DNA from: Candidatus Schekmanbacteria bacterium
GTDB taxonomy: Bacteria; CSSED10-310; JACPHN01
Length of the DNA stretch: 45,828 nt
Direction of reading: 5' to 3'
NCBI GenBank assembly: GCA_016188575.1
Contig: JACPHN010000083.1
Location: 1 to 45,828 of the forward strand
Positions within the stretch are counted from its first letter, which is position 1, and the number at the start of each line of letters is the position of its first letter. Of this stretch, positions 1 through 45,828 are shown piece after piece. A program made the position numbers and the translations under genes. The notes under the pieces are model-generated. The model had not been told where the DNA came from. It did no database searches and saw only the letters and a program-made list of their open reading frames with translations.

Positions 1-97
1 CGCACTCGAACGACTCGACCACAGCGAGTGCGACGGTCGGAGCGGCGGTTACGGCGATGGCGCAAACGCTCGCCGCCACCGCAAGGCAAGACCCCAC

Positions 98-116
98 AGA
101 GAGAGAGAGAGAGAGA
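98..116. repeat. (AG)9 dinucleotide microsatellite
   Basis: Direct read of 'agagagagagagagagaga' in the otherwise gene-poor leader region. Confidence 0.9.
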
Positions 117-1040
117 CATGACGCGCCGCGGCATTCGGACTTCCTCCGATCAGACCCGTTGCCCTGGATGCTAGCTCGCCCCCGCGAACGATGCAAGCGG
201 CGAGCCGTAAGCCTTACCCACAGATCCTTCAGCACGTCCGGCCGATGGCGCAATGCCACATCCTTGTCCGCACCCCTGGCACTGGCGGAGCATCTGGTAG
301 GGATGGGCAGGGTGCGCCGAAGCCCTGGCGAAGCGGTCAGGCAGGACCCGAGGTTTGGTCGCGACGTGGTGGTCGCTCGTCACGCCGAACGCTGCGGAGG
401 CGCTCGGCGGCGTCATCCGGCTCCACACCGCACACAAATAGATCGAGCCCCCAGTCGAAACCGTGCGCCGGTCCCCACTGGCGGCGTTGGTCGCTGCCTC
501 CCGGACGCCCGGCGGGACGCCGCACCTACCGGCGCCAGCTCGATGTGCCAATGATAGGCGACCCCAATGGTCCGCCAGTAGTCCCGAAGTTTTCAGTAGA
601 GAATTCGGGCCGGTGAGTCAGGGCTCGAGGGGGCCGGCCGAGCCCCCCGACAGTGCGGCGACGGCAGGGGACCTCGCGGCGGGGTCGGGGGCGGTAGACG
701 CAGGTCTGGGCGCGTAGTGTCGCGTTCGGATGGCAACTCGTGTGGGCGCGCCAAGCGCACAGCGAAGGGGTAGACGGGCGCAGTCCTGCCGGGTGCGCGC
801 TCGTGGTGAGACGGGCGCAAAGCCCTCACGCGTTACGTGTGTCCAGTGGTCATCCGCGCGGCCAGCGTTGCCTACGTGGGGTGCGACGCGATCGGTGCGT
901 GTGGGCGTGCTGCGGACCTGGCGCGAGCGTACTGGGCGTGCGCCAATGAGTGGCCCGGAATGTCGCCGCAGTCCCGTTTTTGGAGCAGTTAGCCTGAATA
1001 TACGAAGGCGAGCGAGGGCTTCGTCCCTGGTTTCGAGCAA

Positions 1041-1078
1041 CTGTTCACCTTCCTCCGCAAGCGGGGGGAGGTGAACAG
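1041..1078. repeat. GC-rich palindromic intergenic element, copy 1 (CTGTTCACCT-TCCTCCGCAAGCGGGGGGAGG-TGAACAG)
   Basis: A 10-bp perfect outer inverted repeat (CTGTTCACCT/AGGTGAACAG) flanks a G/C-run hairpin. The same architecture recurs at five other intergenic sites in the window. Confidence 0.7.
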
Positions 1079-1241
1079 GTACCCCGGATGTCGCACCGCC
1101 TTCAACTTCCGGCAAGTGTAAGCCACATCTTGCCCACGCTTGATTTCTCACCATAAAGCATCGTTGCGGAACGAGTGGGCGGGGGAAGGTCGGGGTGGGG
1201 GGTCTTTGTGATGCGCTTTCCGCGCGCCTGCGGTAGCGCCG

Positions 1242-3352
1242 GTGGTGGATTCGGGTGCTCCAATCATCTCCCTGATTGACCTGGGGTCTCCACCATCTCG
1301 CTCTTGCGTCCGGCGCGCCCGAGCCTTATGTATCCGTCAGCATGTTCCACAAGCCGGTTCGGAGCCCGGCGCGCGCCGCGCGGCTACCTTTTTGCGCGGA
1401 GCAAGACGGGCAATTGGTGTTGGCGTGGATGCAGAGCGGCAGAGGGATGCACTGGAGCTTTCGGTGTGCAGGATCCTGGACGCATACAGGATCCTCACAG
1501 GAGCGCGGGTTGGCTGTCTCGCGATTCTGGCCCCGAGCGAAGAGGGACCCGTTCTCGTCTGGAGCGGAGGTTCGAACCCGGCAGAGCCCTGTGTGGCAAC
1601 AGCCCGAGCGCCCTCAGCAGCACTCGCCGCCGTCCTGGCCGAGGGCAGGACAAGGTACGAAAACGCGCCCCGGCAACAGGATTGGGGCGACTTCTTTCGC
1701 GGCTTGCCCGTGCTACCAGCGAATGTGCTCGTCGCGCCGCTGAAGCTTGACGAGAAATCGCTTGGTTTCGTGGTGCTAGGCGAAAAGCCGCGGCCGTTCG
1801 ATGCCGGCGACATCCGCGCTTGTGAGTCACTTGCTTCTTCCGCCGCGGATGCTTGCCGGAGGGCTCGCCGCGACCTGTCTGCCGTGCGCAGGCTGGGTCT
1901 TGTTCAGCTCGAAGACGAACGCGATCGCCTGACGGCGATACTCGACTGCATCGATCTCCTCGTGTACGTGACCGACATGACGACGGCGGAGATCTTGTTC
2001 GTGAACACGTACGCGCGTCGTGTCTTCGGTAACGTGATCGGCAAGCGGTGCTGGGAGGCACTGCAGGAGGGACAGACCGGGCCGTGTGCTTTCTGCACCA
2101 ATGACAGGCTCCTCGACGCCTCGGGAGCGCCGGCTGGCACGGTGGTGTGGGAGTTTCAAAATACGCGTACGCATCGCTGGTATGAATGCCGGGACCAGGC
2201 CATTCGTTGGGTCGACGGGCGGCTGGTGCGCATGGAGGTCGCGGCGGACATCACCGAGCGCAAGCGGCTGGCAGAGCTGATCGTCGCCGCACAGCGCGAG
2301 GCGAGTATCGCTACCTTGGCAGGTGGTGTCGCTCACGATTTCAACAACATTCTGACCGCGGTCGAGGGATACTCGGAGCTCCTGTTGGAGAAGCTGAAGG
2401 ACGCCCCTGAGCTCCGGCGCCTGCGGTCCGCGAGACCGTTGCGGGGCTTCGTGGCGGGATCGCGCACGCGGTGTCAGTGGATCTGGATCTGCTAACTCCA
2501 TCTCCCGTCGTTTTCGGTGACGGCGTCAGAATTCGGCAAGCGATCGAGGCCGTCCTGCTCAACGCGGTGGAAGCCGTGCAGCGAACCGGTTGGATTCGCA
2601 TCACCACTGGGCTGGACGATCGCCCCGGCGAGCTGCTGGGTGGGGCGCCTTGCGGCCTGCCGGACGGAGCCCGCGTGGCAGTCATCACGATTGAAGACAG
2701 CGGCCCCGGCATGGATGAGAAGACTCTGGCACGGCTATTCGAGCCGTTTTTCACGACCAAATTCGTCGGCAGAGGGCTCGGGCTCGCCGCCGTGAGAGGT
2801 ATCATCAAGGCGCATCATGGAACGATTGACTGCGAATCCTGGCCGGGACGTGGGACACGCATCATAATGCGATTCCCACACCATACGGGTGCAGCTACCG
2901 GGGCGGCCAGGGGCGCGGCGGGCGCACCGAGCAATGTCCTCGTCGTCGGCGCCGATGATGCCGCGCGGGGGCTAGCGGGCCGCGTGCTGAGCCGGATGAA
3001 GCTCAGGCCGCTGTTCGCGCCGAATACCGCGGCGGCTCTGAGCATTCTGCACGAGATGAAGGATGACCTTCGCCTGATCATCGTCGATCTGGAGCTGCCA
3101 GGTGGCGGGGCCGCGATCCTGCTCGACATCGCCGCGGCAATGTCCGCACCTCCGGCGGCTCTCGTCTATACCGCGCTTGACCCCGTCGACGCGGCCGAGA
3201 TCAGTGCGCGACATGCGGGGTTCATTGCCGGCATTGCTCACAAGTCCGCGGGCCTCGCGGATTTCGGCAGGGGAATCGAGACGGCGCTCGAAGCGGGGCG
3301 CGACCGATCACCAGGGGCCGAGAGGCCGCTACAGGCGCTGCAGCAGGCGTAG
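1242..3352 (+). pseudogene. hybrid sensor histidine kinase (GAF-PAS-HisKA-HATPase_c-receiver) interrupted by an apparent 1-nt frameshift near 2420-2440
   Basis: Frame 0 (1242-2495) encodes GAF-like and PAS regions and the H-box 'GVAHDFNNILTAVEGYSELL'. Frame 2 is open from 2411 and encodes the N/G-box ATPase ('IEDSGPGMDEKTLARLFEPFFTTKFVGRGLGLAAV') and a receiver domain (DD pair, 'IIVDLELPG'). The H-box-to-N-box linker is split between the two frames. Confidence 0.6.
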
Positions 3353-3365
3353 CTGGCGTGGCCGG

Positions 3366-5042
3366 TCATCCCTTGCCCAGGATACCCAGAAGGCCGCCTT
3401 TCTTTTTCTTGCTCCCGCTCTGCAACCGGAGCGCCTCCGCGTAGAGCTTGCGGGCGAAGTCGTTTTCGGGTTCCCAGACGATAGCTCGTTTCAAGCTCCG
3501 CGCCGCCTCCTCGTAGTTCTCGGACTTGATGAGCAAGAGCCCGAGCTGTGCGTGGTAGTCCGATTCCGCGGGTTCGAGATCCACGGCTCGCCGGACGTAT
3601 TCGATGGCGTCGGCGAGGGTCTCCGCGTTTCTGGCCAGGAGGCCCCCGCACTTCACCGCCATCGGTGCGGTGGGATTGAGCGCGTACGCTTCCCGCAAGA
3701 CGCTGCGCGCCCTCTGGTGATTTCTCGCGGCGACCAGAGTGGCGGCGGCCTCGAGCGGGTCTCGGGCCGAGGCCGACGGCGGATGCGCGGCGGCGGCGGC
3801 GCGCGGCGTTGCGGCTGCTGGGCGCGGAACGGCCACGGGTGAGAACGCGGCGGGACGCCTCGATGCTTCCGCAGGCGCCGGCGGCTGCGGAAGCGCCAGT
3901 CGGAGAGACGGCGAAGGTCCCGGCGCAGGCGCCGGGAGGGCAGCGGGAGGGCCCAGCGCGATTACTCCGGACCGGGCGGGTCCGACGTGTGCCTCCGGGG
4001 ATTGCACGTCGGCCACGGAGTCATCCGGCGAAAGCTTGGGCAGGTCGCTCGGGAGCTCGACCGATGAATCCTCGGCTGGCGTCTCCGGCTCACGCTGCTG
4101 AAGGTCTTGCAACGTGGGCTTACCACGAAGCTGGCGCGGCACGTGATGGGCCGTGGCGACTATGGCATCGGCTCCTGTTGCGACCGCGCTCTCCACGTCG
4201 AAGGCGATCTCGAAAAACTCGTCGATGATCGACTCCGCATCGCTGTCCCCGGGCCAGGTCTCAGTTCCTTCGGAGATCTCTAGCTCCGCCTCCTCGGGCG
4301 TGGCGCTAGCCGCGGGCGGGACCGGTACCAGCGCCCCGGTAGCCAAGAAAGCGAACAACAGGCGCAGCGTTTCCTCACGCGCGAGTGGAGACTGAAGGAG
4401 GACATCGGCGATTGCCCGATTGCCATCAACGAGCTCCAGCACGGGCGGACCCGTTTCCCGGGAGCCCAGCGCCTCGATGAAATCGTCAGGAACTGGATTC
4501 TGGGAGCGCGCGAGCTTGCACTCGGGGCCGCCCACGAAATCCAGAAGGCGGTTCTCTCCGCGAATGCCCTTGACGTGGCGAGCCACCAGCTTGGAGGCCG
4601 GGATTCCCTTTATCGCCGGCAGATCTGGCGGTAGCGGGGCCGTCTCAAACGATGCGGTGGCCCTCGCCCAAGGCGCGATGTTCGCAACCAGCCAGTCGAT
4701 GTGCATGCGGATACAGCGCTCGAGCTCTTCCTGAGTCAGAAATCCCATACTGACCAGGAGAGAGCCGAGCTTCCCGAGCTTTTTGGACATCATCGGCGCG
4801 ACGCAGTCCAGAGCGACGGTATCGATGTGCCCGCGGTGGCGCAGGTAGGAGCCGAGCCACTCCTCGGGCTGCGTCGAAGAGGCGAAGAGGATCAGGCCGT
4901 GCTGAAGGAAAAGGGAGCGCACGAGGTTCCCTTCGCTGAGGACAAACAGGCCGGTTTCCTTGTGCTCGCCCAGCTCCCACAAGGCTCCATGAATCCCCGC
5001 CACCCCGAGTGGGGCCTCGGTGTTCTTGAAGTGCTGGCCCAT
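3366..5042 (-). CDS. DUF4388 (PATAN-like) domain protein with Pro/Ala-rich linker and C-terminal TPR repeats
   Basis: The N-terminus 'GALWELGEHKETGLFVLSEGNLVRSLFLQHGLILFA' fits the DUF4388 pattern and the C-terminus carries TPR-like helices. A GGAGG Shine-Dalgarno site 6 nt before the second ATG (MGQHF) favours a start at 5042. Confidence 0.6.
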   Translation of the reverse strand: MGQHFKNTEAPLGVAGIHGALWELGEHKETGLFVLSEGNLVRSLFLQHGLILFASSTQPEEWLGSYLRHRGHIDTVALDCVAPMMSKKLGKLGSLLVSMGFLTQEELERCIRMHIDWLVANIAPWARATASFETAPLPPDLPAIKGIPASKLVARHVKGIRGENRLLDFVGGPECKLARSQNPVPDDFIEALGSRETGPPVLELVDGNRAIADVLLQSPLAREETLRLLFAFLATGALVPVPPAASATPEEAELEISEGTETWPGDSDAESIIDEFFEIAFDVESAVATGADAIVATAHHVPRQLRGKPTLQDLQQREPETPAEDSSVELPSDLPKLSPDDSVADVQSPEAHVGPARSGVIALGPPAALPAPAPGPSPSLRLALPQPPAPAEASRRPAAFSPVAVPRPAAATPRAAAAAHPPSASARDPLEAAATLVAARNHQRARSVLREAYALNPTAPMAVKCGGLLARNAETLADAIEYVRRAVDLEPAESDYHAQLGLLLIKSENYEEAARSLKRAIVWEPENDFARKLYAEALRLQSGSKKKKGGLLGILGKG

Positions 5043-5059
5043 GCGGACCTCCACGTATG

Positions 5060-6112
5060 CTAGTTGTCACCGCCGGCAGACCGCGGGCTCGCCAGCGAGA
5101 CCCTGACACCCTCGGCTGCCGGTACCGTGTTGAGAATAGAAACGGCGACGCCGGCCTTGCGGAACGCCACGATCATCGCATCCGCGATCGCGGTTCGCAG
5201 CGGCGAATCCGGCGGCGTGAAGGGGGGCAGCACCACGATCGTGGTCGGCCCCGATCCGGAGAGGAAGACACCTGCGGCTCCCGTGTCCAGGGCAGCCTTT
5301 CGCGCCTTGCGGTAGCCCGGATTCAGCTCGTCCCGGAAGGGCTCGTGCATCCGGTCATCGAGTGCGGTGCGGAGCATGTTGGACCAATCGTCGGCGCCGC
5401 CGAGCGCGAGGTCAGAGTTGCTGCCGCCTGGGGTCTGGAGCAGAGCGGCCAGGAGCAATGCCGTCCGGCCGATATTGTGCACCGCGACTGCGAAGCCGAT
5501 CGACTCTGGAAGTACCTTGCGCGCCGCCGTGGTGGCGACCTCGCGGTCCGGCACCACCACCAGCAACTGCAACGGTGGCGGGGCGAAGCGCACGAACATG
5601 GGGCTGCCGCTGCCGTCCAGGATGCTCGCCGTCAGCCCGCCGACGAGGGCAGGAACGACCTGATCTGGATGCCCCTCGACCCGATGGGCGGCGCGCAGCA
5701 TGGTGAGATCATCGAGCTCTGGAGCGAACAGGTAGCGCAACGCGGCCAGCGTCCCCACGATCGCTGCCGCCGAGCTTCCCAGTCCGCGGCGCAGGGGGAT
5801 TCTATTGTCCATCTCGAACAGCAGGGGAGGTACACGCACGTGGGCGACGTCTTCCAATGCCTCCACGACGCGACCCAGGAACCGCTCGGCGTTGATCGTC
5901 AGCTCGTCCGCGCTATATCCCCGGGCGACGACCATGATCGGACGCGCGCCCGGCGCCGCCTCCTCGACGATCATCACGTTTCGCAGCTCCACGGCCATCC
6001 CCAAGACGTCAAAGGCCGGGCCGAGGTTGCCCGTCGTCGCCGGCACTTCAACCCTGACCCTTCGCGCTTCTACCACATCCCATCTCCCTCTTGACCAAGT
6101 CTCCGCTTGCAT
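5060..6112 (-). CDS. thrB: homoserine kinase (GHMP kinase family)
   Basis: The 'ATTGNLGPAFD' N-terminal motif and the GHMP ATP-binding motif 'PLRRGLGSSAAAIV' are both present. The true start may be an internal GTG near 6076. Confidence 0.8.
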   Translation of the reverse strand: MQAETWSRGRWDVVEARRVRVEVPATTGNLGPAFDVLGMAVELRNVMIVEEAAPGARPIMVVARGYSADELTINAERFLGRVVEALEDVAHVRVPPLLFEMDNRIPLRRGLGSSAAAIVGTLAALRYLFAPELDDLTMLRAAHRVEGHPDQVVPALVGGLTASILDGSGSPMFVRFAPPPLQLLVVVPDREVATTAARKVLPESIGFAVAVHNIGRTALLLAALLQTPGGSNSDLALGGADDWSNMLRTALDDRMHEPFRDELNPGYRKARKAALDTGAAGVFLSGSGPTTIVVLPPFTPPDSPLRTAIADAMIVAFRKAGVAVSILNTVPAAEGVRVSLASPRSAGGDN

Positions 6113-6170
6113 CTAATGATCCACACACCGAACCTAGTCCGAACGGAAGCTCCATTCAAGCAGGTGGATC

Positions 6171-7961
6171 ATGGCTGAGTACGACAGGAACCTGCCGCAA
6201 GTCTTTCTCGACCGCGTCTCGCGCATGCCCGATCGCACCGCTTTCCGCTTCAAGGAGCGCGGGGCATGGAAGGACGTTTCGTGGCACGACGCCGGCTCCA
6301 TTGCGGAGGAGATCGCCGCGGGGCTTATCATACGCGGCTTGCTCCCCGGGGACAAGGTGGCGCTCCTGGCTCAGACCCGGTATGAATGGGTGTTATGCGA
6401 CCTCGGTGCTCTCATGGCGGGAGCGGTGACTGTTCCCATCTACCCGTCGAACACCACGGCGCAGACCGCGTACATCCTCGGGGACAGTGACTGCCGGTTC
6501 GTTTTCTGCGATAACCGCGCGCAGCTCGACAAGGTCGCGCGCGGTCACGACGCGCTCCCCCACTTGCAGCTCGCCGTCATGATGGCGCCGGAAGCGCCGG
6601 TAGCCTGGACGACAACGCTCGAACACCTGCGCGAGGAGGGCGGAAACGCTCCCGAATCGGTCCGCACCGAGCTTCGGGCGCGTATCGCGGCAACCAAGCC
6701 CGACGCTCACGCTACCTATGTGTACACGTCGGGCACCACGGGGCCGCCCAAGGCAGTGATTCAGACTCACCGTAACCACGTCGCCATGACGACGAACCTC
6801 GCGCGCATCTCCGGCATAACCCCCGACGACGTCGAGCTCATCTATCTCCCCTTGGCGCATTCCTTTGCGCGCTGCCTGGAGTTCAATCACATCGCCACTG
6901 GTCACGTGTTGGCTTTTGCCGAATCCATCGACAAGGTAATCGACAATCTCCAGGAAGTGCGGCCGACCGTCATGGGCAGCGTGCCGCGAATCTTCGAGAA
7001 AGCGCAGATCGCCATCGCGGAAAACGCCCAGGCCGGGTCGCCGGTGAAGGCACGTCTTTTTCAGTGGGCGCTGTCCGTTGGGCTGGACTATCGGGAACGG
7101 CAGCGCGAGCACCGTCCTATTTCTCTGGCCCTCGCCGCGCAGCATGCGCTCGCCGACCTGTTGGTCTTCTCACAGATCAGAGCGCTCTTTGGCGGGCGCA
7201 TTCGCTTCTTCGTCGCCGGCGGCGCTCCGCTGGCTCCCGACTTGGGGCGGTTTTTCCATGCGACCGGACTGCTGATTCGTGAGGGGTACGGTCTGACGGA
7301 GACCTGCCCGGCAACCCACATGAATCGCGAGGACGCGTTCAAGTTCGGCACTGTCGGCCCGGCGATCCCCGGCGTCGAGGTGCGCATCGCCGACGACGGG
7401 GAAATCCTGGTGCGAGGTCCCAACGTTTCGCAGGGCTACTTGGGCAAACCCGAGGCTACCGCAGAGGCGTTCGATGCCCGCGGATGGCTGCACACGGGTG
7501 ACGTCGGCGAGCTCGACGAGGAAGGTTTCCTGCGCATTACGGACAGGAAAAAGGACATCATCGTGACCTCGGCGGGGAAGAACATCGCCCCGCAAAACAT
7601 CGAGAACCTCTTGCGGGCTCATCGCCTCATTGGGCAGGCGCTGGTGTACGGAGACCAACGGAACTACCTGACCGCACTGATTGCCCTGGACCCCGAGGGA
7701 GCGCTGGCGTTTGCCAGCCAGAAGGGGCTCGGTACCACGGACCTTCAGGAGCTAGCCGAAAACGATGCGGTTCGCGAGGCCATCGGTGCGTGCGTGCATG
7801 AGGTGAATGAACAACTCGCCTCGTTCGAAAGCATCAAGAAGTTCCGCATCTTGCCGCACGGGCTGAGTGAAGCCGAAGGCGAGCTTACGCCCACGCTGAA
7901 GCTCAGGCGAAGCGCTGTGACGCTCAAGTATATGGATTTTCTGGATGCGATGTACGAGTAG
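6171..7961 (+). CDS. long-chain fatty acid--CoA ligase (AMP-dependent synthetase/ligase)
   Basis: The AMP-binding motif 'YTSGTTGPPKAV', 'GYGLTET' and 'ITDRKKDIIVTSAGKNIAPQNIE' identify a FadD-like enzyme. Confidence 0.85.
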   Translation: MAEYDRNLPQVFLDRVSRMPDRTAFRFKERGAWKDVSWHDAGSIAEEIAAGLIIRGLLPGDKVALLAQTRYEWVLCDLGALMAGAVTVPIYPSNTTAQTAYILGDSDCRFVFCDNRAQLDKVARGHDALPHLQLAVMMAPEAPVAWTTTLEHLREEGGNAPESVRTELRARIAATKPDAHATYVYTSGTTGPPKAVIQTHRNHVAMTTNLARISGITPDDVELIYLPLAHSFARCLEFNHIATGHVLAFAESIDKVIDNLQEVRPTVMGSVPRIFEKAQIAIAENAQAGSPVKARLFQWALSVGLDYRERQREHRPISLALAAQHALADLLVFSQIRALFGGRIRFFVAGGAPLAPDLGRFFHATGLLIREGYGLTETCPATHMNREDAFKFGTVGPAIPGVEVRIADDGEILVRGPNVSQGYLGKPEATAEAFDARGWLHTGDVGELDEEGFLRITDRKKDIIVTSAGKNIAPQNIENLLRAHRLIGQALVYGDQRNYLTALIALDPEGALAFASQKGLGTTDLQELAENDAVREAIGACVHEVNEQLASFESIKKFRILPHGLSEAEGELTPTLKLRRSAVTLKYMDFLDAMYE

Positions 7962-10167
7962 GCGGTGGCGTGATTTCGGCGTGGCAGGGGCGACGGCGTT
8001 GTCGGTAGCGCTACTGCTCGCGGCATGCGCTCAGGTATCGCGACCTCCGGCGCCGGCCGCGGGGGCGTCGACTGCCGCCGAGCTTCAGGCGTTCGCTCGC
8101 ATTCTGCGGGCCGAAGACGAGCGCGCCCCAGGTGGTGGCGAGGCGGCTGTGCTGCTGCGGGATGCGCGGCCGGAGATTCGGACGCGGGCCGCCCTGGCTC
8201 TGGGCCGCATCGGCGACGGTGCGACTTCAGCGCTACTGCTCGCTTCCTTGCGTGCAGACGAGCAACCGGCGGTTCGCGCCGCGGCCGCCTTCGCGCTCGG
8301 CGAGGTGGGGGAGAGCGACGCGTACCCTGCCGAGACCGAGCAGACCGCGGAGCTCGTCGCGCAAGGGCTGGCCGCGGCGCTGGACGACGGTGAAGAGCTG
8401 GTAGCGGCGCGCGCCGCGGAAGCTTTAGGGAAACGCGGGACGACGAGCACACTGCCGGCTCTGCTCGGGCATGCCGGCGGTTCCGCGGTGCAGCGCCGGC
8501 GCGCGGTGCTGCTGGCGCTGTGGCGGGTGAACATTCCGGATGACGACGCGGCGCTCCACCGCCGTCGCTCCGAGGTACTGGCGGCGGCGGCGCGCGCTCC
8601 CGAGCGCGAGGTGCGTTGGGCTGCCGGCTATTCGCTCATGAGGCTCGCTGAACCGGACATGATTTCCGCGCTGCTCGCTTTGGCGAGAGACGCCGACCCG
8701 GGGATTCGCGCGCTTGCCGCGGCGGGCCTCGGTCGCGTTCCGGCTTCCAGCGAGCCCGCGGGTTCGGACACCGTCGAGCCGGCTATGCTCACGGCTCTGG
8801 CGGATCAGGACGCTCACGTCCGGGTCGCGGCGATCCGTTCGCTCGGCCGGCGGCCGACGGCATCTGGCTTCACGGCGCTCGCCCGGCTGCTTGCCGACGC
8901 CAACCGCCATGTCTTGCGAGCGACCGTTGTGGCGCTGGGACGCGCTGCACCGGCAATCCGCAAGGACCTCACCGCCGAAATGACGGCGCCGGTCGTCGCG
9001 CGACTCAAAGCCATGATCGCCGCCCCGCCGTCACTGCCGGAAACTCAGGAAGCGGCAACCAGCATCGCACAGGTTCTCGGACCGGAGTCGCGACCGTACT
9101 GGCGCGAGCTGGCCACGAGCGAGGTGGCATCAGCTCGGCTCGCCGCGGCCGCCGGGCTGTCGGCATTGGGTAAGGACGGAGACATCGGCGAGCTTCTCGG
9201 GCTGGTTCAGGACGCGGACCCCGGTGTCGCCATGCAGGCCATGGACGGTATCACGGCGACTTTGGGGAGGAGCTCGACGGTGCCGGCCGAAAAGGCAACA
9301 GCGAATGGCCTTATGAACCTCTTTTCGAGCCGTAACCGCGAGGGGCGCGGCGCCGCTATCGGGATGCACCGGCGGCTACGGGACGACAATCCGTATGTGC
9401 GTGCCGCGGCCACCGCCGCGCTTGCCAAACTCGACCACGAGGACGTTGCGGCGTTCATCTTCGAGGCCCTCGAGCGGGCGCACGCCGATGCGGAGCCGGA
9501 TGCGAAGACGGCAGCTTTCGAGGCGCTTGCCGAGGTCACTCTCGGTGATGGCGATCGGGTCACCGCGGAAACTCTCGCGCGACGGGCACTCGGTGAGGAC
9601 GAAAACTACCTCGTGCGGCGTGCGGCCGCTCGCTTCCTGGCGCATCTCGGGGTGCCCGCGGTGGCGGACGCCCGTCCGGTCCGCGTCGGGCGCTCCCTGC
9701 AGGACTACGCGGCGCTGCTCGCCGCTCCGCGGTCGCAGCTTCGCCTCGCCACGTCCGCGGGTGATATCGTCGTCCGCTTGCTGCCTGGCGATGCGCCGAT
9801 CACGGTCGCGAATTTCGTCCGTCTCGCCCGCGCACGGTATTTTGACGGCCAAGTTTTCCACCGCGTGGAGCCGTCGTTCGTGGTCCAGGGGGGAGATCCT
9901 GAAGGCACCGGCTGGGGCGGTCCGGGATTCAGTCAGCGCTGCGAGGTGAACGGCGTGCCGTTTACCCGTGGCACAGTTGGCATGGCGCTGTCCGGCAAGG
10001 ATACCGGCGGCAGCCAGTTCTTCATTGCGCACACACCTCAACCACATCTGGACGGCGGCTACACGGTTTTTGGTCAGGTGGTCTCGGGAATGGATGTTGT
10101 CGATCGCCTGAATCCCGGCGACAGGATCCTGCGCGTTTCCGTCGAGGATGACTCTACAGGAAGGTGA
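7945..10167 (+). CDS. HEAT/PBS-lyase-repeat lipoprotein with C-terminal cyclophilin-type peptidyl-prolyl isomerase domain
   Basis: Signal peptide with lipobox 'LLLAAC'. The central region is Ala/Leu-rich HEAT-like repeats. The C-terminus ('FHRVEPSFVVQGGDPEGTGWGGPGF...GGSQFFIAHTPQPHLDGGYTVFGQVVSGMDVV') matches a cyclophilin PPIase. Confidence 0.75.
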   Translation: MRCTSRRWRDFGVAGATALSVALLLAACAQVSRPPAPAAGASTAAELQAFARILRAEDERAPGGGEAAVLLRDARPEIRTRAALALGRIGDGATSALLLASLRADEQPAVRAAAAFALGEVGESDAYPAETEQTAELVAQGLAAALDDGEELVAARAAEALGKRGTTSTLPALLGHAGGSAVQRRRAVLLALWRVNIPDDDAALHRRRSEVLAAAARAPEREVRWAAGYSLMRLAEPDMISALLALARDADPGIRALAAAGLGRVPASSEPAGSDTVEPAMLTALADQDAHVRVAAIRSLGRRPTASGFTALARLLADANRHVLRATVVALGRAAPAIRKDLTAEMTAPVVARLKAMIAAPPSLPETQEAATSIAQVLGPESRPYWRELATSEVASARLAAAAGLSALGKDGDIGELLGLVQDADPGVAMQAMDGITATLGRSSTVPAEKATANGLMNLFSSRNREGRGAAIGMHRRLRDDNPYVRAAATAALAKLDHEDVAAFIFEALERAHADAEPDAKTAAFEALAEVTLGDGDRVTAETLARRALGEDENYLVRRAAARFLAHLGVPAVADARPVRVGRSLQDYAALLAAPRSQLRLATSAGDIVVRLLPGDAPITVANFVRLARARYFDGQVFHRVEPSFVVQGGDPEGTGWGGPGFSQRCEVNGVPFTRGTVGMALSGKDTGGSQFFIAHTPQPHLDGGYTVFGQVVSGMDVVDRLNPGDRILRVSVEDDSTGR

Positions 10168-10973
10168 GCCACGTGCTTCGCATTGGAACGAGCGGCTACA
10201 GCTACGAGGACTGGGTTGGTCCATTCTACCCGGATGGGACGCAACGTGGCGCGATGCTCGCGCACTACGCCGGTGTTTTTGCGGCCACGGAGGTGACGAG
10301 CTCCTACTATCGTATTCCGCATCCGCGAACCTGTGAGCAAATGCTCGAAAAGGTGCCGGCGGGTTTCATGTTCAGTGTGAAGGCCCACCGCTCGTTCACT
10401 CACGAGCGTAACGCGGACCGGACGCATTTTGGCGCCTTCGCCGCGGCACTCGCGCCGCTGCTCGAGCGCGGGCAGCTCGCATGTATCCTCTTGCAATTTC
10501 CCTTCGATTTTCGCAACACGGCGGACAACATCGCGTATTTGCAAGGACTCTTCGGTTCCTTCGAGGCGCGGCTCGTGGTGGAGTTTCGGCACCGCAGTTG
10601 GCAGACGGACGAGACCTTCGAGACGTTGCGGCGATACGGCGTCGGCTACTGCTCGGTGGATGTGCCGCGGCTCAAGGGCCTGCCGCGGCCGGTGACTGTG
10701 GCGACATCTCCGCTCGCCTATGTCCGCTTGCACGGTCGCAACGCGGACAGATGGTGGCGGCAAGAGGAACCCCGGCAGCGCTACGACTATCTGTACAGCG
10801 GTACGGAGCTTGCCGAATGGGCGGCACGCATCAAGGAGCTGGGCAGCCGCAGCGAGGACGTCTACGTCTTTTTCAACAACCACTACCGCGCCCAGGCGGC
10901 GCGAAACGCGAATGTGCTAATCGCGTTGCTGCGCGGCAGCAGTGGAGCCGAGACTGCGACAACGACCGGTTAG
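10164..10973 (+). CDS. DUF72 (UPF0759/YecE-like) family protein
   Basis: N-terminal 'LRIGTSGYSYEDWVGPFYP' is the DUF72 signature. The start overlaps the upstream stop (GTGA). Confidence 0.7.
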   Translation: MSHVLRIGTSGYSYEDWVGPFYPDGTQRGAMLAHYAGVFAATEVTSSYYRIPHPRTCEQMLEKVPAGFMFSVKAHRSFTHERNADRTHFGAFAAALAPLLERGQLACILLQFPFDFRNTADNIAYLQGLFGSFEARLVVEFRHRSWQTDETFETLRRYGVGYCSVDVPRLKGLPRPVTVATSPLAYVRLHGRNADRWWRQEEPRQRYDYLYSGTELAEWAARIKELGSRSEDVYVFFNNHYRAQAARNANVLIALLRGSSGAETATTTG

Positions 10974-11115
10974 GAGACTGCCCGCCGCCCCTCGCTCAGG
11001 CGCGCCAGCATGAGCCGCGGCCCTGAATCCTGTACCCTCTCGAAGTCGACCCGACGGCGCGCGCCTTGCAGGTGAACCGGCTGTGGACTCGAGTTTTCAG
11101 CGCGGTAGTGCCGGC

Positions 11116-12684
11116 CTATTCCGGCGTTTTGGCGCCTGCTCTTGTCTTGAGGCGAGCGAAGCGCCGGACGGCGCGGTGCCGCGGCCAGGCCGGCGGTGCG
11201 CCGCTCGCCTCGCCGCCGGCGACGGGCGTCGCCTGCAATGCCAGCAGTCGGGCCTGGACGTGGTTGGTGCAATATCGCCCATACAGCATCGAGGCGGCCT
11301 CGTACTGCTGCTCGAGGTACTCCTCCGGGGTAGTGAAATAGCCCGCGTACTCACCGGCGTAGCCGATGATCCACGGTACGGCGCCCGGGTCCGCGCGGGC
11401 CAGGGCGCGTTCGATCCGCCACGCCGCCATGACGGTTGGTTCGCCCGGAACGGTGGCGATGAGCGCAGGGCCGACGCGCCACAGATGCAGGGGCCAGCAC
11501 CGCGGCGGCGAAAGCGCGAGCAGCCGGCGCAGGGCCGCCTGCACGGGACCGAGAGCCGGGGACTTGGGAAACTGAGGGTGCGCCGGCGAGAAGTACCTGG
11601 CGGATGCGGCGGCCCCGGCAAGCCCGAGATGGTAGAGCAGCGAACGGCCGTCTGGAGCGCCGCCCAGAGCGGCGCGGCCGACACACCACGTCTCGGCGAG
11701 CTCGGTCGCCGGATCGCCATCAACCAGACGAGACGTCAGAGGAATGGACGCCAGGCGGCAATCGACGGTGTAAGCCGCGGCACCGCGCCGGGCCTCGTCC
11801 AGAACGGCGCCGACCGTGTCCGCGACCGCGCGCCCGACGCCCCTGGCAAGATCGGTTCCCTGTGTCGCACCGGGAACCAGCATGTTGACGTCGCCGGCGG
11901 TTCCGGGCATGACGGCGCAGAGGCAGCCGGCGCCGAGCCGTGCGGAGAGCATGCCGGCCGCTGCTCCGGTCCAATCCGCCGAGTAGCCGTCGACCGCGGG
12001 CCCGAGGCAGGTGTTGTGACAGGCAAATGACGCCAGGACCGCAAGGGGCGCACCTCCCTCTGCGAAGGCCGCCAGCACCTTGACTCGCGGGTCGGTAGCC
12101 CGTTGGCCGGGGGGCGTGGACGGCGGCGCTCCCGACGCCGGTCCCCCGGGAGCCTCCCAGGCAGGCGCGTCGGGATTACGGTGAAACGCTCCCGGACAGG
12201 CGTTCGTGGACACCCCCCAGAGGCGGCCGGTAGCCAGGCCGAGCGCCGCCGGGCGGGCGTTCGCCGCCGCCATCGTTACCGCCGCCGCGATCCTCGTCGC
12301 CAGCCATTCCGCCAGCCCGCGGTCGAAGCCGCGCCGCGCCTGCGTGAGCGAATCGAAGTACGAGCTCGCAAAGAAGTTTCCCGGAGCCGCGTGGGTGTGT
12401 GTCCCGGCAACCACCAGGTTACGTTCAACAAGGCCGCAGGAAGCTGAGGCCATCTCGGCTGCCCGCCTGAACAGGTAGCCCGAGGCCGAGGCCAGGTCGA
12501 CGACGCACAACGCCGCATCGTGGCCGCGGCTGTCGCGAAAATAGACCGCGCGCGCCTTGAGCGGATCGATTGTCCGCTTCGCGATTCGCCCCAGGGCGCC
12601 GTATCCCGCGAGCGGTAGGCCTGGAGGTGGCGTGATATCCACTTCCGCTGCGCCGCACCAGGAACCGCGCTCCACGGAGCTCAT
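11116..12684 (-). CDS. neutral/alkaline non-lysosomal ceramidase
   Basis: Motif 'VVAGTHTHAAPGNFF' matches the GTHTHSGP active-site region of neutral ceramidases. Start chosen at the internal Met (MSSVERG) with a GGAG Shine-Dalgarno site; the longer ORF to 12750 would overlap the neighbouring gene. Confidence 0.7.
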   Translation of the reverse strand: MSSVERGSWCGAAEVDITPPPGLPLAGYGALGRIAKRTIDPLKARAVYFRDSRGHDAALCVVDLASASGYLFRRAAEMASASCGLVERNLVVAGTHTHAAPGNFFASSYFDSLTQARRGFDRGLAEWLATRIAAAVTMAAANARPAALGLATGRLWGVSTNACPGAFHRNPDAPAWEAPGGPASGAPPSTPPGQRATDPRVKVLAAFAEGGAPLAVLASFACHNTCLGPAVDGYSADWTGAAAGMLSARLGAGCLCAVMPGTAGDVNMLVPGATQGTDLARGVGRAVADTVGAVLDEARRGAAAYTVDCRLASIPLTSRLVDGDPATELAETWCVGRAALGGAPDGRSLLYHLGLAGAAASARYFSPAHPQFPKSPALGPVQAALRRLLALSPPRCWPLHLWRVGPALIATVPGEPTVMAAWRIERALARADPGAVPWIIGYAGEYAGYFTTPEEYLEQQYEAASMLYGRYCTNHVQARLLALQATPVAGGEASGAPPAWPRHRAVRRFARLKTRAGAKTPE

Positions 12685-12709
12685 CGGCAGCTCCAGTCCC
12701 GCGCTCGGG

Positions 12710-14023
12710 TCAAAGGACGGTGCGCAAGAGCTCCTCGAGTGTGGGTCCACTCAGCTCTTCAAGCGAATACTGGACGCGATGCATGGGCTTGTCCACGGTA
12801 ATGAGCCGCGCCAGGTCGATAGGCGTGGCGACGATGACCGCATCGCAGTCGCAACGCCGAATTGTCGCCTCGAGATCGGCGACTTGCGCCTTGCCATAGC
12901 CCATGGCCGGCAAGACCGCGCGCACCTGGGAATACTTCTGGAAGACGTCGACGAGGCTTCCGACCGCGCACGGCCGCGGATCGACAATCTCGCTCGCGCC
13001 GAGCGTCCTGGCGGCCACCACGCCAGCTCCGAAGGACATGCCGCCGTGCGTGACCGTCGGTCCATCCTCGACCACGAGCACCCGCTTGCCAGCAAGCGCT
13101 GCGCCATTTTCGACGGTGACGGGCGACGCCGCGCGGATGATGACCGCCTTCGGGTTCACCCGGCGCACGTTCGCCTCCACCAGCGCCACGTCGGCTTCGG
13201 CCGCGGTGTCGACCTTATTGATGATGACGACCCCGGCGCGCCGGATGTTCACGGATCCCGGGTAGTACGTCAGCTCATGGCCCGCGCGATGCGGATCGGC
13301 AACGACGATCTCCAGCGTCGGAGCAAAGAACGGGGTGTCGTTGTTGCCGCCGTCCCAGATAATGACGTCGGCGGACTTCTCGGCCTCGGCGAGAATCGCC
13401 TGATAATCGACTCCGGCCATGACGATCGCGCCTTCGGCCAGATGCGGCTCGTACTCCTCGCGTTCCTCGATCGTGCAGTCGTGAGCGAGCAGGTCATCGT
13501 AGGTCGCGAATCTCTGCACCCGCTGTTTCACGAGATCGCCGTAGGGCATCGGATGGCGCACGACGACAACGCGTTTGCCCATCCCGTGCAGGATGCCTGC
13601 GATTTTCCGCGAAGTCTGGCTCTTTCCGCAGCCGGTGCGGACGGCGCACACCGAGATCACCGGGACCGTGGAGGGCAGCATCAGTTGCGCGGCCGAGGGG
13701 AGCTCGAAGGTGGCGCCGCGCGCGACGACGCTGGCGGCACGGTCCATGACATGGTCATGTGAGACGTCGCTGTAGGCAAAGACGACGCGCGTGATCCGTT
13801 CCGCCTCGATGAGGCTGGGGAGCTCGTCTTCGGCGTAGATGGGAATGCCGTGCGGATAGCCTGGGCCGGCGAGCGCGGCGGGGTACTTTCTACCGGCGAT
13901 TCCGGGAATTTGGGTCGCCGTGAAAGCGACGACGTGAACTTCGTCGCGACCGCGGAAGAGCGTATTGAAGACGTGGAAGTCCTTACCAGCGGCTCCCATG
14001 ATGACCGTACGAGTGCTTGTCAT
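12710..14023 (-). CDS. P-loop protein resembling cyclic 2,3-diphosphoglycerate synthetase (cPGS-like)
   Basis: A 437-aa ORF with a strong Shine-Dalgarno site (AAGGTGA). It has a Walker-A-like 'RTGCGKSQTS' and the overall length and layout recalled from cPGS family members. The family assignment is from memory and not certain. Confidence 0.4.
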   Translation of the reverse strand: MTSTRTVIMGAAGKDFHVFNTLFRGRDEVHVVAFTATQIPGIAGRKYPAALAGPGYPHGIPIYAEDELPSLIEAERITRVVFAYSDVSHDHVMDRAASVVARGATFELPSAAQLMLPSTVPVISVCAVRTGCGKSQTSRKIAGILHGMGKRVVVVRHPMPYGDLVKQRVQRFATYDDLLAHDCTIEEREEYEPHLAEGAIVMAGVDYQAILAEAEKSADVIIWDGGNNDTPFFAPTLEIVVADPHRAGHELTYYPGSVNIRRAGVVIINKVDTAAEADVALVEANVRRVNPKAVIIRAASPVTVENGAALAGKRVLVVEDGPTVTHGGMSFGAGVVAARTLGASEIVDPRPCAVGSLVDVFQKYSQVRAVLPAMGYGKAQVADLEATIRRCDCDAVIVATPIDLARLITVDKPMHRVQYSLEELSGPTLEELLRTVL

Positions 14024-14309
14024 GGCTCACCTTTTGTGCGAGAACGAGGTCAGCGTCTCGCGGCCGCGTCCAGAACGGCCGCGCGGCGCCCGCCGGAATC
14101 GGCGCCGTGCTCATAGCACGAAGTGGCGGTTGGCGCCAGCTTCGCCGCGCCGTGAGGCACGTGTCTGGACACATGTCACAGGTATTTCGCCACGGACTTC
14201 GCCGCACCCAGAGCTACACGGTCGCTCCGCAATCCCCCTCGCCAGGTGGCACGTCATTTGCTTTGTAGGAAGAGCATTCGTCATACTGGATCGTCGCCTG
14301 GCCCTGAGG

Positions 14310-15590
14310 ATGAACATGCCTCTCGCTTTTCCATGCGCTTCCGACCGATCTGCTGCCACGCGGGTAATCGCCTACCTGTCCGCATGGCTGGTGGCGGGGC
14401 TCGCCTCGCTGGCTTGCGCGCCGGCGCCGGGCCCCGCGGACGATCCTGTCGCGATCGCCGACCTGGTCGCCACTCCGCCGCTGGCGACTGCTAACCTCCT
14501 CTGGCAAGGTTCGGGCAGCAGCGGCGCCGAGTACAAGGTTACGGCAATGGCAGCAGCCAACGAGGGCGTCTTTGTCGCCACCAGCAACGTCTACTCCACG
14601 CGCCAGGCAAACCACTCCGCGGCCTTTCTCATCGGCTACGATGGCGTCGCACGCAGAGTCTACAGCGGCCCGGAGGAGTCGATCGGGCCTCTTTTCGGGC
14701 CATACATGACGGTCGAGCACGGTCCTTCCGTGTTGCAGCTTCGCAATGGACGCGTTCGCGAGGCCATCGCCATGCCCCAGGCGCCGCCAGGCACCCTGGG
14801 CTGCTCGGTCGATGCCGCCGATTGCAACTGGAGCATCGTCGGGGCACTTGCCTGGAACGGAGCCGCGGCGCTCACATACAACCTCGGCCCATACAAGCAG
14901 GGACAGTTCTTCGACTCCCCAAAGTTGCTGAGCATTGACGCCTCTCCGCCCTACCATTTCAGCCTGCGACGCTTGCAGGCGACGGTCCAGGGCGCCGCGT
15001 TTCACGATGGCGTACTGTGGCTGTCAACCTCCTTCGGCTGGACCGAAGACGACAACGCTCTGGTGCGGCTGAATGCCCCTAGCGCCGAGGCGTATTCGAT
15101 CTTGGAGGAAACCCGCGGCAGCGACGTGGGTGCTCTGCACTGGTTTGCCGGGTCGCTCTACGGCGGCGGCGGCCGGCGCATCGCGGAAGGCTCGTCGGCA
15201 CCACCGGCGGCGCTCTACGAGCTCAGCGATGACCGCTGGCGGGCGGTTCTTGATACCGGGTCAGAGACGGTCAACCAGTTGTTGGAGGCGTGCGGCAAGC
15301 TCTGGATCGCCACGACCAACCCGGACCGCGTGCTGGTGATGGATGCCTTCGGGGAAATCGCGGTCGTGGCCGAGCACCCGGATGAAGGAAACGAGGAAGA
15401 TCCGCGCTCGTTTGGTTCCACCTTCGACCTCAGGCTAGAGCGCGAGGGAAATGCCTGGCGCTGGCGCTACTATTGGGCCCGCTCGGATCTACATCGCGCC
15501 TACCTTTATGAGCTGGTGCCGCAGGCGAGCGAGGGGCTTTGCGAGCCGCTGCTGACCTCCGGATCGGGTATCGGCGAGCAGATCGATTGA
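14310..15590 (+). CDS. hypothetical secreted protein/lipoprotein
   Basis: Start placed at the internal ATG with a GAGGA Shine-Dalgarno site. The N-terminal hydrophobic signal 'VIAYLSAWLVAGLASLACAP' ends in a Cys. No recognisable domain. Confidence 0.5.
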   Translation: MNMPLAFPCASDRSAATRVIAYLSAWLVAGLASLACAPAPGPADDPVAIADLVATPPLATANLLWQGSGSSGAEYKVTAMAAANEGVFVATSNVYSTRQANHSAAFLIGYDGVARRVYSGPEESIGPLFGPYMTVEHGPSVLQLRNGRVREAIAMPQAPPGTLGCSVDAADCNWSIVGALAWNGAAALTYNLGPYKQGQFFDSPKLLSIDASPPYHFSLRRLQATVQGAAFHDGVLWLSTSFGWTEDDNALVRLNAPSAEAYSILEETRGSDVGALHWFAGSLYGGGGRRIAEGSSAPPAALYELSDDRWRAVLDTGSETVNQLLEACGKLWIATTNPDRVLVMDAFGEIAVVAEHPDEGNEEDPRSFGSTFDLRLEREGNAWRWRYYWARSDLHRAYLYELVPQASEGLCEPLLTSGSGIGEQID

Positions 15591-15726
15591 AATCCAGGCG
15601 CACAGCGGTCAGGATAGGGCTCGCACCAGCACTTCGTCAGCCGGTCCGAAACCCCGACCCGCAAGCCGGGGTCTCAGCCGACACACCAGCGACGCCAGAG
15701 CAGCCAGAACAGAAGGAGGCAGGGTA

Positions 15727-16524
15727 GTGCAGGGGTATCGCGGGCGATGGGCGCTGATCCTTGGCGCCTCGAGCGGCTTCGGCGCCGCCTGCGCCCGGGA
15801 GCTGGCCGCTCGCGGCATGAACATCGCGGGCGTTCATCTCGATCGGCGGGCGCAGCGGCAGGCAGTTGCGGATCTCACCGGGGAGCTCCTGGAGCATGGC
15901 GTCGAGGTTCGCTTTTTCAACGCCAATGCCGCGGCCGCAGAAACGCGCGCGGCGGTAACCGACTTTCTGCGGACCGCCACCGGGGGTGGGAAGCCACCTC
16001 TCGGCATTGTTCTGCACAGCCTCGCCTTCGGCGCGCTACGGCCTTTTACTGCCGCGTCGCCGGCGGAGCGCGTCAGCCGAGAGCAGCTCGAGATGACCCT
16101 CGACGTCATGGCGAGCTCGCTCGTCTATTGGGTTCAGGATCTGCTCGCTGCCGAACTGCTCGGTGGCGGCACCCGCATCTTTGCGATGACGAGCCTCGGG
16201 AGCAGCCGCGCCTGGCCGGGCTACGGACCGGTGTCTGCCGCCAAGGCCGCACTCGAGTCCAACGTCCGCCAGCTCGCCCTGGAGCTCGCTGCGCACGGCA
16301 TTACCGTCAACGCCCTGCGCGCCGGAGTGACCATGACCCCGGCGCTGGCGCAAATTCCCGGGCACGAGCGCATGATCGCGGTGGCGGAGGCCCGCAACCC
16401 GAGCGGGCGCCTCACGCGTCCCGAGGACGTCGCTCGCGCCGTGGCCGCCCTGGCGGCGCCCGAAACCGCCTGGATCACCGGCAACGTCATTGCCGTGGAC
16501 GGCGGCGAGAGCATTGTCGCATGA
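15727..16524 (+). CDS. short-chain dehydrogenase/reductase (SDR) family oxidoreductase
   Basis: GTG start 7 nt after GGAGG. Gly-rich dinucleotide motif 'ILGASSGFGAA' and C-terminal 'ITGNVIAVDGGESI'. Confidence 0.75.
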   Translation: MQGYRGRWALILGASSGFGAACARELAARGMNIAGVHLDRRAQRQAVADLTGELLEHGVEVRFFNANAAAAETRAAVTDFLRTATGGGKPPLGIVLHSLAFGALRPFTAASPAERVSREQLEMTLDVMASSLVYWVQDLLAAELLGGGTRIFAMTSLGSSRAWPGYGPVSAAKAALESNVRQLALELAAHGITVNALRAGVTMTPALAQIPGHERMIAVAEARNPSGRLTRPEDVARAVAALAAPETAWITGNVIAVDGGESIVA

Positions 16525-16964
16525 GCGGCCCCGAGCGCGAACGAGCCGCCGTGCTTGCCTACCTCTCGTGGTCGCGAGCGCTGCTGGCCCGGCATCCCTC
16601 GGCCGGTCGCGCCGCCCTCGATCCCATCCTCACCGCGCTGAAAGGCGGCGATCCCGCACCCGTTCTCGCCGAAGCCGCCAAGGCCGAGCGCATTCTCGCC
16701 GAGCTCCGGGAACCGCCGGCTGCGGTCGGGGTGCCGGCGGCATGCGAATCGCTACACGATGGCCAGCAGCGCCTGTTTTCGGCCGTCGCGGAGATGCTGC
16801 GCGAGCAGGCCGGGTACGCGCGCGGCAAGGATGGAGCCATGCGCCACGTGGTGCGAACGCTGCGATCCATGCAGCGCATCGTCCGCCTTGCGCGGCGAAC
16901 CGAAGCCGAGGCCAAGGCCCTGGAGAGCGCGCACCGTGCCGGTCCGGCGCCGGCTGACCGCTAA
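16521..16964 (+). CDS. hypothetical helical protein (translationally coupled to the SDR gene)
   Basis: ATGA start/stop overlap with the SDR gene. This is the only plausible coding part of the long alternate-frame ORF 15747-16964. Confidence 0.35.
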   Translation: MSGPERERAAVLAYLSWSRALLARHPSAGRAALDPILTALKGGDPAPVLAEAAKAERILAELREPPAAVGVPAACESLHDGQQRLFSAVAEMLREQAGYARGKDGAMRHVVRTLRSMQRIVRLARRTEAEAKALESAHRAGPAPADR

Positions 16965-17016
16965 CGCCCCCCCGAGCTCGGGTCATCGCCGGGCGCAAGG
17001 TGACACCGCGAGACAC

Positions 17017-17045
17017 TTGACACTCGATGCCAAAAATGGTATGGT
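17017..17045 (+). promoter_or_regulatory. sigma-70-like promoter (TTGACA-17nt-TATGGT) giving a leaderless or near-leaderless tetR transcript; overlapping imperfect palindrome is a candidate operator
   Basis: Perfect -35 TTGACA at 17017-17022, a 17-nt spacer, and -10 TATGGT at 17040-17045. The ATG at 17052 lies about 7 nt after the -10. The inverted repeat TGGTATGG..CCATGCCA spans the start. Confidence 0.5.
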
Positions 17046-17051
17046 ATTCCC

Positions 17052-17666
17052 ATGCCAACGTCCACGCCTCTGCGTCAGCTCAAGAAGATCCGCACCCGTG
17101 AAGACCTGCGGCAGGCGGCGCTTCGCTTGTTCGCCGAACAGGGCTTCGAGGCGACGACCGCCGATGACATCGCCGCCGCGGCGGGCGTCTCGCGGCGCAC
17201 GTTTTTCCGCTACTTTCAGAACAAGGAGGAGGCAGTATTCTGCCAGCAGCGCGCGCTCATGGAGAAGCTCGCCGGCAACTTGGCGGCGCCGCGCGACGGC
17301 GGTTCCGATGTGCGCGCCGTGGAGCGCGCCTGTCTTGCCCTGGCGGACGAGTACATGAGGGATCGCGATGCGGTCGTTCTCACGCAACAGATCATCGAGC
17401 GATCTCCGGTACTGATCGCCGCGGACCGGACGCTGGATCTGGCGTGGGAAGAGACAATCGCGCAAGCGCTGGCGCGGTCGACGGCCGCCGAGGTATGGCG
17501 CGGGCGCATCATCGCCGGGGCGCTGACGGGAGCGGTGCGCGCGGCGCTGCGCCTGTGGTTGGCCGGCGGCGCTACGGACGACCTGCGGCAGCTTGGGTGT
17601 GAGGTTTTTGCGTTGCTGGCGCGCGAGCTTGCCGAAGCGGAAGCGACGGTGCTTGACCAGTCTTGA
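17052..17666 (+). CDS. TetR/AcrR family transcriptional regulator
   Basis: N-terminal HTH 'LRQAALRLFAEQGFEATTADDIAAAAGVSRRTFFRYFQNKEEAV'. Confidence 0.9.
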   Translation: MPTSTPLRQLKKIRTREDLRQAALRLFAEQGFEATTADDIAAAAGVSRRTFFRYFQNKEEAVFCQQRALMEKLAGNLAAPRDGGSDVRAVERACLALADEYMRDRDAVVLTQQIIERSPVLIAADRTLDLAWEETIAQALARSTAAEVWRGRIIAGALTGAVRAALRLWLAGGATDDLRQLGCEVFALLARELAEAEATVLDQS

Positions 17667-17716
17667 CCAGGACGGGGTTTCTTACCGGCTGACGAAGGGA
17701 TGAAAGGATACAGACT

Positions 17717-19165
17717 ATGGCGATGAGAATTCCGGCACGAGGCGCGGGGCAGGAGAGCGTTTTGGGCGCACTTGAGGGATTTCGCGCGGATGATTTGAAG
17801 TGGCGCACGGGCAAGGCATGGGCTTACGTTTTCGACGCTGGGCGCGAGGCGGAGGAGGTATGCAAGAAGGCGTATGCGGCGTATCTGTCCGAGAATGGGC
17901 TAGATCCCACGGCCTTTCCTAGCCTGCTCCGGCTGGAAAACGAGATCGTGGGAATGATGGCATCGCACCTGAACGCTGGGCCGGAGGCGGTCGGCAACTT
18001 CACGAGCGGTGGGACCGAGAGCATCATGCTTGCGGTCAAGTCGGCACGAGACTGGGCGCGTGAAAAGCACCCGGAAATCCGGGAACCCGAGATGATCTTG
18101 CCACACACCAGTCACGCCGCCTTTCAGAAGGCGGGCCACTATCTCGGAGTCCGCGGCGTGCCGGTCGCGGTCGACTCTGAAACGATGCGCGCCGATCCCG
18201 GTGCCGTGCGCGCCGCGATCACCCCCAACACGATTCTCCTGGTGGCATCGGCGACGTCGTACGCGCATGGCGTGATCGATCCCATCGGCGAAATCGCCGC
18301 GCTGGCCGCGGAGCGTGGGCTGCTCTGCCACGTCGATGGCTGCATCGGCGGATTCGTTCTGCCCTATTTCCGCAGGCTCGGAGCGCCCATTCCGGACTTC
18401 GACTTTGCGGTGCGGGGCGTCACCTCGATGTCGATTGACCTGCACAAATACGCATTTGCGGCCAAAGGGGCATCGGTCGTGCTGTATCGCAGCAAGGAGC
18501 TGCGACGCCACCAAATCTATGCGTGCTCGACGTGGACGGGCTACACGATCGTCAATCCGACCGTGCAAAGCACCAAGTCTGGGGGACCGCTGGCCGGCGC
18601 CTGGGCGGTGCTCCACTTCATCGGCGACGACGGGTATCTGGAGCTCTGCCGGCGCATGTTGGAGGCGACGCGGGAGCTGGCGGCGGGGATCGAGCGGATC
18701 GACGGGCTGCGGCTCGCCGCGCAGCCAGATGGTAACCTGCTCGCGTTTGCATCGGATACGGTGAGTGTGTTTCACATTGCAGACGAGATGACTGAGCGCG
18801 GTTGGCACGTGCAGCCCCAGCTCGCCTTCGCGGAGTCGCCCGCGACGATTCATCTGTCGGTAAACCCGAGCAACACGGCGTGGGTGCGGGAATTTCTGGA
18901 GGATCTTCGCGCCAGCGTCGCGGCGGCGCGCCTGTTGCCGCCGAGCCCGCTGGCGGCGATGGCCAAGACGGCGGTGTCGAGCCTCGCCGGCGTCGAGATC
19001 AGCGAGCAGATGATCGAGCAGCTCCTGGCGATGGTTGGGCTCCGAGACCGGGCGCTACCCAAGCGCATGGCGCCCATTCATGAGCTCATGAACGTCATCC
19101 CGCCGGAGCTGCGCAGCAAGGCGCTGATCCATTTCGCAAACGGCCTGTTCACACCGCCCCGCTAG
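17717..19165 (+). CDS. PLP-dependent group II decarboxylase-fold enzyme, sphingosine-1-phosphate lyase-like
   Basis: 'SGGTESIMLAVKSARDWAR' and the PLP-lysine motif 'SMSIDLHKYAFAAKGASVVLYR'. The latter resembles the SPL signature (S.S.D.HKYG.APKG.S..LY) more than glutamate decarboxylase. Confidence 0.7.
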   Translation: MAMRIPARGAGQESVLGALEGFRADDLKWRTGKAWAYVFDAGREAEEVCKKAYAAYLSENGLDPTAFPSLLRLENEIVGMMASHLNAGPEAVGNFTSGGTESIMLAVKSARDWAREKHPEIREPEMILPHTSHAAFQKAGHYLGVRGVPVAVDSETMRADPGAVRAAITPNTILLVASATSYAHGVIDPIGEIAALAAERGLLCHVDGCIGGFVLPYFRRLGAPIPDFDFAVRGVTSMSIDLHKYAFAAKGASVVLYRSKELRRHQIYACSTWTGYTIVNPTVQSTKSGGPLAGAWAVLHFIGDDGYLELCRRMLEATRELAAGIERIDGLRLAAQPDGNLLAFASDTVSVFHIADEMTERGWHVQPQLAFAESPATIHLSVNPSNTAWVREFLEDLRASVAAARLLPPSPLAAMAKTAVSSLAGVEISEQMIEQLLAMVGLRDRALPKRMAPIHELMNVIPPELRSKALIHFANGLFTPPR

Positions 19166-21938
19166 CGCGGCGCTCGCGCCAGGCGCCAAATGCCGCGAAA
19201 CCGCTGACCGCCAGGCTCACCGCCGCAGTCCAGGCAAGCTGAGCCGGAGTCACTGGTGCAAGCCGGAAGCTGGCCGCCAGTGGTGGGACAAATGTCAACA
19301 GCAGCGGGAGGGATACTGACGCGGCTACGACCGCCAGAAGCAGGCGCGTGTGGGCGAGGACCGGAAATCGCGGGGAGCGGTGAGCCGGGGGCCGAAGAAA
19401 GACGACGCCTGCTTGCGTCCAGCTCAGAGTGATGAGAGCAATCGCGGCTAGCTGAGGGCCATGAGCGCTGCGGCTCCACGGCGCCAGGGCCACCGTGACG
19501 GCGAAGAGCAGCCCCGCGCTTTTCCGGAGAACGGTGGAAATGAACGAGCTGTGGCGCAGACGTTCCGGGCCCGGGCGACGCCGGGTGTGCGCGGGCGGCT
19601 GCACTTCGTCGCCGAGGAGTGCCAGGCCGGGAAGCGCCGAGGAGATCAGCGCGAGCCAGATGATGTGTAGCGGGGAAAGCCGAGGGAAAAGCGGGACCAG
19701 GGGCCCGAGCGCAAGAAGGATCAGCAGTGCCACCGCCGAAGACAGCAGGTGCTGCTCGCTACGCCATCGGGCGGCGGCGCTGGCCTGAGCGATGGCCAAG
19801 GCGGCGCCGAGGGAACCGATCGAGTCGTCCAACAGCACGACGTCGGCGACCTGCCGGGCCGCATCGGTGCCGGTAGTGCCGAGCGCCACGGAGACCGGAG
19901 CGGCGGCGAGCACCGGGCGATCGGCGAGTGCACCGGAGATCACGGCCACAACCTCTCCCCGTTGCCGGAGCTGTTCGAGGATGAGGTGCTTGTGGCGCGG
20001 CTCCATGCGGGCATAGACGGCATGCGCGGCGGCCTGCTCTGGTTCGCACCCCAGGTCCGGTCCAGCGTCGAGCTGCCCTCCGGTGGTCACGGTGCCCGTC
20101 TCCCCAGGATCGCGCGCCAGCGCATCGACTGCGAGCGCGGTCCCGGGGTGCTCGCCGGTCACCAGGATCACGTCCACACCGAGGTCGGAAAGTTCGGTGA
20201 CCGCGCGCGGAGCGTCAGGTCGAGGCGGGTCCGACAGCGCGATCAGCCCGACGAAGATCAGGTCGCCGTCGGTGATATCGACGCCCGTGGGAGGAGCTGA
20301 CGTGAGAATCCTGCAGCCGACAGCGATCACTCTGAGCCCCTCCGCGGCGAACCGGTCAGCAGCAGCGAGTGAACGGACGCGCAGATCGGGGGTCATGATC
20401 TCGACGCCATGACTACCAACGGCGCTGGAGGAGAGCGAGATCAGCGTCTCGGCGGCGCCCTTGCTCAGGGCCAGCCAGTGAGTCTCGGGCCGCGGCGGCG
20501 TGCCATTCCACAACCCACGCAACCAGTGAGCCGCCGGCGGGCGGCTCAGCACTCCCCGATGGATGGTGGTAGCGCGCCGCCTGGACGCCCGCAATGGGAT
20601 CTCGGATACTCTGGGAAACACTTCTTCCAATGTCGACTTCGACAGGCCGATCCGCGCTGCCGCCTCGATGAGCGCGAGATCCGTCGGATCGCCTATGGCT
20701 TGTGCGCGATCGGAGTGAGGTCCGACGCGGCTGAGGACGGCGTCGTTGCACAGCGCCGCGCCAGCAAAGAGCAGGCGGACGAGGGGATCGGGGCTTCCGG
20801 AATCCTGGCGAGTTGCCTCGCCCTCATCGTCGCCAGCAGGCTTGTGGCCTCGCAAAGTCTCCATCGTCACGACCTTGCCGCCGAGGTATGCTGCCGCCAC
20901 AGAAAGCCTCGCCTGCGTCAGCACTCCCGTCATTGGCACGCAGACCGCCGTGACGGCGGCGAGACGTTCGAGCGCGCCGCCGTCCCGGAGCACGACGTGC
21001 CGTCGCAGCAGGCGCCGCGTCGCAATCAGGTTTGACAGGGACGACAGGTACGAGAGCGGCAACGGAATCAGGGTTGCTGCGAGGCCGAAGAGGCGATCGG
21101 TGTCCGCGCTGGAGAAGCCAGGCCACAGTCTCTCGGCGAGCAGCGTCGCGGCGATCGCCAGGCACGCCGCGGTGGCGCCCGCCCGCACGAGCAGCTCAGG
21201 GCGCAACGACGGCCGGAGGAGCTCGACACCGGGATCGCATCGCGGGATTTCCTGGGCGACCTGGCCACGACCAGGTGAAACGCAGACGGCTTCCGCCCAG
21301 CCGGAGAGCACGACGTGACCGCAAGGTATGAGGCTGTCGCTGCCCGGCGTGAAGACGGCAGCGGGGTCGCCGTCGGCCTCATCTTGGGTGGGGGGAGCCG
21401 GAGCCGCGGCCGGCGGCGGGACGAGGCGCAGCCCCACGTGCGAGACGATCCGACAGTCCGCGGGGATGACGCTTCCTGAGACGAGCAGGATGATGTCTCC
21501 AGGCACAAGCTCGCGCGCCGCCACCCTTCGGACCTTGCCGGCGCGCCGCAGCATGGCGGCTGGATCTACCAGAGGGCGCACGGCCGCCCTCGTCCTGGCG
21601 TCCAGGCGATAGCTGACGGCCGCTGCGCCCTGGGCCAGAAGGATCACCGACGCCATCATGTACCCCGTGAGCGTGTCGCCCCGCAACGCGCAGGCGAATG
21701 CGATGGCGAAGAGTGACAGAACTTCAGGGCCCAGCCCCCACCCGGCGGCCAGCGCGGAAAGCCGCGCAGCGCTCAGAATCCCCGATACCCGCTTGGAGCG
21801 TCGTTGCTTTCGCGCGCGAGCCTGCTCCTCGGAGAGGCCAGTAGCGGGATCCGCGCCCAGACTCGTGAGGAGGTCCTGCAGAGCCGGGGTGGTCGTGGTG
21901 GGCTCGGGTCTAGCGTCGCTCAATATCGCTCCAATCAC
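19149..21938 (-). CDS. P-type ATPase homologue (type II, Cation_ATPase_N) with degenerate catalytic motifs - probable pseudo-ATPase
   Basis: Overall P-type ATPase architecture is present (N-terminal 'LSEEQARARK', conserved 'KGAAETL' in the N domain, 10 TM-like segments). However DKTGTLT is replaced by 'PMTGVLT' (phospho-Asp lost), TGDN by 'TGEH', GDGVNDAP by 'SGALADRP', and the TGES and PEGL regions are not recognisable. Confidence 0.7.
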   Translation of the reverse strand: MIGAILSDARPEPTTTTPALQDLLTSLGADPATGLSEEQARARKQRRSKRVSGILSAARLSALAAGWGLGPEVLSLFAIAFACALRGDTLTGYMMASVILLAQGAAAVSYRLDARTRAAVRPLVDPAAMLRRAGKVRRVAARELVPGDIILLVSGSVIPADCRIVSHVGLRLVPPPAAAPAPPTQDEADGDPAAVFTPGSDSLIPCGHVVLSGWAEAVCVSPGRGQVAQEIPRCDPGVELLRPSLRPELLVRAGATAACLAIAATLLAERLWPGFSSADTDRLFGLAATLIPLPLSYLSSLSNLIATRRLLRRHVVLRDGGALERLAAVTAVCVPMTGVLTQARLSVAAAYLGGKVVTMETLRGHKPAGDDEGEATRQDSGSPDPLVRLLFAGAALCNDAVLSRVGPHSDRAQAIGDPTDLALIEAAARIGLSKSTLEEVFPRVSEIPLRASRRRATTIHRGVLSRPPAAHWLRGLWNGTPPRPETHWLALSKGAAETLISLSSSAVGSHGVEIMTPDLRVRSLAAADRFAAEGLRVIAVGCRILTSAPPTGVDITDGDLIFVGLIALSDPPRPDAPRAVTELSDLGVDVILVTGEHPGTALAVDALARDPGETGTVTTGGQLDAGPDLGCEPEQAAAHAVYARMEPRHKHLILEQLRQRGEVVAVISGALADRPVLAAAPVSVALGTTGTDAARQVADVVLLDDSIGSLGAALAIAQASAAARWRSEQHLLSSAVALLILLALGPLVPLFPRLSPLHIIWLALISSALPGLALLGDEVQPPAHTRRRPGPERLRHSSFISTVLRKSAGLLFAVTVALAPWSRSAHGPQLAAIALITLSWTQAGVVFLRPPAHRSPRFPVLAHTRLLLAVVAASVSLPLLLTFVPPLAASFRLAPVTPAQLAWTAAVSLAVSGFAAFGAWRERRASGAV

Positions 21939-22131
21939 GTGTCACATCTCGGTGAACACGCTCGAATTGTCTCGCGAAATCGTGACACGCGCAAATCGCG
22001 TCGGATAATAGCCGTGTCGAAGCGCGAGCGCTCGGGCTGCAGCGGGTGTGTCCTTTTCGTGTCACGGGCCAGTTCCTCCTCGGTACGGCTTCACAGCGCC
22101 GGGACGCGATCGGGAAGCACGTGCATACTAT

Positions 22132-22153
22132 CACAATCTTGGCATTGATTGTG
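22132..22153. promoter_or_regulatory. perfect 7-bp inverted repeat CACAATC-N8-GATTGTG in the AT-richer divergent intergenic region
   Basis: Direct read. It lies in the 450-bp region between the divergent P-type-ATPase-like gene and the PhnD-like gene. Confidence 0.4.
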
Positions 22154-22385
22154 CATCCGGAGTGGCATGATTGCGGTGTGAGGTCACTGCAGTTACCGGC
22201 AGAAGCGGCGAGGGTGGAACTGGAACCTCCCAATCCTCGTGACCAGAGACGACACCTCCTTAGGCTCTATCCTCTCCTGACGTCAATCCTGGGCCGCCCT
22301 CGCCCTGCCGGTCTTTGCGGCCACGTTAGTTCCCTGTCCGCCGTGCCCGTGGCGCTGACCACGCAATCGCTGTAGGCTGCCGCAC

Positions 22386-23348
22386 ATGCGAGTGAGGCGC
22401 GAGCATGGCGGCGGGACAATGCGGCGAGCGGTCGGGCTCTTGTTGGCCGCCGGCGCGGTCCCGCTTGTGCTCCTGTCGGTTGCGCACCGCTCCCGTGCGG
22501 AGGGCATCCCTCCGTCCCCCGAGACTTGCCGCTCCAGTATCGTCTACTACTATCCTGACAGCATCGGTCGGGAGCATGCAGAGATCGCGGGAAGAATCGT
22601 CAAGGTCGTCGAGGGGCCGTTGTCGGCGGCTCTGGGAAAGCACCTGACCGGGTACTATTTTTCTCGGCGCAAGGACCTGGTGGCACAAATAGCTCACTGC
22701 CAGCGGCTCGGCGCTTTCCCCGTGGGCGGCATGATGCACGCGGAGACGGCACTCGAGTACCGCAATTTATGGCACCTGGAGGTGCTGGGGTATTCGGTCG
22801 CGCTCTCGACAGGCGCGAAGCAGACGATCAACGTAGCGGTGCGGCGTGGTAGCGGCCTGCGACGCCTACAGGACCTGCGCGGCCGCACCTTGCTGACGCC
22901 GGAGTTCTGGGACGTGAAATCTCCGCGACCGACGACCATCGTCTTTGCCGGCGCGCTTTCCCTTGCGGACTTCGCCGAAGTAAACGAGACCCCCTCGTCG
23001 ATCAGCGCGCTCACGGGTCTGGCCTTTCGCCAGGCCGACGCGATCCTGGTATCTAACCGCGTGTTCGAGGTCTTCAAGGAGCGATCGCCGAAACTGTGGG
23101 CGACCATTCAGTCCATTCACGAGTCGCAGCCCATTCCACTGAATCTGCTGGTCGGCTTCGGCGCGCTAAGCGCGCGCGAGCGCGAGGTGCTCGAGAAGAC
23201 GTGGGAGATCATCAATACCTCGTCGGAAGGCCGGGAAGCGCTCGAGTATTTGCGGATCGACCACATGGCGGCCGGCGGCTGGTCGGACGTCTACGATGAA
23301 GATGATCTGGCCACGAGCGCAAAAGGCATCGACGAGGGTCACCTCTAA
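22386..23348 (+). CDS. secreted PhnD/SsuA-like (type-2 periplasmic binding fold) substrate-binding protein, paralogue A
   Basis: Signal peptide (possible start at 22419, MRRAVGLLLAAG). It aligns along its whole length with the 33113-34072 product ('IVYYYPDSIGREHAEIAGRI' vs 'IVYYFPDTVGKDLSKIASNF'; 'LVAQIAHCQRLGAFPVGGMMHAETALEYRNLWHLE' vs 'LVAHMTDTLARKQLPVFAAMHAEVALENRHLWNLE'). Confidence 0.55.
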   Translation: MRVRREHGGGTMRRAVGLLLAAGAVPLVLLSVAHRSRAEGIPPSPETCRSSIVYYYPDSIGREHAEIAGRIVKVVEGPLSAALGKHLTGYYFSRRKDLVAQIAHCQRLGAFPVGGMMHAETALEYRNLWHLEVLGYSVALSTGAKQTINVAVRRGSGLRRLQDLRGRTLLTPEFWDVKSPRPTTIVFAGALSLADFAEVNETPSSISALTGLAFRQADAILVSNRVFEVFKERSPKLWATIQSIHESQPIPLNLLVGFGALSAREREVLEKTWEIINTSSEGREALEYLRIDHMAAGGWSDVYDEDDLATSAKGIDEGHL

Positions 23349-23446
23349 CCAGCGGGGCGGCGGACCTGCCCCGGCGGCCACTCGGCTTGACGAGCATGCG
23401 GTAAAGGCACAAGCATGAGAAGACGGTTTTTCGAAAGCGGATTCGC

Positions 23447-25525
23447 ATGATCGGCGGTGCGTCCATCATGAGCGGTCGACATGGGAAAGGGGTGCTTTGC
23501 ATGAACAGCGCGGCGGGAACCGGTGTCGATGGCCGTGTCGGGACGGCGCCGTCTTGCCGCACTCCGCGGCAAAACCTGTGCGCCAGTGGACTGGGCACGG
23601 CGCTCGTCAGCCTCGCCGTCCTTTGCGCCGTCTGCGCGGTCACTCGCCTGGCGCCCGCCAGCGCCGTTGAGCCTTTTTTTGCTCCCGCCGTGCCGATGGG
23701 GACGCTTGCGATCCGGCTCCAACCGACCGCCGCCGTCGCGCCTGGAGCCCCGGTCCTGATTACCTTCGGAGTGCCATTCCCACGCGGTTCGCTCACGGCC
23801 GAAGCGATTGGCACGGTGCGCGTCCTGGCGGCTGGCGAGGAGCGCCCCGCCCATGTCGACGCGCTCACGCTCTGGCGCCACGCCACCAATGCGGCGGTCG
23901 ACGGCGCTTCGATCCGGGTCATCCGGGTCCAGCTCGAGCACGCGTTCGCGACGAGCTACCCCGCCTCCGAGGAGATCTCGCTCGAGTGGGGCCAGGCCCC
24001 ACGGACCAAGGACGTTGCGGAGCTCGCGGATCCCCGCACCGCCTGGCACCTCGTCACCGACGGCACGACCCCCTCCGGCGGCATCACGTTCGACGCCAGC
24101 CACCAGGTTTGGGAGCCCGACGTTTACGCCGTGCTCCCCAAGGCGTGGCTCTCCGCTAGCGGCCTCAAGACCCCGATGCAGCCGCTAGACGGCGGCGTCA
24201 GCGAGCTGCGCATGGAGCCCTCGGCCGCCGCCGCTTCCTACCCCGGCCATCTCGAGGCCGACCATGCTCAGGTCAACTTCTTCTACTCGATTATCAATGA
24301 CGACGACCTCCTCGTCGGGCCGGTCGATTATGACAATACCAATGCGTTCACCAGCGATTACGAACCGTGGCTCTACGATCGCGCGATGGCACTGTACGTG
24401 GGCTACCTGCGGAGCGGATTCTTCCGGTTCTTGCGCGAGGCCGTCCGCAACGCCGAGTTCTATCGAACGAAGATCTACACGCCTGCGGCGTGCGATGACG
24501 GGCCCTGTGTCGGCAGCTTCTCGATGAAGAATCCCGATCCGGCGGCGGGCTGGCATGACGAAAAATACTCCTACAACGAATCTCTTGCCATGACGTACTG
24601 GCTCACCGGCGACGCCGCCGCCCTGCCGTACGTCGAGTACGTGACGCGGATCTACGACGGGGTGTCCACGGTGGCCTCCTCCAGTGCTTTTACCGAGCGG
24701 CACGCGGGGCTCAAGTTGATGTCCCGCGTCGTTGCCTACGAGGTTACCGGCGGGGAGCAATATAGAGATGAGATGGCGCAGATCATCGCGGATTTCCGAG
24801 CCGGGCAGACCAACCCGTACGGTGGCCTCGCCGACGGCGGGCTGTGGCACTCGATCGCGGCGCACGAAGGGGTCGAATCGACGGAGCCGATTACCTCACC
24901 TTGGATGTCGGCCCTGATCGGCGACGCGGCGGCTCGGGCGTATCTGGTGAGCGAGCACGTGGACGCCGCGCGGCTCATCATCGAGCTCGCGACTCACCAG
25001 TGCGGCGCTGGCGGGTACTGGACGACGATTCGTGACGGTGAGAATGGGCTAGACGAACAAAGCGGTGAAGCTCCGCTGTTCTTCCCTCACTACCTGGCAA
25101 CGCGAGACGGGCTCGGCTGGAGCGACGACTTCAACCCCTATACCGATTACGAACATTCCTTCGACGTGGCGGGCACGGTCGCCTGGGGGACGTACTTCGC
25201 GCGGTTGAGCGGCGAGGCACAGGCGAGTGAGCAGCTTCGGACGTGTGCGGAGGACCTCTATACGACCTTCAGCCACACGATCACCTACTGGACCCGACCC
25301 GGTGGGCCGGCCGCGAACAAGGACGGATTCCGGGTCGTACCCCACCGCAAGTACTCGTGGTGGTTCAAGAACGCCAGCGGTTTTCAGTGGGCGATGGCGA
25401 GCTCGGAGGGGCCGGCGGTCCCGATCGCCTACCCATTTGCCGCAAGCGTCGTCCTGGGCCTGACGGTGTGTCGGCGTCGCGGTGGGGTGGCCGGCCGCCG
25501 GTCGGCGAGTGGCGGCGACCGCTGA
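23447..25525 (+). CDS. large hypothetical secreted protein with C-terminal hydrophobic anchor plus Arg-rich tail
   Basis: N-terminal signal 'LGTALVSLAVLCAVCAVTRLAPASA'. The C-terminus '...VPIAYPFAASVVLGLTVCRRRGG...' resembles a C-terminal sorting/anchor signal (TM helix followed by RRR). The start is uncertain (candidate Mets at 23447, 23468 and 23501). Confidence 0.5.
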   Translation: MIGGASIMSGRHGKGVLCMNSAAGTGVDGRVGTAPSCRTPRQNLCASGLGTALVSLAVLCAVCAVTRLAPASAVEPFFAPAVPMGTLAIRLQPTAAVAPGAPVLITFGVPFPRGSLTAEAIGTVRVLAAGEERPAHVDALTLWRHATNAAVDGASIRVIRVQLEHAFATSYPASEEISLEWGQAPRTKDVAELADPRTAWHLVTDGTTPSGGITFDASHQVWEPDVYAVLPKAWLSASGLKTPMQPLDGGVSELRMEPSAAAASYPGHLEADHAQVNFFYSIINDDDLLVGPVDYDNTNAFTSDYEPWLYDRAMALYVGYLRSGFFRFLREAVRNAEFYRTKIYTPAACDDGPCVGSFSMKNPDPAAGWHDEKYSYNESLAMTYWLTGDAAALPYVEYVTRIYDGVSTVASSSAFTERHAGLKLMSRVVAYEVTGGEQYRDEMAQIIADFRAGQTNPYGGLADGGLWHSIAAHEGVESTEPITSPWMSALIGDAAARAYLVSEHVDAARLIIELATHQCGAGGYWTTIRDGENGLDEQSGEAPLFFPHYLATRDGLGWSDDFNPYTDYEHSFDVAGTVAWGTYFARLSGEAQASEQLRTCAEDLYTTFSHTITYWTRPGGPAANKDGFRVVPHRKYSWWFKNASGFQWAMASSEGPAVPIAYPFAASVVLGLTVCRRRGGVAGRRSASGGDR

Positions 25526-25604
25526 GCGGGTCGGCGCGCAGGCGCAGCCGGCCGCTGCCGTACAGCGAAAAGGCATCGCGTCGCTCCTGGCTCGCCGCGT
25601 GAAA

Positions 25605-25643
25605 CTGTTCACCTCTGCCCCGCACGCGGGGGGGAGGTGAACA
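25605..25643. repeat. GC-rich palindromic intergenic element, copy 2 (CTGTTCACCTCTGCCCCGCACGCGGGGGGGAGGTGAACAG)
   Basis: Same outer CTGTTCACCT/AGGTGAACAG inverted repeat and G-run hairpin as copy 1. It sits between two convergent gene ends. Confidence 0.7.
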
Positions 25644-25649
25644 GCTACG

Positions 25650-27356
25650 TCACGGCTGTGGGGCGCCACCGCCTCCATGCCGGCGGCGCCGGCGTGGAGC
25701 CGTGATCTCCAGCGTCTTGATCCGGCTGACGAGCCCCGTACGCGGCACGCCGAGGCGCTCGGCGGCCCACGTGACATTGCCGCCGCACTCGCCGATTGCC
25801 TGTTCGATCAGGCCGCGTTCATTGTCGTCCAGGCGCGCTCTGGCATCCTGCAGCGATCTCCACGAAGCGGCGACGTCGAGCGCGCCCGCGGCAGGTGCCG
25901 GAGACTCGCTCACCGCCTCGGCGCGGTCCTGGTCCGCGTCCGTGCTTTCCACCAGGCCGGTGAAGTGCCGGGGTTCAAGCAACCGGTCTTGCTGATCTTC
26001 GCGCAGACACCGGGCAACGGCGGTGTCGAGCGCTTTCTGCAGGGAGCGGAAGTTGCCCGGCCACATCAGCTCGGGCCCGGCGAGGAAGCGTCGAAGTGCC
26101 GGAGAAAGTGACCACGAGGCTTCCGTGCCGCGGCTCCGCAGATAGCGTTCTGCCAGCGCGGGGACATCCTCGCGTCGCTCGCGCAGCGACGGGAGCCGCA
26201 CGACCACCCCGCTGATGCGATCGTAGAGATCCTGGCGCAGCACCCGATCGCGCACCGCCTGCGCCACGTCGCCATTGGTGGCGGCGATGATGCGGACATC
26301 CGAGCGACACGGAACCGGCCGGTTCCAGCCGAGCGGTTCGTAGGTGCCGTCCTGCAAGAAATCGAGGAGCAGCGGTTGAATCTGTATGGGCAAGTTCAGG
26401 ATCTCGTCGAAAAAGATCGTTCCGCCCTGAGCCAGCGCCACCTTTCCGGGGCGATCGCTCGCGGCACCGGTGAAGGAGCCTTTGACGTGTCCGAACAGCT
26501 CGCTGCGAACCGTGTTCAGATCATCTCCGTGGCCGAGGTTGACGCGCACGAATGGCGTGGCGCGGTGGCTCGCGCGGCCGATGGCTCGCGCTAGCAGGGT
26601 CTTTCCGGTGCCAGGCTCGCCCGCGATAAAAATCGGGATGTCCGTCTGGACGACCGGCATGAGCGTGCGGCGAATGGCTGCCATCGAGCTCGGCGCCAGG
26701 GCATCGGCGAGGGACGTGCTGGAAAACGAGCCAGCCTCGCCTTCGGTGCCTTCCGTGGCGAGGGCAGAAGCGGTGGCGGCGCGGCCATGCCTGCGGATTT
26801 GTTCGTGATGCGTGATGACCAGGGAGAGAATGTCACAGGCGGTCTCGAACAACTCCAGGTCGCGCTCGCGTATTTCGCGATCAGCCGAGCGCAGGTCGAT
26901 GTAGGCGACGCCGCGCACCTGTGCCTTCGGTGCGTCGTCGCCGGGTGCGGCGGCCACGCCCGCGTCGCTCCGACGCACCAGGAACAAGGGCCCCGCAAGC
27001 GCATCGGTTATGCCAAATTCCGAATAGCTCCCCGATGGCATCCGCCGGTCGTGAAGGTCGTGGACGATCTGGCCGGTATCCAGAACGCGCTGGACGATGG
27101 TTCGGCTCACCTGTGCCTGCTCGAGCTGGGTGAGACGTCGGCGCAGCCTTCTTCCATGCACCGGGACGGGCACACCATCGTCGCCGATATAGTAGAGCAC
27201 ACCGCGGTCGGCGCCCGTGGCGTCGACCAGTAGATCCAGACACTCGGCGAGCACGGCGTCGAGATCGAGTATCCGCACGACCTGCCGGGTGAACTCGCGC
27301 AGTGCTGCCCAGGGGCCCTCCAAGTCGGAATCGTCCAGTCTAAGCAGTCCATCCAT
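25650..27356 (-). CDS. sigma-54-dependent transcriptional activator (GAF - AAA+ sigma-54 interaction - Fis-type HTH)
   Basis: Walker A 'GEPGTGKTLLARAIG', an 'ELFGHVKGSFTGA' (GAFTGA-like) loop, and C-terminal HTH 'GGNVTWAAERLGVPRTGLVSRIK'. Start set at the internal 'MDGLLRLDD' Met because upstream codons of the 698-aa ORF are low-complexity. The coordinate is ±1-2 nt. Confidence 0.8.
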   Translation of the reverse strand: MDGLLRLDDSDLEGPWAALREFTRQVVRILDLDAVLAECLDLLVDATGADRGVLYYIGDDGVPVPVHGRRLRRRLTQLEQAQVSRTIVQRVLDTGQIVHDLHDRRMPSGSYSEFGITDALAGPLFLVRRSDAGVAAAPGDDAPKAQVRGVAYIDLRSADREIRERDLELFETACDILSLVITHHEQIRRHGRAATASALATEGTEGEAGSFSSTSLADALAPSSMAAIRRTLMPVVQTDIPIFIAGEPGTGKTLLARAIGRASHRATPFVRVNLGHGDDLNTVRSELFGHVKGSFTGAASDRPGKVALAQGGTIFFDEILNLPIQIQPLLLDFLQDGTYEPLGWNRPVPCRSDVRIIAATNGDVAQAVRDRVLRQDLYDRISGVVVRLPSLRERREDVPALAERYLRSRGTEASWSLSPALRRFLAGPELMWPGNFRSLQKALDTAVARCLREDQQDRLLEPRHFTGLVESTDADQDRAEAVSESPAPAAGALDVAASWRSLQDARARLDDNERGLIEQAIGECGGNVTWAAERLGVPRTGLVSRIKTLEITAPRRRRRHGGGGAPQP

Positions 27357-27463
27357 AGCCGCAACGCTACTACGGTCGCCTGACCGCGTCAATGTTTGGC
27401 CAGCCCGCGAGCGGGCGGAGGAACGGCATACGCGCTCGGAAAAGACGGATGCCGCTTGCTGTC

Positions 27464-27493
27464 CCGCCTCCCCCCGCTTGCGGGGGAGGGGCG
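27464..27493. repeat. GC-rich palindromic element, copy 3 (core only: CCGCCTCCCCCCGCTTGCGGGGGAGGGGCGGG)
   Basis: Shares the CCTCCCCCCGCTTGCGGGGG core and lacks the TGAACAG flanks. Confidence 0.55.
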
Positions 27494-27712
27494 GGCGGCG
27501 GCGGGCTCGCCGTTCTTCCCCTCTCCCAGTCTCCGCCCAGTGAGCGGAGGATGGTCTTGCGCGTTGCCACTGCTCATCCGGGCGCTTGTCGGAAGGGACG
27601 GGGGGACGCTGTCGCGTCGACGTCGAACAGGCGGAGAATTCAGGAAGCCGCCAGGGGTTGCATTCGGCTTGCAACCTTGCTACAGTAAGTGGCCGACTTG
27701 CATCGCTGACTT

Positions 27713-27786
27713 CGGGGCGTGGCGCAGCTTGGTAGCGCACTAGCATGGGGGGCTAGGGGTCGTGGGTTCGAATCCCGCCGCCCCGA
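27713..27786 (+). tRNA. tRNA-Pro (anticodon GGG)
   Basis: Manual fold gives a 7-bp acceptor stem (CGGGGCG/CGCCCCG), U8, D-arm GCGC/GCGC with a GG loop, a 5-bp anticodon stem CTAGC/GCTAG with loop A-T-GGG-G-G, a 5-nt variable loop, T-arm GTGGG-TTCGAAT-CCCGC and discriminator A. No encoded CCA. Confidence 0.85.
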
Positions 27787-27797
27787 CTCAGGAAAAG

Positions 27798-27829
27798 GCC
27801 GTAACGGTGAACGTTACGGCGTTTTTTTT
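27798..27829 (+). terminator. rho-independent terminator (GCCGTAACG-GTGAA-CGTTACGGC followed by T8)
   Basis: A perfect 9-bp stem, 5-nt loop and a run of eight T directly downstream of the tRNA. Confidence 0.85.
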
Positions 27830-28093
27830 GGGGCGGCGAACGGCGAGTTTCGTTCGACACAGCTTCAAGGCAGGCGCGGATTGCCCCATCGCGCACTACG
27901 CGGAGCGGTCATTCCAAGTTGCTCATCTCCTCGGACGAAACCGGACATTCAGCCGGCGCCGAGTTCTCCGTTTTTCCGCCACTGGCGAGATCGACCAAGA
28001 CGGTCTACATTCACGCCCGAGCCTGGTCGCGCCCAGCCCCGCCGATTCCCTCGCGGGATCGCCCGCCGAACTGTTCAGGAGAAAACACCAGAG

Positions 28094-36831: not shown

Positions 36832-38514
36832 ATGGAAATCGGCTCGTCGACCTCGCTCTCCCCAACCATTCCCGACACCTCGGCAACCGGCACGAGCGAC
36901 ACCGCCACCGGCGGAGCGGCCAAGGAGGCCAGTCAGACGGCCTCCTCAGCCGCCGCCGGCGAGGTGCAAGAGACCCCTGATGCGGAGCCTGTTGCCGGCG
37001 ACGAACCCGCCGTCGAGCCAGTTGACTCGTACTCGACCGAGGCAGTCGGCGTCTGGGATCGCCTGACGGGTACCGCCTCCGCCGGCGAGGCCGGCGAACG
37101 TGGTGAAGCCGATTCGTCCCTTTCCGACGTCATCTCCCGCCTGCGGCAGAGCCCCCCGGCGCCCTCCCCGCTCGCCGCGCCCGCCAGCGACTCCGATCTC
37201 ATCTCGGCCAACGTCCTGCCGCCCGCCTCCCGCAACTACGGAGACCTCGTGCAATCGGTGGTCGGCGCTGACACTCAAGCCGCTGCGCTCGGACCGGACG
37301 GCATCATCAAGTCGCACGAAAACTGGGGAGGGCTGAACCTCAAGGAGGAAGAGCTCGGTCAGGACCTGGCGAAGCGCCTGAAGGGAGATCCCGCGGGCCA
37401 GTCCGGGACCGCTACCGGAGTGCTCGACAAGCTGGACAAGGGCGACGCCAGCCAGGTCAGCCACGAGATGTACAAGAACATGTCGAAGGAGGAGATGGTC
37501 AAGCTCGCGAGGACCGAACCAGGCCGAACCGCCCTTACCAAGATGAAGGACAAGCTCGACCCCTCGGACAAGGAGCAAGATGCGGCGGCTGTCGAGATCA
37601 AGAAGGCCATCGACGAAGGCAGGGCGCGCGAGGAGGAGGCCAAGGACCTGACGCCACCCGAGCTCAAGCCCGGAAAATCACACCACGAGCAGACCAAGGA
37701 CGGAGCCACCGTAGGCACCTTCTACACCAAGCCGAACGTCACCCAGATGCCTCTGGACAAATTCAAGACCGGCTCTGTCGAGGAAGCCAAGAAGCAAATC
37801 GATGACACCAAGGCCAAGCAGGAGGCCTTCTGCGCAGACATGCGCGCCAAGCTCGGCGACAACGTCGATGTCAAGAATCCACCCAGCCTCGACCACGTCA
37901 AGCAGTATATGCAGAAGGTCGCCGATGAAGGGGGGACCGACAAGGTCAGGGAGAAACACGGCGAGTACCTGAGCACCTTCTACGCCCATTCAGGCGAGGG
38001 CGTAACTTGGGGCGCCGGCAGGAAGCTCGCGGAAAGCGATCAGCTCAAAGCCGGTCTGCAGGGGCAGCCGACCCTCAAAGACGGTCGCAAGGTGATCGAC
38101 TGCGAGGGTTACTCAGCGCTGACCGAGAATATCCTGGGCGGTCTGAAGGACAAGCGTAACAAGAACCAGCCGATGTTCGACATCACACACGCATCGACAT
38201 CGAACCATATCATTACGGGCGTGTTTCCGCGCGACAAGAATGCAGGCCAACCGTTTTTCGTGAACAACAATGTTCCCAGTGAGATTACAAGAGAGGACTA
38301 CGCGGCGGCGGCGGGCTATGCGAAGAAGCAGGGCCGGGGCAAGCCCTCGCAGGACGACATCATGCGTGCGGTGGCGATTCGGGGCGCCCGCGAGCGCAAG
38401 GACATCGAACCGACCGCGGAAACGCCGGTCCAAACAGCAGGACGGATGTCGGGGATGACGGAGAGTCCAAAGACAGTAAAGAAGCTCCTCGAGGAGTTGC
38501 AAATTCCCGAATAA
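36832..38514 (+). CDS. hypothetical acidic Lys/Glu-rich protein with disordered S/T/A/G-rich N-terminus and C-terminal Cys/His module (possible papain-like/transglutaminase-like fold)
   Basis: GGAGG Shine-Dalgarno site 6 nt upstream and no signal peptide. The composition is unusual for this genome. The C-terminal 'IDCEGYSALTENILGG' ... 'FDITHASTSNHIITGVF' gives a Cys...His spacing of about 45 aa, reminiscent of NlpC/P60 or transglutaminase-like cores. Confidence 0.5.
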   Translation: MEIGSSTSLSPTIPDTSATGTSDTATGGAAKEASQTASSAAAGEVQETPDAEPVAGDEPAVEPVDSYSTEAVGVWDRLTGTASAGEAGERGEADSSLSDVISRLRQSPPAPSPLAAPASDSDLISANVLPPASRNYGDLVQSVVGADTQAAALGPDGIIKSHENWGGLNLKEEELGQDLAKRLKGDPAGQSGTATGVLDKLDKGDASQVSHEMYKNMSKEEMVKLARTEPGRTALTKMKDKLDPSDKEQDAAAVEIKKAIDEGRAREEEAKDLTPPELKPGKSHHEQTKDGATVGTFYTKPNVTQMPLDKFKTGSVEEAKKQIDDTKAKQEAFCADMRAKLGDNVDVKNPPSLDHVKQYMQKVADEGGTDKVREKHGEYLSTFYAHSGEGVTWGAGRKLAESDQLKAGLQGQPTLKDGRKVIDCEGYSALTENILGGLKDKRNKNQPMFDITHASTSNHIITGVFPRDKNAGQPFFVNNNVPSEITREDYAAAAGYAKKQGRGKPSQDDIMRAVAIRGARERKDIEPTAETPVQTAGRMSGMTESPKTVKKLLEELQIPE

Positions 38515-38528
38515 CCCGGCTCCGTATC

Positions 38529-38580
38529 TGTTCACCCCCTCCCCCCACTTTCGGAGGGAGGGTCGGGGCGGGGCGGGGGG
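38529..38580. repeat. GC-rich palindromic intergenic element, copy 5 (CTGTTCACCCCCTCCCCCCACTTTCGGAGGGAGGGTCGGGGCGGGGCGGGGGG)
   Basis: Has the left CTGTTCAC flank and a C-run/G-run hairpin. It sits between convergent gene ends. Confidence 0.6.
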
Positions 38581-38587
38581 AGAAAGA

Positions 38588-39619
38588 CTACCTGGTAGCA
38601 CGAGCCTCGCAGGGGCGCGAGGTCGCATCGCTCTCCGCCTCCCAAAACGCCCGCTGAATCACATACATCGAGGCGTTCAGCGCGACTCTCAACAGGAGCT
38701 CCTCGTCCTCTGGCAAGGCGAACCGGCGCCCGAGACAATGCACGAAAATTTCACCTGGAGCGGCGGTCCTGTCGGCAATCCGCTTTGCCAGTGCAAACAA
38801 CTCCATGGCGGCCGGTTCCTGCGCGCGTAATCGGGCCAGCGCGGCAGCGGCGTTGTGAGGGGTCGCATTCGCAGCCCCACCGGGGTAAAACAGCGGATCG
38901 CAGTGCTTGCGCGCGAGCCGCCGCATCGCGCGTCCCCACATTTCCCACCGCCGCCACCAGTCGTCGAAGTTGTGAGCGTGGTCGTGCCAGGCGCGAGCTT
39001 GCCGCGTCGCCTCCAGCACGATGCCCCGGCGGTGCATCAGCCGATACCCCAGGTCCAGGTCTTCACCTGCGGGCTCCGGAAAAGACGGGTCGAACCCGCC
39101 AACCGCGCGCACGTCCGCGGCGGGCACGCTGAGATTTCCCGTGCAAAACGCGAGGGGGCCGAGCGGTACGCCCGGGGGGACAGTCGCGGTCCCGAATATG
39201 CCGATCTCGGTGGCGATGCGATTCAGCGGGGTGGCCATCACCGCGGGCGCGAAGTCGAAGGTGCCAAGCAGCGCGGTCGGGCGGCGGAAACACGCATGGA
39301 GCTGGAGGTGTGTGGACACCACGTCGCGCGCAAGGCGCACGTCGTCATTGAGAAATAGGATCAGCGGCGCCTGGACCAGATCGAGGGCGCGATTGCGCGC
39401 CGCGGCCGGGCCGGCCTGCGCTGCCGCCGTGACGAAAACCCGCAAGCTGCCGCGGCAAGCATCCGCGACGAGCGCGGCCGGCGGGGCCGAGCCGTCGTCT
39501 GTGACGATTACCTCGAAGCTCTCGGCCGACTCCTGCCGGGACAGGTCGCCGAGGAGGTTGGCAAGCTGTAGCGGGCGATTGTGTGTCGCAATCACCACCG
39601 AGATGCGCGGAGCGATCAT
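38588..39619 (-). CDS. family 2 glycosyltransferase
   Basis: N-terminal 'ISVVIATHNRPLQLANLLGDLSRQ...FEVIVTDDGS' is the GT2 (GT-A, DxD) signature. Confidence 0.8.
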   Translation of the reverse strand: MIAPRISVVIATHNRPLQLANLLGDLSRQESAESFEVIVTDDGSAPPAALVADACRGSLRVFVTAAAQAGPAAARNRALDLVQAPLILFLNDDVRLARDVVSTHLQLHACFRRPTALLGTFDFAPAVMATPLNRIATEIGIFGTATVPPGVPLGPLAFCTGNLSVPAADVRAVGGFDPSFPEPAGEDLDLGYRLMHRRGIVLEATRQARAWHDHAHNFDDWWRRWEMWGRAMRRLARKHCDPLFYPGGAANATPHNAAAALARLRAQEPAAMELFALAKRIADRTAAPGEIFVHCLGRRFALPEDEELLLRVALNASMYVIQRAFWEAESDATSRPCEARATR

Positions 39620-40218
39620 TCCCGACTCGGTGGCAGAGATTTCACGGCCTCGACGAAGACCGTATGGTCCGCGAAGTTGCGGTCGAGCGCCGCGGCATTG
39701 AACCGGCGGCTCTCTCCGAACTTGGTGACCTCGATCTGGTCAGCGGCGAAGCCGGCCGCCCGCAGCGCCGTGGCCAGGATGTCGGCGTCGTAAATGGCCT
39801 TATGCCCCCAGCCAAAAACGATAGCGAGAAGTGCTCCAGCGCTGCCGAAGTCACGATAGGCGATGGGGTTTCCGCCCGGCTGCGCGGCCAGCCAGGGGGC
39901 TTTTACTTCGGGACAGTAGTGAGCGAAATACGCTTCGGAAAACGCGCGATCTCCCGCCACGTACGCCTCCGCAAAGAGCCGGAAGTCGGGGACGCCGAGG
40001 CGCGCGGCGCCGCCGACGCGGAGGACCCGGTAGACCTCGCGGAGCAACGCCGCCCCCTCCTGGAACGTCAGATGCTCGAGCAGATGCGAGCTGTACGCCT
40101 CGGAAATGCTGTTTGCCTCCCAATCGCCTAACCCGAGCCGCAGATCATGTCCGCGGCTCAGGTCGAGATTGACCCAGCCGGGAAAGTAAATCTCACCGCA
40201 TCCCAGGTGCAGCCTCAA
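39616..40218 (-). CDS. class I SAM-dependent methyltransferase
   Basis: N-terminal 'LHLGCGEIYFPGWVNLD' matches the methyltransferase family motif. There is an ATGA overlap with the GT2 gene. Confidence 0.65.
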   Translation of the reverse strand: MRLHLGCGEIYFPGWVNLDLSRGHDLRLGLGDWEANSISEAYSSHLLEHLTFQEGAALLREVYRVLRVGGAARLGVPDFRLFAEAYVAGDRAFSEAYFAHYCPEVKAPWLAAQPGGNPIAYRDFGSAGALLAIVFGWGHKAIYDADILATALRAAGFAADQIEVTKFGESRRFNAAALDRNFADHTVFVEAVKSLPPSRE

Positions 40219-40253
40219 GGCGATCTCTCATTCGCCGTCAGGTCGCCGGTCAG

Positions 40254-41462
40254 CTACCCTGCGTGAGAATCGATCGCCGTCACGACTTGGCGAGCCTGCT
40301 CGACAATCGGGTTGCCGGCCGGACCGGACTGCACCAGGGCGTCGGCGGTTTCGCGAGCCTGTTGCGGGCGCCCATCGTTCCAATAGGCCAGCGCGAGGTT
40401 GAATCGCGGCGCAAATTCTCCCTGCGGGGCCAGGCGGCACGCCGACTCGAGCACCGCGACGGCCTCCTGGGCGATTCCATGATTCGTCCTCGCCTGCGCG
40501 TTGAGCAGAGTGCCCAGATCATTGTAGGGTCGCCACTCCTGAGGGGCCACGCGCATCGCATGGCGCAGATCGGTAATCGCGAGGTCCGCGCGGTTGCCCA
40601 TGTCGTAAAGCATCGAACGGAGGTGCAGGCCACGCCAGTTGTCGGGATCGCGCGCCAGCAGCTTGTCGACCGCCGCCGCGGCGGTCTCCACGTCGGTTGC
40701 CGCCAGCGCGAAGGTTGCAAGATTGACGTAGGCCGCCTCGTTGTCCGGGTCGATGCGCGTCTGCTCGCGCAACGCGGACACGACTTTCTGTAGGTCGCCT
40801 TTCTTGAGATAGACGGCCGCGAGCTTGTCGTAGACGACACCGGCGTCGGGAAAGAGCGATTTCGCCTGTAGCAGCACTTTTTCGGCACCGTCCTGACGCT
40901 CGACCTCGCTGAGGACGTCCGCGAGCGTCATGTAACCGTCGAGGTAGGCGGGGTTGATCTCGATCGTCTTCGCAAACTCCGCGACCGCCGCGGCATGGTC
41001 TCCGGATTGTTTGTATGCGATACCAAGCGCATAGTGCGGGTCAGTGGCCCGCGGGTCGAGGCGAGCCGCGTGATTCAGCTCGCGAACGGCGTCCTTGAAT
41101 CGCTTCGCCGCGGCCAGAGAGCGACCGTGTTGGTAGCGTGCTTCGTAGCTTCCGCCGTCGAGGCCGACGGCAATTGCGAAGCTCTCGAGCGCGCCATCGT
41201 GGTCGCCGGTTCCCTCGCGCAGTAGCCCGCGCAGCACGTGAGCTTCCGCGCATGTCGAGGAGAAACCGATGACCCGGTCGACGATCGCCCGCGCCTGCTC
41301 GATCTTGCGAAGCGCGATCGCGATGCGCGCCAGCGCCAGGCTGGCCTCCAGGTGTTGATGATCTGCCTGTAGCGCGTCCGAAAACGCCTTGGCAGCGAGA
41401 TCCAGGCGACCGGTGGCCAGCAGTTTCTTGCCCTCGGCGCAGTATTCGTCAGGTGATGGCAT
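40254..41462 (-). CDS. TPR-repeat protein
   Basis: Start at 'MPSPDEY' with a perfect AGGAGG Shine-Dalgarno site. Multiple TPR units are present (e.g. 'AHVLRGLLREGTGDHDGALESFAIAVGLD'). Confidence 0.7.
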   Translation of the reverse strand: MPSPDEYCAEGKKLLATGRLDLAAKAFSDALQADHQHLEASLALARIAIALRKIEQARAIVDRVIGFSSTCAEAHVLRGLLREGTGDHDGALESFAIAVGLDGGSYEARYQHGRSLAAAKRFKDAVRELNHAARLDPRATDPHYALGIAYKQSGDHAAAVAEFAKTIEINPAYLDGYMTLADVLSEVERQDGAEKVLLQAKSLFPDAGVVYDKLAAVYLKKGDLQKVVSALREQTRIDPDNEAAYVNLATFALAATDVETAAAAVDKLLARDPDNWRGLHLRSMLYDMGNRADLAITDLRHAMRVAPQEWRPYNDLGTLLNAQARTNHGIAQEAVAVLESACRLAPQGEFAPRFNLALAYWNDGRPQQARETADALVQSGPAGNPIVEQARQVVTAIDSHAG

Positions 41463-41484
41463 GCAAATGCCTCCTGATTTGAGT

Positions 41485-43050
41485 TTACCAGAGTTTGAAC
41501 GCGTCCACGACGCTGTCGATGACGCTCGCAGCGCCGGCAGCGATCGTGTCGGCCGTAGTCTCGATGGCGTTGGCCGCGGACTGCACCGCTCCCGCCACTC
41601 CTTGCGCCAGGTTGCCGGCATCGCGGACGGCGGCACCGGGGTCGAGCGCGTACTCGAGACCCTTGCCGGCGAGGTCCAGCGCCCCGCCGATAGCGGCGTT
41701 GGCAATGGCCTTGACGTCCACCTCGACACCCCAGCCCGCGCCGAACCCGTAGCCTACGGCGGCGCCACCACCGAAACCGAACGAAATTTTGCCGTCGTCG
41801 TAGCCGAGGTGCACGCCGCCTTCCGCGCCGGCACCGGCCCAGGCACCCGCGTGTCCCGACAAGGTGACGAAGTCGCCGATACCTACCTGCCCTTCGGCCT
41901 CCGCTTTCACACCGGCAAACGCGGTTCCATAGATATCCGCCCCGGCGCGCGGTGGGTTGATCGTGGCGTTGACCTCGGCGTGGCCTTCGGCGAGCGCCGA
42001 AGCCTCGACGCGCACCTTGCCGCTGCCGTTGATATCGAGGCGCTCGCCGCCGATTTCGACGCCTGCCGTGCGAAAGTCAGCTCCCGCCTCCGCGGACGCG
42101 GAGACACCCACGCGCGCGTCTGCTCGCGCACGCAGCCCCGTGGCGTCCAGCGTGGCGCTTCCGGTCGCGTCGCCGAACGCTTCAACACCGGCATTCGCGT
42201 AGTAGTTGGCGGTGCCCAGCGCATTCTCCAACCGCCCCTGGGTGGATACCATCGCCGCCGCACTGGCGCCGACTTGCCCCTGAGCGTTGAGCCCGGTTGC
42301 ATCCAGACTGACGCTGCCCTCGCCGCCATAGCGCAGGTCGGCGCGCGCCTCGGACGTGTTCGTGGCTGTTCCGAGAACCGTTTCCAGACGACTGTCCGAG
42401 CGCGCCGAGGCGCCGAGCGTCCCCTGGAACCGCCCCTCTGCCTCTGCTCCCGCAATGCCGATCTTGGCCCGGCCGTCGGCCTCGAAGTCGCCGCCCACGC
42501 GCGTCTGGGTCTGGTTGTCGAAGGTGCCGAAGTCGCCAATCTGGCGATGAAGCTGATACGCGCGGTAGTCTCCAAAATGGCTCTGCGTGGACCCACGCGT
42601 CTCGGCCCGCAGCCCTGTCTGTTGCTCGAGTGCCTCGAGACTCTTGTCGACGCCCCCGAGGACACCCTGGATTGCCTCCGTGGGCGCGCCGAGGATCATG
42701 TTCTGAACCGTATCCACGGGATTGTCGCGCAATCCCTGAGCGATCGCTGCCAGATCCTGCTGGAGCGCCGCCGGATCGAATTCGGCGTTGCCGAGAAACG
42801 CCGAAAAGTCCGGTGGCTGGCCGGAAGCGACCGAGGTCAGTAGATGCTGAATACCACCAAACGGGTGGCTGCCTAGATCCTGAAAAAGATCGATGATGGC
42901 GGACCCGGCGCGCGTCGTTGCGGCGCGCATTTCGCGGTCCTTGTCGGTCGCCGGGTCGTGTATTTGCGCTTCGCGGGTGCCCTGCGCCTGCCACGCCTGA
43001 GCGTACTGCTGCGAGGTGTGGTCACCCCACGAAATCGTTCCGTTGGACAT
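41485..43050 (-). CDS. hypothetical Gly/Ala-rich repeat protein ending in an aromatic residue (...DAFKLW)
   Basis: Start at 'MSNGTISWGD' with a GGAGG Shine-Dalgarno site. The central region has ~40-aa degenerate repeats ('SVSLDATGLNAQGQVGASAAA' / 'SATLDATGLRARADARVGVSASAEAG') with an alternating G/A/V pattern. No signal peptide. Confidence 0.5.
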   Translation of the reverse strand: MSNGTISWGDHTSQQYAQAWQAQGTREAQIHDPATDKDREMRAATTRAGSAIIDLFQDLGSHPFGGIQHLLTSVASGQPPDFSAFLGNAEFDPAALQQDLAAIAQGLRDNPVDTVQNMILGAPTEAIQGVLGGVDKSLEALEQQTGLRAETRGSTQSHFGDYRAYQLHRQIGDFGTFDNQTQTRVGGDFEADGRAKIGIAGAEAEGRFQGTLGASARSDSRLETVLGTATNTSEARADLRYGGEGSVSLDATGLNAQGQVGASAAAMVSTQGRLENALGTANYYANAGVEAFGDATGSATLDATGLRARADARVGVSASAEAGADFRTAGVEIGGERLDINGSGKVRVEASALAEGHAEVNATINPPRAGADIYGTAFAGVKAEAEGQVGIGDFVTLSGHAGAWAGAGAEGGVHLGYDDGKISFGFGGGAAVGYGFGAGWGVEVDVKAIANAAIGGALDLAGKGLEYALDPGAAVRDAGNLAQGVAGAVQSAANAIETTADTIAAGAASVIDSVVDAFKLW

Positions 43051-43317
43051 CTCTACCTCCACCCAGATCGAACGGTGTCGGGTTTCTTCGGTGCTCGTAA
43101 CAATCGTATAGGGGATTGTTGCCCATGGCAAGGTTATCGCGTGTTACCGCGAAATCGTTTCTCAACGGCTCACCGGGTGCTTGACAGGGCCGGCTCGGGC
43201 TGCGGTGTAGTCGAACCAGCGCTGCTGCGATCGATGAAACGCCAAGGTGGCAGCACCGGCCTGAATCCACCGCCTGGTCGAGTGCAGGCTGCGCGGAATG
43301 CGCATCACGAAGACCCT

Positions 43318-43362
43318 CCACCTCACCTCTTCCCGCATGCGGGGGGAGGGACGGAGGGGGCC
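43318..43362. repeat. GC-rich palindromic intergenic element, copy 6 (CCTCTTCCCGCATGCGGGGGGAGGGACGGAGGGGG)
   Basis: Shares the CCCGC-xTGC-GGGGGGAGG core. It lies in the divergent intergenic region. Confidence 0.55.
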
Positions 43363-43508
43363 CCTTCGCGTCGACCTCCGGCGGCGCGACCTTGCCGAAA
43401 TCCATCGGTGGCGCTATTCTGGGTCGATCGATGCAAGGGGCGGTGGCGCCCAGGTCTGTTTTCCCGGGCGCTCCGCGTTCGTCAGTAGCAGGGCGGAGAA
43501 GCAGGATC

Positions 43509-44537
43509 ATGCCCATCCCAGGTCGCGCGCACGAGTGCGTACTCGTTTTTCTCTCGCTGTCCGCCGTCTTGCCGTGGACGGCTGGCTGCGACGAGCTCAC
43601 ATCGCAGGCGGAGGTCGGCTACAGCTATGACTGCCCGGTAGCGCGACACGACCGCTGGGATGCGCACCCGCCCCACACGTCCGTCGACGACTGGAGCGAT
43701 CCGCTGCGCCTGATCGCACCCCTCAACTCCCCCTGCCCCGAAGATTCCATAAAGATCGCCCCGAACGGCCTCGATCTCTACTTTACTTTCTCCACGGATC
43801 TGCTCCAGAACCTCGCCCAAGACGAGGTGATGGCGGCGCCCACGGGCACGTATCGAGCTCGTCGACTGGGCGGACCCGAGTTTTTTGGCGAAGTCGCTTT
43901 CTATGACCTGGGGAAGGGCGCCAACCGTTCCGCCGACGGCTCGTTGAGCTTCAGCCCGGACGGCAGACTCGTCTTTTTCCAGTCGCTCCGCGATGGGAAC
44001 CTCGGGTTTCAGGCCGGAGCCGCGGCCGCCGAGAATCTGGACATTTACGCTTCCGACTTGCTCGATGGGACTCCTGGGCCCGCGAGAAACCTGGGCTTCC
44101 CCGTCAATTCGGAGTTTCTCGACGGTGACGAGGAAATCCATCCCGACAATCGGTCGCTCTATTTCACTTCCTCCAGACCCGGCGGTGTGGGAGGCAAGGA
44201 TATTTGGTGCTCACAATGGCGCGGGAACGGCTGGTCCCCTCCGGAAACTGTCGGGGCGCCGTTGAACTCAGAGCTCGACGACACGCAGCCCACCTTTTCC
44301 GCGGACGGCAACACGATGTTCTTCGCCTCCACCCGCGCGGAATGGCTTGGCCCAGCGATTTATCGGTCCGAGCGACAAGCCGATGACACCTGGGGGGAAC
44401 CCGAGCTTGTGATCAGAGGCCATGTCGGCTCACCGTCGCTGACCAGCGACGACCGGTTCATGTACTTCGTTCACTACCTTGCGGACGCAGGCGGTAGCTT
44501 CGATGTGGATGTCTGGTACTCGGTGCGGCAGCCGTGA
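43509..44537 (+). CDS. TolB-like PD40 (WD40-like beta-propeller) repeat lipoprotein
   Basis: Signal/lipobox 'LSLSAVLPWTAGC'. Repeated PD40 motifs 'SFSPDGRLVFFQS', 'PDNRSLYFTSSRPGGVGGKDIW', 'SADGNTMFFASTR' and 'SDDRFMYFVHY'. Confidence 0.75.
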   Translation: MPIPGRAHECVLVFLSLSAVLPWTAGCDELTSQAEVGYSYDCPVARHDRWDAHPPHTSVDDWSDPLRLIAPLNSPCPEDSIKIAPNGLDLYFTFSTDLLQNLAQDEVMAAPTGTYRARRLGGPEFFGEVAFYDLGKGANRSADGSLSFSPDGRLVFFQSLRDGNLGFQAGAAAAENLDIYASDLLDGTPGPARNLGFPVNSEFLDGDEEIHPDNRSLYFTSSRPGGVGGKDIWCSQWRGNGWSPPETVGAPLNSELDDTQPTFSADGNTMFFASTRAEWLGPAIYRSERQADDTWGEPELVIRGHVGSPSLTSDDRFMYFVHYLADAGGSFDVDVWYSVRQP

Positions 44538-44682
44538 TTCGGGCCGATCAGCCGAAATCGGCACGACAAGCGCATCGCGTGCATTGACCGCGCGGCTGGG
44601 CGACCTTACATTAAGCTCAGCGGAAGCGGTCAGCGGCTATCCTGCAGCATTCTAGTGATTGACACGCGAAAGGAGCGTGCTG

Positions 44683-45717
44683 ATGATCCAGAGCGAGGTG
44701 ACCTACCGAGAAATGAACCGCAGCAGGCATGTCGAGGAAGCGGTTGAACGCGCTCGGGACCGGCTCGAGAGGTTGCTCCCTCACGTCGTGAAGTCGGAGA
44801 TCGCGACGTTGCGCACGATGGTGCAGCGATGTTCGCGTGGCATTTTCGAAGTGTCCGTGAGCCTGCGCCTGCCTCGACGATCGTTCTACGTTCATGAAGA
44901 GGGCCACGACGTGGACGGGCTCGTCAACGAAGTCCTGAACGAGCTCTTGCAGCGTGCCCGCAAATTCAAGAGCCGCCGCGCCGAGCGCACGGGGGTTGCT
45001 GTCGACCAGGAGCTCCGCAGCGAGAACACGGAGAGCAACGTCGGGCGCCGGACGTCGCACGATACCGGGGAACTGTGGATCGACTCGCAGGACCGCAGCG
45101 AGATCAATCAACTCATCGAGGATGCGATTGGGCGACTGAAGGAGTTTATCGAGCGGCGCCTGATCCATCACGGGCTGATCCTGGAACGCCTCGGGGAAGG
45201 ACGCGCCATGGCTATCCTCGACGAGGCCGTCGCTACCGCCCTGGAGACGCTCCCCGCCAAGCCGGTCCACCTGCCGGTGCGGGCGTGGCTCTACAAGAAA
45301 GCCTCCGACGCCTGCGATGCGTGGGTGGCGCGCACCGCGGACGCCAGCGCGGACAGCGTTTCGGTCGACGAGCGGGCGACGTTCGCTTCCATCATCGAGC
45401 GCATGCAGGATGCCGGCACCGAGATGCTCGACTTCTGGCAGCCCGACGAAGAGCCGCATGCTGAAGACGTCTTGGGTGATCCGAACAGCACCAATCCTGA
45501 GGAGCTCGTTGGCGGGCTGGAGCTGGAGCGGCTGCTGATGAGCAAGCTCGAGCATCTTCCCGAGCTGGAACGTGACGTCGTCGTCCTGGCGATGTTGGAA
45601 GACCTCCCCATTGATGAGATCGCCGAGCTGCGGGGTTTGACCCCCGACGAGGTCACCGGGCTGCTGTCGCGCGCGAAGGACCAGCTCCGGACGTATTTTC
45701 GCGAAGTCACCGCGTGA
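44683..45717 (+). CDS. fusion protein: N-terminal ribosome-hibernation-factor (HPF/RaiA, S30AE)-like domain + C-terminal sigma-70 region-4 (ECF-type) domain
   Basis: AGGAG Shine-Dalgarno site 7 nt upstream. The N-terminus 'MIQSEVTYREMNRSRHVEEAVERARDRLERLL...FEVSVSLRL...VHEEGHDVDGLVNEVLNELLQRARKFKSRR' follows the HPF pattern (H.ve.s.alre....K..kl...........v.L......a......DmYaAID...dkL.rQl.K.K.K). The C-terminus 'LPELERDVVVLAMLEDLPIDEIAELRGLTPDEVTGLLSRAKDQLR' is a classic region-4 HTH. Confidence 0.55.
   Translation: MIQSEVTYREMNRSRHVEEAVERARDRLERLLPHVVKSEIATLRTMVQRCSRGIFEVSVSLRLPRRSFYVHEEGHDVDGLVNEVLNELLQRARKFKSRRAERTGVAVDQELRSENTESNVGRRTSHDTGELWIDSQDRSEINQLIEDAIGRLKEFIERRLIHHGLILERLGEGRAMAILDEAVATALETLPAKPVHLPVRAWLYKKASDACDAWVARTADASADSVSVDERATFASIIERMQDAGTEMLDFWQPDEEPHAEDVLGDPNSTNPEELVGGLELERLLMSKLEHLPELERDVVVLAMLEDLPIDEIAELRGLTPDEVTGLLSRAKDQLRTYFREVTA

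Positions 45718-45828: not shown

Follow-up and report, generated by a model that had tools for sequence, protein, structure and literature searches.

A family of intergenic palindromes, possibly of the REP type, in a Candidatus Schekmanbacteria contig

The window, the whole 45,828-nucleotide stretch of Candidatus Schekmanbacteria DNA analyzed here, carries among its genes a GAF/PAS histidine-kinase ORF, a sigma-54 activator gene, a gene for tRNA-Pro, an M20 peptidase gene and a PD40 lipoprotein-like gene, and about 4.7 of its 45.8 kb (about 10%) is noncoding. A sequence-only reading had reported six GC-rich palindromic sites in this DNA, named c1 to c6 here. The sequences of all six were confirmed to be present, with minor corrections of the coordinates. 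The corrected hairpin limits are 25605-25644 for c2, 30869-30908 for c4 and 43314-43358 for c6; c5 starts at 38528, or at 38524 if its GTAT foot is included, and the stem of c3 reaches 27456-27501. The claim that all six are intergenic was borne out on a corrected gene map, on which the mechanical ORFs overlapping c1, c3 and c6 are not genes. According to our own calculation, finding six of six sites outside genes has a p value of about 1e-6. The sites, their contexts and their scores in RNA folding and in the leave-out model described below are as follows.

c1, 1037..1082, no strand assigned: near-full copy with the hairpin at 1041-1078 (CTGTTCACC...GGTGAACAG) and feet GCAA and GTAC; within a 1.24-kb stretch without coding signal, with the GAF/PAS histidine-kinase ORF (at 1242) following 164 nt downstream; RNA -31.9 / -26.3 kcal/mol; 68 bits.
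c2, 25601..25648, no strand assigned: near-full copy with the hairpin at 25605-25644 and feet GAAA and GTAG; convergent, 79 nt past the stop of 23447-25525 (+) and 1 nt past the TGA that ends the sigma-54 activator gene (25650-27356, -); RNA -34.2 / -32.0 kcal/mol; 64 bits.
c3, 27456..27501, no strand assigned: core-only site with the core at 27464-27493; divergent, upstream of both neighbors, by 108 nt from the sigma-54 activator start (~27356, -) and by 220 nt from tRNA-Pro (27713, +); RNA -38.5 / -30.0 kcal/mol; 24.5 bits.
c4, 30866..30912, no strand assigned: copy with the exact 24-nt core at 30878-30901; tandem, following the M20 peptidase stop codon (gene 29250-30788, +) by 78 nt, with about 240 nt to the next + gene (31152); RNA -23.4 / -29.4 kcal/mol; 62 bits.
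c5, 38524..38581, + strand: half copy with a GTAT-CTGTTCACC foot and the diverged core CCTCCCCCCAC-TTTC-GGAGGGAGG; fills a 73-nt convergent spacer, with the TAA of 36832-38514 (+) 9 nt before it and the stop codon of 38588-39619 (-) 7 nt after it; RNA -32.0 kcal/mol with a z-score of only -0.8; core 18.2 bits.
c6, 43314..43362, no strand assigned: core-only site, CCTCTTCCCGC-AT-GCGGGGGGAGG with a G-rich tail and without feet; divergent, flanked on one side by 41485-43050 (-) and on the other by the PD40 lipoprotein-like gene (ORF from 43392, +); RNA -31.3 / -28.2 kcal/mol; 24.5 bits.
Possible relic, 19145..19182, + strand: CTGTTCAC followed by 22 of 28 matches (hand count) to the consensus left arm and loop; picked up by neither the six-site nor the leave-out covariance model; within the overlapping ends of the convergent genes 17717-19165 (+) and 19149-21938 (-).

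The enrichment of these sequences was measured against dinucleotide shuffles. With up to 3 mismatches allowed, the 24-mer core was found at five sites against an expectation of 0.00; c2 was missed by this search owing to an indel, and the exact 24-nt core occurs in c4 only. The motif GGGGGGAGG occurs 7 times (0.63 expected), every time within the six sites, and CTGTTCAC also 7 times (0.94 expected), with six of the occurrences inside elements. When the window was scanned with a covariance model with filters off, the six sites scored 41 to 61 bits and the next best match 15.7 bits, so that there was no seventh copy, and no match in a coding region exceeded the latter value. The density in the window is one element per 7.6 kb, a figure drawn from a small sample of six sites in one 46-kb window.

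A 46-nt palindrome, GTAN-CTGTTCACC-TCCCCCCGC-NN-GCGGGGGGA-GGTGAACAG-NTAC, is present almost in full at three of the sites, c1, c2 and c4; the unit consensus of about 46 nt is also written as GTAN-CTGTTCACCTCCCCCCGC-NN-GCGGGGGGAGGTGAACAG-NTAC. The mean column identity of these three copies is 79% across 46 to 49 nt, including the feet, which are not G/C. The relatedness of c5 lies in an exact 9-nt foot with GTA before it, its core having diverged, and c3 and c6 have nothing but the core in common with c1, c2 and c4. We trained a leave-out model on c1, c2 and c4 alone and scored it on the other sites and on foreign hairpins. Scores of 24.5 bits for c3, 24.5 bits for c6 and 18.2 bits for the c5 core were obtained, and hairpins from unrelated bacteria reached 21 to 31 bits. 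Because c3, c6 and the c5 core score like foreign hairpins, the firm family consists of c1, c2 and c4, to which c5 is added by virtue of its GTAT-CTGTTCACC foot. The sites c3 and c6 could be old copies that have diverged heavily, or they could belong to a second family that shares the hairpin type.

The very stable hairpins without a U-tract described earlier were found again. The RNA hairpins have predicted energies of -23 to -38 kcal/mol, with z-scores of -3.9 to -7.0 for c1, c2 and c4, and no copy is followed by a T-run on either strand. As single-stranded DNA, the hairpins have energies of -12.6 to -18 kcal/mol; for the same three copies, the range is -12.6 to -17.3 kcal/mol, with z-scores of -3.8 to -6.2. 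The stems are 10 to 18 bp long with 0 to 3 mismatches, in a unit of 38 to 46 nt with a 2- to 4-nt center. Base pairing is kept in 91% of cells, and four pairs have changes on both sides. In c3, CTGTCCCGCC/GGCGGGCGG stand in place of the CTGTTCACC/GGTGAACAG feet with the pairing kept, and the outer stem is preserved through three double changes. Before each of the six CTGTTCACC feet stands G-N-A-N (GTAC, GTAG, GTAA, GTAT, GCAA and GAAA), a motif that is present on both sides of the palindrome, is variable in its fourth base and takes the form GTA-N in four of the six. Past G-N-A-N, the flanks are unrelated and the edges of the unit are sharp, which indicates that the elements are not segmental duplications. 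Between copies, one arm varies through transitions and small indels, a pattern that fits decay after insertion. In c4, for example, the right foot, GGTGAACAG-TTAC, is intact and the left one has decayed through transitions and a 2-nt insertion (CTATCCACT), and c5 has a G-rich tail where the second foot would be expected.

With respect to the genes around them, two sites lie between convergent genes (c2 and c5), one between tandem genes (c4), two between divergent 5' ends (c3 and c6) and one in a noncoding stretch (c1). The statement that several sit exactly between convergent gene ends holds for c2 and c5 and does not hold for the other four. The distances from stop codons are +1, +9, +78 and +79 nt (c2, c4 and c5), and the remaining three sites are away from gene termini, c1 being preceded by no recognizable gene. 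The firm copies whose context could be determined, namely, c2, c4 and c5, are all downstream of a stop codon, a placement equally to be expected of a selected 3'-end signal. The two sites in a divergent context are exactly those with the weakest family membership in the leave-out model. The elements occur in either orientation, and their polarity relative to the genes varies. Such mixed contexts and varying polarity are as expected of insertions tolerated wherever they are harmless. Every site is solitary, with spacings ranging from 1.8 to 24 kb, the nearest neighbors being c2 and c3 at 1.8 kb.

These features point to a lineage-specific family of repetitive extragenic palindromes of the REP type, a reading to which we give a probability of about 0.5; the elements would then be a known kind of repeat in a new sequence version. 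The sequence-only reading had proposed REP- or MITE-like elements. The REP part fits best, since the elements are short palindromes restricted to extragenic DNA, with sharp edges, solitary, in either orientation, in mixed contexts and with transition-type decay. A MITE, which is an element of 50 to 500 bp having terminal inverted repeats around an internal segment as well as target-site duplications, was rejected because the whole unit is one palindrome of only 38 to 46 nt, with no evident flanking target duplication. The density of one per 7.6 kb in the window, compared with published families, is of the order reported for REPs. The Pseudomonas fluorescens SBW25 genome is about 6.7 Mb long. 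It contains 1,053 extragenic REP 16-mers (PMC3116915). The REP, BIME and REPIN sequences of Escherichia coli, Pseudomonas and Stenotrophomonas are likewise short imperfect palindromes of 20 to 40 or more nt in extragenic DNA, present at roughly one copy per 6 to 8 kb, specific to a species in sequence, with conserved foot nucleotides, able to form hairpins in both single-stranded DNA and RNA, and known as decaying singlets (PMC3116915, PMC3479197). REPs number tens to hundreds of copies across a genome and have a cognate RAYT gene (for a Y1/HUH transposase), which REPs typically flank. Here, no RAYT/IS200-like (Y1_Tnp) gene was seen among 32 window ORFs compared with Pfam, and 46 kb says little on this point, RAYT genes usually being single copy. 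Unlike in those systems, the window also holds no doublets (REPINs or BIMEs, in which two REPs are inverted a fixed short distance apart) or mosaic clusters. E. coli REPs have an invariant, one-sided GTAG 5' of the hairpin foot and need an internal mismatch bulge for TnpA-REP binding (PMC3479197), whereas here the stem is nearly perfect and G-N-A-N is found on both sides, so that it cannot clearly be equated with the one-sided GTAG guide.

From this pattern we infer mobility, a copying mechanism and possible effects at the RNA level. A unit of about 46 nt would have been copied into noncoding DNA and then have decayed there, with c1 and c2 nearly intact, c4 lacking one foot, and c5 lacking the foot of one arm and part of the core. 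The shared sequence would then reflect common descent by copying and not a need for the exact sequence, and copying would act on the hairpin in single-stranded DNA, as with RAYT/HUH transposases. If transcribed as part of an mRNA 3' end, as c2, c4 and c5 may be, a G+C-rich hairpin of 10 to 18 bp would most likely both block 3'-to-5' exonucleases and pause or obstruct RNA polymerase. At the convergent pairs, one hairpin would serve both strands. Since there is no U-tract, a self-sufficient intrinsic terminator is unlikely.

The proposal that the sites are bidirectional terminators or 3' stabilizers suits c2, c4 and c5, which lie 1 to 79 nt past stop codons, and fails for c3 and c6, flanked as they are by divergent gene starts; a U-tract is found nowhere. 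A canonical intrinsic terminator was rejected because no copy has a 7- to 9-nt U-tract directly after the hairpin, and c1 to c5 were absent from terminator scans of positions 1 to 40000, a range that c6 lies beyond. A canonical terminator is present in the window at 27793-27825, after tRNA-Pro (the scan recovers 27798-27820 plus GTTTTTTTT), which indicates that the organism is able to build one. A possible but doubtful alternative is that the elements work, with the help of a factor, as bidirectional terminators of conserved sequence or as signals for 3'-end processing, in the manner of the tuberculosis Rho-independent terminator motif (TRIT) of Mycobacterium. A protein would recognize the double-stranded foot (CTGTTCACC/GGTGAACAG) and the G/C core and would stop transcription or set mRNA 3' ends on both strands. 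In favor of it, c2, c4 and c5 lie 1, 78 and 9 nt past stop codons, with c2 and c5 serving convergent pairs. In the 40 kb scanned, terminator-like sites of the canonical type were about as frequent as expected from shuffles, and the sole convincing one follows the tRNA, which leaves the protein-coding genes there without an obvious alternative. In addition, the foot and the left arm are conserved beyond what hairpin stability alone needs. TRIT itself is a precedent, being a palindromic hairpin strongly conserved in sequence and structure that lacks the classical terminator architecture and is mostly bidirectional and located at gene ends (PMC3152330). However, TRIT lies in a very narrow window at about -8 from stop codons and has been reported only in Mycobacterium (PMC3152330); here the distance spreads over +1 to +79 nt, and three of the six sites are off gene ends. 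Moreover, c3 and c6 are between divergent gene starts, c1 follows no recognizable gene, and a copy is lacking at most of the window's gene ends, the convergent spacer 10974-11115 among them. The sense-strand RNA hairpin of c4 is also the weaker one (-23.4 versus -29.4 kcal/mol), and hairpins lacking a U-tract failed to cause termination by mycobacterial RNA polymerase in vitro, even when NusA and NusG were present (PMC3993855). It is improbable, though conceivable, that the feet and the perfectly kept left arm mark a hairpin whose sequence is specifically recognized by a dedicated protein of this poorly sampled lineage; the hairpin would be either a TRIT-like, factor-dependent bidirectional terminator or 3'-processing signal or a hairpin-nuclease substrate (HUH/RAYT-like or Cas6-like) co-opted for mRNA ends. 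If true, sequence-specific termination that needs no U-tract would have a tractable example here.

The evidence speaks neither for nor against the protein-binding sites that the sequence-only reading also proposed. We consider it quite unlikely that a protein binds the elements as double-stranded DNA, such as a palindromic global-regulator operator, a nucleoid-associated-protein site or a DNA-uptake sequence in inverted pairs. The feet do form a conserved inverted repeat, AACTGTTCACC ... GGTGAACAGTT, with both halves present in c1 and c2, and c3 and c6 are in divergent promoter regions; but these promoter-region copies are the ones without feet, and c2 and c5 are at gene ends, with nothing there to regulate. 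The half-sites are 20 to 22 nt of G/C hairpin apart with variable spacing (38 versus 40 nt), an arrangement that, to our knowledge, is unlike known dimeric operators. The uptake sequences (DUS/USS) of Neisseriaceae and Pasteurellaceae resemble the elements as conserved short sequences in close inverted repeats downstream of genes, and neisserial pairs often double as terminators (PMC2397512). In contrast to the foot motif here, they are abundant as single copies inside genes, at about one per 1.1 to 1.5 kb through coding DNA (PMC2397512), and their pairs are canonical Rho-independent terminators, whereas the elements have no U-tract. An uptake sequence was rejected because CTGTTCAC is not enriched outside the elements. 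Least credible of all are solo CRISPR-like repeats or independent hairpins that share a generic C6GC-NN-GCG6 stem and form no family by descent. The same core stem is found in Klebsiella plasmid CRISPR repeats, e.g., GTATTCCCCCGCTTGCGGGGGTTATCGG, and in intergenic hairpins of Chelatococcus pCO-6, an Azospirillum plasmid and a recA-carrying metagenome contig that we take, from its recA N terminus, to be alphaproteobacterial. In the leave-out test, these hairpins from unrelated Alphaproteobacteria equal c3, c5 and c6 in score; the column identity of c1, c2 and c4, which extends through the feet, and the exact foot of c5 argue against this view, as does the lack of an array, the copies being 1.8 to 24 kb apart with ordinary genes between them. 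A CRISPR array was rejected because there were no direct repeats regularly separated by spacers of about 30 to 40 nt, and the Pfam comparison of 32 window ORFs showed no cas genes or domains. Type I-E and IV CRISPR repeats (stem CCCCGC-NNNN-GCGGGG) share the G/C stem and the 4-nt loop, with GCTTGC and GCATGC variants (PMC8847753). Unlike the elements, they belong with spacers and cas genes in arrays and are not full palindromes with feet.

The palindromes of rhizobia and other alphaproteobacteria (RIMEs, Sm-repeats and AB/C) are likewise intergenic, conserved in sequence and structure, and of unknown function (PMC2573895). Besides these named families, alphaproteobacterial megaplasmids have unnamed C-rich/G-rich hairpins. 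The Chelatococcus, Azospirillum and L019 hairpins have a CCTCCCCCCGC-TT-GCGGGGGGAGG-type core, and some also have a G-rich tail like those of c3, c5 and c6. In contrast to the elements, they lack the CTGTTCACC/GGTGAACAG feet, and the organisms are unrelated. The likeness does not extend beyond a G/C stem of low complexity and may be due to convergence. None of 5.8 billion predicted proteins read through the consensus, weak negative evidence on abundance that counts against the REP-type reading. In favor of that reading, no such element was found at the orthologous M20 loci of the nearest relatives (about 65% amino-acid identity). The 18-nt half-site occurred only as singletons, with 12 matches in 185,579 species genomes and 26 in metagenome contigs (the source MAG, which carries protein MBI2568015.1, being in neither set), and almost all of these matches had no palindromic partner. 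Judging from the half-site matches and the M20 loci, the family is specific to the source lineage, as REP families usually are.

The sequence-only reading had listed six GC-rich palindromes in the window (c1 to c6, numbered by position), and reading the positions confirmed the sequences of all six. In the complete palindrome, a central G/C stem, the core, lies between a left foot, CTGTTCACC, and a right foot, GGTGAACAG.

The six palindromic sites of the window
1041-1078, c1: almost complete palindrome, CTGTTCACC-(C/T-rich arm)-GC-NN-GC-(G-rich arm)-GGTGAACAG
25605-25644, c2: almost complete palindrome, CTGTTCACC-(C/T-rich arm)-GC-NN-GC-(G-rich arm)-GGTGAACAG
27456-27501, c3: core type only
30869-30908, c4: the sole exact 24-nt core, CCTCCCCCCGCTTGCGGGGGGAGG; right foot intact, left foot decayed
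38524-38581, c5: left foot and a diverged core; a G-rich tail replaces the right foot
43314-43358, c6: core type only

The core was found at 5 sites with at most 3 mismatches, against 0.00 expected from dinucleotide shuffles. By the same kind of comparison, GGGGGGAGG occurred 7 times (0.63 expected), always inside the six sites, and CTGTTCAC 7 times (0.94 expected), with 6 occurrences inside them. When a covariance model built from the copies was run over both strands with filters off, it recovered the six sites at 41 to 61 bits and no others, the next best score being 15.7. The lone CTGTTCAC outside the six elements lies at 19145-19182, where the ends of two convergent genes overlap, and continues with 22 of 28 consensus matches. 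This may be the relic of a copy that the coding ends have absorbed.

The palindromes stood as described, but the boundaries first drawn around them were too short, since the G-N-A-N tetranucleotide adjoining the feet is also part of the unit. All six CTGTTCACC feet were preceded by this motif (GTAC, GTAG, GTAA, GTAT, GCAA, and GAAA), and the flanks outside it had nothing in common between copies. The shared G-N-A-N and the unrelated flanks beyond it therefore define a discrete 46-nt consensus, GTAACTGTTCACCTCCCCCCGC-NN-GCGGGGGGAGGTGAACAGTTAC. With the GTA-N side taken as the start, the arm that comes first was perfect in c1, c2, and c4, and every substitution and indel fell in the second arm. 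In c3, TTCAC/GTGAA was swapped for CCCGC/GCGGG and the outer stem was kept.

Because the first covariance model had been trained on all six sites, a second one was built from c1, c2, and c4 only. With this model, c3 and c6 scored 24.5 bits and the c5 core 18.2 bits, each over the core alone. Hairpins from unrelated bacteria scored the same as these: two on the metagenome contig L019 gave 30.7 and 26.6 bits, and those of the Chelatococcus plasmid pCO-6 gave 21.7 to 23.8 bits. L019 carries a recA gene, the N-terminus of which we take, from our own reading, to be alphaproteobacterial. When the consensus was compared with plasmids by BLAST, the core turned up between genes in Azospirillum, Sinorhizobium, Rhizobium, and Methylobacterium, as well as in Klebsiella plasmid CRISPR repeats. 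Hairpins with a C6GC-NN-GCG6 core are therefore of a generic type. Judged by sequence, the family is defined by its feet and not by its core. Its firm members are c1, c2, and c4, to which the GTAT-CTGTTCACC foot adds c5; c3 and c6 may represent either old copies or another, second family. The intergenic hairpins of the unrelated Alphaproteobacteria differ little in the core (CCCCTCCCCCCGCTTGCGGCGGGGAGGGG with a G-rich tail) and come as pairs of copies spaced about 100 nt apart, both on pCO-6 of Chelatococcus sp. CO-6 (L043 1497-1639, corresponding to pCO-6 55216-55358) and on L019 (7996-8167). The Chelatococcus pair is inverted and REPIN-like, an arrangement absent from the window.

To place the sites on a gene map, genes were sorted from mechanical open reading frames (ORFs) by codon-position GC, Pfam, the gene calls of Logan contigs, and a tRNA search. 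Some 10% of the window (about 4.7 kb) was non-coding, and all six sites fell within this part, as the sequence-only reading had claimed (P of about 1e-6 by our own calculation). Its further claim, that several copies sit exactly between convergent gene ends, was true of two. c2 lies between convergent genes, 79 nt past one stop and 1 nt past the other, and c5 occupies a convergent spacer of 73 nt. In contrast, c4 is found between genes on the same strand, 78 nt past the stop of an M20 peptidase gene and about 240 nt ahead of the next gene, and c3 and c6 are in divergent spacers. The 698-amino-acid ORF over c3 is an over-extension, the translation upstream of the sigma-54 activator being Arg/Pro-rich junk; the most likely start of the activator is at about 27356 (MDGLLRLDD...). 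With tRNA-Pro(GGG) at 27713-27787 on the plus strand and the OTCase gene starting at 28094, c3 thus lies between two divergent starts. c6 is located between the start of a minus-strand gene (41485-43050) and a PD40 lipoprotein-like gene (plus-strand ORF from 43392). c1 lies inside 1-1241, a 1.24-kb stretch that shows a coding signal in no frame and has no Rfam match. Within this stretch, the G-rich segment at 1177-1202 (GGGCGGGGGAAGGTCGGGGTGGGGGG) is similar to the tails seen in c5 and in the alphaproteobacterial hairpins.

The RNA hairpins of the sites had energies of -23 to -38 kcal/mol. Fold z-scores were -3.9 to -7.0 for c1, c2, and c4 and only -0.8 to -2.3 for the G/C-monotonous c5 and c6, and the ssDNA folds of c1, c2, and c4 reached -12.6 to -17.3 kcal/mol. 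In the model structure, 91% of the cells paired across copies and four pairs were changed on both sides. These values were reached by only 10 to 12 of 500 shuffles, with an alignment that had been fitted to the structure, so the covariation backing is modest. G.U asymmetry made the plus-strand RNA the stabler one at five of the six sites; it was dropped as a pointer to the functional strand since c4, whose context is unambiguous, showed the opposite. G4 motifs were not enriched in the window (7, versus about 12 in shuffles), which spoke against a G-quadruplex reading of the G-rich tails. At 15638-15687, with a plus-strand gene on either side, there is a strong hairpin that has a GCTTGC loop and is unrelated to the family. 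Only its minus-strand RNA is stable (-33.5 kcal/mol, with many G.U pairs); the plus-strand fold is weak, with an ssDNA energy of -7.5 versus -12.7 kcal/mol. The hairpin could belong to a small RNA, either antisense or independent.

The distribution of the family elsewhere was then examined. The 18-nt half-site GCGGGGGGAGGTGAACAG gave 12 singleton matches in genome contigs (one genome for each of 185,579 species, a set outside which the source genome lies) and 26 singleton matches in metagenome contigs (the window's own contig likewise lying outside the set). The matches came from unrelated taxa and were nearly all in non-palindromic contexts, and they are therefore at chance level; as all were singletons, the feet-bearing family is multicopy in no other sampled genome. 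Among 5.8 billion proteins searched for translations through the consensus in any open frame, there was one weak match (E value of 1.6, 39% identity). No Rfam family matched any of the six sites, the sole real match being tRNA-Pro, and no viral contig matched the core. The nearest homologues of the M20 peptidase were only about 65% identical, and at the orthologous loci of two relatives (L041 and L042) the neighbors were different and the element was absent. The locus was also assembled from SRR12113422 (MAG protein MBI2568015.1), and Logan contigs sought beyond the window were only short fragments of the same locus. One of them stops 5 nt short of c6 and another passes uninterrupted through c2 and c3; contig breaks were therefore dropped as a proxy for repetitiveness. 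Another observation concerns the taxonomic label. The MAG is listed in NCBI as Candidatus Schekmanbacteria bacterium, whereas named Schekmanbacteria genomes bear 38 or 48 in their names and the window has a GC content of 66%; among named homologues, the closest belong to Myxococcales and Vicinamibacteria MAGs (about 63 to 65% identity). The GC content and the best homologues make the label doubtful.

The best-supported reading is that the elements form a lineage-specific family of the REP (repetitive extragenic palindrome) type, in which a discrete palindromic unit would be copied into extragenic DNA and then decay in place. It is based on the restriction to non-coding DNA, the sharp unit edges with unrelated flanks, the occurrence of solitary copies in both polarities and in every type of intergenic context, the decay series from c1 and c2 through c4 to c5, the hairpin potential as both ssDNA and RNA, and a density comparable to that of known REP populations (PMC3116915). 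No cognate gene for RAYT, the REP transposase, was found in the 46 kb scanned, an absence that carries little weight for a gene usually present in single copy. REPIN or BIME doublets were absent among the six sites. The G-N-A-N motif stands on both sides here and so does not clearly correspond to the one-sided GTAG guide of REPs (PMC3479197). As a type of element the family is ordinary, and what is new is its version of the sequence; if the MAG holds hundreds of copies, it would be a REP-type family with its own sequence signature in an uncultured, poorly sampled lineage. REP-like was the best of the alternatives first proposed, but MITE, offered together with it, failed at least one tested feature, as did the DNA-binding-site, uptake-sequence, and CRISPR-like readings. 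Inspection also spoke against the feet as a sigma-54 promoter, an enhancer-binding site, or a LexA box, because the spacing was wrong and the GG/GC elements were missing.

The main rival to the REP-type reading is that the elements are a factor-dependent terminator motif like the mycobacterial TRIT (PMC3152330). All three firm copies with a determinable context follow stop codons, and the conservation of the feet exceeds what pairing requires. However, the distances from the stop codons are broad (1 to 79 nt), the sense RNA of c4 forms the weaker hairpin, and c1, c3, and c6 lie away from gene ends. Present evidence does not favor the idea that hairpins without a U-tract set the 3' ends of convergent genes through a sequence-specific factor; if true, it would bear on transcription termination in GC-rich bacteria that have few canonical terminators. 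As for dedicated intrinsic terminators of the organism, the elements are unlikely to serve as such, because a T-run follows none of the six copies, in agreement with the sequence-only reading, because most gene ends have no copy, and because a canonical terminator is found nearby. In mycobacteria, hairpins without U-tracts gave no termination in vitro (PMC3993855). The nearby terminator, at 27793-27825 directly after tRNA-Pro, was the only convincing one in the 40 kb scanned, in which terminator-like matches were otherwise near the shuffle expectation. Its 9-bp hairpin comes with an A-tract and a T8 run, a symmetry that makes it bidirectional; one Logan contig begins inside the adjacent tRNA-Pro(GGG) gene. 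Under the REP-type reading, c2, c4, and c5 would most likely act on RNA where they are transcribed at a gene end, the hairpin being a barrier to 3' exonucleases and an obstacle to polymerase on both strands.

In practice, the elements mark gene boundaries, so that ORFs called too long, as over c1, c3, and c6, can be corrected. Assembly and coverage can suffer from the elements, which could also be used as a strain-typing marker.

Three protein-coding regions of the window were also noted. At 1242-3352 (plus strand), a histidine kinase is split over two frames, with GAF/PAS/HisKA in 1242-2495 and HATPase_c in 2471-3352, overlapping by 25 nt; the gene is frameshifted, is a pseudogene, or has been misassembled. 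The ORF at 44659-45717 (plus strand) unusually combines a weak S30AE/HPF-like N-terminal match with a C-terminal sigma-70 region 4. An 840-amino-acid protein encoded at 34192-36714 (plus strand) matched Pfam MVP_shoulder (E value of 7e-30) and Vault_3, so this bacterial MAG carries a gene like that for the major vault protein; the only identical protein found was encoded by a Logan contig of the same sample.

Follow-up and report, generated by a model that had tools for sequence, protein, structure and literature searches.

The window analysed here, a stretch of 45,828 nucleotides from a Candidatus Schekmanbacteria bacterium, carries on its minus strand an intact coding sequence for an apparently dead homologue of the P2A-type ATPases (19149..21938; 929 amino acids when read from a GTG at 21938). 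A TTG at 21923 is the likelier start, giving the 924 amino acids of the NCBI annotation, in which the product is named "cation-transporting P-type ATPase"; a GGAG Shine-Dalgarno-like site, read from the sequence, lies at 21929..21932 on the minus strand with a 5-nt spacer before this codon. The open frame of 929 amino acids without frameshifts, as reported in a preliminary description of this DNA, was confirmed, and no out-of-frame HSPs were observed. The composition of the gene matches that of its neighbours, as does its GC3 (0.776), while Ala, Arg, Pro and Gly are abundant in the protein, which also contains a low-complexity replacement loop. Such abundance, together with such a loop, is also a product of relaxed constraint in a high-GC genome, and therefore counts against the view that the gene is under selection.

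Convergent with the ATPase homologue is a gene for a PLP-dependent decarboxylase or S1P-lyase-like protein (17717..19165, plus strand), and the coordinates of the two genes bear out the 17-nt overlap noted previously. Homologues of this neighbour are named in JGI as sphinganine-1-phosphate aldolase or as glutamate/tyrosine decarboxylase-like, and the closest of them (63-65% identical) lie in unrelated contexts with no adjoining ATPase. A search for an operon partner, a riboswitch or conserved synteny of the ATPase homologue found none, a result that counts against its interpretation as a pseudo-enzyme. An Rfam scan of 21850-22450 revealed no riboswitch or leader RNA upstream of the gene, a promoter scan revealed no sigma-70-like site on its strand, and sigma-54-like matches were not above chance. 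Elsewhere in the window, the Rfam scan detected one tRNA only.

Fold, motif losses and retained residues

Several lines of evidence agree with the original assignment of the protein as a P-type ATPase homologue. Firstly, gathering thresholds are passed for four Pfam domains (E1-E2_ATPase, Cation_ATPase, which is the N domain, Hydrolase, and Cation_ATPase_C), and the superfamily model TIGR01494 is matched at 97.8 bits (cutoff 62.3), such that the A, P and N domains and the M domain of the superfamily are all recognized at profile thresholds. Placement by Pfam and NCBIfam is at the superfamily level only, with all subfamily models far under cutoff, including the PMR1-type model (182 bits against a cutoff of 798) and the SERCA-type model (134 against 703). 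Secondly, the top phmmer match is the Listeria Ca2+-ATPase LMCA1 (E=4e-52), followed by SPCA1 and SERCA. Thirdly, an AF2 model (pLDDT 72.9, pTM 0.75) contains 10 transmembrane helices, and Foldseek aligns it to SPCA1, Na,K-ATPase and SERCA in E1-ATP-type states with TM-scores of 0.75-0.80. The predicted fold is that of a 10-TM P2-ATPase with A, P and N cytoplasmic domains.

Despite this conserved architecture, every catalytic signature is substituted, as had been claimed, both in the phmmer alignment with LMCA1 and in an alignment of the protein with 112 relatives (113 sequences). The phosphorylation motif DKTGT reads PMTGV (aa 335-339; 20922..20936, minus strand, as are all features of the gene given below), with D335P, K336M and T339V, and "CVPMTGVLTQ" is aligned on LMCA1 "CTDKTGTLTQ", so that the phosphorylated Asp is replaced by Pro. 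The outcome that the preliminary description had named in advance as fatal to its case, a misassigned motif with DKTGT located elsewhere, was not encountered, no intact DKTG being found across the whole protein. In the P domain, TGD reads TGE (aa 594-596; 20151..20159; D596E), with "LVTGEHPGTA" on "MITGDHKTTA", and the Mg2+-site motif TGDGVND reads ISGALAD (aa 667-673; 19920..19940; T667I, G668S, D669G and N672A), with "ISGALADRPVL" on "TGDGVNDAPAL"; in the latter motif the last Asp alone, equivalent to SERCA D707, is kept.

The initial list of losses, correct for DKTGT, TGD and GDGVND, was incomplete in that TGES, the Glu of PEGL and the M5/M6 ion ligands have been lost as well. The A-domain loop (aa 174-205; 21324..21419) carries in place of TGES a Pro/Ala-rich segment beginning PPPAAAPAPPTQDEADGD, in which the residues aligned to TGES (178-181) read AAPA and the pLDDT falls below 50. 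The M4 motif PEGL, as aligned with relatives, reads PLPL (aa 292-295; 21054..21065), keeping the helix-breaking Pro and losing the Ca2+-liganding Glu (E293L; SERCA E309). Within the M5-M6 region (aa 723-768; 19635..19772), the substitutions N735A, N763A, T766S, D767S and G768A leave Ala or Ser at the equivalents of SERCA N768, N796, T799 and D800, and in the M5 motif "N-x-G-E", conserved in the relatives, the Glu that we take to be SERCA E771 is also replaced. The protein is thereby devoid of three sequence features expected of a working pump (the DKTGT Asp, TGES, and TGD with GDGxND) and of the M4, M5 and M6 ligands expected of a P2A Ca2+-ATPase. Aspartyl-phosphate chemistry is the defining feature of P-type ATPases. 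By the established chemistry of this superfamily, the substitution of all catalytic signatures, including the phosphorylated Asp and the Mg2+ ligands, would make a Post-Albers cycle impossible, in keeping with the earlier proposal, and the protein would be expected neither to form an aspartyl-phosphate nor to occlude cations.

The best-preserved part of the protein is the N domain (aa 353-560; 20259..20882), which keeps GDPT, R443, E446, P448, R453, R455, K493-G494 and R536 and shows the conservative changes F449L, K454R and E420D. The nucleotide-site residues, comprising the Lys of KGAxE, the Arg of "RVL" and GDPT(E), here GDPT(D), are present; nucleotide binding is nonetheless uncertain, Leu standing in place of the Phe that stacks against adenine. 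Retention of KGAxE and of the transmembrane architecture, both noted at the outset, is seen in the alignment (KGAAE, 493-497) and in the 10 TM helices of the model, respectively.

Selection, decay and possible function

A homologous fold from which the catalytic residues have been lost is one mark of a pseudo-enzyme, and it is found here. The reading favoured, at a probability of roughly 60%, is that of a pseudo-enzyme standing alone, which descends from a bacterial Ca2+-ATPase of the P2A type (SERCA/PMR1/LMCA1-like). What counts against that reading is the lack of conservation between species, by which a pseudo-enzyme is normally proved: apart from the protein itself, no relative above ~35% identity was found in an exhaustive phmmer search of 1.84 billion representatives, nor in a word-indexed search, a GTDB genome scan or a JGI metagenome scan, leaving it with neither orthologue nor paralogue above that level in these collections. 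The sole other copy (P0390 / L007), found in a second, independent Logan assembly of the same population (run SRR12113422), matches at 8666 of the 8667 nt spanning the locus, and its 924-aa product differs by H651R alone, so that dN/dS is without power.

Unlikely, though a good deal short of negligible, is the alternative that the gene is a relic of a P2A ATPase gene, its function lost and its sequence drifting, which has stayed open by luck or recent inactivation and yields a product without a role. The extent of erosion fits such a relic. The protein keeps 83 of the 175 columns (47%) that are at least 95% conserved in relatives, while six sampled motif-intact relatives keep 93-99% of near-invariant columns; in a broader comparison it is the most eroded of 141 sequences (0.49 of conserved columns) and has the longest terminal branch among them. 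The singleton status of the lineage, the Pro/Ala-rich low-complexity segment in place of TGES and the non-synonymous nature of the single SNP between the two assemblies point in the same direction. Against a relic stands the frame itself: when neutral decay to 47% retention was simulated, ~0.37 substitutions per site brought 10 stop codons on average, and the frame was open in 0 of 400 runs. Similarly, each of the ~16 lineage-specific indels of the gene (controls have ~2.5) has a length divisible by three, and when compensated frameshifts were sought by tblastn, using 12 relatives, no colinear similarity emerged outside the frame. Of 46 conserved hydrophobic columns, 38 are still hydrophobic, compared with 29.7 +/- 3.2 in the simulations, and retention varies strongly among domains, neither of which is predicted by uniform drift. 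Specifically, conserved columns of the N domain are 76% identical and 95% similar, while in M1-M2, M3-M4 and M5-M10 identity at such columns falls to 24-29% (Fisher p = 2.6e-4); in the broader alignment the direction is the same but the effect weaker, the N domain, at 0.62, equalling the second half of the P domain. Also intact are the Shine-Dalgarno site and the pattern of GC by codon position; GC periodicity in the simulations is left out of account, the simulated ancestor having been assembled from the gene's own codons.

Neither a disrupted frame nor a uniform neutral pattern, the marks of a pseudogene, was thus found, and the open frame despite erosion, the exclusively in-frame indels, the domain-specific retention and the Shine-Dalgarno site together make neutral decay appear unlikely. 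These features, intrinsic to the sequence, suggest that frame and fold are held by selection and are not drifting neutrally, and that the nucleotide-binding domain may be the most constrained part and the membrane domain the least.

It is improbable that the protein still serves as a transporter or channel, whether by passive conduction of ions or small molecules or by non-canonical transport without an aspartyl-phosphate cycle. All ten TM helices remain, as does the proline kink of M4, and P-type pumps can be converted to channels, as in the palytoxin-bound Na,K-ATPase, a structure that is among the Foldseek matches. However, the polar and acidic residues of the pathway (the equivalents of E309, N768, N796, T799 and D800, and the M5 Glu) have all become Leu, Ala or Ser, and a membrane core lacking any polar or acidic ligand weakens the initial suggestion of a channel, as do the low constraint on the membrane segments, where a conserved permeation path should have left the reverse pattern, and the absence of substrate-related neighbours. 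The suspicion invited by a metagenome-assembled source, that the motif losses are sequencing, assembly or gene-calling errors or the product of a chimeric contig, is effectively refuted by the reproduction of the locus in the independent Logan assembly, by full-length, colinear homology in a single frame, and by the neighbour-like composition of the gene.

If the protein is a pseudo-enzyme, its function, for want of orthologues and informative gene context, has to be deduced. It could be a membrane-anchored protein whose N domain might still bind nucleotide without hydrolysis, and which might serve as a regulator or scaffold, through its conformation or its contacts with other proteins, in the manner of a pseudo-ATPase and not of a transporter. 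The sensor or scaffold idea put forward initially gains modestly from the preservation of the nucleotide-binding domain in the sequence. More tentative, and in its full form doubtful, is the proposal that a P2A scaffold was repurposed under selection as a membrane-anchored nucleotide-binding sensor or scaffold, performing no ATP hydrolysis or transport, and that it represents the extreme of an undescribed spectrum of degenerate P2-type proteins in uncultivated bacteria.

Known pumps and other degenerate homologues

The protein resembles members of the LMCA1, SERCA and SPCA-PMR1 group in its domain order and 10 TM helices, and keeps, as P2A Ca2+-ATPases do, the "GLSxxEA" N-terminal segment, the LVPGD...PAD.R strands of the A domain, GDPT, KGA, DPPR, TG.H..TA and the K650 position (SERCA K684). 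Unlike them, it has neither the Asp that is phosphorylated nor TGES; TGD has lost its Asp, the Mg2+ site GDGxND is missing, as is every Ca2+ ligand, and its identity to any relative is at most ~35%.

Other degenerate homologues, found in metagenomes, occupy the same superfamily neighbourhood (P0163, P0135, P0182 and P0180) and, with others, recur in several samples. The P2-like ATPases P0163 and P0135 read EKTGV, with P0163 also reading ISGNAND and ADD, while P0180 has TGE and no M5/M6 ligands. These proteins are less eroded, keeping 0.64-0.88 of conserved columns as compared with 0.49, and differ in gene context. A clade shared with these four was considered and rejected on the basis of distance ranks of 18-121 and of the contexts, and long-branch attraction may account for the pairing of the present protein with P0180 in neighbour-joining. 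A profile search from an alignment of five degenerate homologues recovered generic motif-intact Ca2+-ATPases only, and no dead family. Homology-based annotation, as in the NCBI product name, over-calls a transporter at the present locus, and probably does so for the other degenerate homologues.

To our knowledge, much work has gone into pseudo-enzymes among kinases, phosphatases and proteases, and hardly any into those among primary ion pumps. Within the literature library searched, no paper on a stand-alone bacterial dead P-type ATPase was found. The present protein would amount to a natural "all-motifs-off" construct for the roles of the N domain and membrane body alone. The documented dead P-type modules that were found are the P4-ATPase-like domains fused to guanylate cyclases in alveolates and stramenopiles, in which the fold persists while DKTGT and the Glu motif of the A domain have been changed or lost (PMC13466520; see also PMC6592433), with examples including Cryptosporidium, P4GC-beta and Tetrahymena. 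These modules are conserved across lineages, whereas the protein described here has no known orthologues; they are eukaryotic and belong to the P4 (flippase) subfamily, whereas it is bacterial and P2A-derived; and they are fused to a cyclase that provides an output, whereas it stands alone. If the pseudo-enzyme reading is true, this free-standing bacterial case, in which fold and N domain are kept, would indicate that the scaffold of a pump can be reused for a non-transport role.

Gene, family and fold

The P-type ATPase homologue (hereafter the query) is encoded on the minus strand by an open frame of 929 codons with a GTG start (19149..21938). The NCBI product, MBI2568010.1 ('MAG: cation-transporting P-type ATPase [Candidatus Schekmanbacteria bacterium]'), comprises 924 aa from a TTG at 21923, and because a Shine-Dalgarno-like GGAG (21932-21929, minus strand) precedes this codon with a 5-nt spacer, translation more likely begins there than at the GTG. 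The preliminary description of an intact 929-aa gene is borne out: the frame is uninterrupted, and tblastn with 12 relatives detected no colinear out-of-frame similarity, and therefore no compensated frameshifts. The 90% cluster of the query holds one further member, a second copy (P0390) from the Logan assembly of run SRR12113422, and this independent 8667-nt contig (L007), differing by a single nucleotide from window positions 18965-27631, rules out an assembly artefact as the origin of the sequence. The one difference is non-synonymous, H651R in the query itself, adjoining the retained K650; a copy this close is without power for dN/dS.

All four Pfam domains of P-type ATPases (E1-E2_ATPase, Cation_ATPase, Hydrolase and Cation_ATPase_C) score above threshold in the query, as does the NCBIfam superfamily model TIGR01494 (97.8 bits; cutoff 62.3), and all NCBIfam subfamily models fall far under their cutoffs (PMR1-type, 182 vs 798; SERCA-type, 134 vs 703). 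The closest relatives of solved structure are the Listeria Ca2+-ATPase LMCA1 (E=4e-52), then SPCA1, SERCA and Na,K-ATPase. In an AlphaFold2 model made from a 33-sequence alignment (mean pLDDT 72.9, pTM 0.75), ten transmembrane helices are present and the P and N domains are confidently predicted (10-residue block means mostly >80, up to 95); low-confidence stretches comprise the loop that replaces TGES (residues 177-200), 224-266 and shorter segments including 365-380. When the model was compared with the PDB by Foldseek, SPCA1a, Na,K-ATPase and SERCA in E1-nucleotide-bound states matched it with TM-scores of 0.75-0.80. As modelled, the P-type ATPase fold is retained.

Motif losses and relatives

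Alignment with LMCA1 fixes the positions of the three substitutions originally proposed, DKTGT to PMTGV (CVPMTGVLTQ against CTDKTGTLTQ), TGD to TGE (LVTGEHPGTA against MITGDHKTTA) and GDGVND to SGALAD (ISGALADRPVL against TGDGVNDAPAL), and DKTG is absent throughout the remainder of the protein. The KGAxE motif is kept, as had been noted, in the form of KGAAE (aa 493-497). The extent of loss proves wider than was first seen. When conserved columns are taken from an alignment of the query with its 112 closest full-length relatives, the query keeps 83 of the 175 that are at least 95% conserved, and its substitutions include D335P, K336M, T339V, D596E, T667I, G668S, D669G and N672A. In addition, the A-domain TGES is replaced by AAPA within a Pro/Ala-rich loop (aa 174-205), PEGL of M4 by PLPL (292-295) with loss of the glutamate, and the M5/M6 cation ligands are gone (N735A, N763A, T766S, D767S, G768A). 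In SERCA-type pumps, as is well established, these positions provide the nucleophile that becomes phosphorylated, the ligands for Mg2+ and phosphate, the residue catalysing dephosphorylation and the Ca2+ sites; on family chemistry, their loss would exclude both aspartyl-phosphate formation and cation occlusion.

DKTG is present in all 119 other proteins listed by a word-indexed search, the best of which reaches 32% identity. Besides the query itself, an exhaustive phmmer search of 1.84 billion cluster representatives returned nothing above ~35% identity, and scans of GTDB genomes and JGI metagenomes gave matches of 26-31% only. No terminal branch in a distance tree of 141 sequences is longer than that of the query, and the proteins at the smallest distances from it are ordinary pumps with intact motifs.

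Among the best 150 exhaustive-search matches, several other P2-like metagenome proteins are partly degenerate: P0163 (EKTGV, ISGNAND, ADD), P0135 (EKTGV), P0182 (DKTAV), and P0180, P0221, P0224, P0147 and P0205 (losses at the ion site and/or GDGxND), with TGE and lost M5/M6 ligands also among the changes in this set. P0163 and P0180 were found unchanged in several samples, and a third degenerate relative has three cluster members. P0163 is encoded 8 nt downstream of a PLP aminotransferase and P0180 downstream of proB/proA-like genes; both contexts differ from that of the query, to which the degenerate relatives show no specific kinship. Since they retain 0.64-0.88 of conserved columns, against 0.49 in the query and 0.93-0.99 in six sampled ordinary pumps, the query is the extreme of a possibly recurrent, undescribed phenomenon. 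Separately, nine matches of 1400-1700 aa (P0140, P0144, P0154, P0157, P0168, P0231, P0249, P0252, P0408) align in their C-terminal half and may be fusions or tandem pumps.

Decay or selection

Neutral decay was simulated in 400 runs from the query coding sequence with conserved columns set back to consensus. Approximately 0.37 substitutions per site were needed for the observed 47% retention, at which point sequences carried a mean of 10 in-frame stops and 0/400 remained open; the simulation is conservative because it includes substitutions only, leaving out indels. Lineage-specific indels in the query, scored against columns at least 90% or at most 10% occupied, number ~16 and are all in frame (controls average ~2.5). 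Hydrophobic character is retained at 38 of 46 conserved hydrophobic columns (simulated, 29.7 +/- 3.2), and at 56 of 69 with a 90% threshold, against a 32% background frequency. GC by codon position (GC3 0.776, GC2 0.56) resembles that of neighbouring genes.

Erosion is also unequal. At columns at least 90% conserved, the N domain is 76% identical and 95% similar, followed by the second half of the P domain (55% and 82%), the A domain (50% and 60%), the phosphorylation-site segment (40% and 63%) and the membrane segments M1-M2, M3-M4 and M5-M10 (24-29% and 48-57%); the N domain differs from the rest of the query (Fisher p = 2.6e-4). With a broader, more diverse alignment N-domain retention falls to 0.62, level with the second half of the P domain, and membrane segments are still lowest (0.25-0.29). 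Taken together, these intrinsic tests suggest, with a probability of roughly 0.6, that selection acts on the frame and the cytoplasmic fold and not on catalysis or ion binding. The preliminary interpretation is borne out in part: the query is a dead pump that is probably under selection, a result that would somewhat surprise a pump specialist. Conclusions are limited by its being a singleton from a MAG, with neither orthologues found nor informative context.

Surroundings, possible role and precedents

The gene is monocistronic. It overlaps, by the 17 nt originally reported and evident from the coordinates, a convergent PLP-dependent gene (17717..19165), homologues of which are named by JGI as sphinganine-1-phosphate aldolase or glutamate/tyrosine decarboxylase-like. 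This neighbour has thousands of homologues at ~60-65% identity; the two homologue contexts examined are unrelated and contain no ATPase, so synteny is no substitute for orthologues. On the other side, across a 447-nt spacer, lies a divergent Phosphonate-bd-type periplasmic binding protein gene (22386-23348, plus strand) with a paralogue at 33113-34072 (plus strand); no ABC permease or ATPase was seen alongside either. Genes in the vicinity encode a TetR regulator, a sigma-54 activator and unrelated enzymes, and upstream of the query gene neither a riboswitch nor a convincing promoter match was found. Gene context gives no lead on its role.

Elsewhere in the window, a tRNA gene (27713-27786, plus strand; Rfam, 57.9 bits) overlaps the 5' end of the sigma-54 activator frame (25650-27746, minus strand) and the listed start of the frame at 27719-29245, whose real start is probably further downstream because its OTCase-like domains begin only at aa 147. 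Other plus-strand genes encode a bacterial major-vault-protein-like product (34192-36714, 840 aa; Pfam MVP_shoulder, E=6.9e-30, and Vault_3), a 352-aa protein joining an N-terminal S30AE/sigma-54-modulation (hibernation-factor) domain to a C-terminal sigma-70 region 4 (44659-45717), and a 740-aa protein with multiple HEAT repeats and a C-terminal cyclophilin-type peptidyl-prolyl isomerase domain (7945-10167). GC content is 63-71%, the NCBI label is Candidatus Schekmanbacteria, and those close homologues of the PLP enzyme that carry a name belong to Myxococcota, Deltaproteobacteria or unclassified bacteria; it may be worth checking to which taxon the bin is assigned.

The query is a full-length scaffold of the P2A (SERCA/PMR1/LMCA1-like) group without catalytic or ion-binding residues and with a comparatively well-kept nucleotide-binding domain, in which GDPT, R443, E446, P448, R453, R455, K493/G494 and R536 are kept and F449L, K454R and E420D are conservative changes. 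Such a protein would be anchored in the membrane, might still bind nucleotide without turnover, and could act through its conformation or through partners. A channel, with the membrane domain as conduit, is a weakened alternative because every polar ligand of the membrane core is lost and this core is the least constrained region.

A term search of a recent open-questions review of the field (PMC10654040) turned up nothing on inactive, degenerate or pseudo-pumps, and nowhere in the literature searched is a dead P-type ATPase described that is both bacterial and stand-alone, an absence there that is not proof of absence. The query is homologous to the bacterial P2A Ca2+-ATPases, yet lacks every functional feature marking membership among working pumps. 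Of the precedents that the literature offered, the one nearest in concept is a P4-ATPase-like module carried by guanylate cyclases of alveolates and stramenopiles; in Cryptosporidium, P4GC-beta, gregarines and Tetrahymena, its DKTGT and its A-domain Glu motif have been changed or have disappeared (PMC13466520; PMC6592433). These modules differ from the query in being eukaryotic and of the P4 type, in their fusion to an output domain and in their conservation from lineage to lineage.

Follow-up and report, generated by a model that had tools for sequence, protein, structure and literature searches.

A modular protein with a predicted transglutaminase-like cysteine enzyme domain, encoded next to a major vault protein gene in Candidatus Schekmanbacteria

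[quoted passage not shown] The locus raises the question of what kind of protein HYV63_13400 is, and whether its position marks it as a cargo or partner of a bacterial vault-like shell, as the original prediction proposed. The upstream ORF (34192..36714, + strand), judged by its Pfam matches, is a genuine MVP homologue (MVP_shoulder, 6.9e-30; Vault_3, 7.6e-9). The coding sequence of HYV63_13400 (36832..38514, + strand) is complete, begins at the first start codon past an in-frame upstream stop, and encodes 560 amino acids (59.6 kDa, pI 5.15); a GGAGG sequence, read directly at 36821-36825, lies 7 nt ahead of the ATG. With a GC3 of 0.79, in keeping with that of the neighbouring genes (0.76-0.85), it is a native coding sequence, and horizontal acquisition was rejected on the same grounds. 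Its high AT skew simply reflects Lys, Glu and Asp codons.

On its 3' side, HYV63_13400 is flanked by a convergent GT2 glycosyltransferase gene. The window also encodes a P-type ATPase, a sigma-54 activator, an OTCase, an M20 peptidase, solute-binding proteins, GT2, a methyltransferase and TPR proteins. Two paralogous periplasmic binding proteins of the Phosphonate-bd-like type are present (22386-23348 and 33113-34072, both + strand), the second directly upstream of MVP. A 548-aa acidic protein (41485-43131, - strand; Ala 17.5%, Gly 14.6%) has no Pfam or PHROG match, and its PADLOC match to GajB is at chance level. Three more long ORFs of high GC3 lack Pfam matches (23447-25525, + strand; 12710-14023, - strand; 13965-15590, + strand), and the 5' ends of the last two overlap by 59 nt.

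The MVP gene and HYV63_13400 are co-oriented, as originally described, but the spacer between the end of the MVP stop codon and the ATG of HYV63_13400 (36715..36831) measures 117 nt rather than 118 nt. Neither a promoter-like nor a terminator-like site was found on the + strand of this spacer, and its predicted RNA fold is no better than that of shuffled sequence (z = 0.29), so that co-transcription of the two genes is possible in this one genome. The sole promoter-like site lies upstream of MVP, a sigma-70-like match (34081-34109, + strand; TTGCCA-17-TAGGAT) 83 nt ahead of its start codon. These features, and the fact that eukaryotic vaults carry enzymes, namely TEP1 and, by means of its MINT domain, PARP4, speak for a protein that is co-expressed with MVP and packaged in, or acting on, a vault-like shell. 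Conservation of the gene pair, which the original prediction had put forward as a check, speaks against it in both directions.

The MVP side of the comparison comprised 72 prokaryotic loci (L001-L072) taken from species-representative genomes, which span Myxococcota, Bacteroidota, Chloroflexota, Riflebacteria, CPR phyla, with Saccharibacteria and Paceibacterota among the groups represented, and one archaeal metagenome-assembled genome. Sequence of 1.7 kb or more is available downstream of MVP at 59 of these loci and upstream of it at 57. Neither of the two conserved modules of HYV63_13400 (modules A and B, described below) was detected at any of the 72 by tblastn, phmmer or profile HMMs. When the 883 flanking ORFs within 3.5 kb were clustered, no family was common to more than five of the 72 loci; therefore the prokaryotic MVP gene appears to stand alone and, unlike encapsulins, to have no cargo encoded in its operon. 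A published survey of bacterial MVPs reported no partner genes. The reverse comparison drew on 25 loci that encode module B and five further contexts, about 11 of which are distinct and have at least 3 kb of flanking sequence; MVP is encoded at none of them, including the locus of P0002, the closest relative with both modules, for which 3.5 kb upstream are visible.

The adjacency of HYV63_13400 and MVP is most likely incidental, and HYV63_13400 should not be cited as vault cargo. The proposed role as a vault cargo or partner, perhaps by way of the disordered acidic N-terminus or module A, is thus improbable: no conserved association was found, and module A occurs elsewhere in injection and secretion proteins. 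There is only a slim chance that, in this Schekmanbacteria lineage, an effector-like cysteine enzyme was recruited beside MVP and co-transcribed with it, to be loaded into the shell or to process it. If this were true, HYV63_13400 would become the first vault client from a prokaryote.

HYV63_13400 itself is composed of three parts: a disordered N-terminus, the helical module A and the C-terminal module B. The N-terminal region (residues 1-138; 36832..37245, + strand) is rich in S/T/A/G/P/D/E and is predicted to be disordered; residues 1-160, rich in A/S/G/P/T/D, have a pI of 4.05, and pLDDT is below 50 across residues 1-170 in a single-sequence AlphaFold2 (AF2) model. That model is uninformative for the protein overall (pLDDT 44.7). 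Residues 161-380 contain 14.1% Lys, 10.0% Glu and 9.5% Asp, compared with 1.6-4.2% Lys in the neighbouring proteins. These residue counts agree with the earlier description of a disordered S/T/A/G/E N-terminus followed by a Lys/Glu-rich helical region of atypical composition. No homologue among the matches of an exhaustive HMMER search could be aligned to residues 1-138. A hydrophobic leader of the Sec type was not found in HYV63_13400, in which the best 12-residue hydropathy within the first 40 amino acids is 0.4, nor in any of the 93 proteins that this search retrieved.

Curated databases gave no purchase on the protein. HYV63_13400 has no match in Pfam, NCBIfam or PDB sequences, and no PDB chain was matched at E<=10 by the full-length protein or by the profile of module B, a further point against a vault partner. 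PADLOC matched neither HYV63_13400, MVP nor the flanking genes, and PHROGs matched neither HYV63_13400 nor MVP; a role in anti-phage defence was rejected on these results. In a word-indexed search the full protein retrieved only itself, the module B profile retrieved five proteins and the module A profile none. Exhaustive HMMER against 1.84 billion cluster representatives retrieved 93 proteins with E<=1e-3, 55 of them with E<=1e-10, and local iterative searches divided the matches into two independent modules: module B (residues ~315-495 of HYV63_13400) with 75 representatives, and module A (residues ~139-264) with 22, often duplicated in tandem. Both modules occur together in only four proteins, HYV63_13400, P0002, P0043 and P0063. 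By these profile matches HYV63_13400 is not an orphan in sequence and belongs to a protein family.

The family newly defined by module B is unannotated, is known from metagenomes only, comprises about 75 clusters at 50% identity and bears an invariant Asp-Cys…His…Asn signature. Module A is a second unannotated module, helical, that travels with markers of contractile injection and type VII secretion. Both could enter domain databases and catalogues of effectors and toxins. The largest subfamily with module B (~500-550 aa; P0015, P0016, P0020, P0021, P0024, P0026 and others) has a different conserved N-terminal domain of ~270 aa, with the pattern 'MEVAMAATVFRDLQ..GYI...AKLSD.PP' followed by a loop, 'D.D.NGKLDLDL', that resembles an EF-hand, and by a single TPR/PPR-like hairpin; the protein of the window lacks this domain.

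Module B (37774..38316, + strand) is predicted to be a transglutaminase-like or papain-like catalytic domain of an undescribed family. The original prediction had pointed to a Cys-His core formed by 'DCEGYSAL', from residue 423, and 'THASTSNHIITGVF', from residue 452. The part of this that survives is Cys424 and the existence of a conserved histidine in the family; His453 (in 'THAS') is not conserved, and the relevant residue is His459 (in 'NHIITGVF'). In an alignment of 75 sequences, Cys424 is conserved in 72 of 73 and His459 in 74 of 74, Asp423 in 71 of 74 and Asn479 in 66 of 74 (with Thr in six), and His386, Trp393, Arg419 and Gln330 are near-invariant. The only invariant columns of a 30-sequence domain alignment (A2), whose members are 21-38% identical to HYV63_13400, are Asp423, Cys424, His459 and Asn479; His459 is also invariant in the full-length alignment A1.

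An AlphaFold2 model of residues 288-521, built with a 64-sequence alignment, has a pLDDT of 95.4 and a pTM of 0.92. Cys424 (in the pair Asp423-Cys424, 38098..38103, + strand, with codons confirmed), the predicted nucleophile, opens a helix (model positions 137-148, residues 424-435). His459 (38206..38208, + strand; model position 172), the predicted general base, stands at the start of a beta-strand (173-179), and Asn479 (38266..38268, + strand; model position 192), the predicted third residue of the triad, is just past the end of the next strand (188-191). The model thus places Cys at the N-terminus of an alpha-helix, followed by His and then Asx on successive strands, as in the transglutaminase-like/papain-like superfamily, and the overall fold resembles that of its solved members. 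As modelled, the layout of Cys424, His459 and Asn479 is that of the canonical papain/transglutaminase core, and the topology suggests that the three residues are juxtaposed.

This high-confidence model upholds the papain-fold resemblance that had been suspected, although the NlpC/P60 HMM itself found no match. Nor did the Pfam HMMs for Transglut_core, BTLCP or Vasohibin match HYV63_13400 significantly; a Pfam scan of 64 homologues produced a single faint match, to the Rad4 transglutaminase-like domain (E 0.048), and Foldseek of the model against PDB and BFVD found nothing significant. Matches of the full-length A1 profile to PPR/TPR proteins in PDB were artefacts of the homologues' N-termini and were discarded; the domain profile A2 had no matches. 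Because Foldseek, the PDB profiles and the Pfam scans are all nearly empty, module B is best described, on the strength of the model, as an undescribed and highly diverged family inside a known superfamily.

These observations bear on whether HYV63_13400 is an enzyme at all. If the Cys/His motif were fortuitous and HYV63_13400 a structural or scaffolding protein, K/E-rich and non-enzymatic, this would suit the unusual composition and the prediction that over 40% of its length is disordered or simple helix. Such a protein would not be expected to keep four putative active-site residues invariant at 21-38% identity, however, nor to have a confidently predicted globular fold with the nucleophile at a helix N-terminus in canonical layout, and the scaffolding role is very improbable.

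Module A (37246..37623, + strand; hmmsearch 5.9e-44) is K/E-rich and helical, with helices predicted at residues 172-273 (pLDDT 63-90 in the single-sequence AF2 model). Its consensus in alignment A3 is 'LIKxHTxWGGLNLxEExLGxDL...DRDDVA...SDxQLxxxAxTxxGRxxL', and no relatives were found in Pfam or PDB. The only PDB matches of its profile, to TAL effectors (1e-24), were rejected as an artefact of summed repeats, each contributing 3-5 bits with an individual E >200. Within module A, 'LSDEQLRKLAKTEDGRAVL' is similar to one TAL-effector repeat ('LTPEQVVAIASHDGGKQALE').

The other proteins that contain module A are more instructive. It is fused to eCIS_core/DUF4157 in P0079 and P0082, to WXG100 in P0081, to LysM in P0060 (with a weak, sub-threshold match to Ntox28), to DUF4781 in P0069, and to C-termini of the HExxH type in P0070 and P0089. 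P0082 (1040 aa, eCIS_core plus module A; JGI contig) is encoded within a contractile-injection operon that includes the tube genes Phage_T4_gp19 and CIS_tube on one side, and baseplate-hub Phage_base_V and GPW_gp25 on the other. P0079 (L103) directly follows another eCIS_core gene. In module A, therefore, a single N-terminal module is paired with C-terminal enzymatic domains that differ between proteins, and the fusions, as read from sequence, have the architecture of proteins with swappable warheads.

Because module A is common to proteins with other enzymatic C-termini or with markers of injection and type VII secretion, an effector or toxin type of role is suggested for HYV63_13400. It is probably an orphan, modular protein of this type that does not use Sec and carries a transglutaminase-like Cys-His-Asn warhead, a reading held with some reservation. 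Cys424, at the helix N-terminus, would be activated by His459, which Asn479 would orient, and the enzyme may act on a protein substrate, by attack on a peptide, isopeptide or amide bond or by acyl transfer. The protein would be delivered independently of Sec, module B being an interchangeable warhead.

The surroundings of the family genes leave room for a different role. The genes that encode module B are solitary, located among housekeeping genes and mostly followed by a convergent gene, an arrangement that provides neither an immunity-like partner nor an adjacent secretion apparatus, and none was seen beside family genes at the loci examined. The window contains no eCIS_core, WXG100, LysM or CIS/T6SS/T7SS genes, and no immunity gene adjoins HYV63_13400, whose homologues likewise have convergent or unrelated genes on their 3' sides. 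Such isolation would suit a regulatory cysteine enzyme (protease, transglutaminase, deamidase or acyltransferase) that is not exported and acts on the cell's own proteins. The same fold and triad would serve it equally well, and the superfamily offers examples in the NATs, which are intracellular, and in CPR-C4, a bacterial protease that is not known to depend on a partner. Nevertheless, N-termini that are long and disordered, extremely variable N-terminal regions and shuffled domains are typical of delivered proteins, as is the sharing of a short leader by proteins with different C-termini, and module A is linked to eCIS_core, WXG100 and LysM. A self-acting enzyme is accordingly the less likely, though still quite conceivable, alternative to a delivered effector.

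The short leader in question, an N-terminal 'MGLLDS[IV]K/RS', is common to about ten proteins with differing C-termini (P0002, P0005, P0043, P0062, P0063, P0073, P0077, P0084, P0055 and P0004) and is absent from HYV63_13400. It conforms to MGxxxS, the N-myristoylation consensus of eukaryotes, and from its sequence it may be a signal for delivery or targeting. Since vasohibins are the best structural match of module B, some relatives have the MGxxxS leader and vaults are eukaryote-like, it is an attractive speculation, by analogy, that the family consists of bacterial effectors that act on cytoskeletal or other proteins of eukaryotic hosts.

Several known systems invite comparison with HYV63_13400. 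The eukaryotic vault partners PARP4 (with MINT) and TEP1 resemble it only in being enzymes associated with MVP, an association that consists here of gene adjacency; HYV63_13400 is of another enzyme class and has neither PDB-chain similarity nor co-conservation with MVP. Toxins associated with extracellular contractile injection systems (eCIS) and polymorphic toxins share its logic of a variable N-terminal delivery or adaptor region joined to an interchangeable C-terminal enzyme. DUF4157 is a recognised marker of eCIS-associated toxins, and one validated example, EAT14, in which DUF4157 and LysM are joined to a transglutaminase-like domain, is toxic to yeast as well as to E. coli (PMC11297309). 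Whereas the enzymatic domain of EAT14 is Pfam Transglut_prok, HYV63_13400 does not match Transglut_prok, lacks eCIS_core, LysM and WXG100, and has no eCIS, T6SS or T7SS genes nearby and no adjacent immunity gene; its eCIS link is by way of module A in other proteins.

The best structural neighbours of module B are the vasohibins VASH1 and VASH2, tubulinyl-Tyr carboxypeptidases that are transglutaminase-like cysteine proteases, at an identity of 9-13%, a relationship missed by HMMER profiles and Foldseek. In module B the third triad position is Asn, where VASH has Ser or the backbone carbonyl of a Leu; an SVBP-like partner is not evident for HYV63_13400, and the bacterium it comes from has no tubulin of its own to serve as a substrate. 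The Cys-His and His-Asn spacings of 35 and 20 residues in HYV63_13400 are comparable with those of VASH1 (C169/H204/S221; 35/17; PMC4866520) and CPR-C4 (32/22; PMC9108980). LapG/BTLCP, TglA, TgpA, CPR-C4 and the Legionella effectors Ceg10 and RavJ have the fold class and the Cys-His-(Asp/Asn) order in common with module B, and several of the bacterial transglutaminase-like enzymes in this group are secreted or translocated effectors. CPR-C4 is a bacterial protein for which a structural inference of this same remote kind was followed by confirmation of protease activity (PMC9108980), which demonstrates that remote vasohibin-like proteins of bacteria can be active proteases.

Follow-up and report, generated by a model that had tools for sequence, protein, structure and literature searches.

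Chimeric HPF-"SigE" isoforms that coexist with canonical HPF and adjoin Balon are listed in a survey of 2025 (bioRxiv 10.1101/2025.11.04.686544). Like the protein described here, these chimeras possess an HPF/RaiA head and a SigE/ECF-like C-terminal part and have no long-HPF dimerization domain. Besides, alternative sigma factors occur in Balon operons together with RaiA and Hsp20 (PMC10901736), and baeRF and HPF genes are neighbors according to Burroughs and Aravind (2019), in the text of which a sigma fusion is unmentioned. ECF sigma factors with N-terminal extensions also exist, and the text on them mentions none with an HPF fold (PMC7826278). A precedent for the fusion of HPF with a regulatory module is known from another domain of life, in a protein with an HPF head and a CBS nucleotide sensor; this HPF-CBS protein is presented as a hibernation-factor family identified from cryo-EM of stressed cells.

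Whereas the preprint on the HPF-"SigE" chimeras is a genomic survey, the protein considered here comes from a metagenome-assembled genome (MAG) of an uncultured Candidatus Schekmanbacteria bacterium, with no stress island visible. Its gene is a complete open reading frame (ORF) on the forward strand (44683..45717; ATG at 44683, stop codon at 45715-45717) of the window, i.e., the whole 45.8-kb stretch of DNA that was analyzed. It encodes 344 amino acids plus stop with 0 internal stops, and the product is identical to the NCBI entry [quoted passage not shown] The codon-position composition (GC1, 0.70; GC2, 0.40; GC3, 0.81) is what a genuine coding frame typically shows. Read from the sequence, a Shine-Dalgarno motif AGGAG (44671..44675, forward strand) lies 7 nt 5' of the ATG. 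Thus, a preliminary description of this DNA, which had claimed a single continuous ORF with a good Shine-Dalgarno site, holds in both respects, and the fusion is also conserved, as described below.

A scan for the sigma70 consensus found two sites versus 0.1 expected in shuffled sequences. One of them, a promoter-like site recognized by pattern match only (TTGACC-N17-TACATT; 44584..44612, forward strand), is located ~70 nt upstream of the start codon; the other (44659-44687) probably does not serve this ORF, whose start codon it overlaps. The leader (44613-44700) folded no better than shuffled sequences (z-score, 0.16) and gave no Rfam match, and an RNA thermometer or riboswitch in the leader was rejected on these two grounds. 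Upstream in the window are genes for a PD40 propeller, a Gly-rich protein, a TPR protein, a GT2 protein, and a vault-like protein, none of which is a stress gene. No Hsp20, Balon, ZAS, or ClpK/ClpB gene was found in the 45.8-kb window, and within it the gene occupies neither a tLST/LHR-type stress island nor a Balon-adjacent position. The window stops 111 bp past the stop codon, and the neighborhood was read on the upstream side. Within the 111-bp tail runs an open frame that may start with a GTG at 45729, and an exact 45-mer from the window end had no match in the metagenome collection.

We are confident that residues 1 to 103 (44683..44991, forward strand) adopt the HPF/RaiA fold, as Pfam, the family profile, AF2, and Foldseek indicate. 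Ribosomal_S30AE (PF02482) scored 23.0 bits on the whole protein, just below the cutoff of 23.7, and 25.7 bits on isolated residues 1 to 110, covering positions 2 to 87 of the 88-position model; the isolated head thus belongs to PF02482. The HPF/YfiA equivalog model TIGR00741 matched with an E value of 2.6e-4 and stayed well below its cutoff (21.4 versus 40.9 bits). Searching the PDB with the family profile of the N-terminal domain retrieved only HPF/RaiA chains (E values, 2.4e-14 to 1e-6), with the full domain covered, and the solved structures matched include ribosome-bound HPF/RaiA (E value, 2e-14). In the AF2 model, computed with an 83-sequence alignment (mean pLDDT of the whole protein, 85; head, ~97), the predicted elements are beta1 (2-9), alpha1 (15-31), beta2 to beta4 (41-49, 55-62, and 67-74), and alpha2 (77-103). 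This predicted beta-alpha-beta-beta-beta-alpha fold superposes on solved HPF/RaiA structures, since Foldseek against the PDB gave target TM scores of 0.79 to 0.82 with rmsd values of 2.2 to 2.6 Å (8uu7_w, 2ywq, 4hei, and 4v4g). The match to 8uu7_w has a target TM score of 0.82 and an rmsd of 2.3 Å, and the HPFs matched are ribosome bound. The signature alpha2 motif L-E-R-Q-x-K-K-x-K is kept, and, judging from this motif, the head probably docks on idle ribosomes.

The fold and the signature, followed by a flexible linker, are common to long HPF, RaiA, short HPF, and the window protein. In contrast to long HPF, the dimerization domain is replaced by a sigma-like module of ~210 amino acids; indeed, the long-HPF C-terminal dimerization domain gave no Pfam match in the query at E values of up to 10. 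The linker (residues 104 to 134; 44992..45084, forward strand) shows AF2 pLDDT values of <50 at residues 115 to 130. Its family consensus, taken from the family alignment, is strongly basic (K-x-K-x-x-L-R-x4-W-x-R-x-x-R-R) and resembles long-HPF linkers in length and basic character, although the window protein diverges from it, with E117 and N119 in place of the family's W and R.

The preliminary description recognized a C-terminal sigma-70 region 4 and no more of the sigma-like half; the two-domain outline was correct but slightly understated, because a divergent sigma2-like domain is present in the middle section as well (residues 135 to 224; 45085..45354, forward strand), as supported by TIGR02937, profile alignment, AF2, and Foldseek. 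The C-terminal two thirds thus appears to be a complete, divergent ECF-type sigma2-linker-sigma4 module and not region 4 alone. The sigma2-like domain comprises three AF2 helices (residues 135-162, 172-188, and 199-224) and keeps a region 2.2-like V-L-D-E motif and a W-L-Y motif. The generic ECF model TIGR02937 scored 45.8 bits (cutoff, 42.9) across residues 181 to 338. AlgU/RpoE can be aligned with the family profile from region 2.2 on (region 2.2-2.3) and 7qh5 from profile position 124 (from region 2.1), and Foldseek matched the C-terminal half of the AF2 model to the ECF sigma factors SigW, SigH, SigE, and SigL. Pfam Sigma70_r2 (PF04542) had no match in the query at E values of up to 10 and matched only 4 of 83 family members.

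Between the two sigma-like domains lies an acidic linker motif, FWQPDEEPHAEDVLGD (residues 251 to 266; 45433..45480, forward strand), one of the most strongly conserved segments in the family. Its family consensus is F-x-Q-P-D-E-x-L-x-x-E-D-x-x-P-D, it is invariant across the 8-sequence alignment, and column counts in the family are 77/82 for P254, 71/83 for E261, and 67/82 for D262; AlgU carries a related E-F-F-E-G-D motif at the aligned position. The sigma4 domain with its helix-turn-helix (residues 272 to 343; 45496..45711, forward strand), modeled by AF2 with pLDDT values of >90, is the domain of ECF sigma factors by Pfam: Sigma70_r4_2 (PF08281) scored 41 bits (cutoff, 25.7) over residues 284 to 335, and Sigma70_r4 (PF04545) scored 26.3 bits (cutoff, 24.1). 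R297 and L302 of this domain are conserved in 82 and 81 of 83 members, respectively.

The layout is that of RpoE/AlgU-type (group IV) ECF sigma factors, with sigma2, linker, and sigma4 but no sigma3 or sigma1.1, and AlgU, RpoE, SigW, and SigH are the best solved-structure matches of the sigma-like half. Unlike these factors, the window protein has an N-terminal HPF domain and a sigma2 domain too divergent for Sigma70_r2, and the basic residues of its region 2.4 and sigma4 recognition helix are largely lost. With helix net charge taken as a proxy for DNA contact and not as a binding assay, the recognition-helix segment VTGLLSRAKDQLRTYFRE carries +2 (family mean, +1.06; standard deviation, 1.67) versus +3 to +6 in nine canonical ECF sigma factors, and the region 2.3/2.4 helix carries 0 (family mean, +0.43) versus +3 to +5. 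The canonical conserved Asn of region 2.3/2.4 is also replaced in the family. Much of the basic charge that marks the DNA-contacting helices of ECF sigma factors has therefore been lost. Because the ECF scaffold is kept and these helices are charge depleted, the module may be either a true sigma factor or a sigma-derived interaction module.

We gathered the family by an exhaustive phmmer search and examined the best 150 cluster representatives (50% identity). The fusion is present end to end in at least 83 representatives, 83 being the count among the best 150 (pairwise at most 50% identical), and the alignments span query residues 5 to 340 to proteins of 310 to 390 amino acids. It occurs in more than 110 genomic and metagenomic loci of eight or more phyla (37 GTDB genome loci, found with the 8-sequence alignment, and 80 metagenome loci) and likewise in cultured bacteria, on fully sequenced plasmids and chromosomes, with 152 complete E. 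coli genomes among them. A tblastn search with the query covered 94 to 97% of plasmid genes of Brucella, Paracoccus, and Roseomonas, and the window protein is only ~25% identical to the proteobacterial plasmid copies. OANT_RS23040 of Brucella anthropi is one such family member. Scattered phyla, plasmid copies, and frequent Balon adjacency are features shared with the preprint chimeras and are confirmed independently here. Judged by end-to-end sequence homology, the window protein is a new member of this HPF-sigma family, which is of a kind already noted in the preprint. The fusion is accordingly less unusual than was first supposed. The HPF/RaiA-like N terminus and the region 4 of the preliminary description were borne out. 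Its two functional readings, a connection of hibernation with transcription or an HPF fold recruited for sigma modulation, are plausible, but this breadth, the reduced positive charge of the DNA-contacting helices, and the rare recognition of Sigma70_r2 temper them.

Among the 83 members, Pfam matches were obtained for PF02482 in 74, Sigma70_r4_2 in 79, and PhyR_sigma-like in 57. The solved structures matched by the family profile were AlgU/RpoE with 73 bits (E value, 2e-19) and PhyR chains with 38 to 48 bits, the latter in the sigma4 part only. Conserved elements include the region 2.2-like helix (D180 in 75/83), the W-L motif, the sigma4 scaffold, and the acidic linker motif, and both halves are under selection, as columns conserved in every domain across the 83 representatives show. 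In public databases, relatives are annotated as "sigma-70 family," "sigma24 family," or "FliA."

At least one stress-type neighbor was found in 63 of 112 loci of the relatives. Hsp20 is a neighbor in 14 loci, Trx2 lies directly downstream in 10 environmental loci, ClpB lies directly upstream in 10 loci, and a Balon-type baeRF10 gene, whose product is homologous along its entire length to the solved Balon MSMEG_1130, is a neighbor in 10 to 12 loci. In certain lineages (9 of 105 loci, ~9%), an ORF for a zf-HC2 anti-sigma-like protein is located immediately downstream, as in operons of Nitrospirota and Methylomirabilota. The zf-HC2 ORF or thioredoxin found downstream in some lineages recalls SigR-RsrA-Trx. 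Stress-gene context is thus a frequent but nondefining feature of the family, present in about half of the relatives and not demonstrable at the window locus. RpoH-type promoters were found upstream in the three gammaproteobacterial loci. In the DNA upstream of 27 family genes, an unbiased search for bipartite 5-mer/4-mer motifs detected no shared ECF-type autoregulatory promoter above shuffled controls, a further difference from RpoE/AlgU-type ECFs. Nor did the loci of the relatives show a genuine ECF sigma gene paired with the HPF-sigma gene nearby.

Another member is the "hypothetical" orf11, a gene of the LHR/tLST heat-resistance island of enterobacteria that is present in 152 of 5,426 complete E. 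coli genomes. Using the family alignment A1, with the window protein as its first row, as the query and E. coli Orf11, WP_191111784.1, as the target, hhalign gave a probability of 99.9% and an E value of 1.6e-35 over 340 columns. Orf11 keeps the F-Y-Q-P-D-D linker motif, and a Trx2-type thioredoxin gene follows directly, as in the 10 environmental loci. It is more degenerate than the window protein, with the Pfam S30AE match absent, a sigma4 score of only 18 bits, and a recognition-helix charge of -2 (versus +2). Furthermore, orf11 is always found within the "oxidative stress module" of tLST (PMC8290217), whereas the window gene lies outside such an island. In E. coli MG1655 lacZ::LHR, 13 genes were deleted singly; seven of the deletions lowered heat or chlorine resistance, that of orf11 was not among these seven, and lipid oxidation was unchanged by it (PMC8407380). 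Food-borne and nosocomial Enterobacteriaceae also carry the family, on a mobile island of heat and chlorine resistance, and placing the window protein and tLST Orf11 in one domain-defined family yields hypotheses testable in tractable hosts, namely, E. coli MG1655 lacZ::LHR, Brucella anthropi ATCC 49188, and Methylorubrum extorquens AM1.

As the preferred explanation, held tentatively, we propose that the HPF-sigma protein couples the idle-ribosome pool to a transcription response in stress or dormancy. The HPF/RaiA head is joined to the ECF-sigma-derived sigma2-linker-sigma4 module by ~30 residues of flexible and mostly basic linker, and the head would bind the decoding-center region of vacant or hibernating 30S/70S ribosomes, like other HPF-domain proteins. 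Ribosome binding could then control the availability of the sigma-like module to a partner, which may be the RNA polymerase (RNAP) core or, where encoded, the adjacent zf-HC2 anti-sigma-like protein. We infer ribosome binding, RNAP or anti-sigma binding, and regulatory coupling from the HPF signature, the ECF-like profile matches, the conservation of both halves, the stress and Balon neighbors, the RpoH-type promoters of the gammaproteobacterial loci, and the published Balon operons and chimeras; the charge-depleted helices, the rarity of Sigma70_r2, the missing shared promoter, the orf11 deletion phenotypes, and the nonstress neighbors in the window weigh against the proposal. Should the head dock on ribosomes and the tail contact RNAP or an anti-sigma factor, the family would directly connect, through one protein, the condition of the translation machinery with stress transcription. 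To our knowledge, no such mechanism is currently established.

It is possible, if rather unlikely, that the protein is purely a hibernation factor, in which the sigma-derived module has lost its transcription role and merely replaces the long-HPF dimerization domain, for example, as a structural, dimerizing, or protective appendage on the 30S surface. The 2025 preprint reads the chimeras in essentially this way, classing them as HPF isoforms beside canonical HPF. The kept HPF signature, the long-HPF-like linker, the absence of the long-HPF C-terminal domain, and the frequent proximity to Balon are consistent with such a role, as are the loss of basic residues from the DNA-contacting helices and the rare recognition of Sigma70_r2. 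Nevertheless, the sigma-like half is conserved as well as the head is, including the region 2.2-like helix, the sigma4 scaffold, and the linker motif, elements that contact RNAP in real ECF sigma factors, and a zf-HC2 partner directly downstream in some lineages is hard to explain for a structural appendage.

The ribosome might itself act as an anti-sigma factor, which we consider unlikely: the head would park a working sigma factor or an RNAP-binding mimic, and saturation of hibernation sites or resuscitation would release it to RNAP. A sigma factor controlled by ribosome occupancy, if true, would physically link ribosome hibernation and transcription initiation in one polypeptide.

More doubtful is a conventional ECF sigma factor in which the HPF-fold domain has no contact with the ribosome and serves as a cis-acting autoinhibitory or sensory extension, like the C-terminal extensions of ECF41/42. 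The TIGR02937 score above the cutoff, the bona fide ECFs among the best C-terminal structure matches, the annotation of relatives as sigma factors, the zf-HC2 partners, and the known N-terminally extended ECFs (PMC7826278) would all fit. On the other hand, the DNA-contact helices of both sigma2 and sigma4 are charge depleted, a conserved autoregulatory ECF promoter was not found, and the head keeps the canonical HPF signature, whereas a mere scaffold might drift. Of HPF-fold domains in general, we know of none for which a role off the ribosome has been demonstrated.

Like PhyR, the anti-anti-sigma factor of the general stress response in alphaproteobacteria, the HPF-sigma family joins a degenerate ECF-like module to a different signaling domain, and it is conceivable, albeit highly improbable, that the protein mimics a sigma factor in the same way, not binding RNAP but titrating a ZAS-type anti-sigma factor and freeing a separate ECF sigma factor, with the HPF head as the switch in place of the receiver. 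PhyR_sigma-like matches in 57 of 83 members, degenerate DNA-binding surfaces, and a small zf-HC2 protein encoded downstream at some loci speak for this. However, compared with PhyR, the domains stand in reverse order, a receiver domain (Response_reg had no match in the query) and NepR are both absent, and the similarity is weaker than that to true ECFs (38 to 48 versus 73 bits for the family profile). The query itself scored 15.4 bits against PhyR_sigma-like (cutoff, 27), and PhyR_sigma2 (PF22029) matched 0 of 83 members at an E value of 0.01 or better. Besides, a ZAS neighbor occurs at only ~9% of loci, and a paired ECF sigma gene was not seen nearby. Membership of the PhyR type was rejected on the absence of the receiver domain and a similarity below that to ECF sigma factors.

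Finally, although the source is a MAG, the joining of adjacent hpf and ECF sigma genes by a frameshift or misassembly has virtually no probability left and is refuted by the end-to-end recurrence of the same architecture in the 83 diverse representatives, the 37 GTDB and 80 metagenome loci, and complete genomes and plasmids of cultured bacteria. Members of the family are common among bacteria of soils and sediments.

The open reading frame (ORF) at 44683 to 45717 on the forward strand extends from an ATG at 44683 to a stop codon at 45715 to 45717 and encodes 344 amino acids; it was uninterrupted both among the listed ORFs and in the sequence itself. An in-frame TTG lies eight codons 5' of this ATG; position 44683 is the likely start because AGGAG (44671 to 44675) precedes it by 7 nt and the family alignments start at its Met. 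Thus, the continuous frame with a good Shine-Dalgarno site claimed in the preliminary description was confirmed. The composition of the ORF (GC1, 0.70; GC2, 0.40; GC3, 0.81; window GC, 0.66) is typical of a genuine coding frame, and its product is identical to NCBI [quoted passage not shown] from a 52,967-bp contig. A 399-amino-acid antisense ORF (44617 to 45816, reverse strand) is almost certainly a shadow ORF of high-GC sequence, since the forward frame has this GC3, coding composition, and conserved homologues. A pattern match to a sigma70-like promoter (TTGACC-N17-TACATT) was located at 44584 to 44612 on the forward strand, and no significant structure was found in the leader by a folding test and an Rfam search.

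Sigma70_r4_2 (41 bits, residues 284 to 335) and Sigma70_r4 both exceeded their Pfam cutoffs, in agreement with the sigma-70 region 4 originally assigned to the C terminus. With the whole protein, Ribosomal_S30AE scored 23.0 bits, slightly below the cutoff of 23.7; with residues 1 to 110 alone, it scored 25.7 bits, spanning model positions 2 to 87 of 88, while NCBIfam TIGR00741 (HPF/YfiA) gave a full-length match far under its equivalog cutoff. Although Pfam Sigma70_r2 was not detected in the protein, the generic ECF model TIGR02937 passed its cutoff (45.8 versus 42.9 bits) over residues 181 to 338, and thus the middle of the protein is sigma2-like. An AlphaFold2 model (83-sequence alignment; mean pLDDT, 85) comprised a beta-alpha-beta-beta-beta-alpha head (residues 2 to 103; pLDDT, about 97), a disordered segment (residues 115 to 130; pLDDT, <50), a helical sigma2-like domain (residues 135 to 224), a linker modeled with lower confidence, and a sigma4 domain of four helices (residues 272 to 343). 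Hence, a sigma region 2 in the middle section, which the preliminary description had only raised, is supported by TIGR02937 and the model and not by the Pfam family. In Foldseek searches against the PDB, the head matched ribosome-bound HPF/RaiA (8uu7_w; target TM, 0.82; root mean square deviation, 2.3 Å), as well as 2ywq, 4hei, and 4v4g, which bears out the proposed N-terminal HPF/S30AE-like domain, and the remainder matched ECF sigmas (SigW-RsiW, target TM of 0.67, plus SigH, SigE, and SigL).

When 1.84 billion cluster representatives were searched exhaustively with phmmer, 288 proteins reached an E value of 0.001 or better; 83 among the best 150 of these matches (295 to 420 amino acids) were collinear from the head through sigma4. 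When the 83 members were scanned singly, Ribosomal_S30AE matched 74, Sigma70_r4_2 matched 79, and Sigma70_r2 matched only 4. Against solved structures, the sigma half of the family profile matched AlgU and RpoE (E value, 2e-19) and the head half matched HPF/RaiA chains (8e-15 to 1e-9); a head-only profile, which keeps the alpha2 signature L-E-R-Q-x-K-K-x-K, matched exclusively HPF/RaiA (2.4e-14 at best). Conserved motifs include a basic stretch behind alpha2 (K-x-K-x-x-L-R-x4-W-x-R-x-x-R-R), a sigma region 2.1/2.2-like motif (F-x-R-R-E-L ... V-V-D-E), W-L-x-x-L-A, a strikingly conserved acidic linker motif (F-x-Q-P-D-E-x-L-x-x-E-D-x-x-P-D), and the sigma4 scaffold (L-P-x3-R-x-A-F-x-L-x3-E-G). 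The window protein diverges somewhat from the rest of the family, having, for example, E117 and N119 in place of the family W and R.

The fusion is therefore conserved in relatives, with 37 loci in a GTDB scan of one genome per species. These loci belong to Acidobacteriota (Blastocatellia, Terriglobia, and Bryobacterales), Nitrospirota, Nitrospinota, Methylomirabilota, Gammaproteobacteria (Sedimenticola, Thiohalobacter, and Acidihalobacter), Myxococcota, Calditrichota, Sumerlaeota, Binatia, and others; a metagenome scan confirmed 171 more relatives, 80 of which were retained. Besides, tblastn with the window protein against PLSDB revealed plasmid-borne, full-length relatives (coverage, 94 to 97%; identity, about 25%) in cultured bacteria, namely, Brucella anthropi ATCC 49188, Paracoccus yeei, Roseomonas, Shinella, Agrobacterium, Sphingomonas, Paraburkholderia, and Methylorubrum extorquens AM1, variously annotated as "sigma-70 family," "FliA," "sigma-28," "sigma factor-like HTH protein," or "hypothetical."

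In Brucella and Roseomonas, the gene order is three Hsp20 genes, MarR, FtsH, a ClpB/ClpK-like AAA+ protein, the HPF-sigma gene, and HdeD, followed in Brucella by YfdX1/2; this gene set is a tLST/LHR-type heat-resistance island. The Brucella protein as a query retrieved 288 plasmid records (Klebsiella, 123; Enterobacter, 73; Acinetobacter, 25; Escherichia, 17; and others), in which the matching gene encodes a 381-amino-acid "hypothetical protein" between hdeD-GI and trx-GI, the place that orf11 occupies in tLST1 as published (PMC8290217). Pfam alone found just a weak sigma4 in E. coli Orf11, and hhalign aligned it with the family over 340 columns, including the head (probability, 99.9%; E value, 1.6e-35). 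orf11 was present in 152 of 5,426 complete E. coli genomes. When 13 genes were deleted one at a time in MG1655 lacZ::LHR, the loss of only seven of them (sHsp20, clpK, sHspGI, pscA, pscB, hdeD, and kefB) altered heat or chlorine resistance, and deletion of orf11 left lipid oxidation unchanged (PMC8407380). In the E. coli and Enterobacter tLST loci (L041 and L042, with orf11 at 11001 to 12146 in both), the orf11 stop overlaps the trx-GI start by 11 nt, which suggests that the two genes may be translationally coupled.

We clustered neighboring ORFs over 112 loci and identified the cluster representatives with Pfam. DUF6335, directly upstream at 23 loci, was the most frequent conserved neighbor, followed by Hsp20 (nearby, 14 loci), the Balon-type baeRF_family10 (nearby, 10 to 12 loci), Trx2-type thioredoxin (directly downstream, 10 environmental loci), ClpB (directly upstream, 10 loci), and MerR_2, Usp, and BON (nearby, 9 loci each); a small zf-HC2 ORF resembling ZAS-type (zinc-binding) anti-sigma factors lay immediately downstream at 9 of 105 loci. 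At least one such neighbor occurred at 63 of 112 loci; this count is a minimum, given the many short contigs and the lack of phylogenetic independence among the loci. HPF-sigma genes are thus frequently in stress or dormancy neighborhoods. This agrees with the alternative sigma factors, RaiA, and Hsp20 found in Balon operons (PMC10901736) and with the baeRF-1 genes adjoining HPF genes (PMC6514570). The baeRF10 neighbor is homologous over its full length to the solved Balon MSMEG_1130 (E value, 4e-10), and four loci of Nitrospirota and Methylomirabilota (L002, L006, L011, and L018) have an HPF-sigma, ZAS, and Balon operon.

DUF6335 is an acidic protein of about 150 amino acids whose gene ends approximately 3 nt inside the HPF-sigma start at the 23 loci (L003, L004, and L007 from Blastocatellia MAGs, L045, and about 19 others). 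The small zf-HC2 ORF (7063 to 7299 in L002, 7000 to 7227 in L006, 7018 to 7284 in L011, 3542 to 3793 in L018, and others) has a second, C-terminal motif, F-(F/G)-T-x3-V-(E/D)-V-P-x2-(L/V)-R, which forms the tail of the sigma-like protein itself in members P0006, P0073, P0082, and P0086. Because the motif occurs either in the separate ORF or in the family-protein tail, this pattern suggests that the two proteins may interact directly. RpoH (sigma32)-type promoter matches (CTTGAA-N13/14-CC(C/T)CAT), of which about 0.04 would be expected by chance according to our own estimate, were found only in the three gammaproteobacterial loci (L010, L013, and L014, the last with CTTGAAA-N13-CCCCAT), 54 to 86 nt upstream of the family gene.

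To our knowledge, every characterized HPF-domain protein (long HPF, RaiA, PSRP1, RafH, and archaeal Hib) binds ribosomes, and for this reason we infer that the head of HPF-sigma proteins would do so by analogy. Our preferred reading, still a tentative one, is that the head may dock on the ribosome and that docking would gate the access of the sigma-like module to the RNAP core or to a ZAS partner. It is possible, if somewhat doubtful, that the proteins are pure hibernation factors with a defunct sigma-derived appendage. The charge of the DNA-contact helices points this way: compared with nine canonical ECF sigmas aligned to the family model (seven database proteins with Pfam r2 and r4 matches, plus RpoE and SigW sequences partly checked against PDB alignments), the 18-residue recognition-helix segment of the family has a mean net charge of +1.06 (standard deviation, 1.67) versus +3 to +6 (window protein, +2; Brucella, -1; E. 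coli Orf11, -2), and the helix after W-L-Y (region 2.3/2.4), whose canonical Asn is replaced, has +0.43 (window protein, 0) versus +3 to +5. Every part of the family proteins, the HPF core among them, nevertheless has conserved columns. A conventional ECF sigma with the HPF-fold domain as a cis-regulatory extension is unlikely. In its favor, the region 2.2-like helix (with D180 in 75 of 83 members, where canonical sigmas have Q), the W-L motif, the sigma4 scaffold (R297 in 82 of 83), and the conserved linker are kept, and some loci have a ZAS partner, but no shared ECF-type bipartite motif was found upstream of 27 family genes, and the charge depletion, net charge being a proxy, lowers rather than eliminates the case for a true promoter-specific sigma. 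A PhyR-like decoy is quite improbable: the PhyR_sigma-like model matched 57 of 83 members scanned singly, yet the family profile scored 73 bits against RpoE/AlgU-type ECF sigmas versus 38 to 48 bits against PhyR chains. An artefact is hardly credible, as this two-part protein, an HPF head joined to an ECF-derived tail, is real and conserved.

The architecture itself is not new, since a November 2025 survey of hibernation factors described HPF isoforms with a fused SigE domain, scattered by horizontal transfer, adjoining Balon, and carried on plasmids, for example, E. coli pEc78 (bioRxiv 10.1101/2025.11.04.686544); the window protein is a distant new member of this kind from an uncultured lineage. 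What our analysis adds is the sigma2-like domain and acidic linker motif, the charge-depleted DNA-contact helices, the profile-level tie to tLST orf11, and the lineage-specific partner sets (ZAS, Trx2, DUF6335, ClpB, and Balon) of a family that is testable in E. coli.

As far as the window extends, the gene's own locus does not display the stress or dormancy context of its relatives and contributes no functional context to the family; with local HMMs, neither a Balon, Hsp20, or ZAS gene nor another HPF gene was found in the window's DNA. Upstream of the gene lie a PD40 beta-propeller gene, a Gly/Ala-rich ORF of 548 amino acids without a Pfam match (41485 to 43131, reverse strand), TPR protein (40254 to 41729) and GT2 glycosyltransferase (38588 to 39619) genes on the same strand as this ORF, and an 840-amino-acid ORF (34192 to 36714, forward strand) encoding a bacterial protein resembling major vault protein (MVP_shoulder, 6.9e-30, residues 527 to 637; Vault_3, 7.6e-9). 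Behind the stop codon, an open frame (45729 to 45828, forward strand) with a possible GTG at 45729 (VNTQPGRGAPAPDSLSSRLTETGHYLAGHLRRA...) runs off the window end and could be the beginning of a partner gene, e.g., one for an anti-sigma factor.
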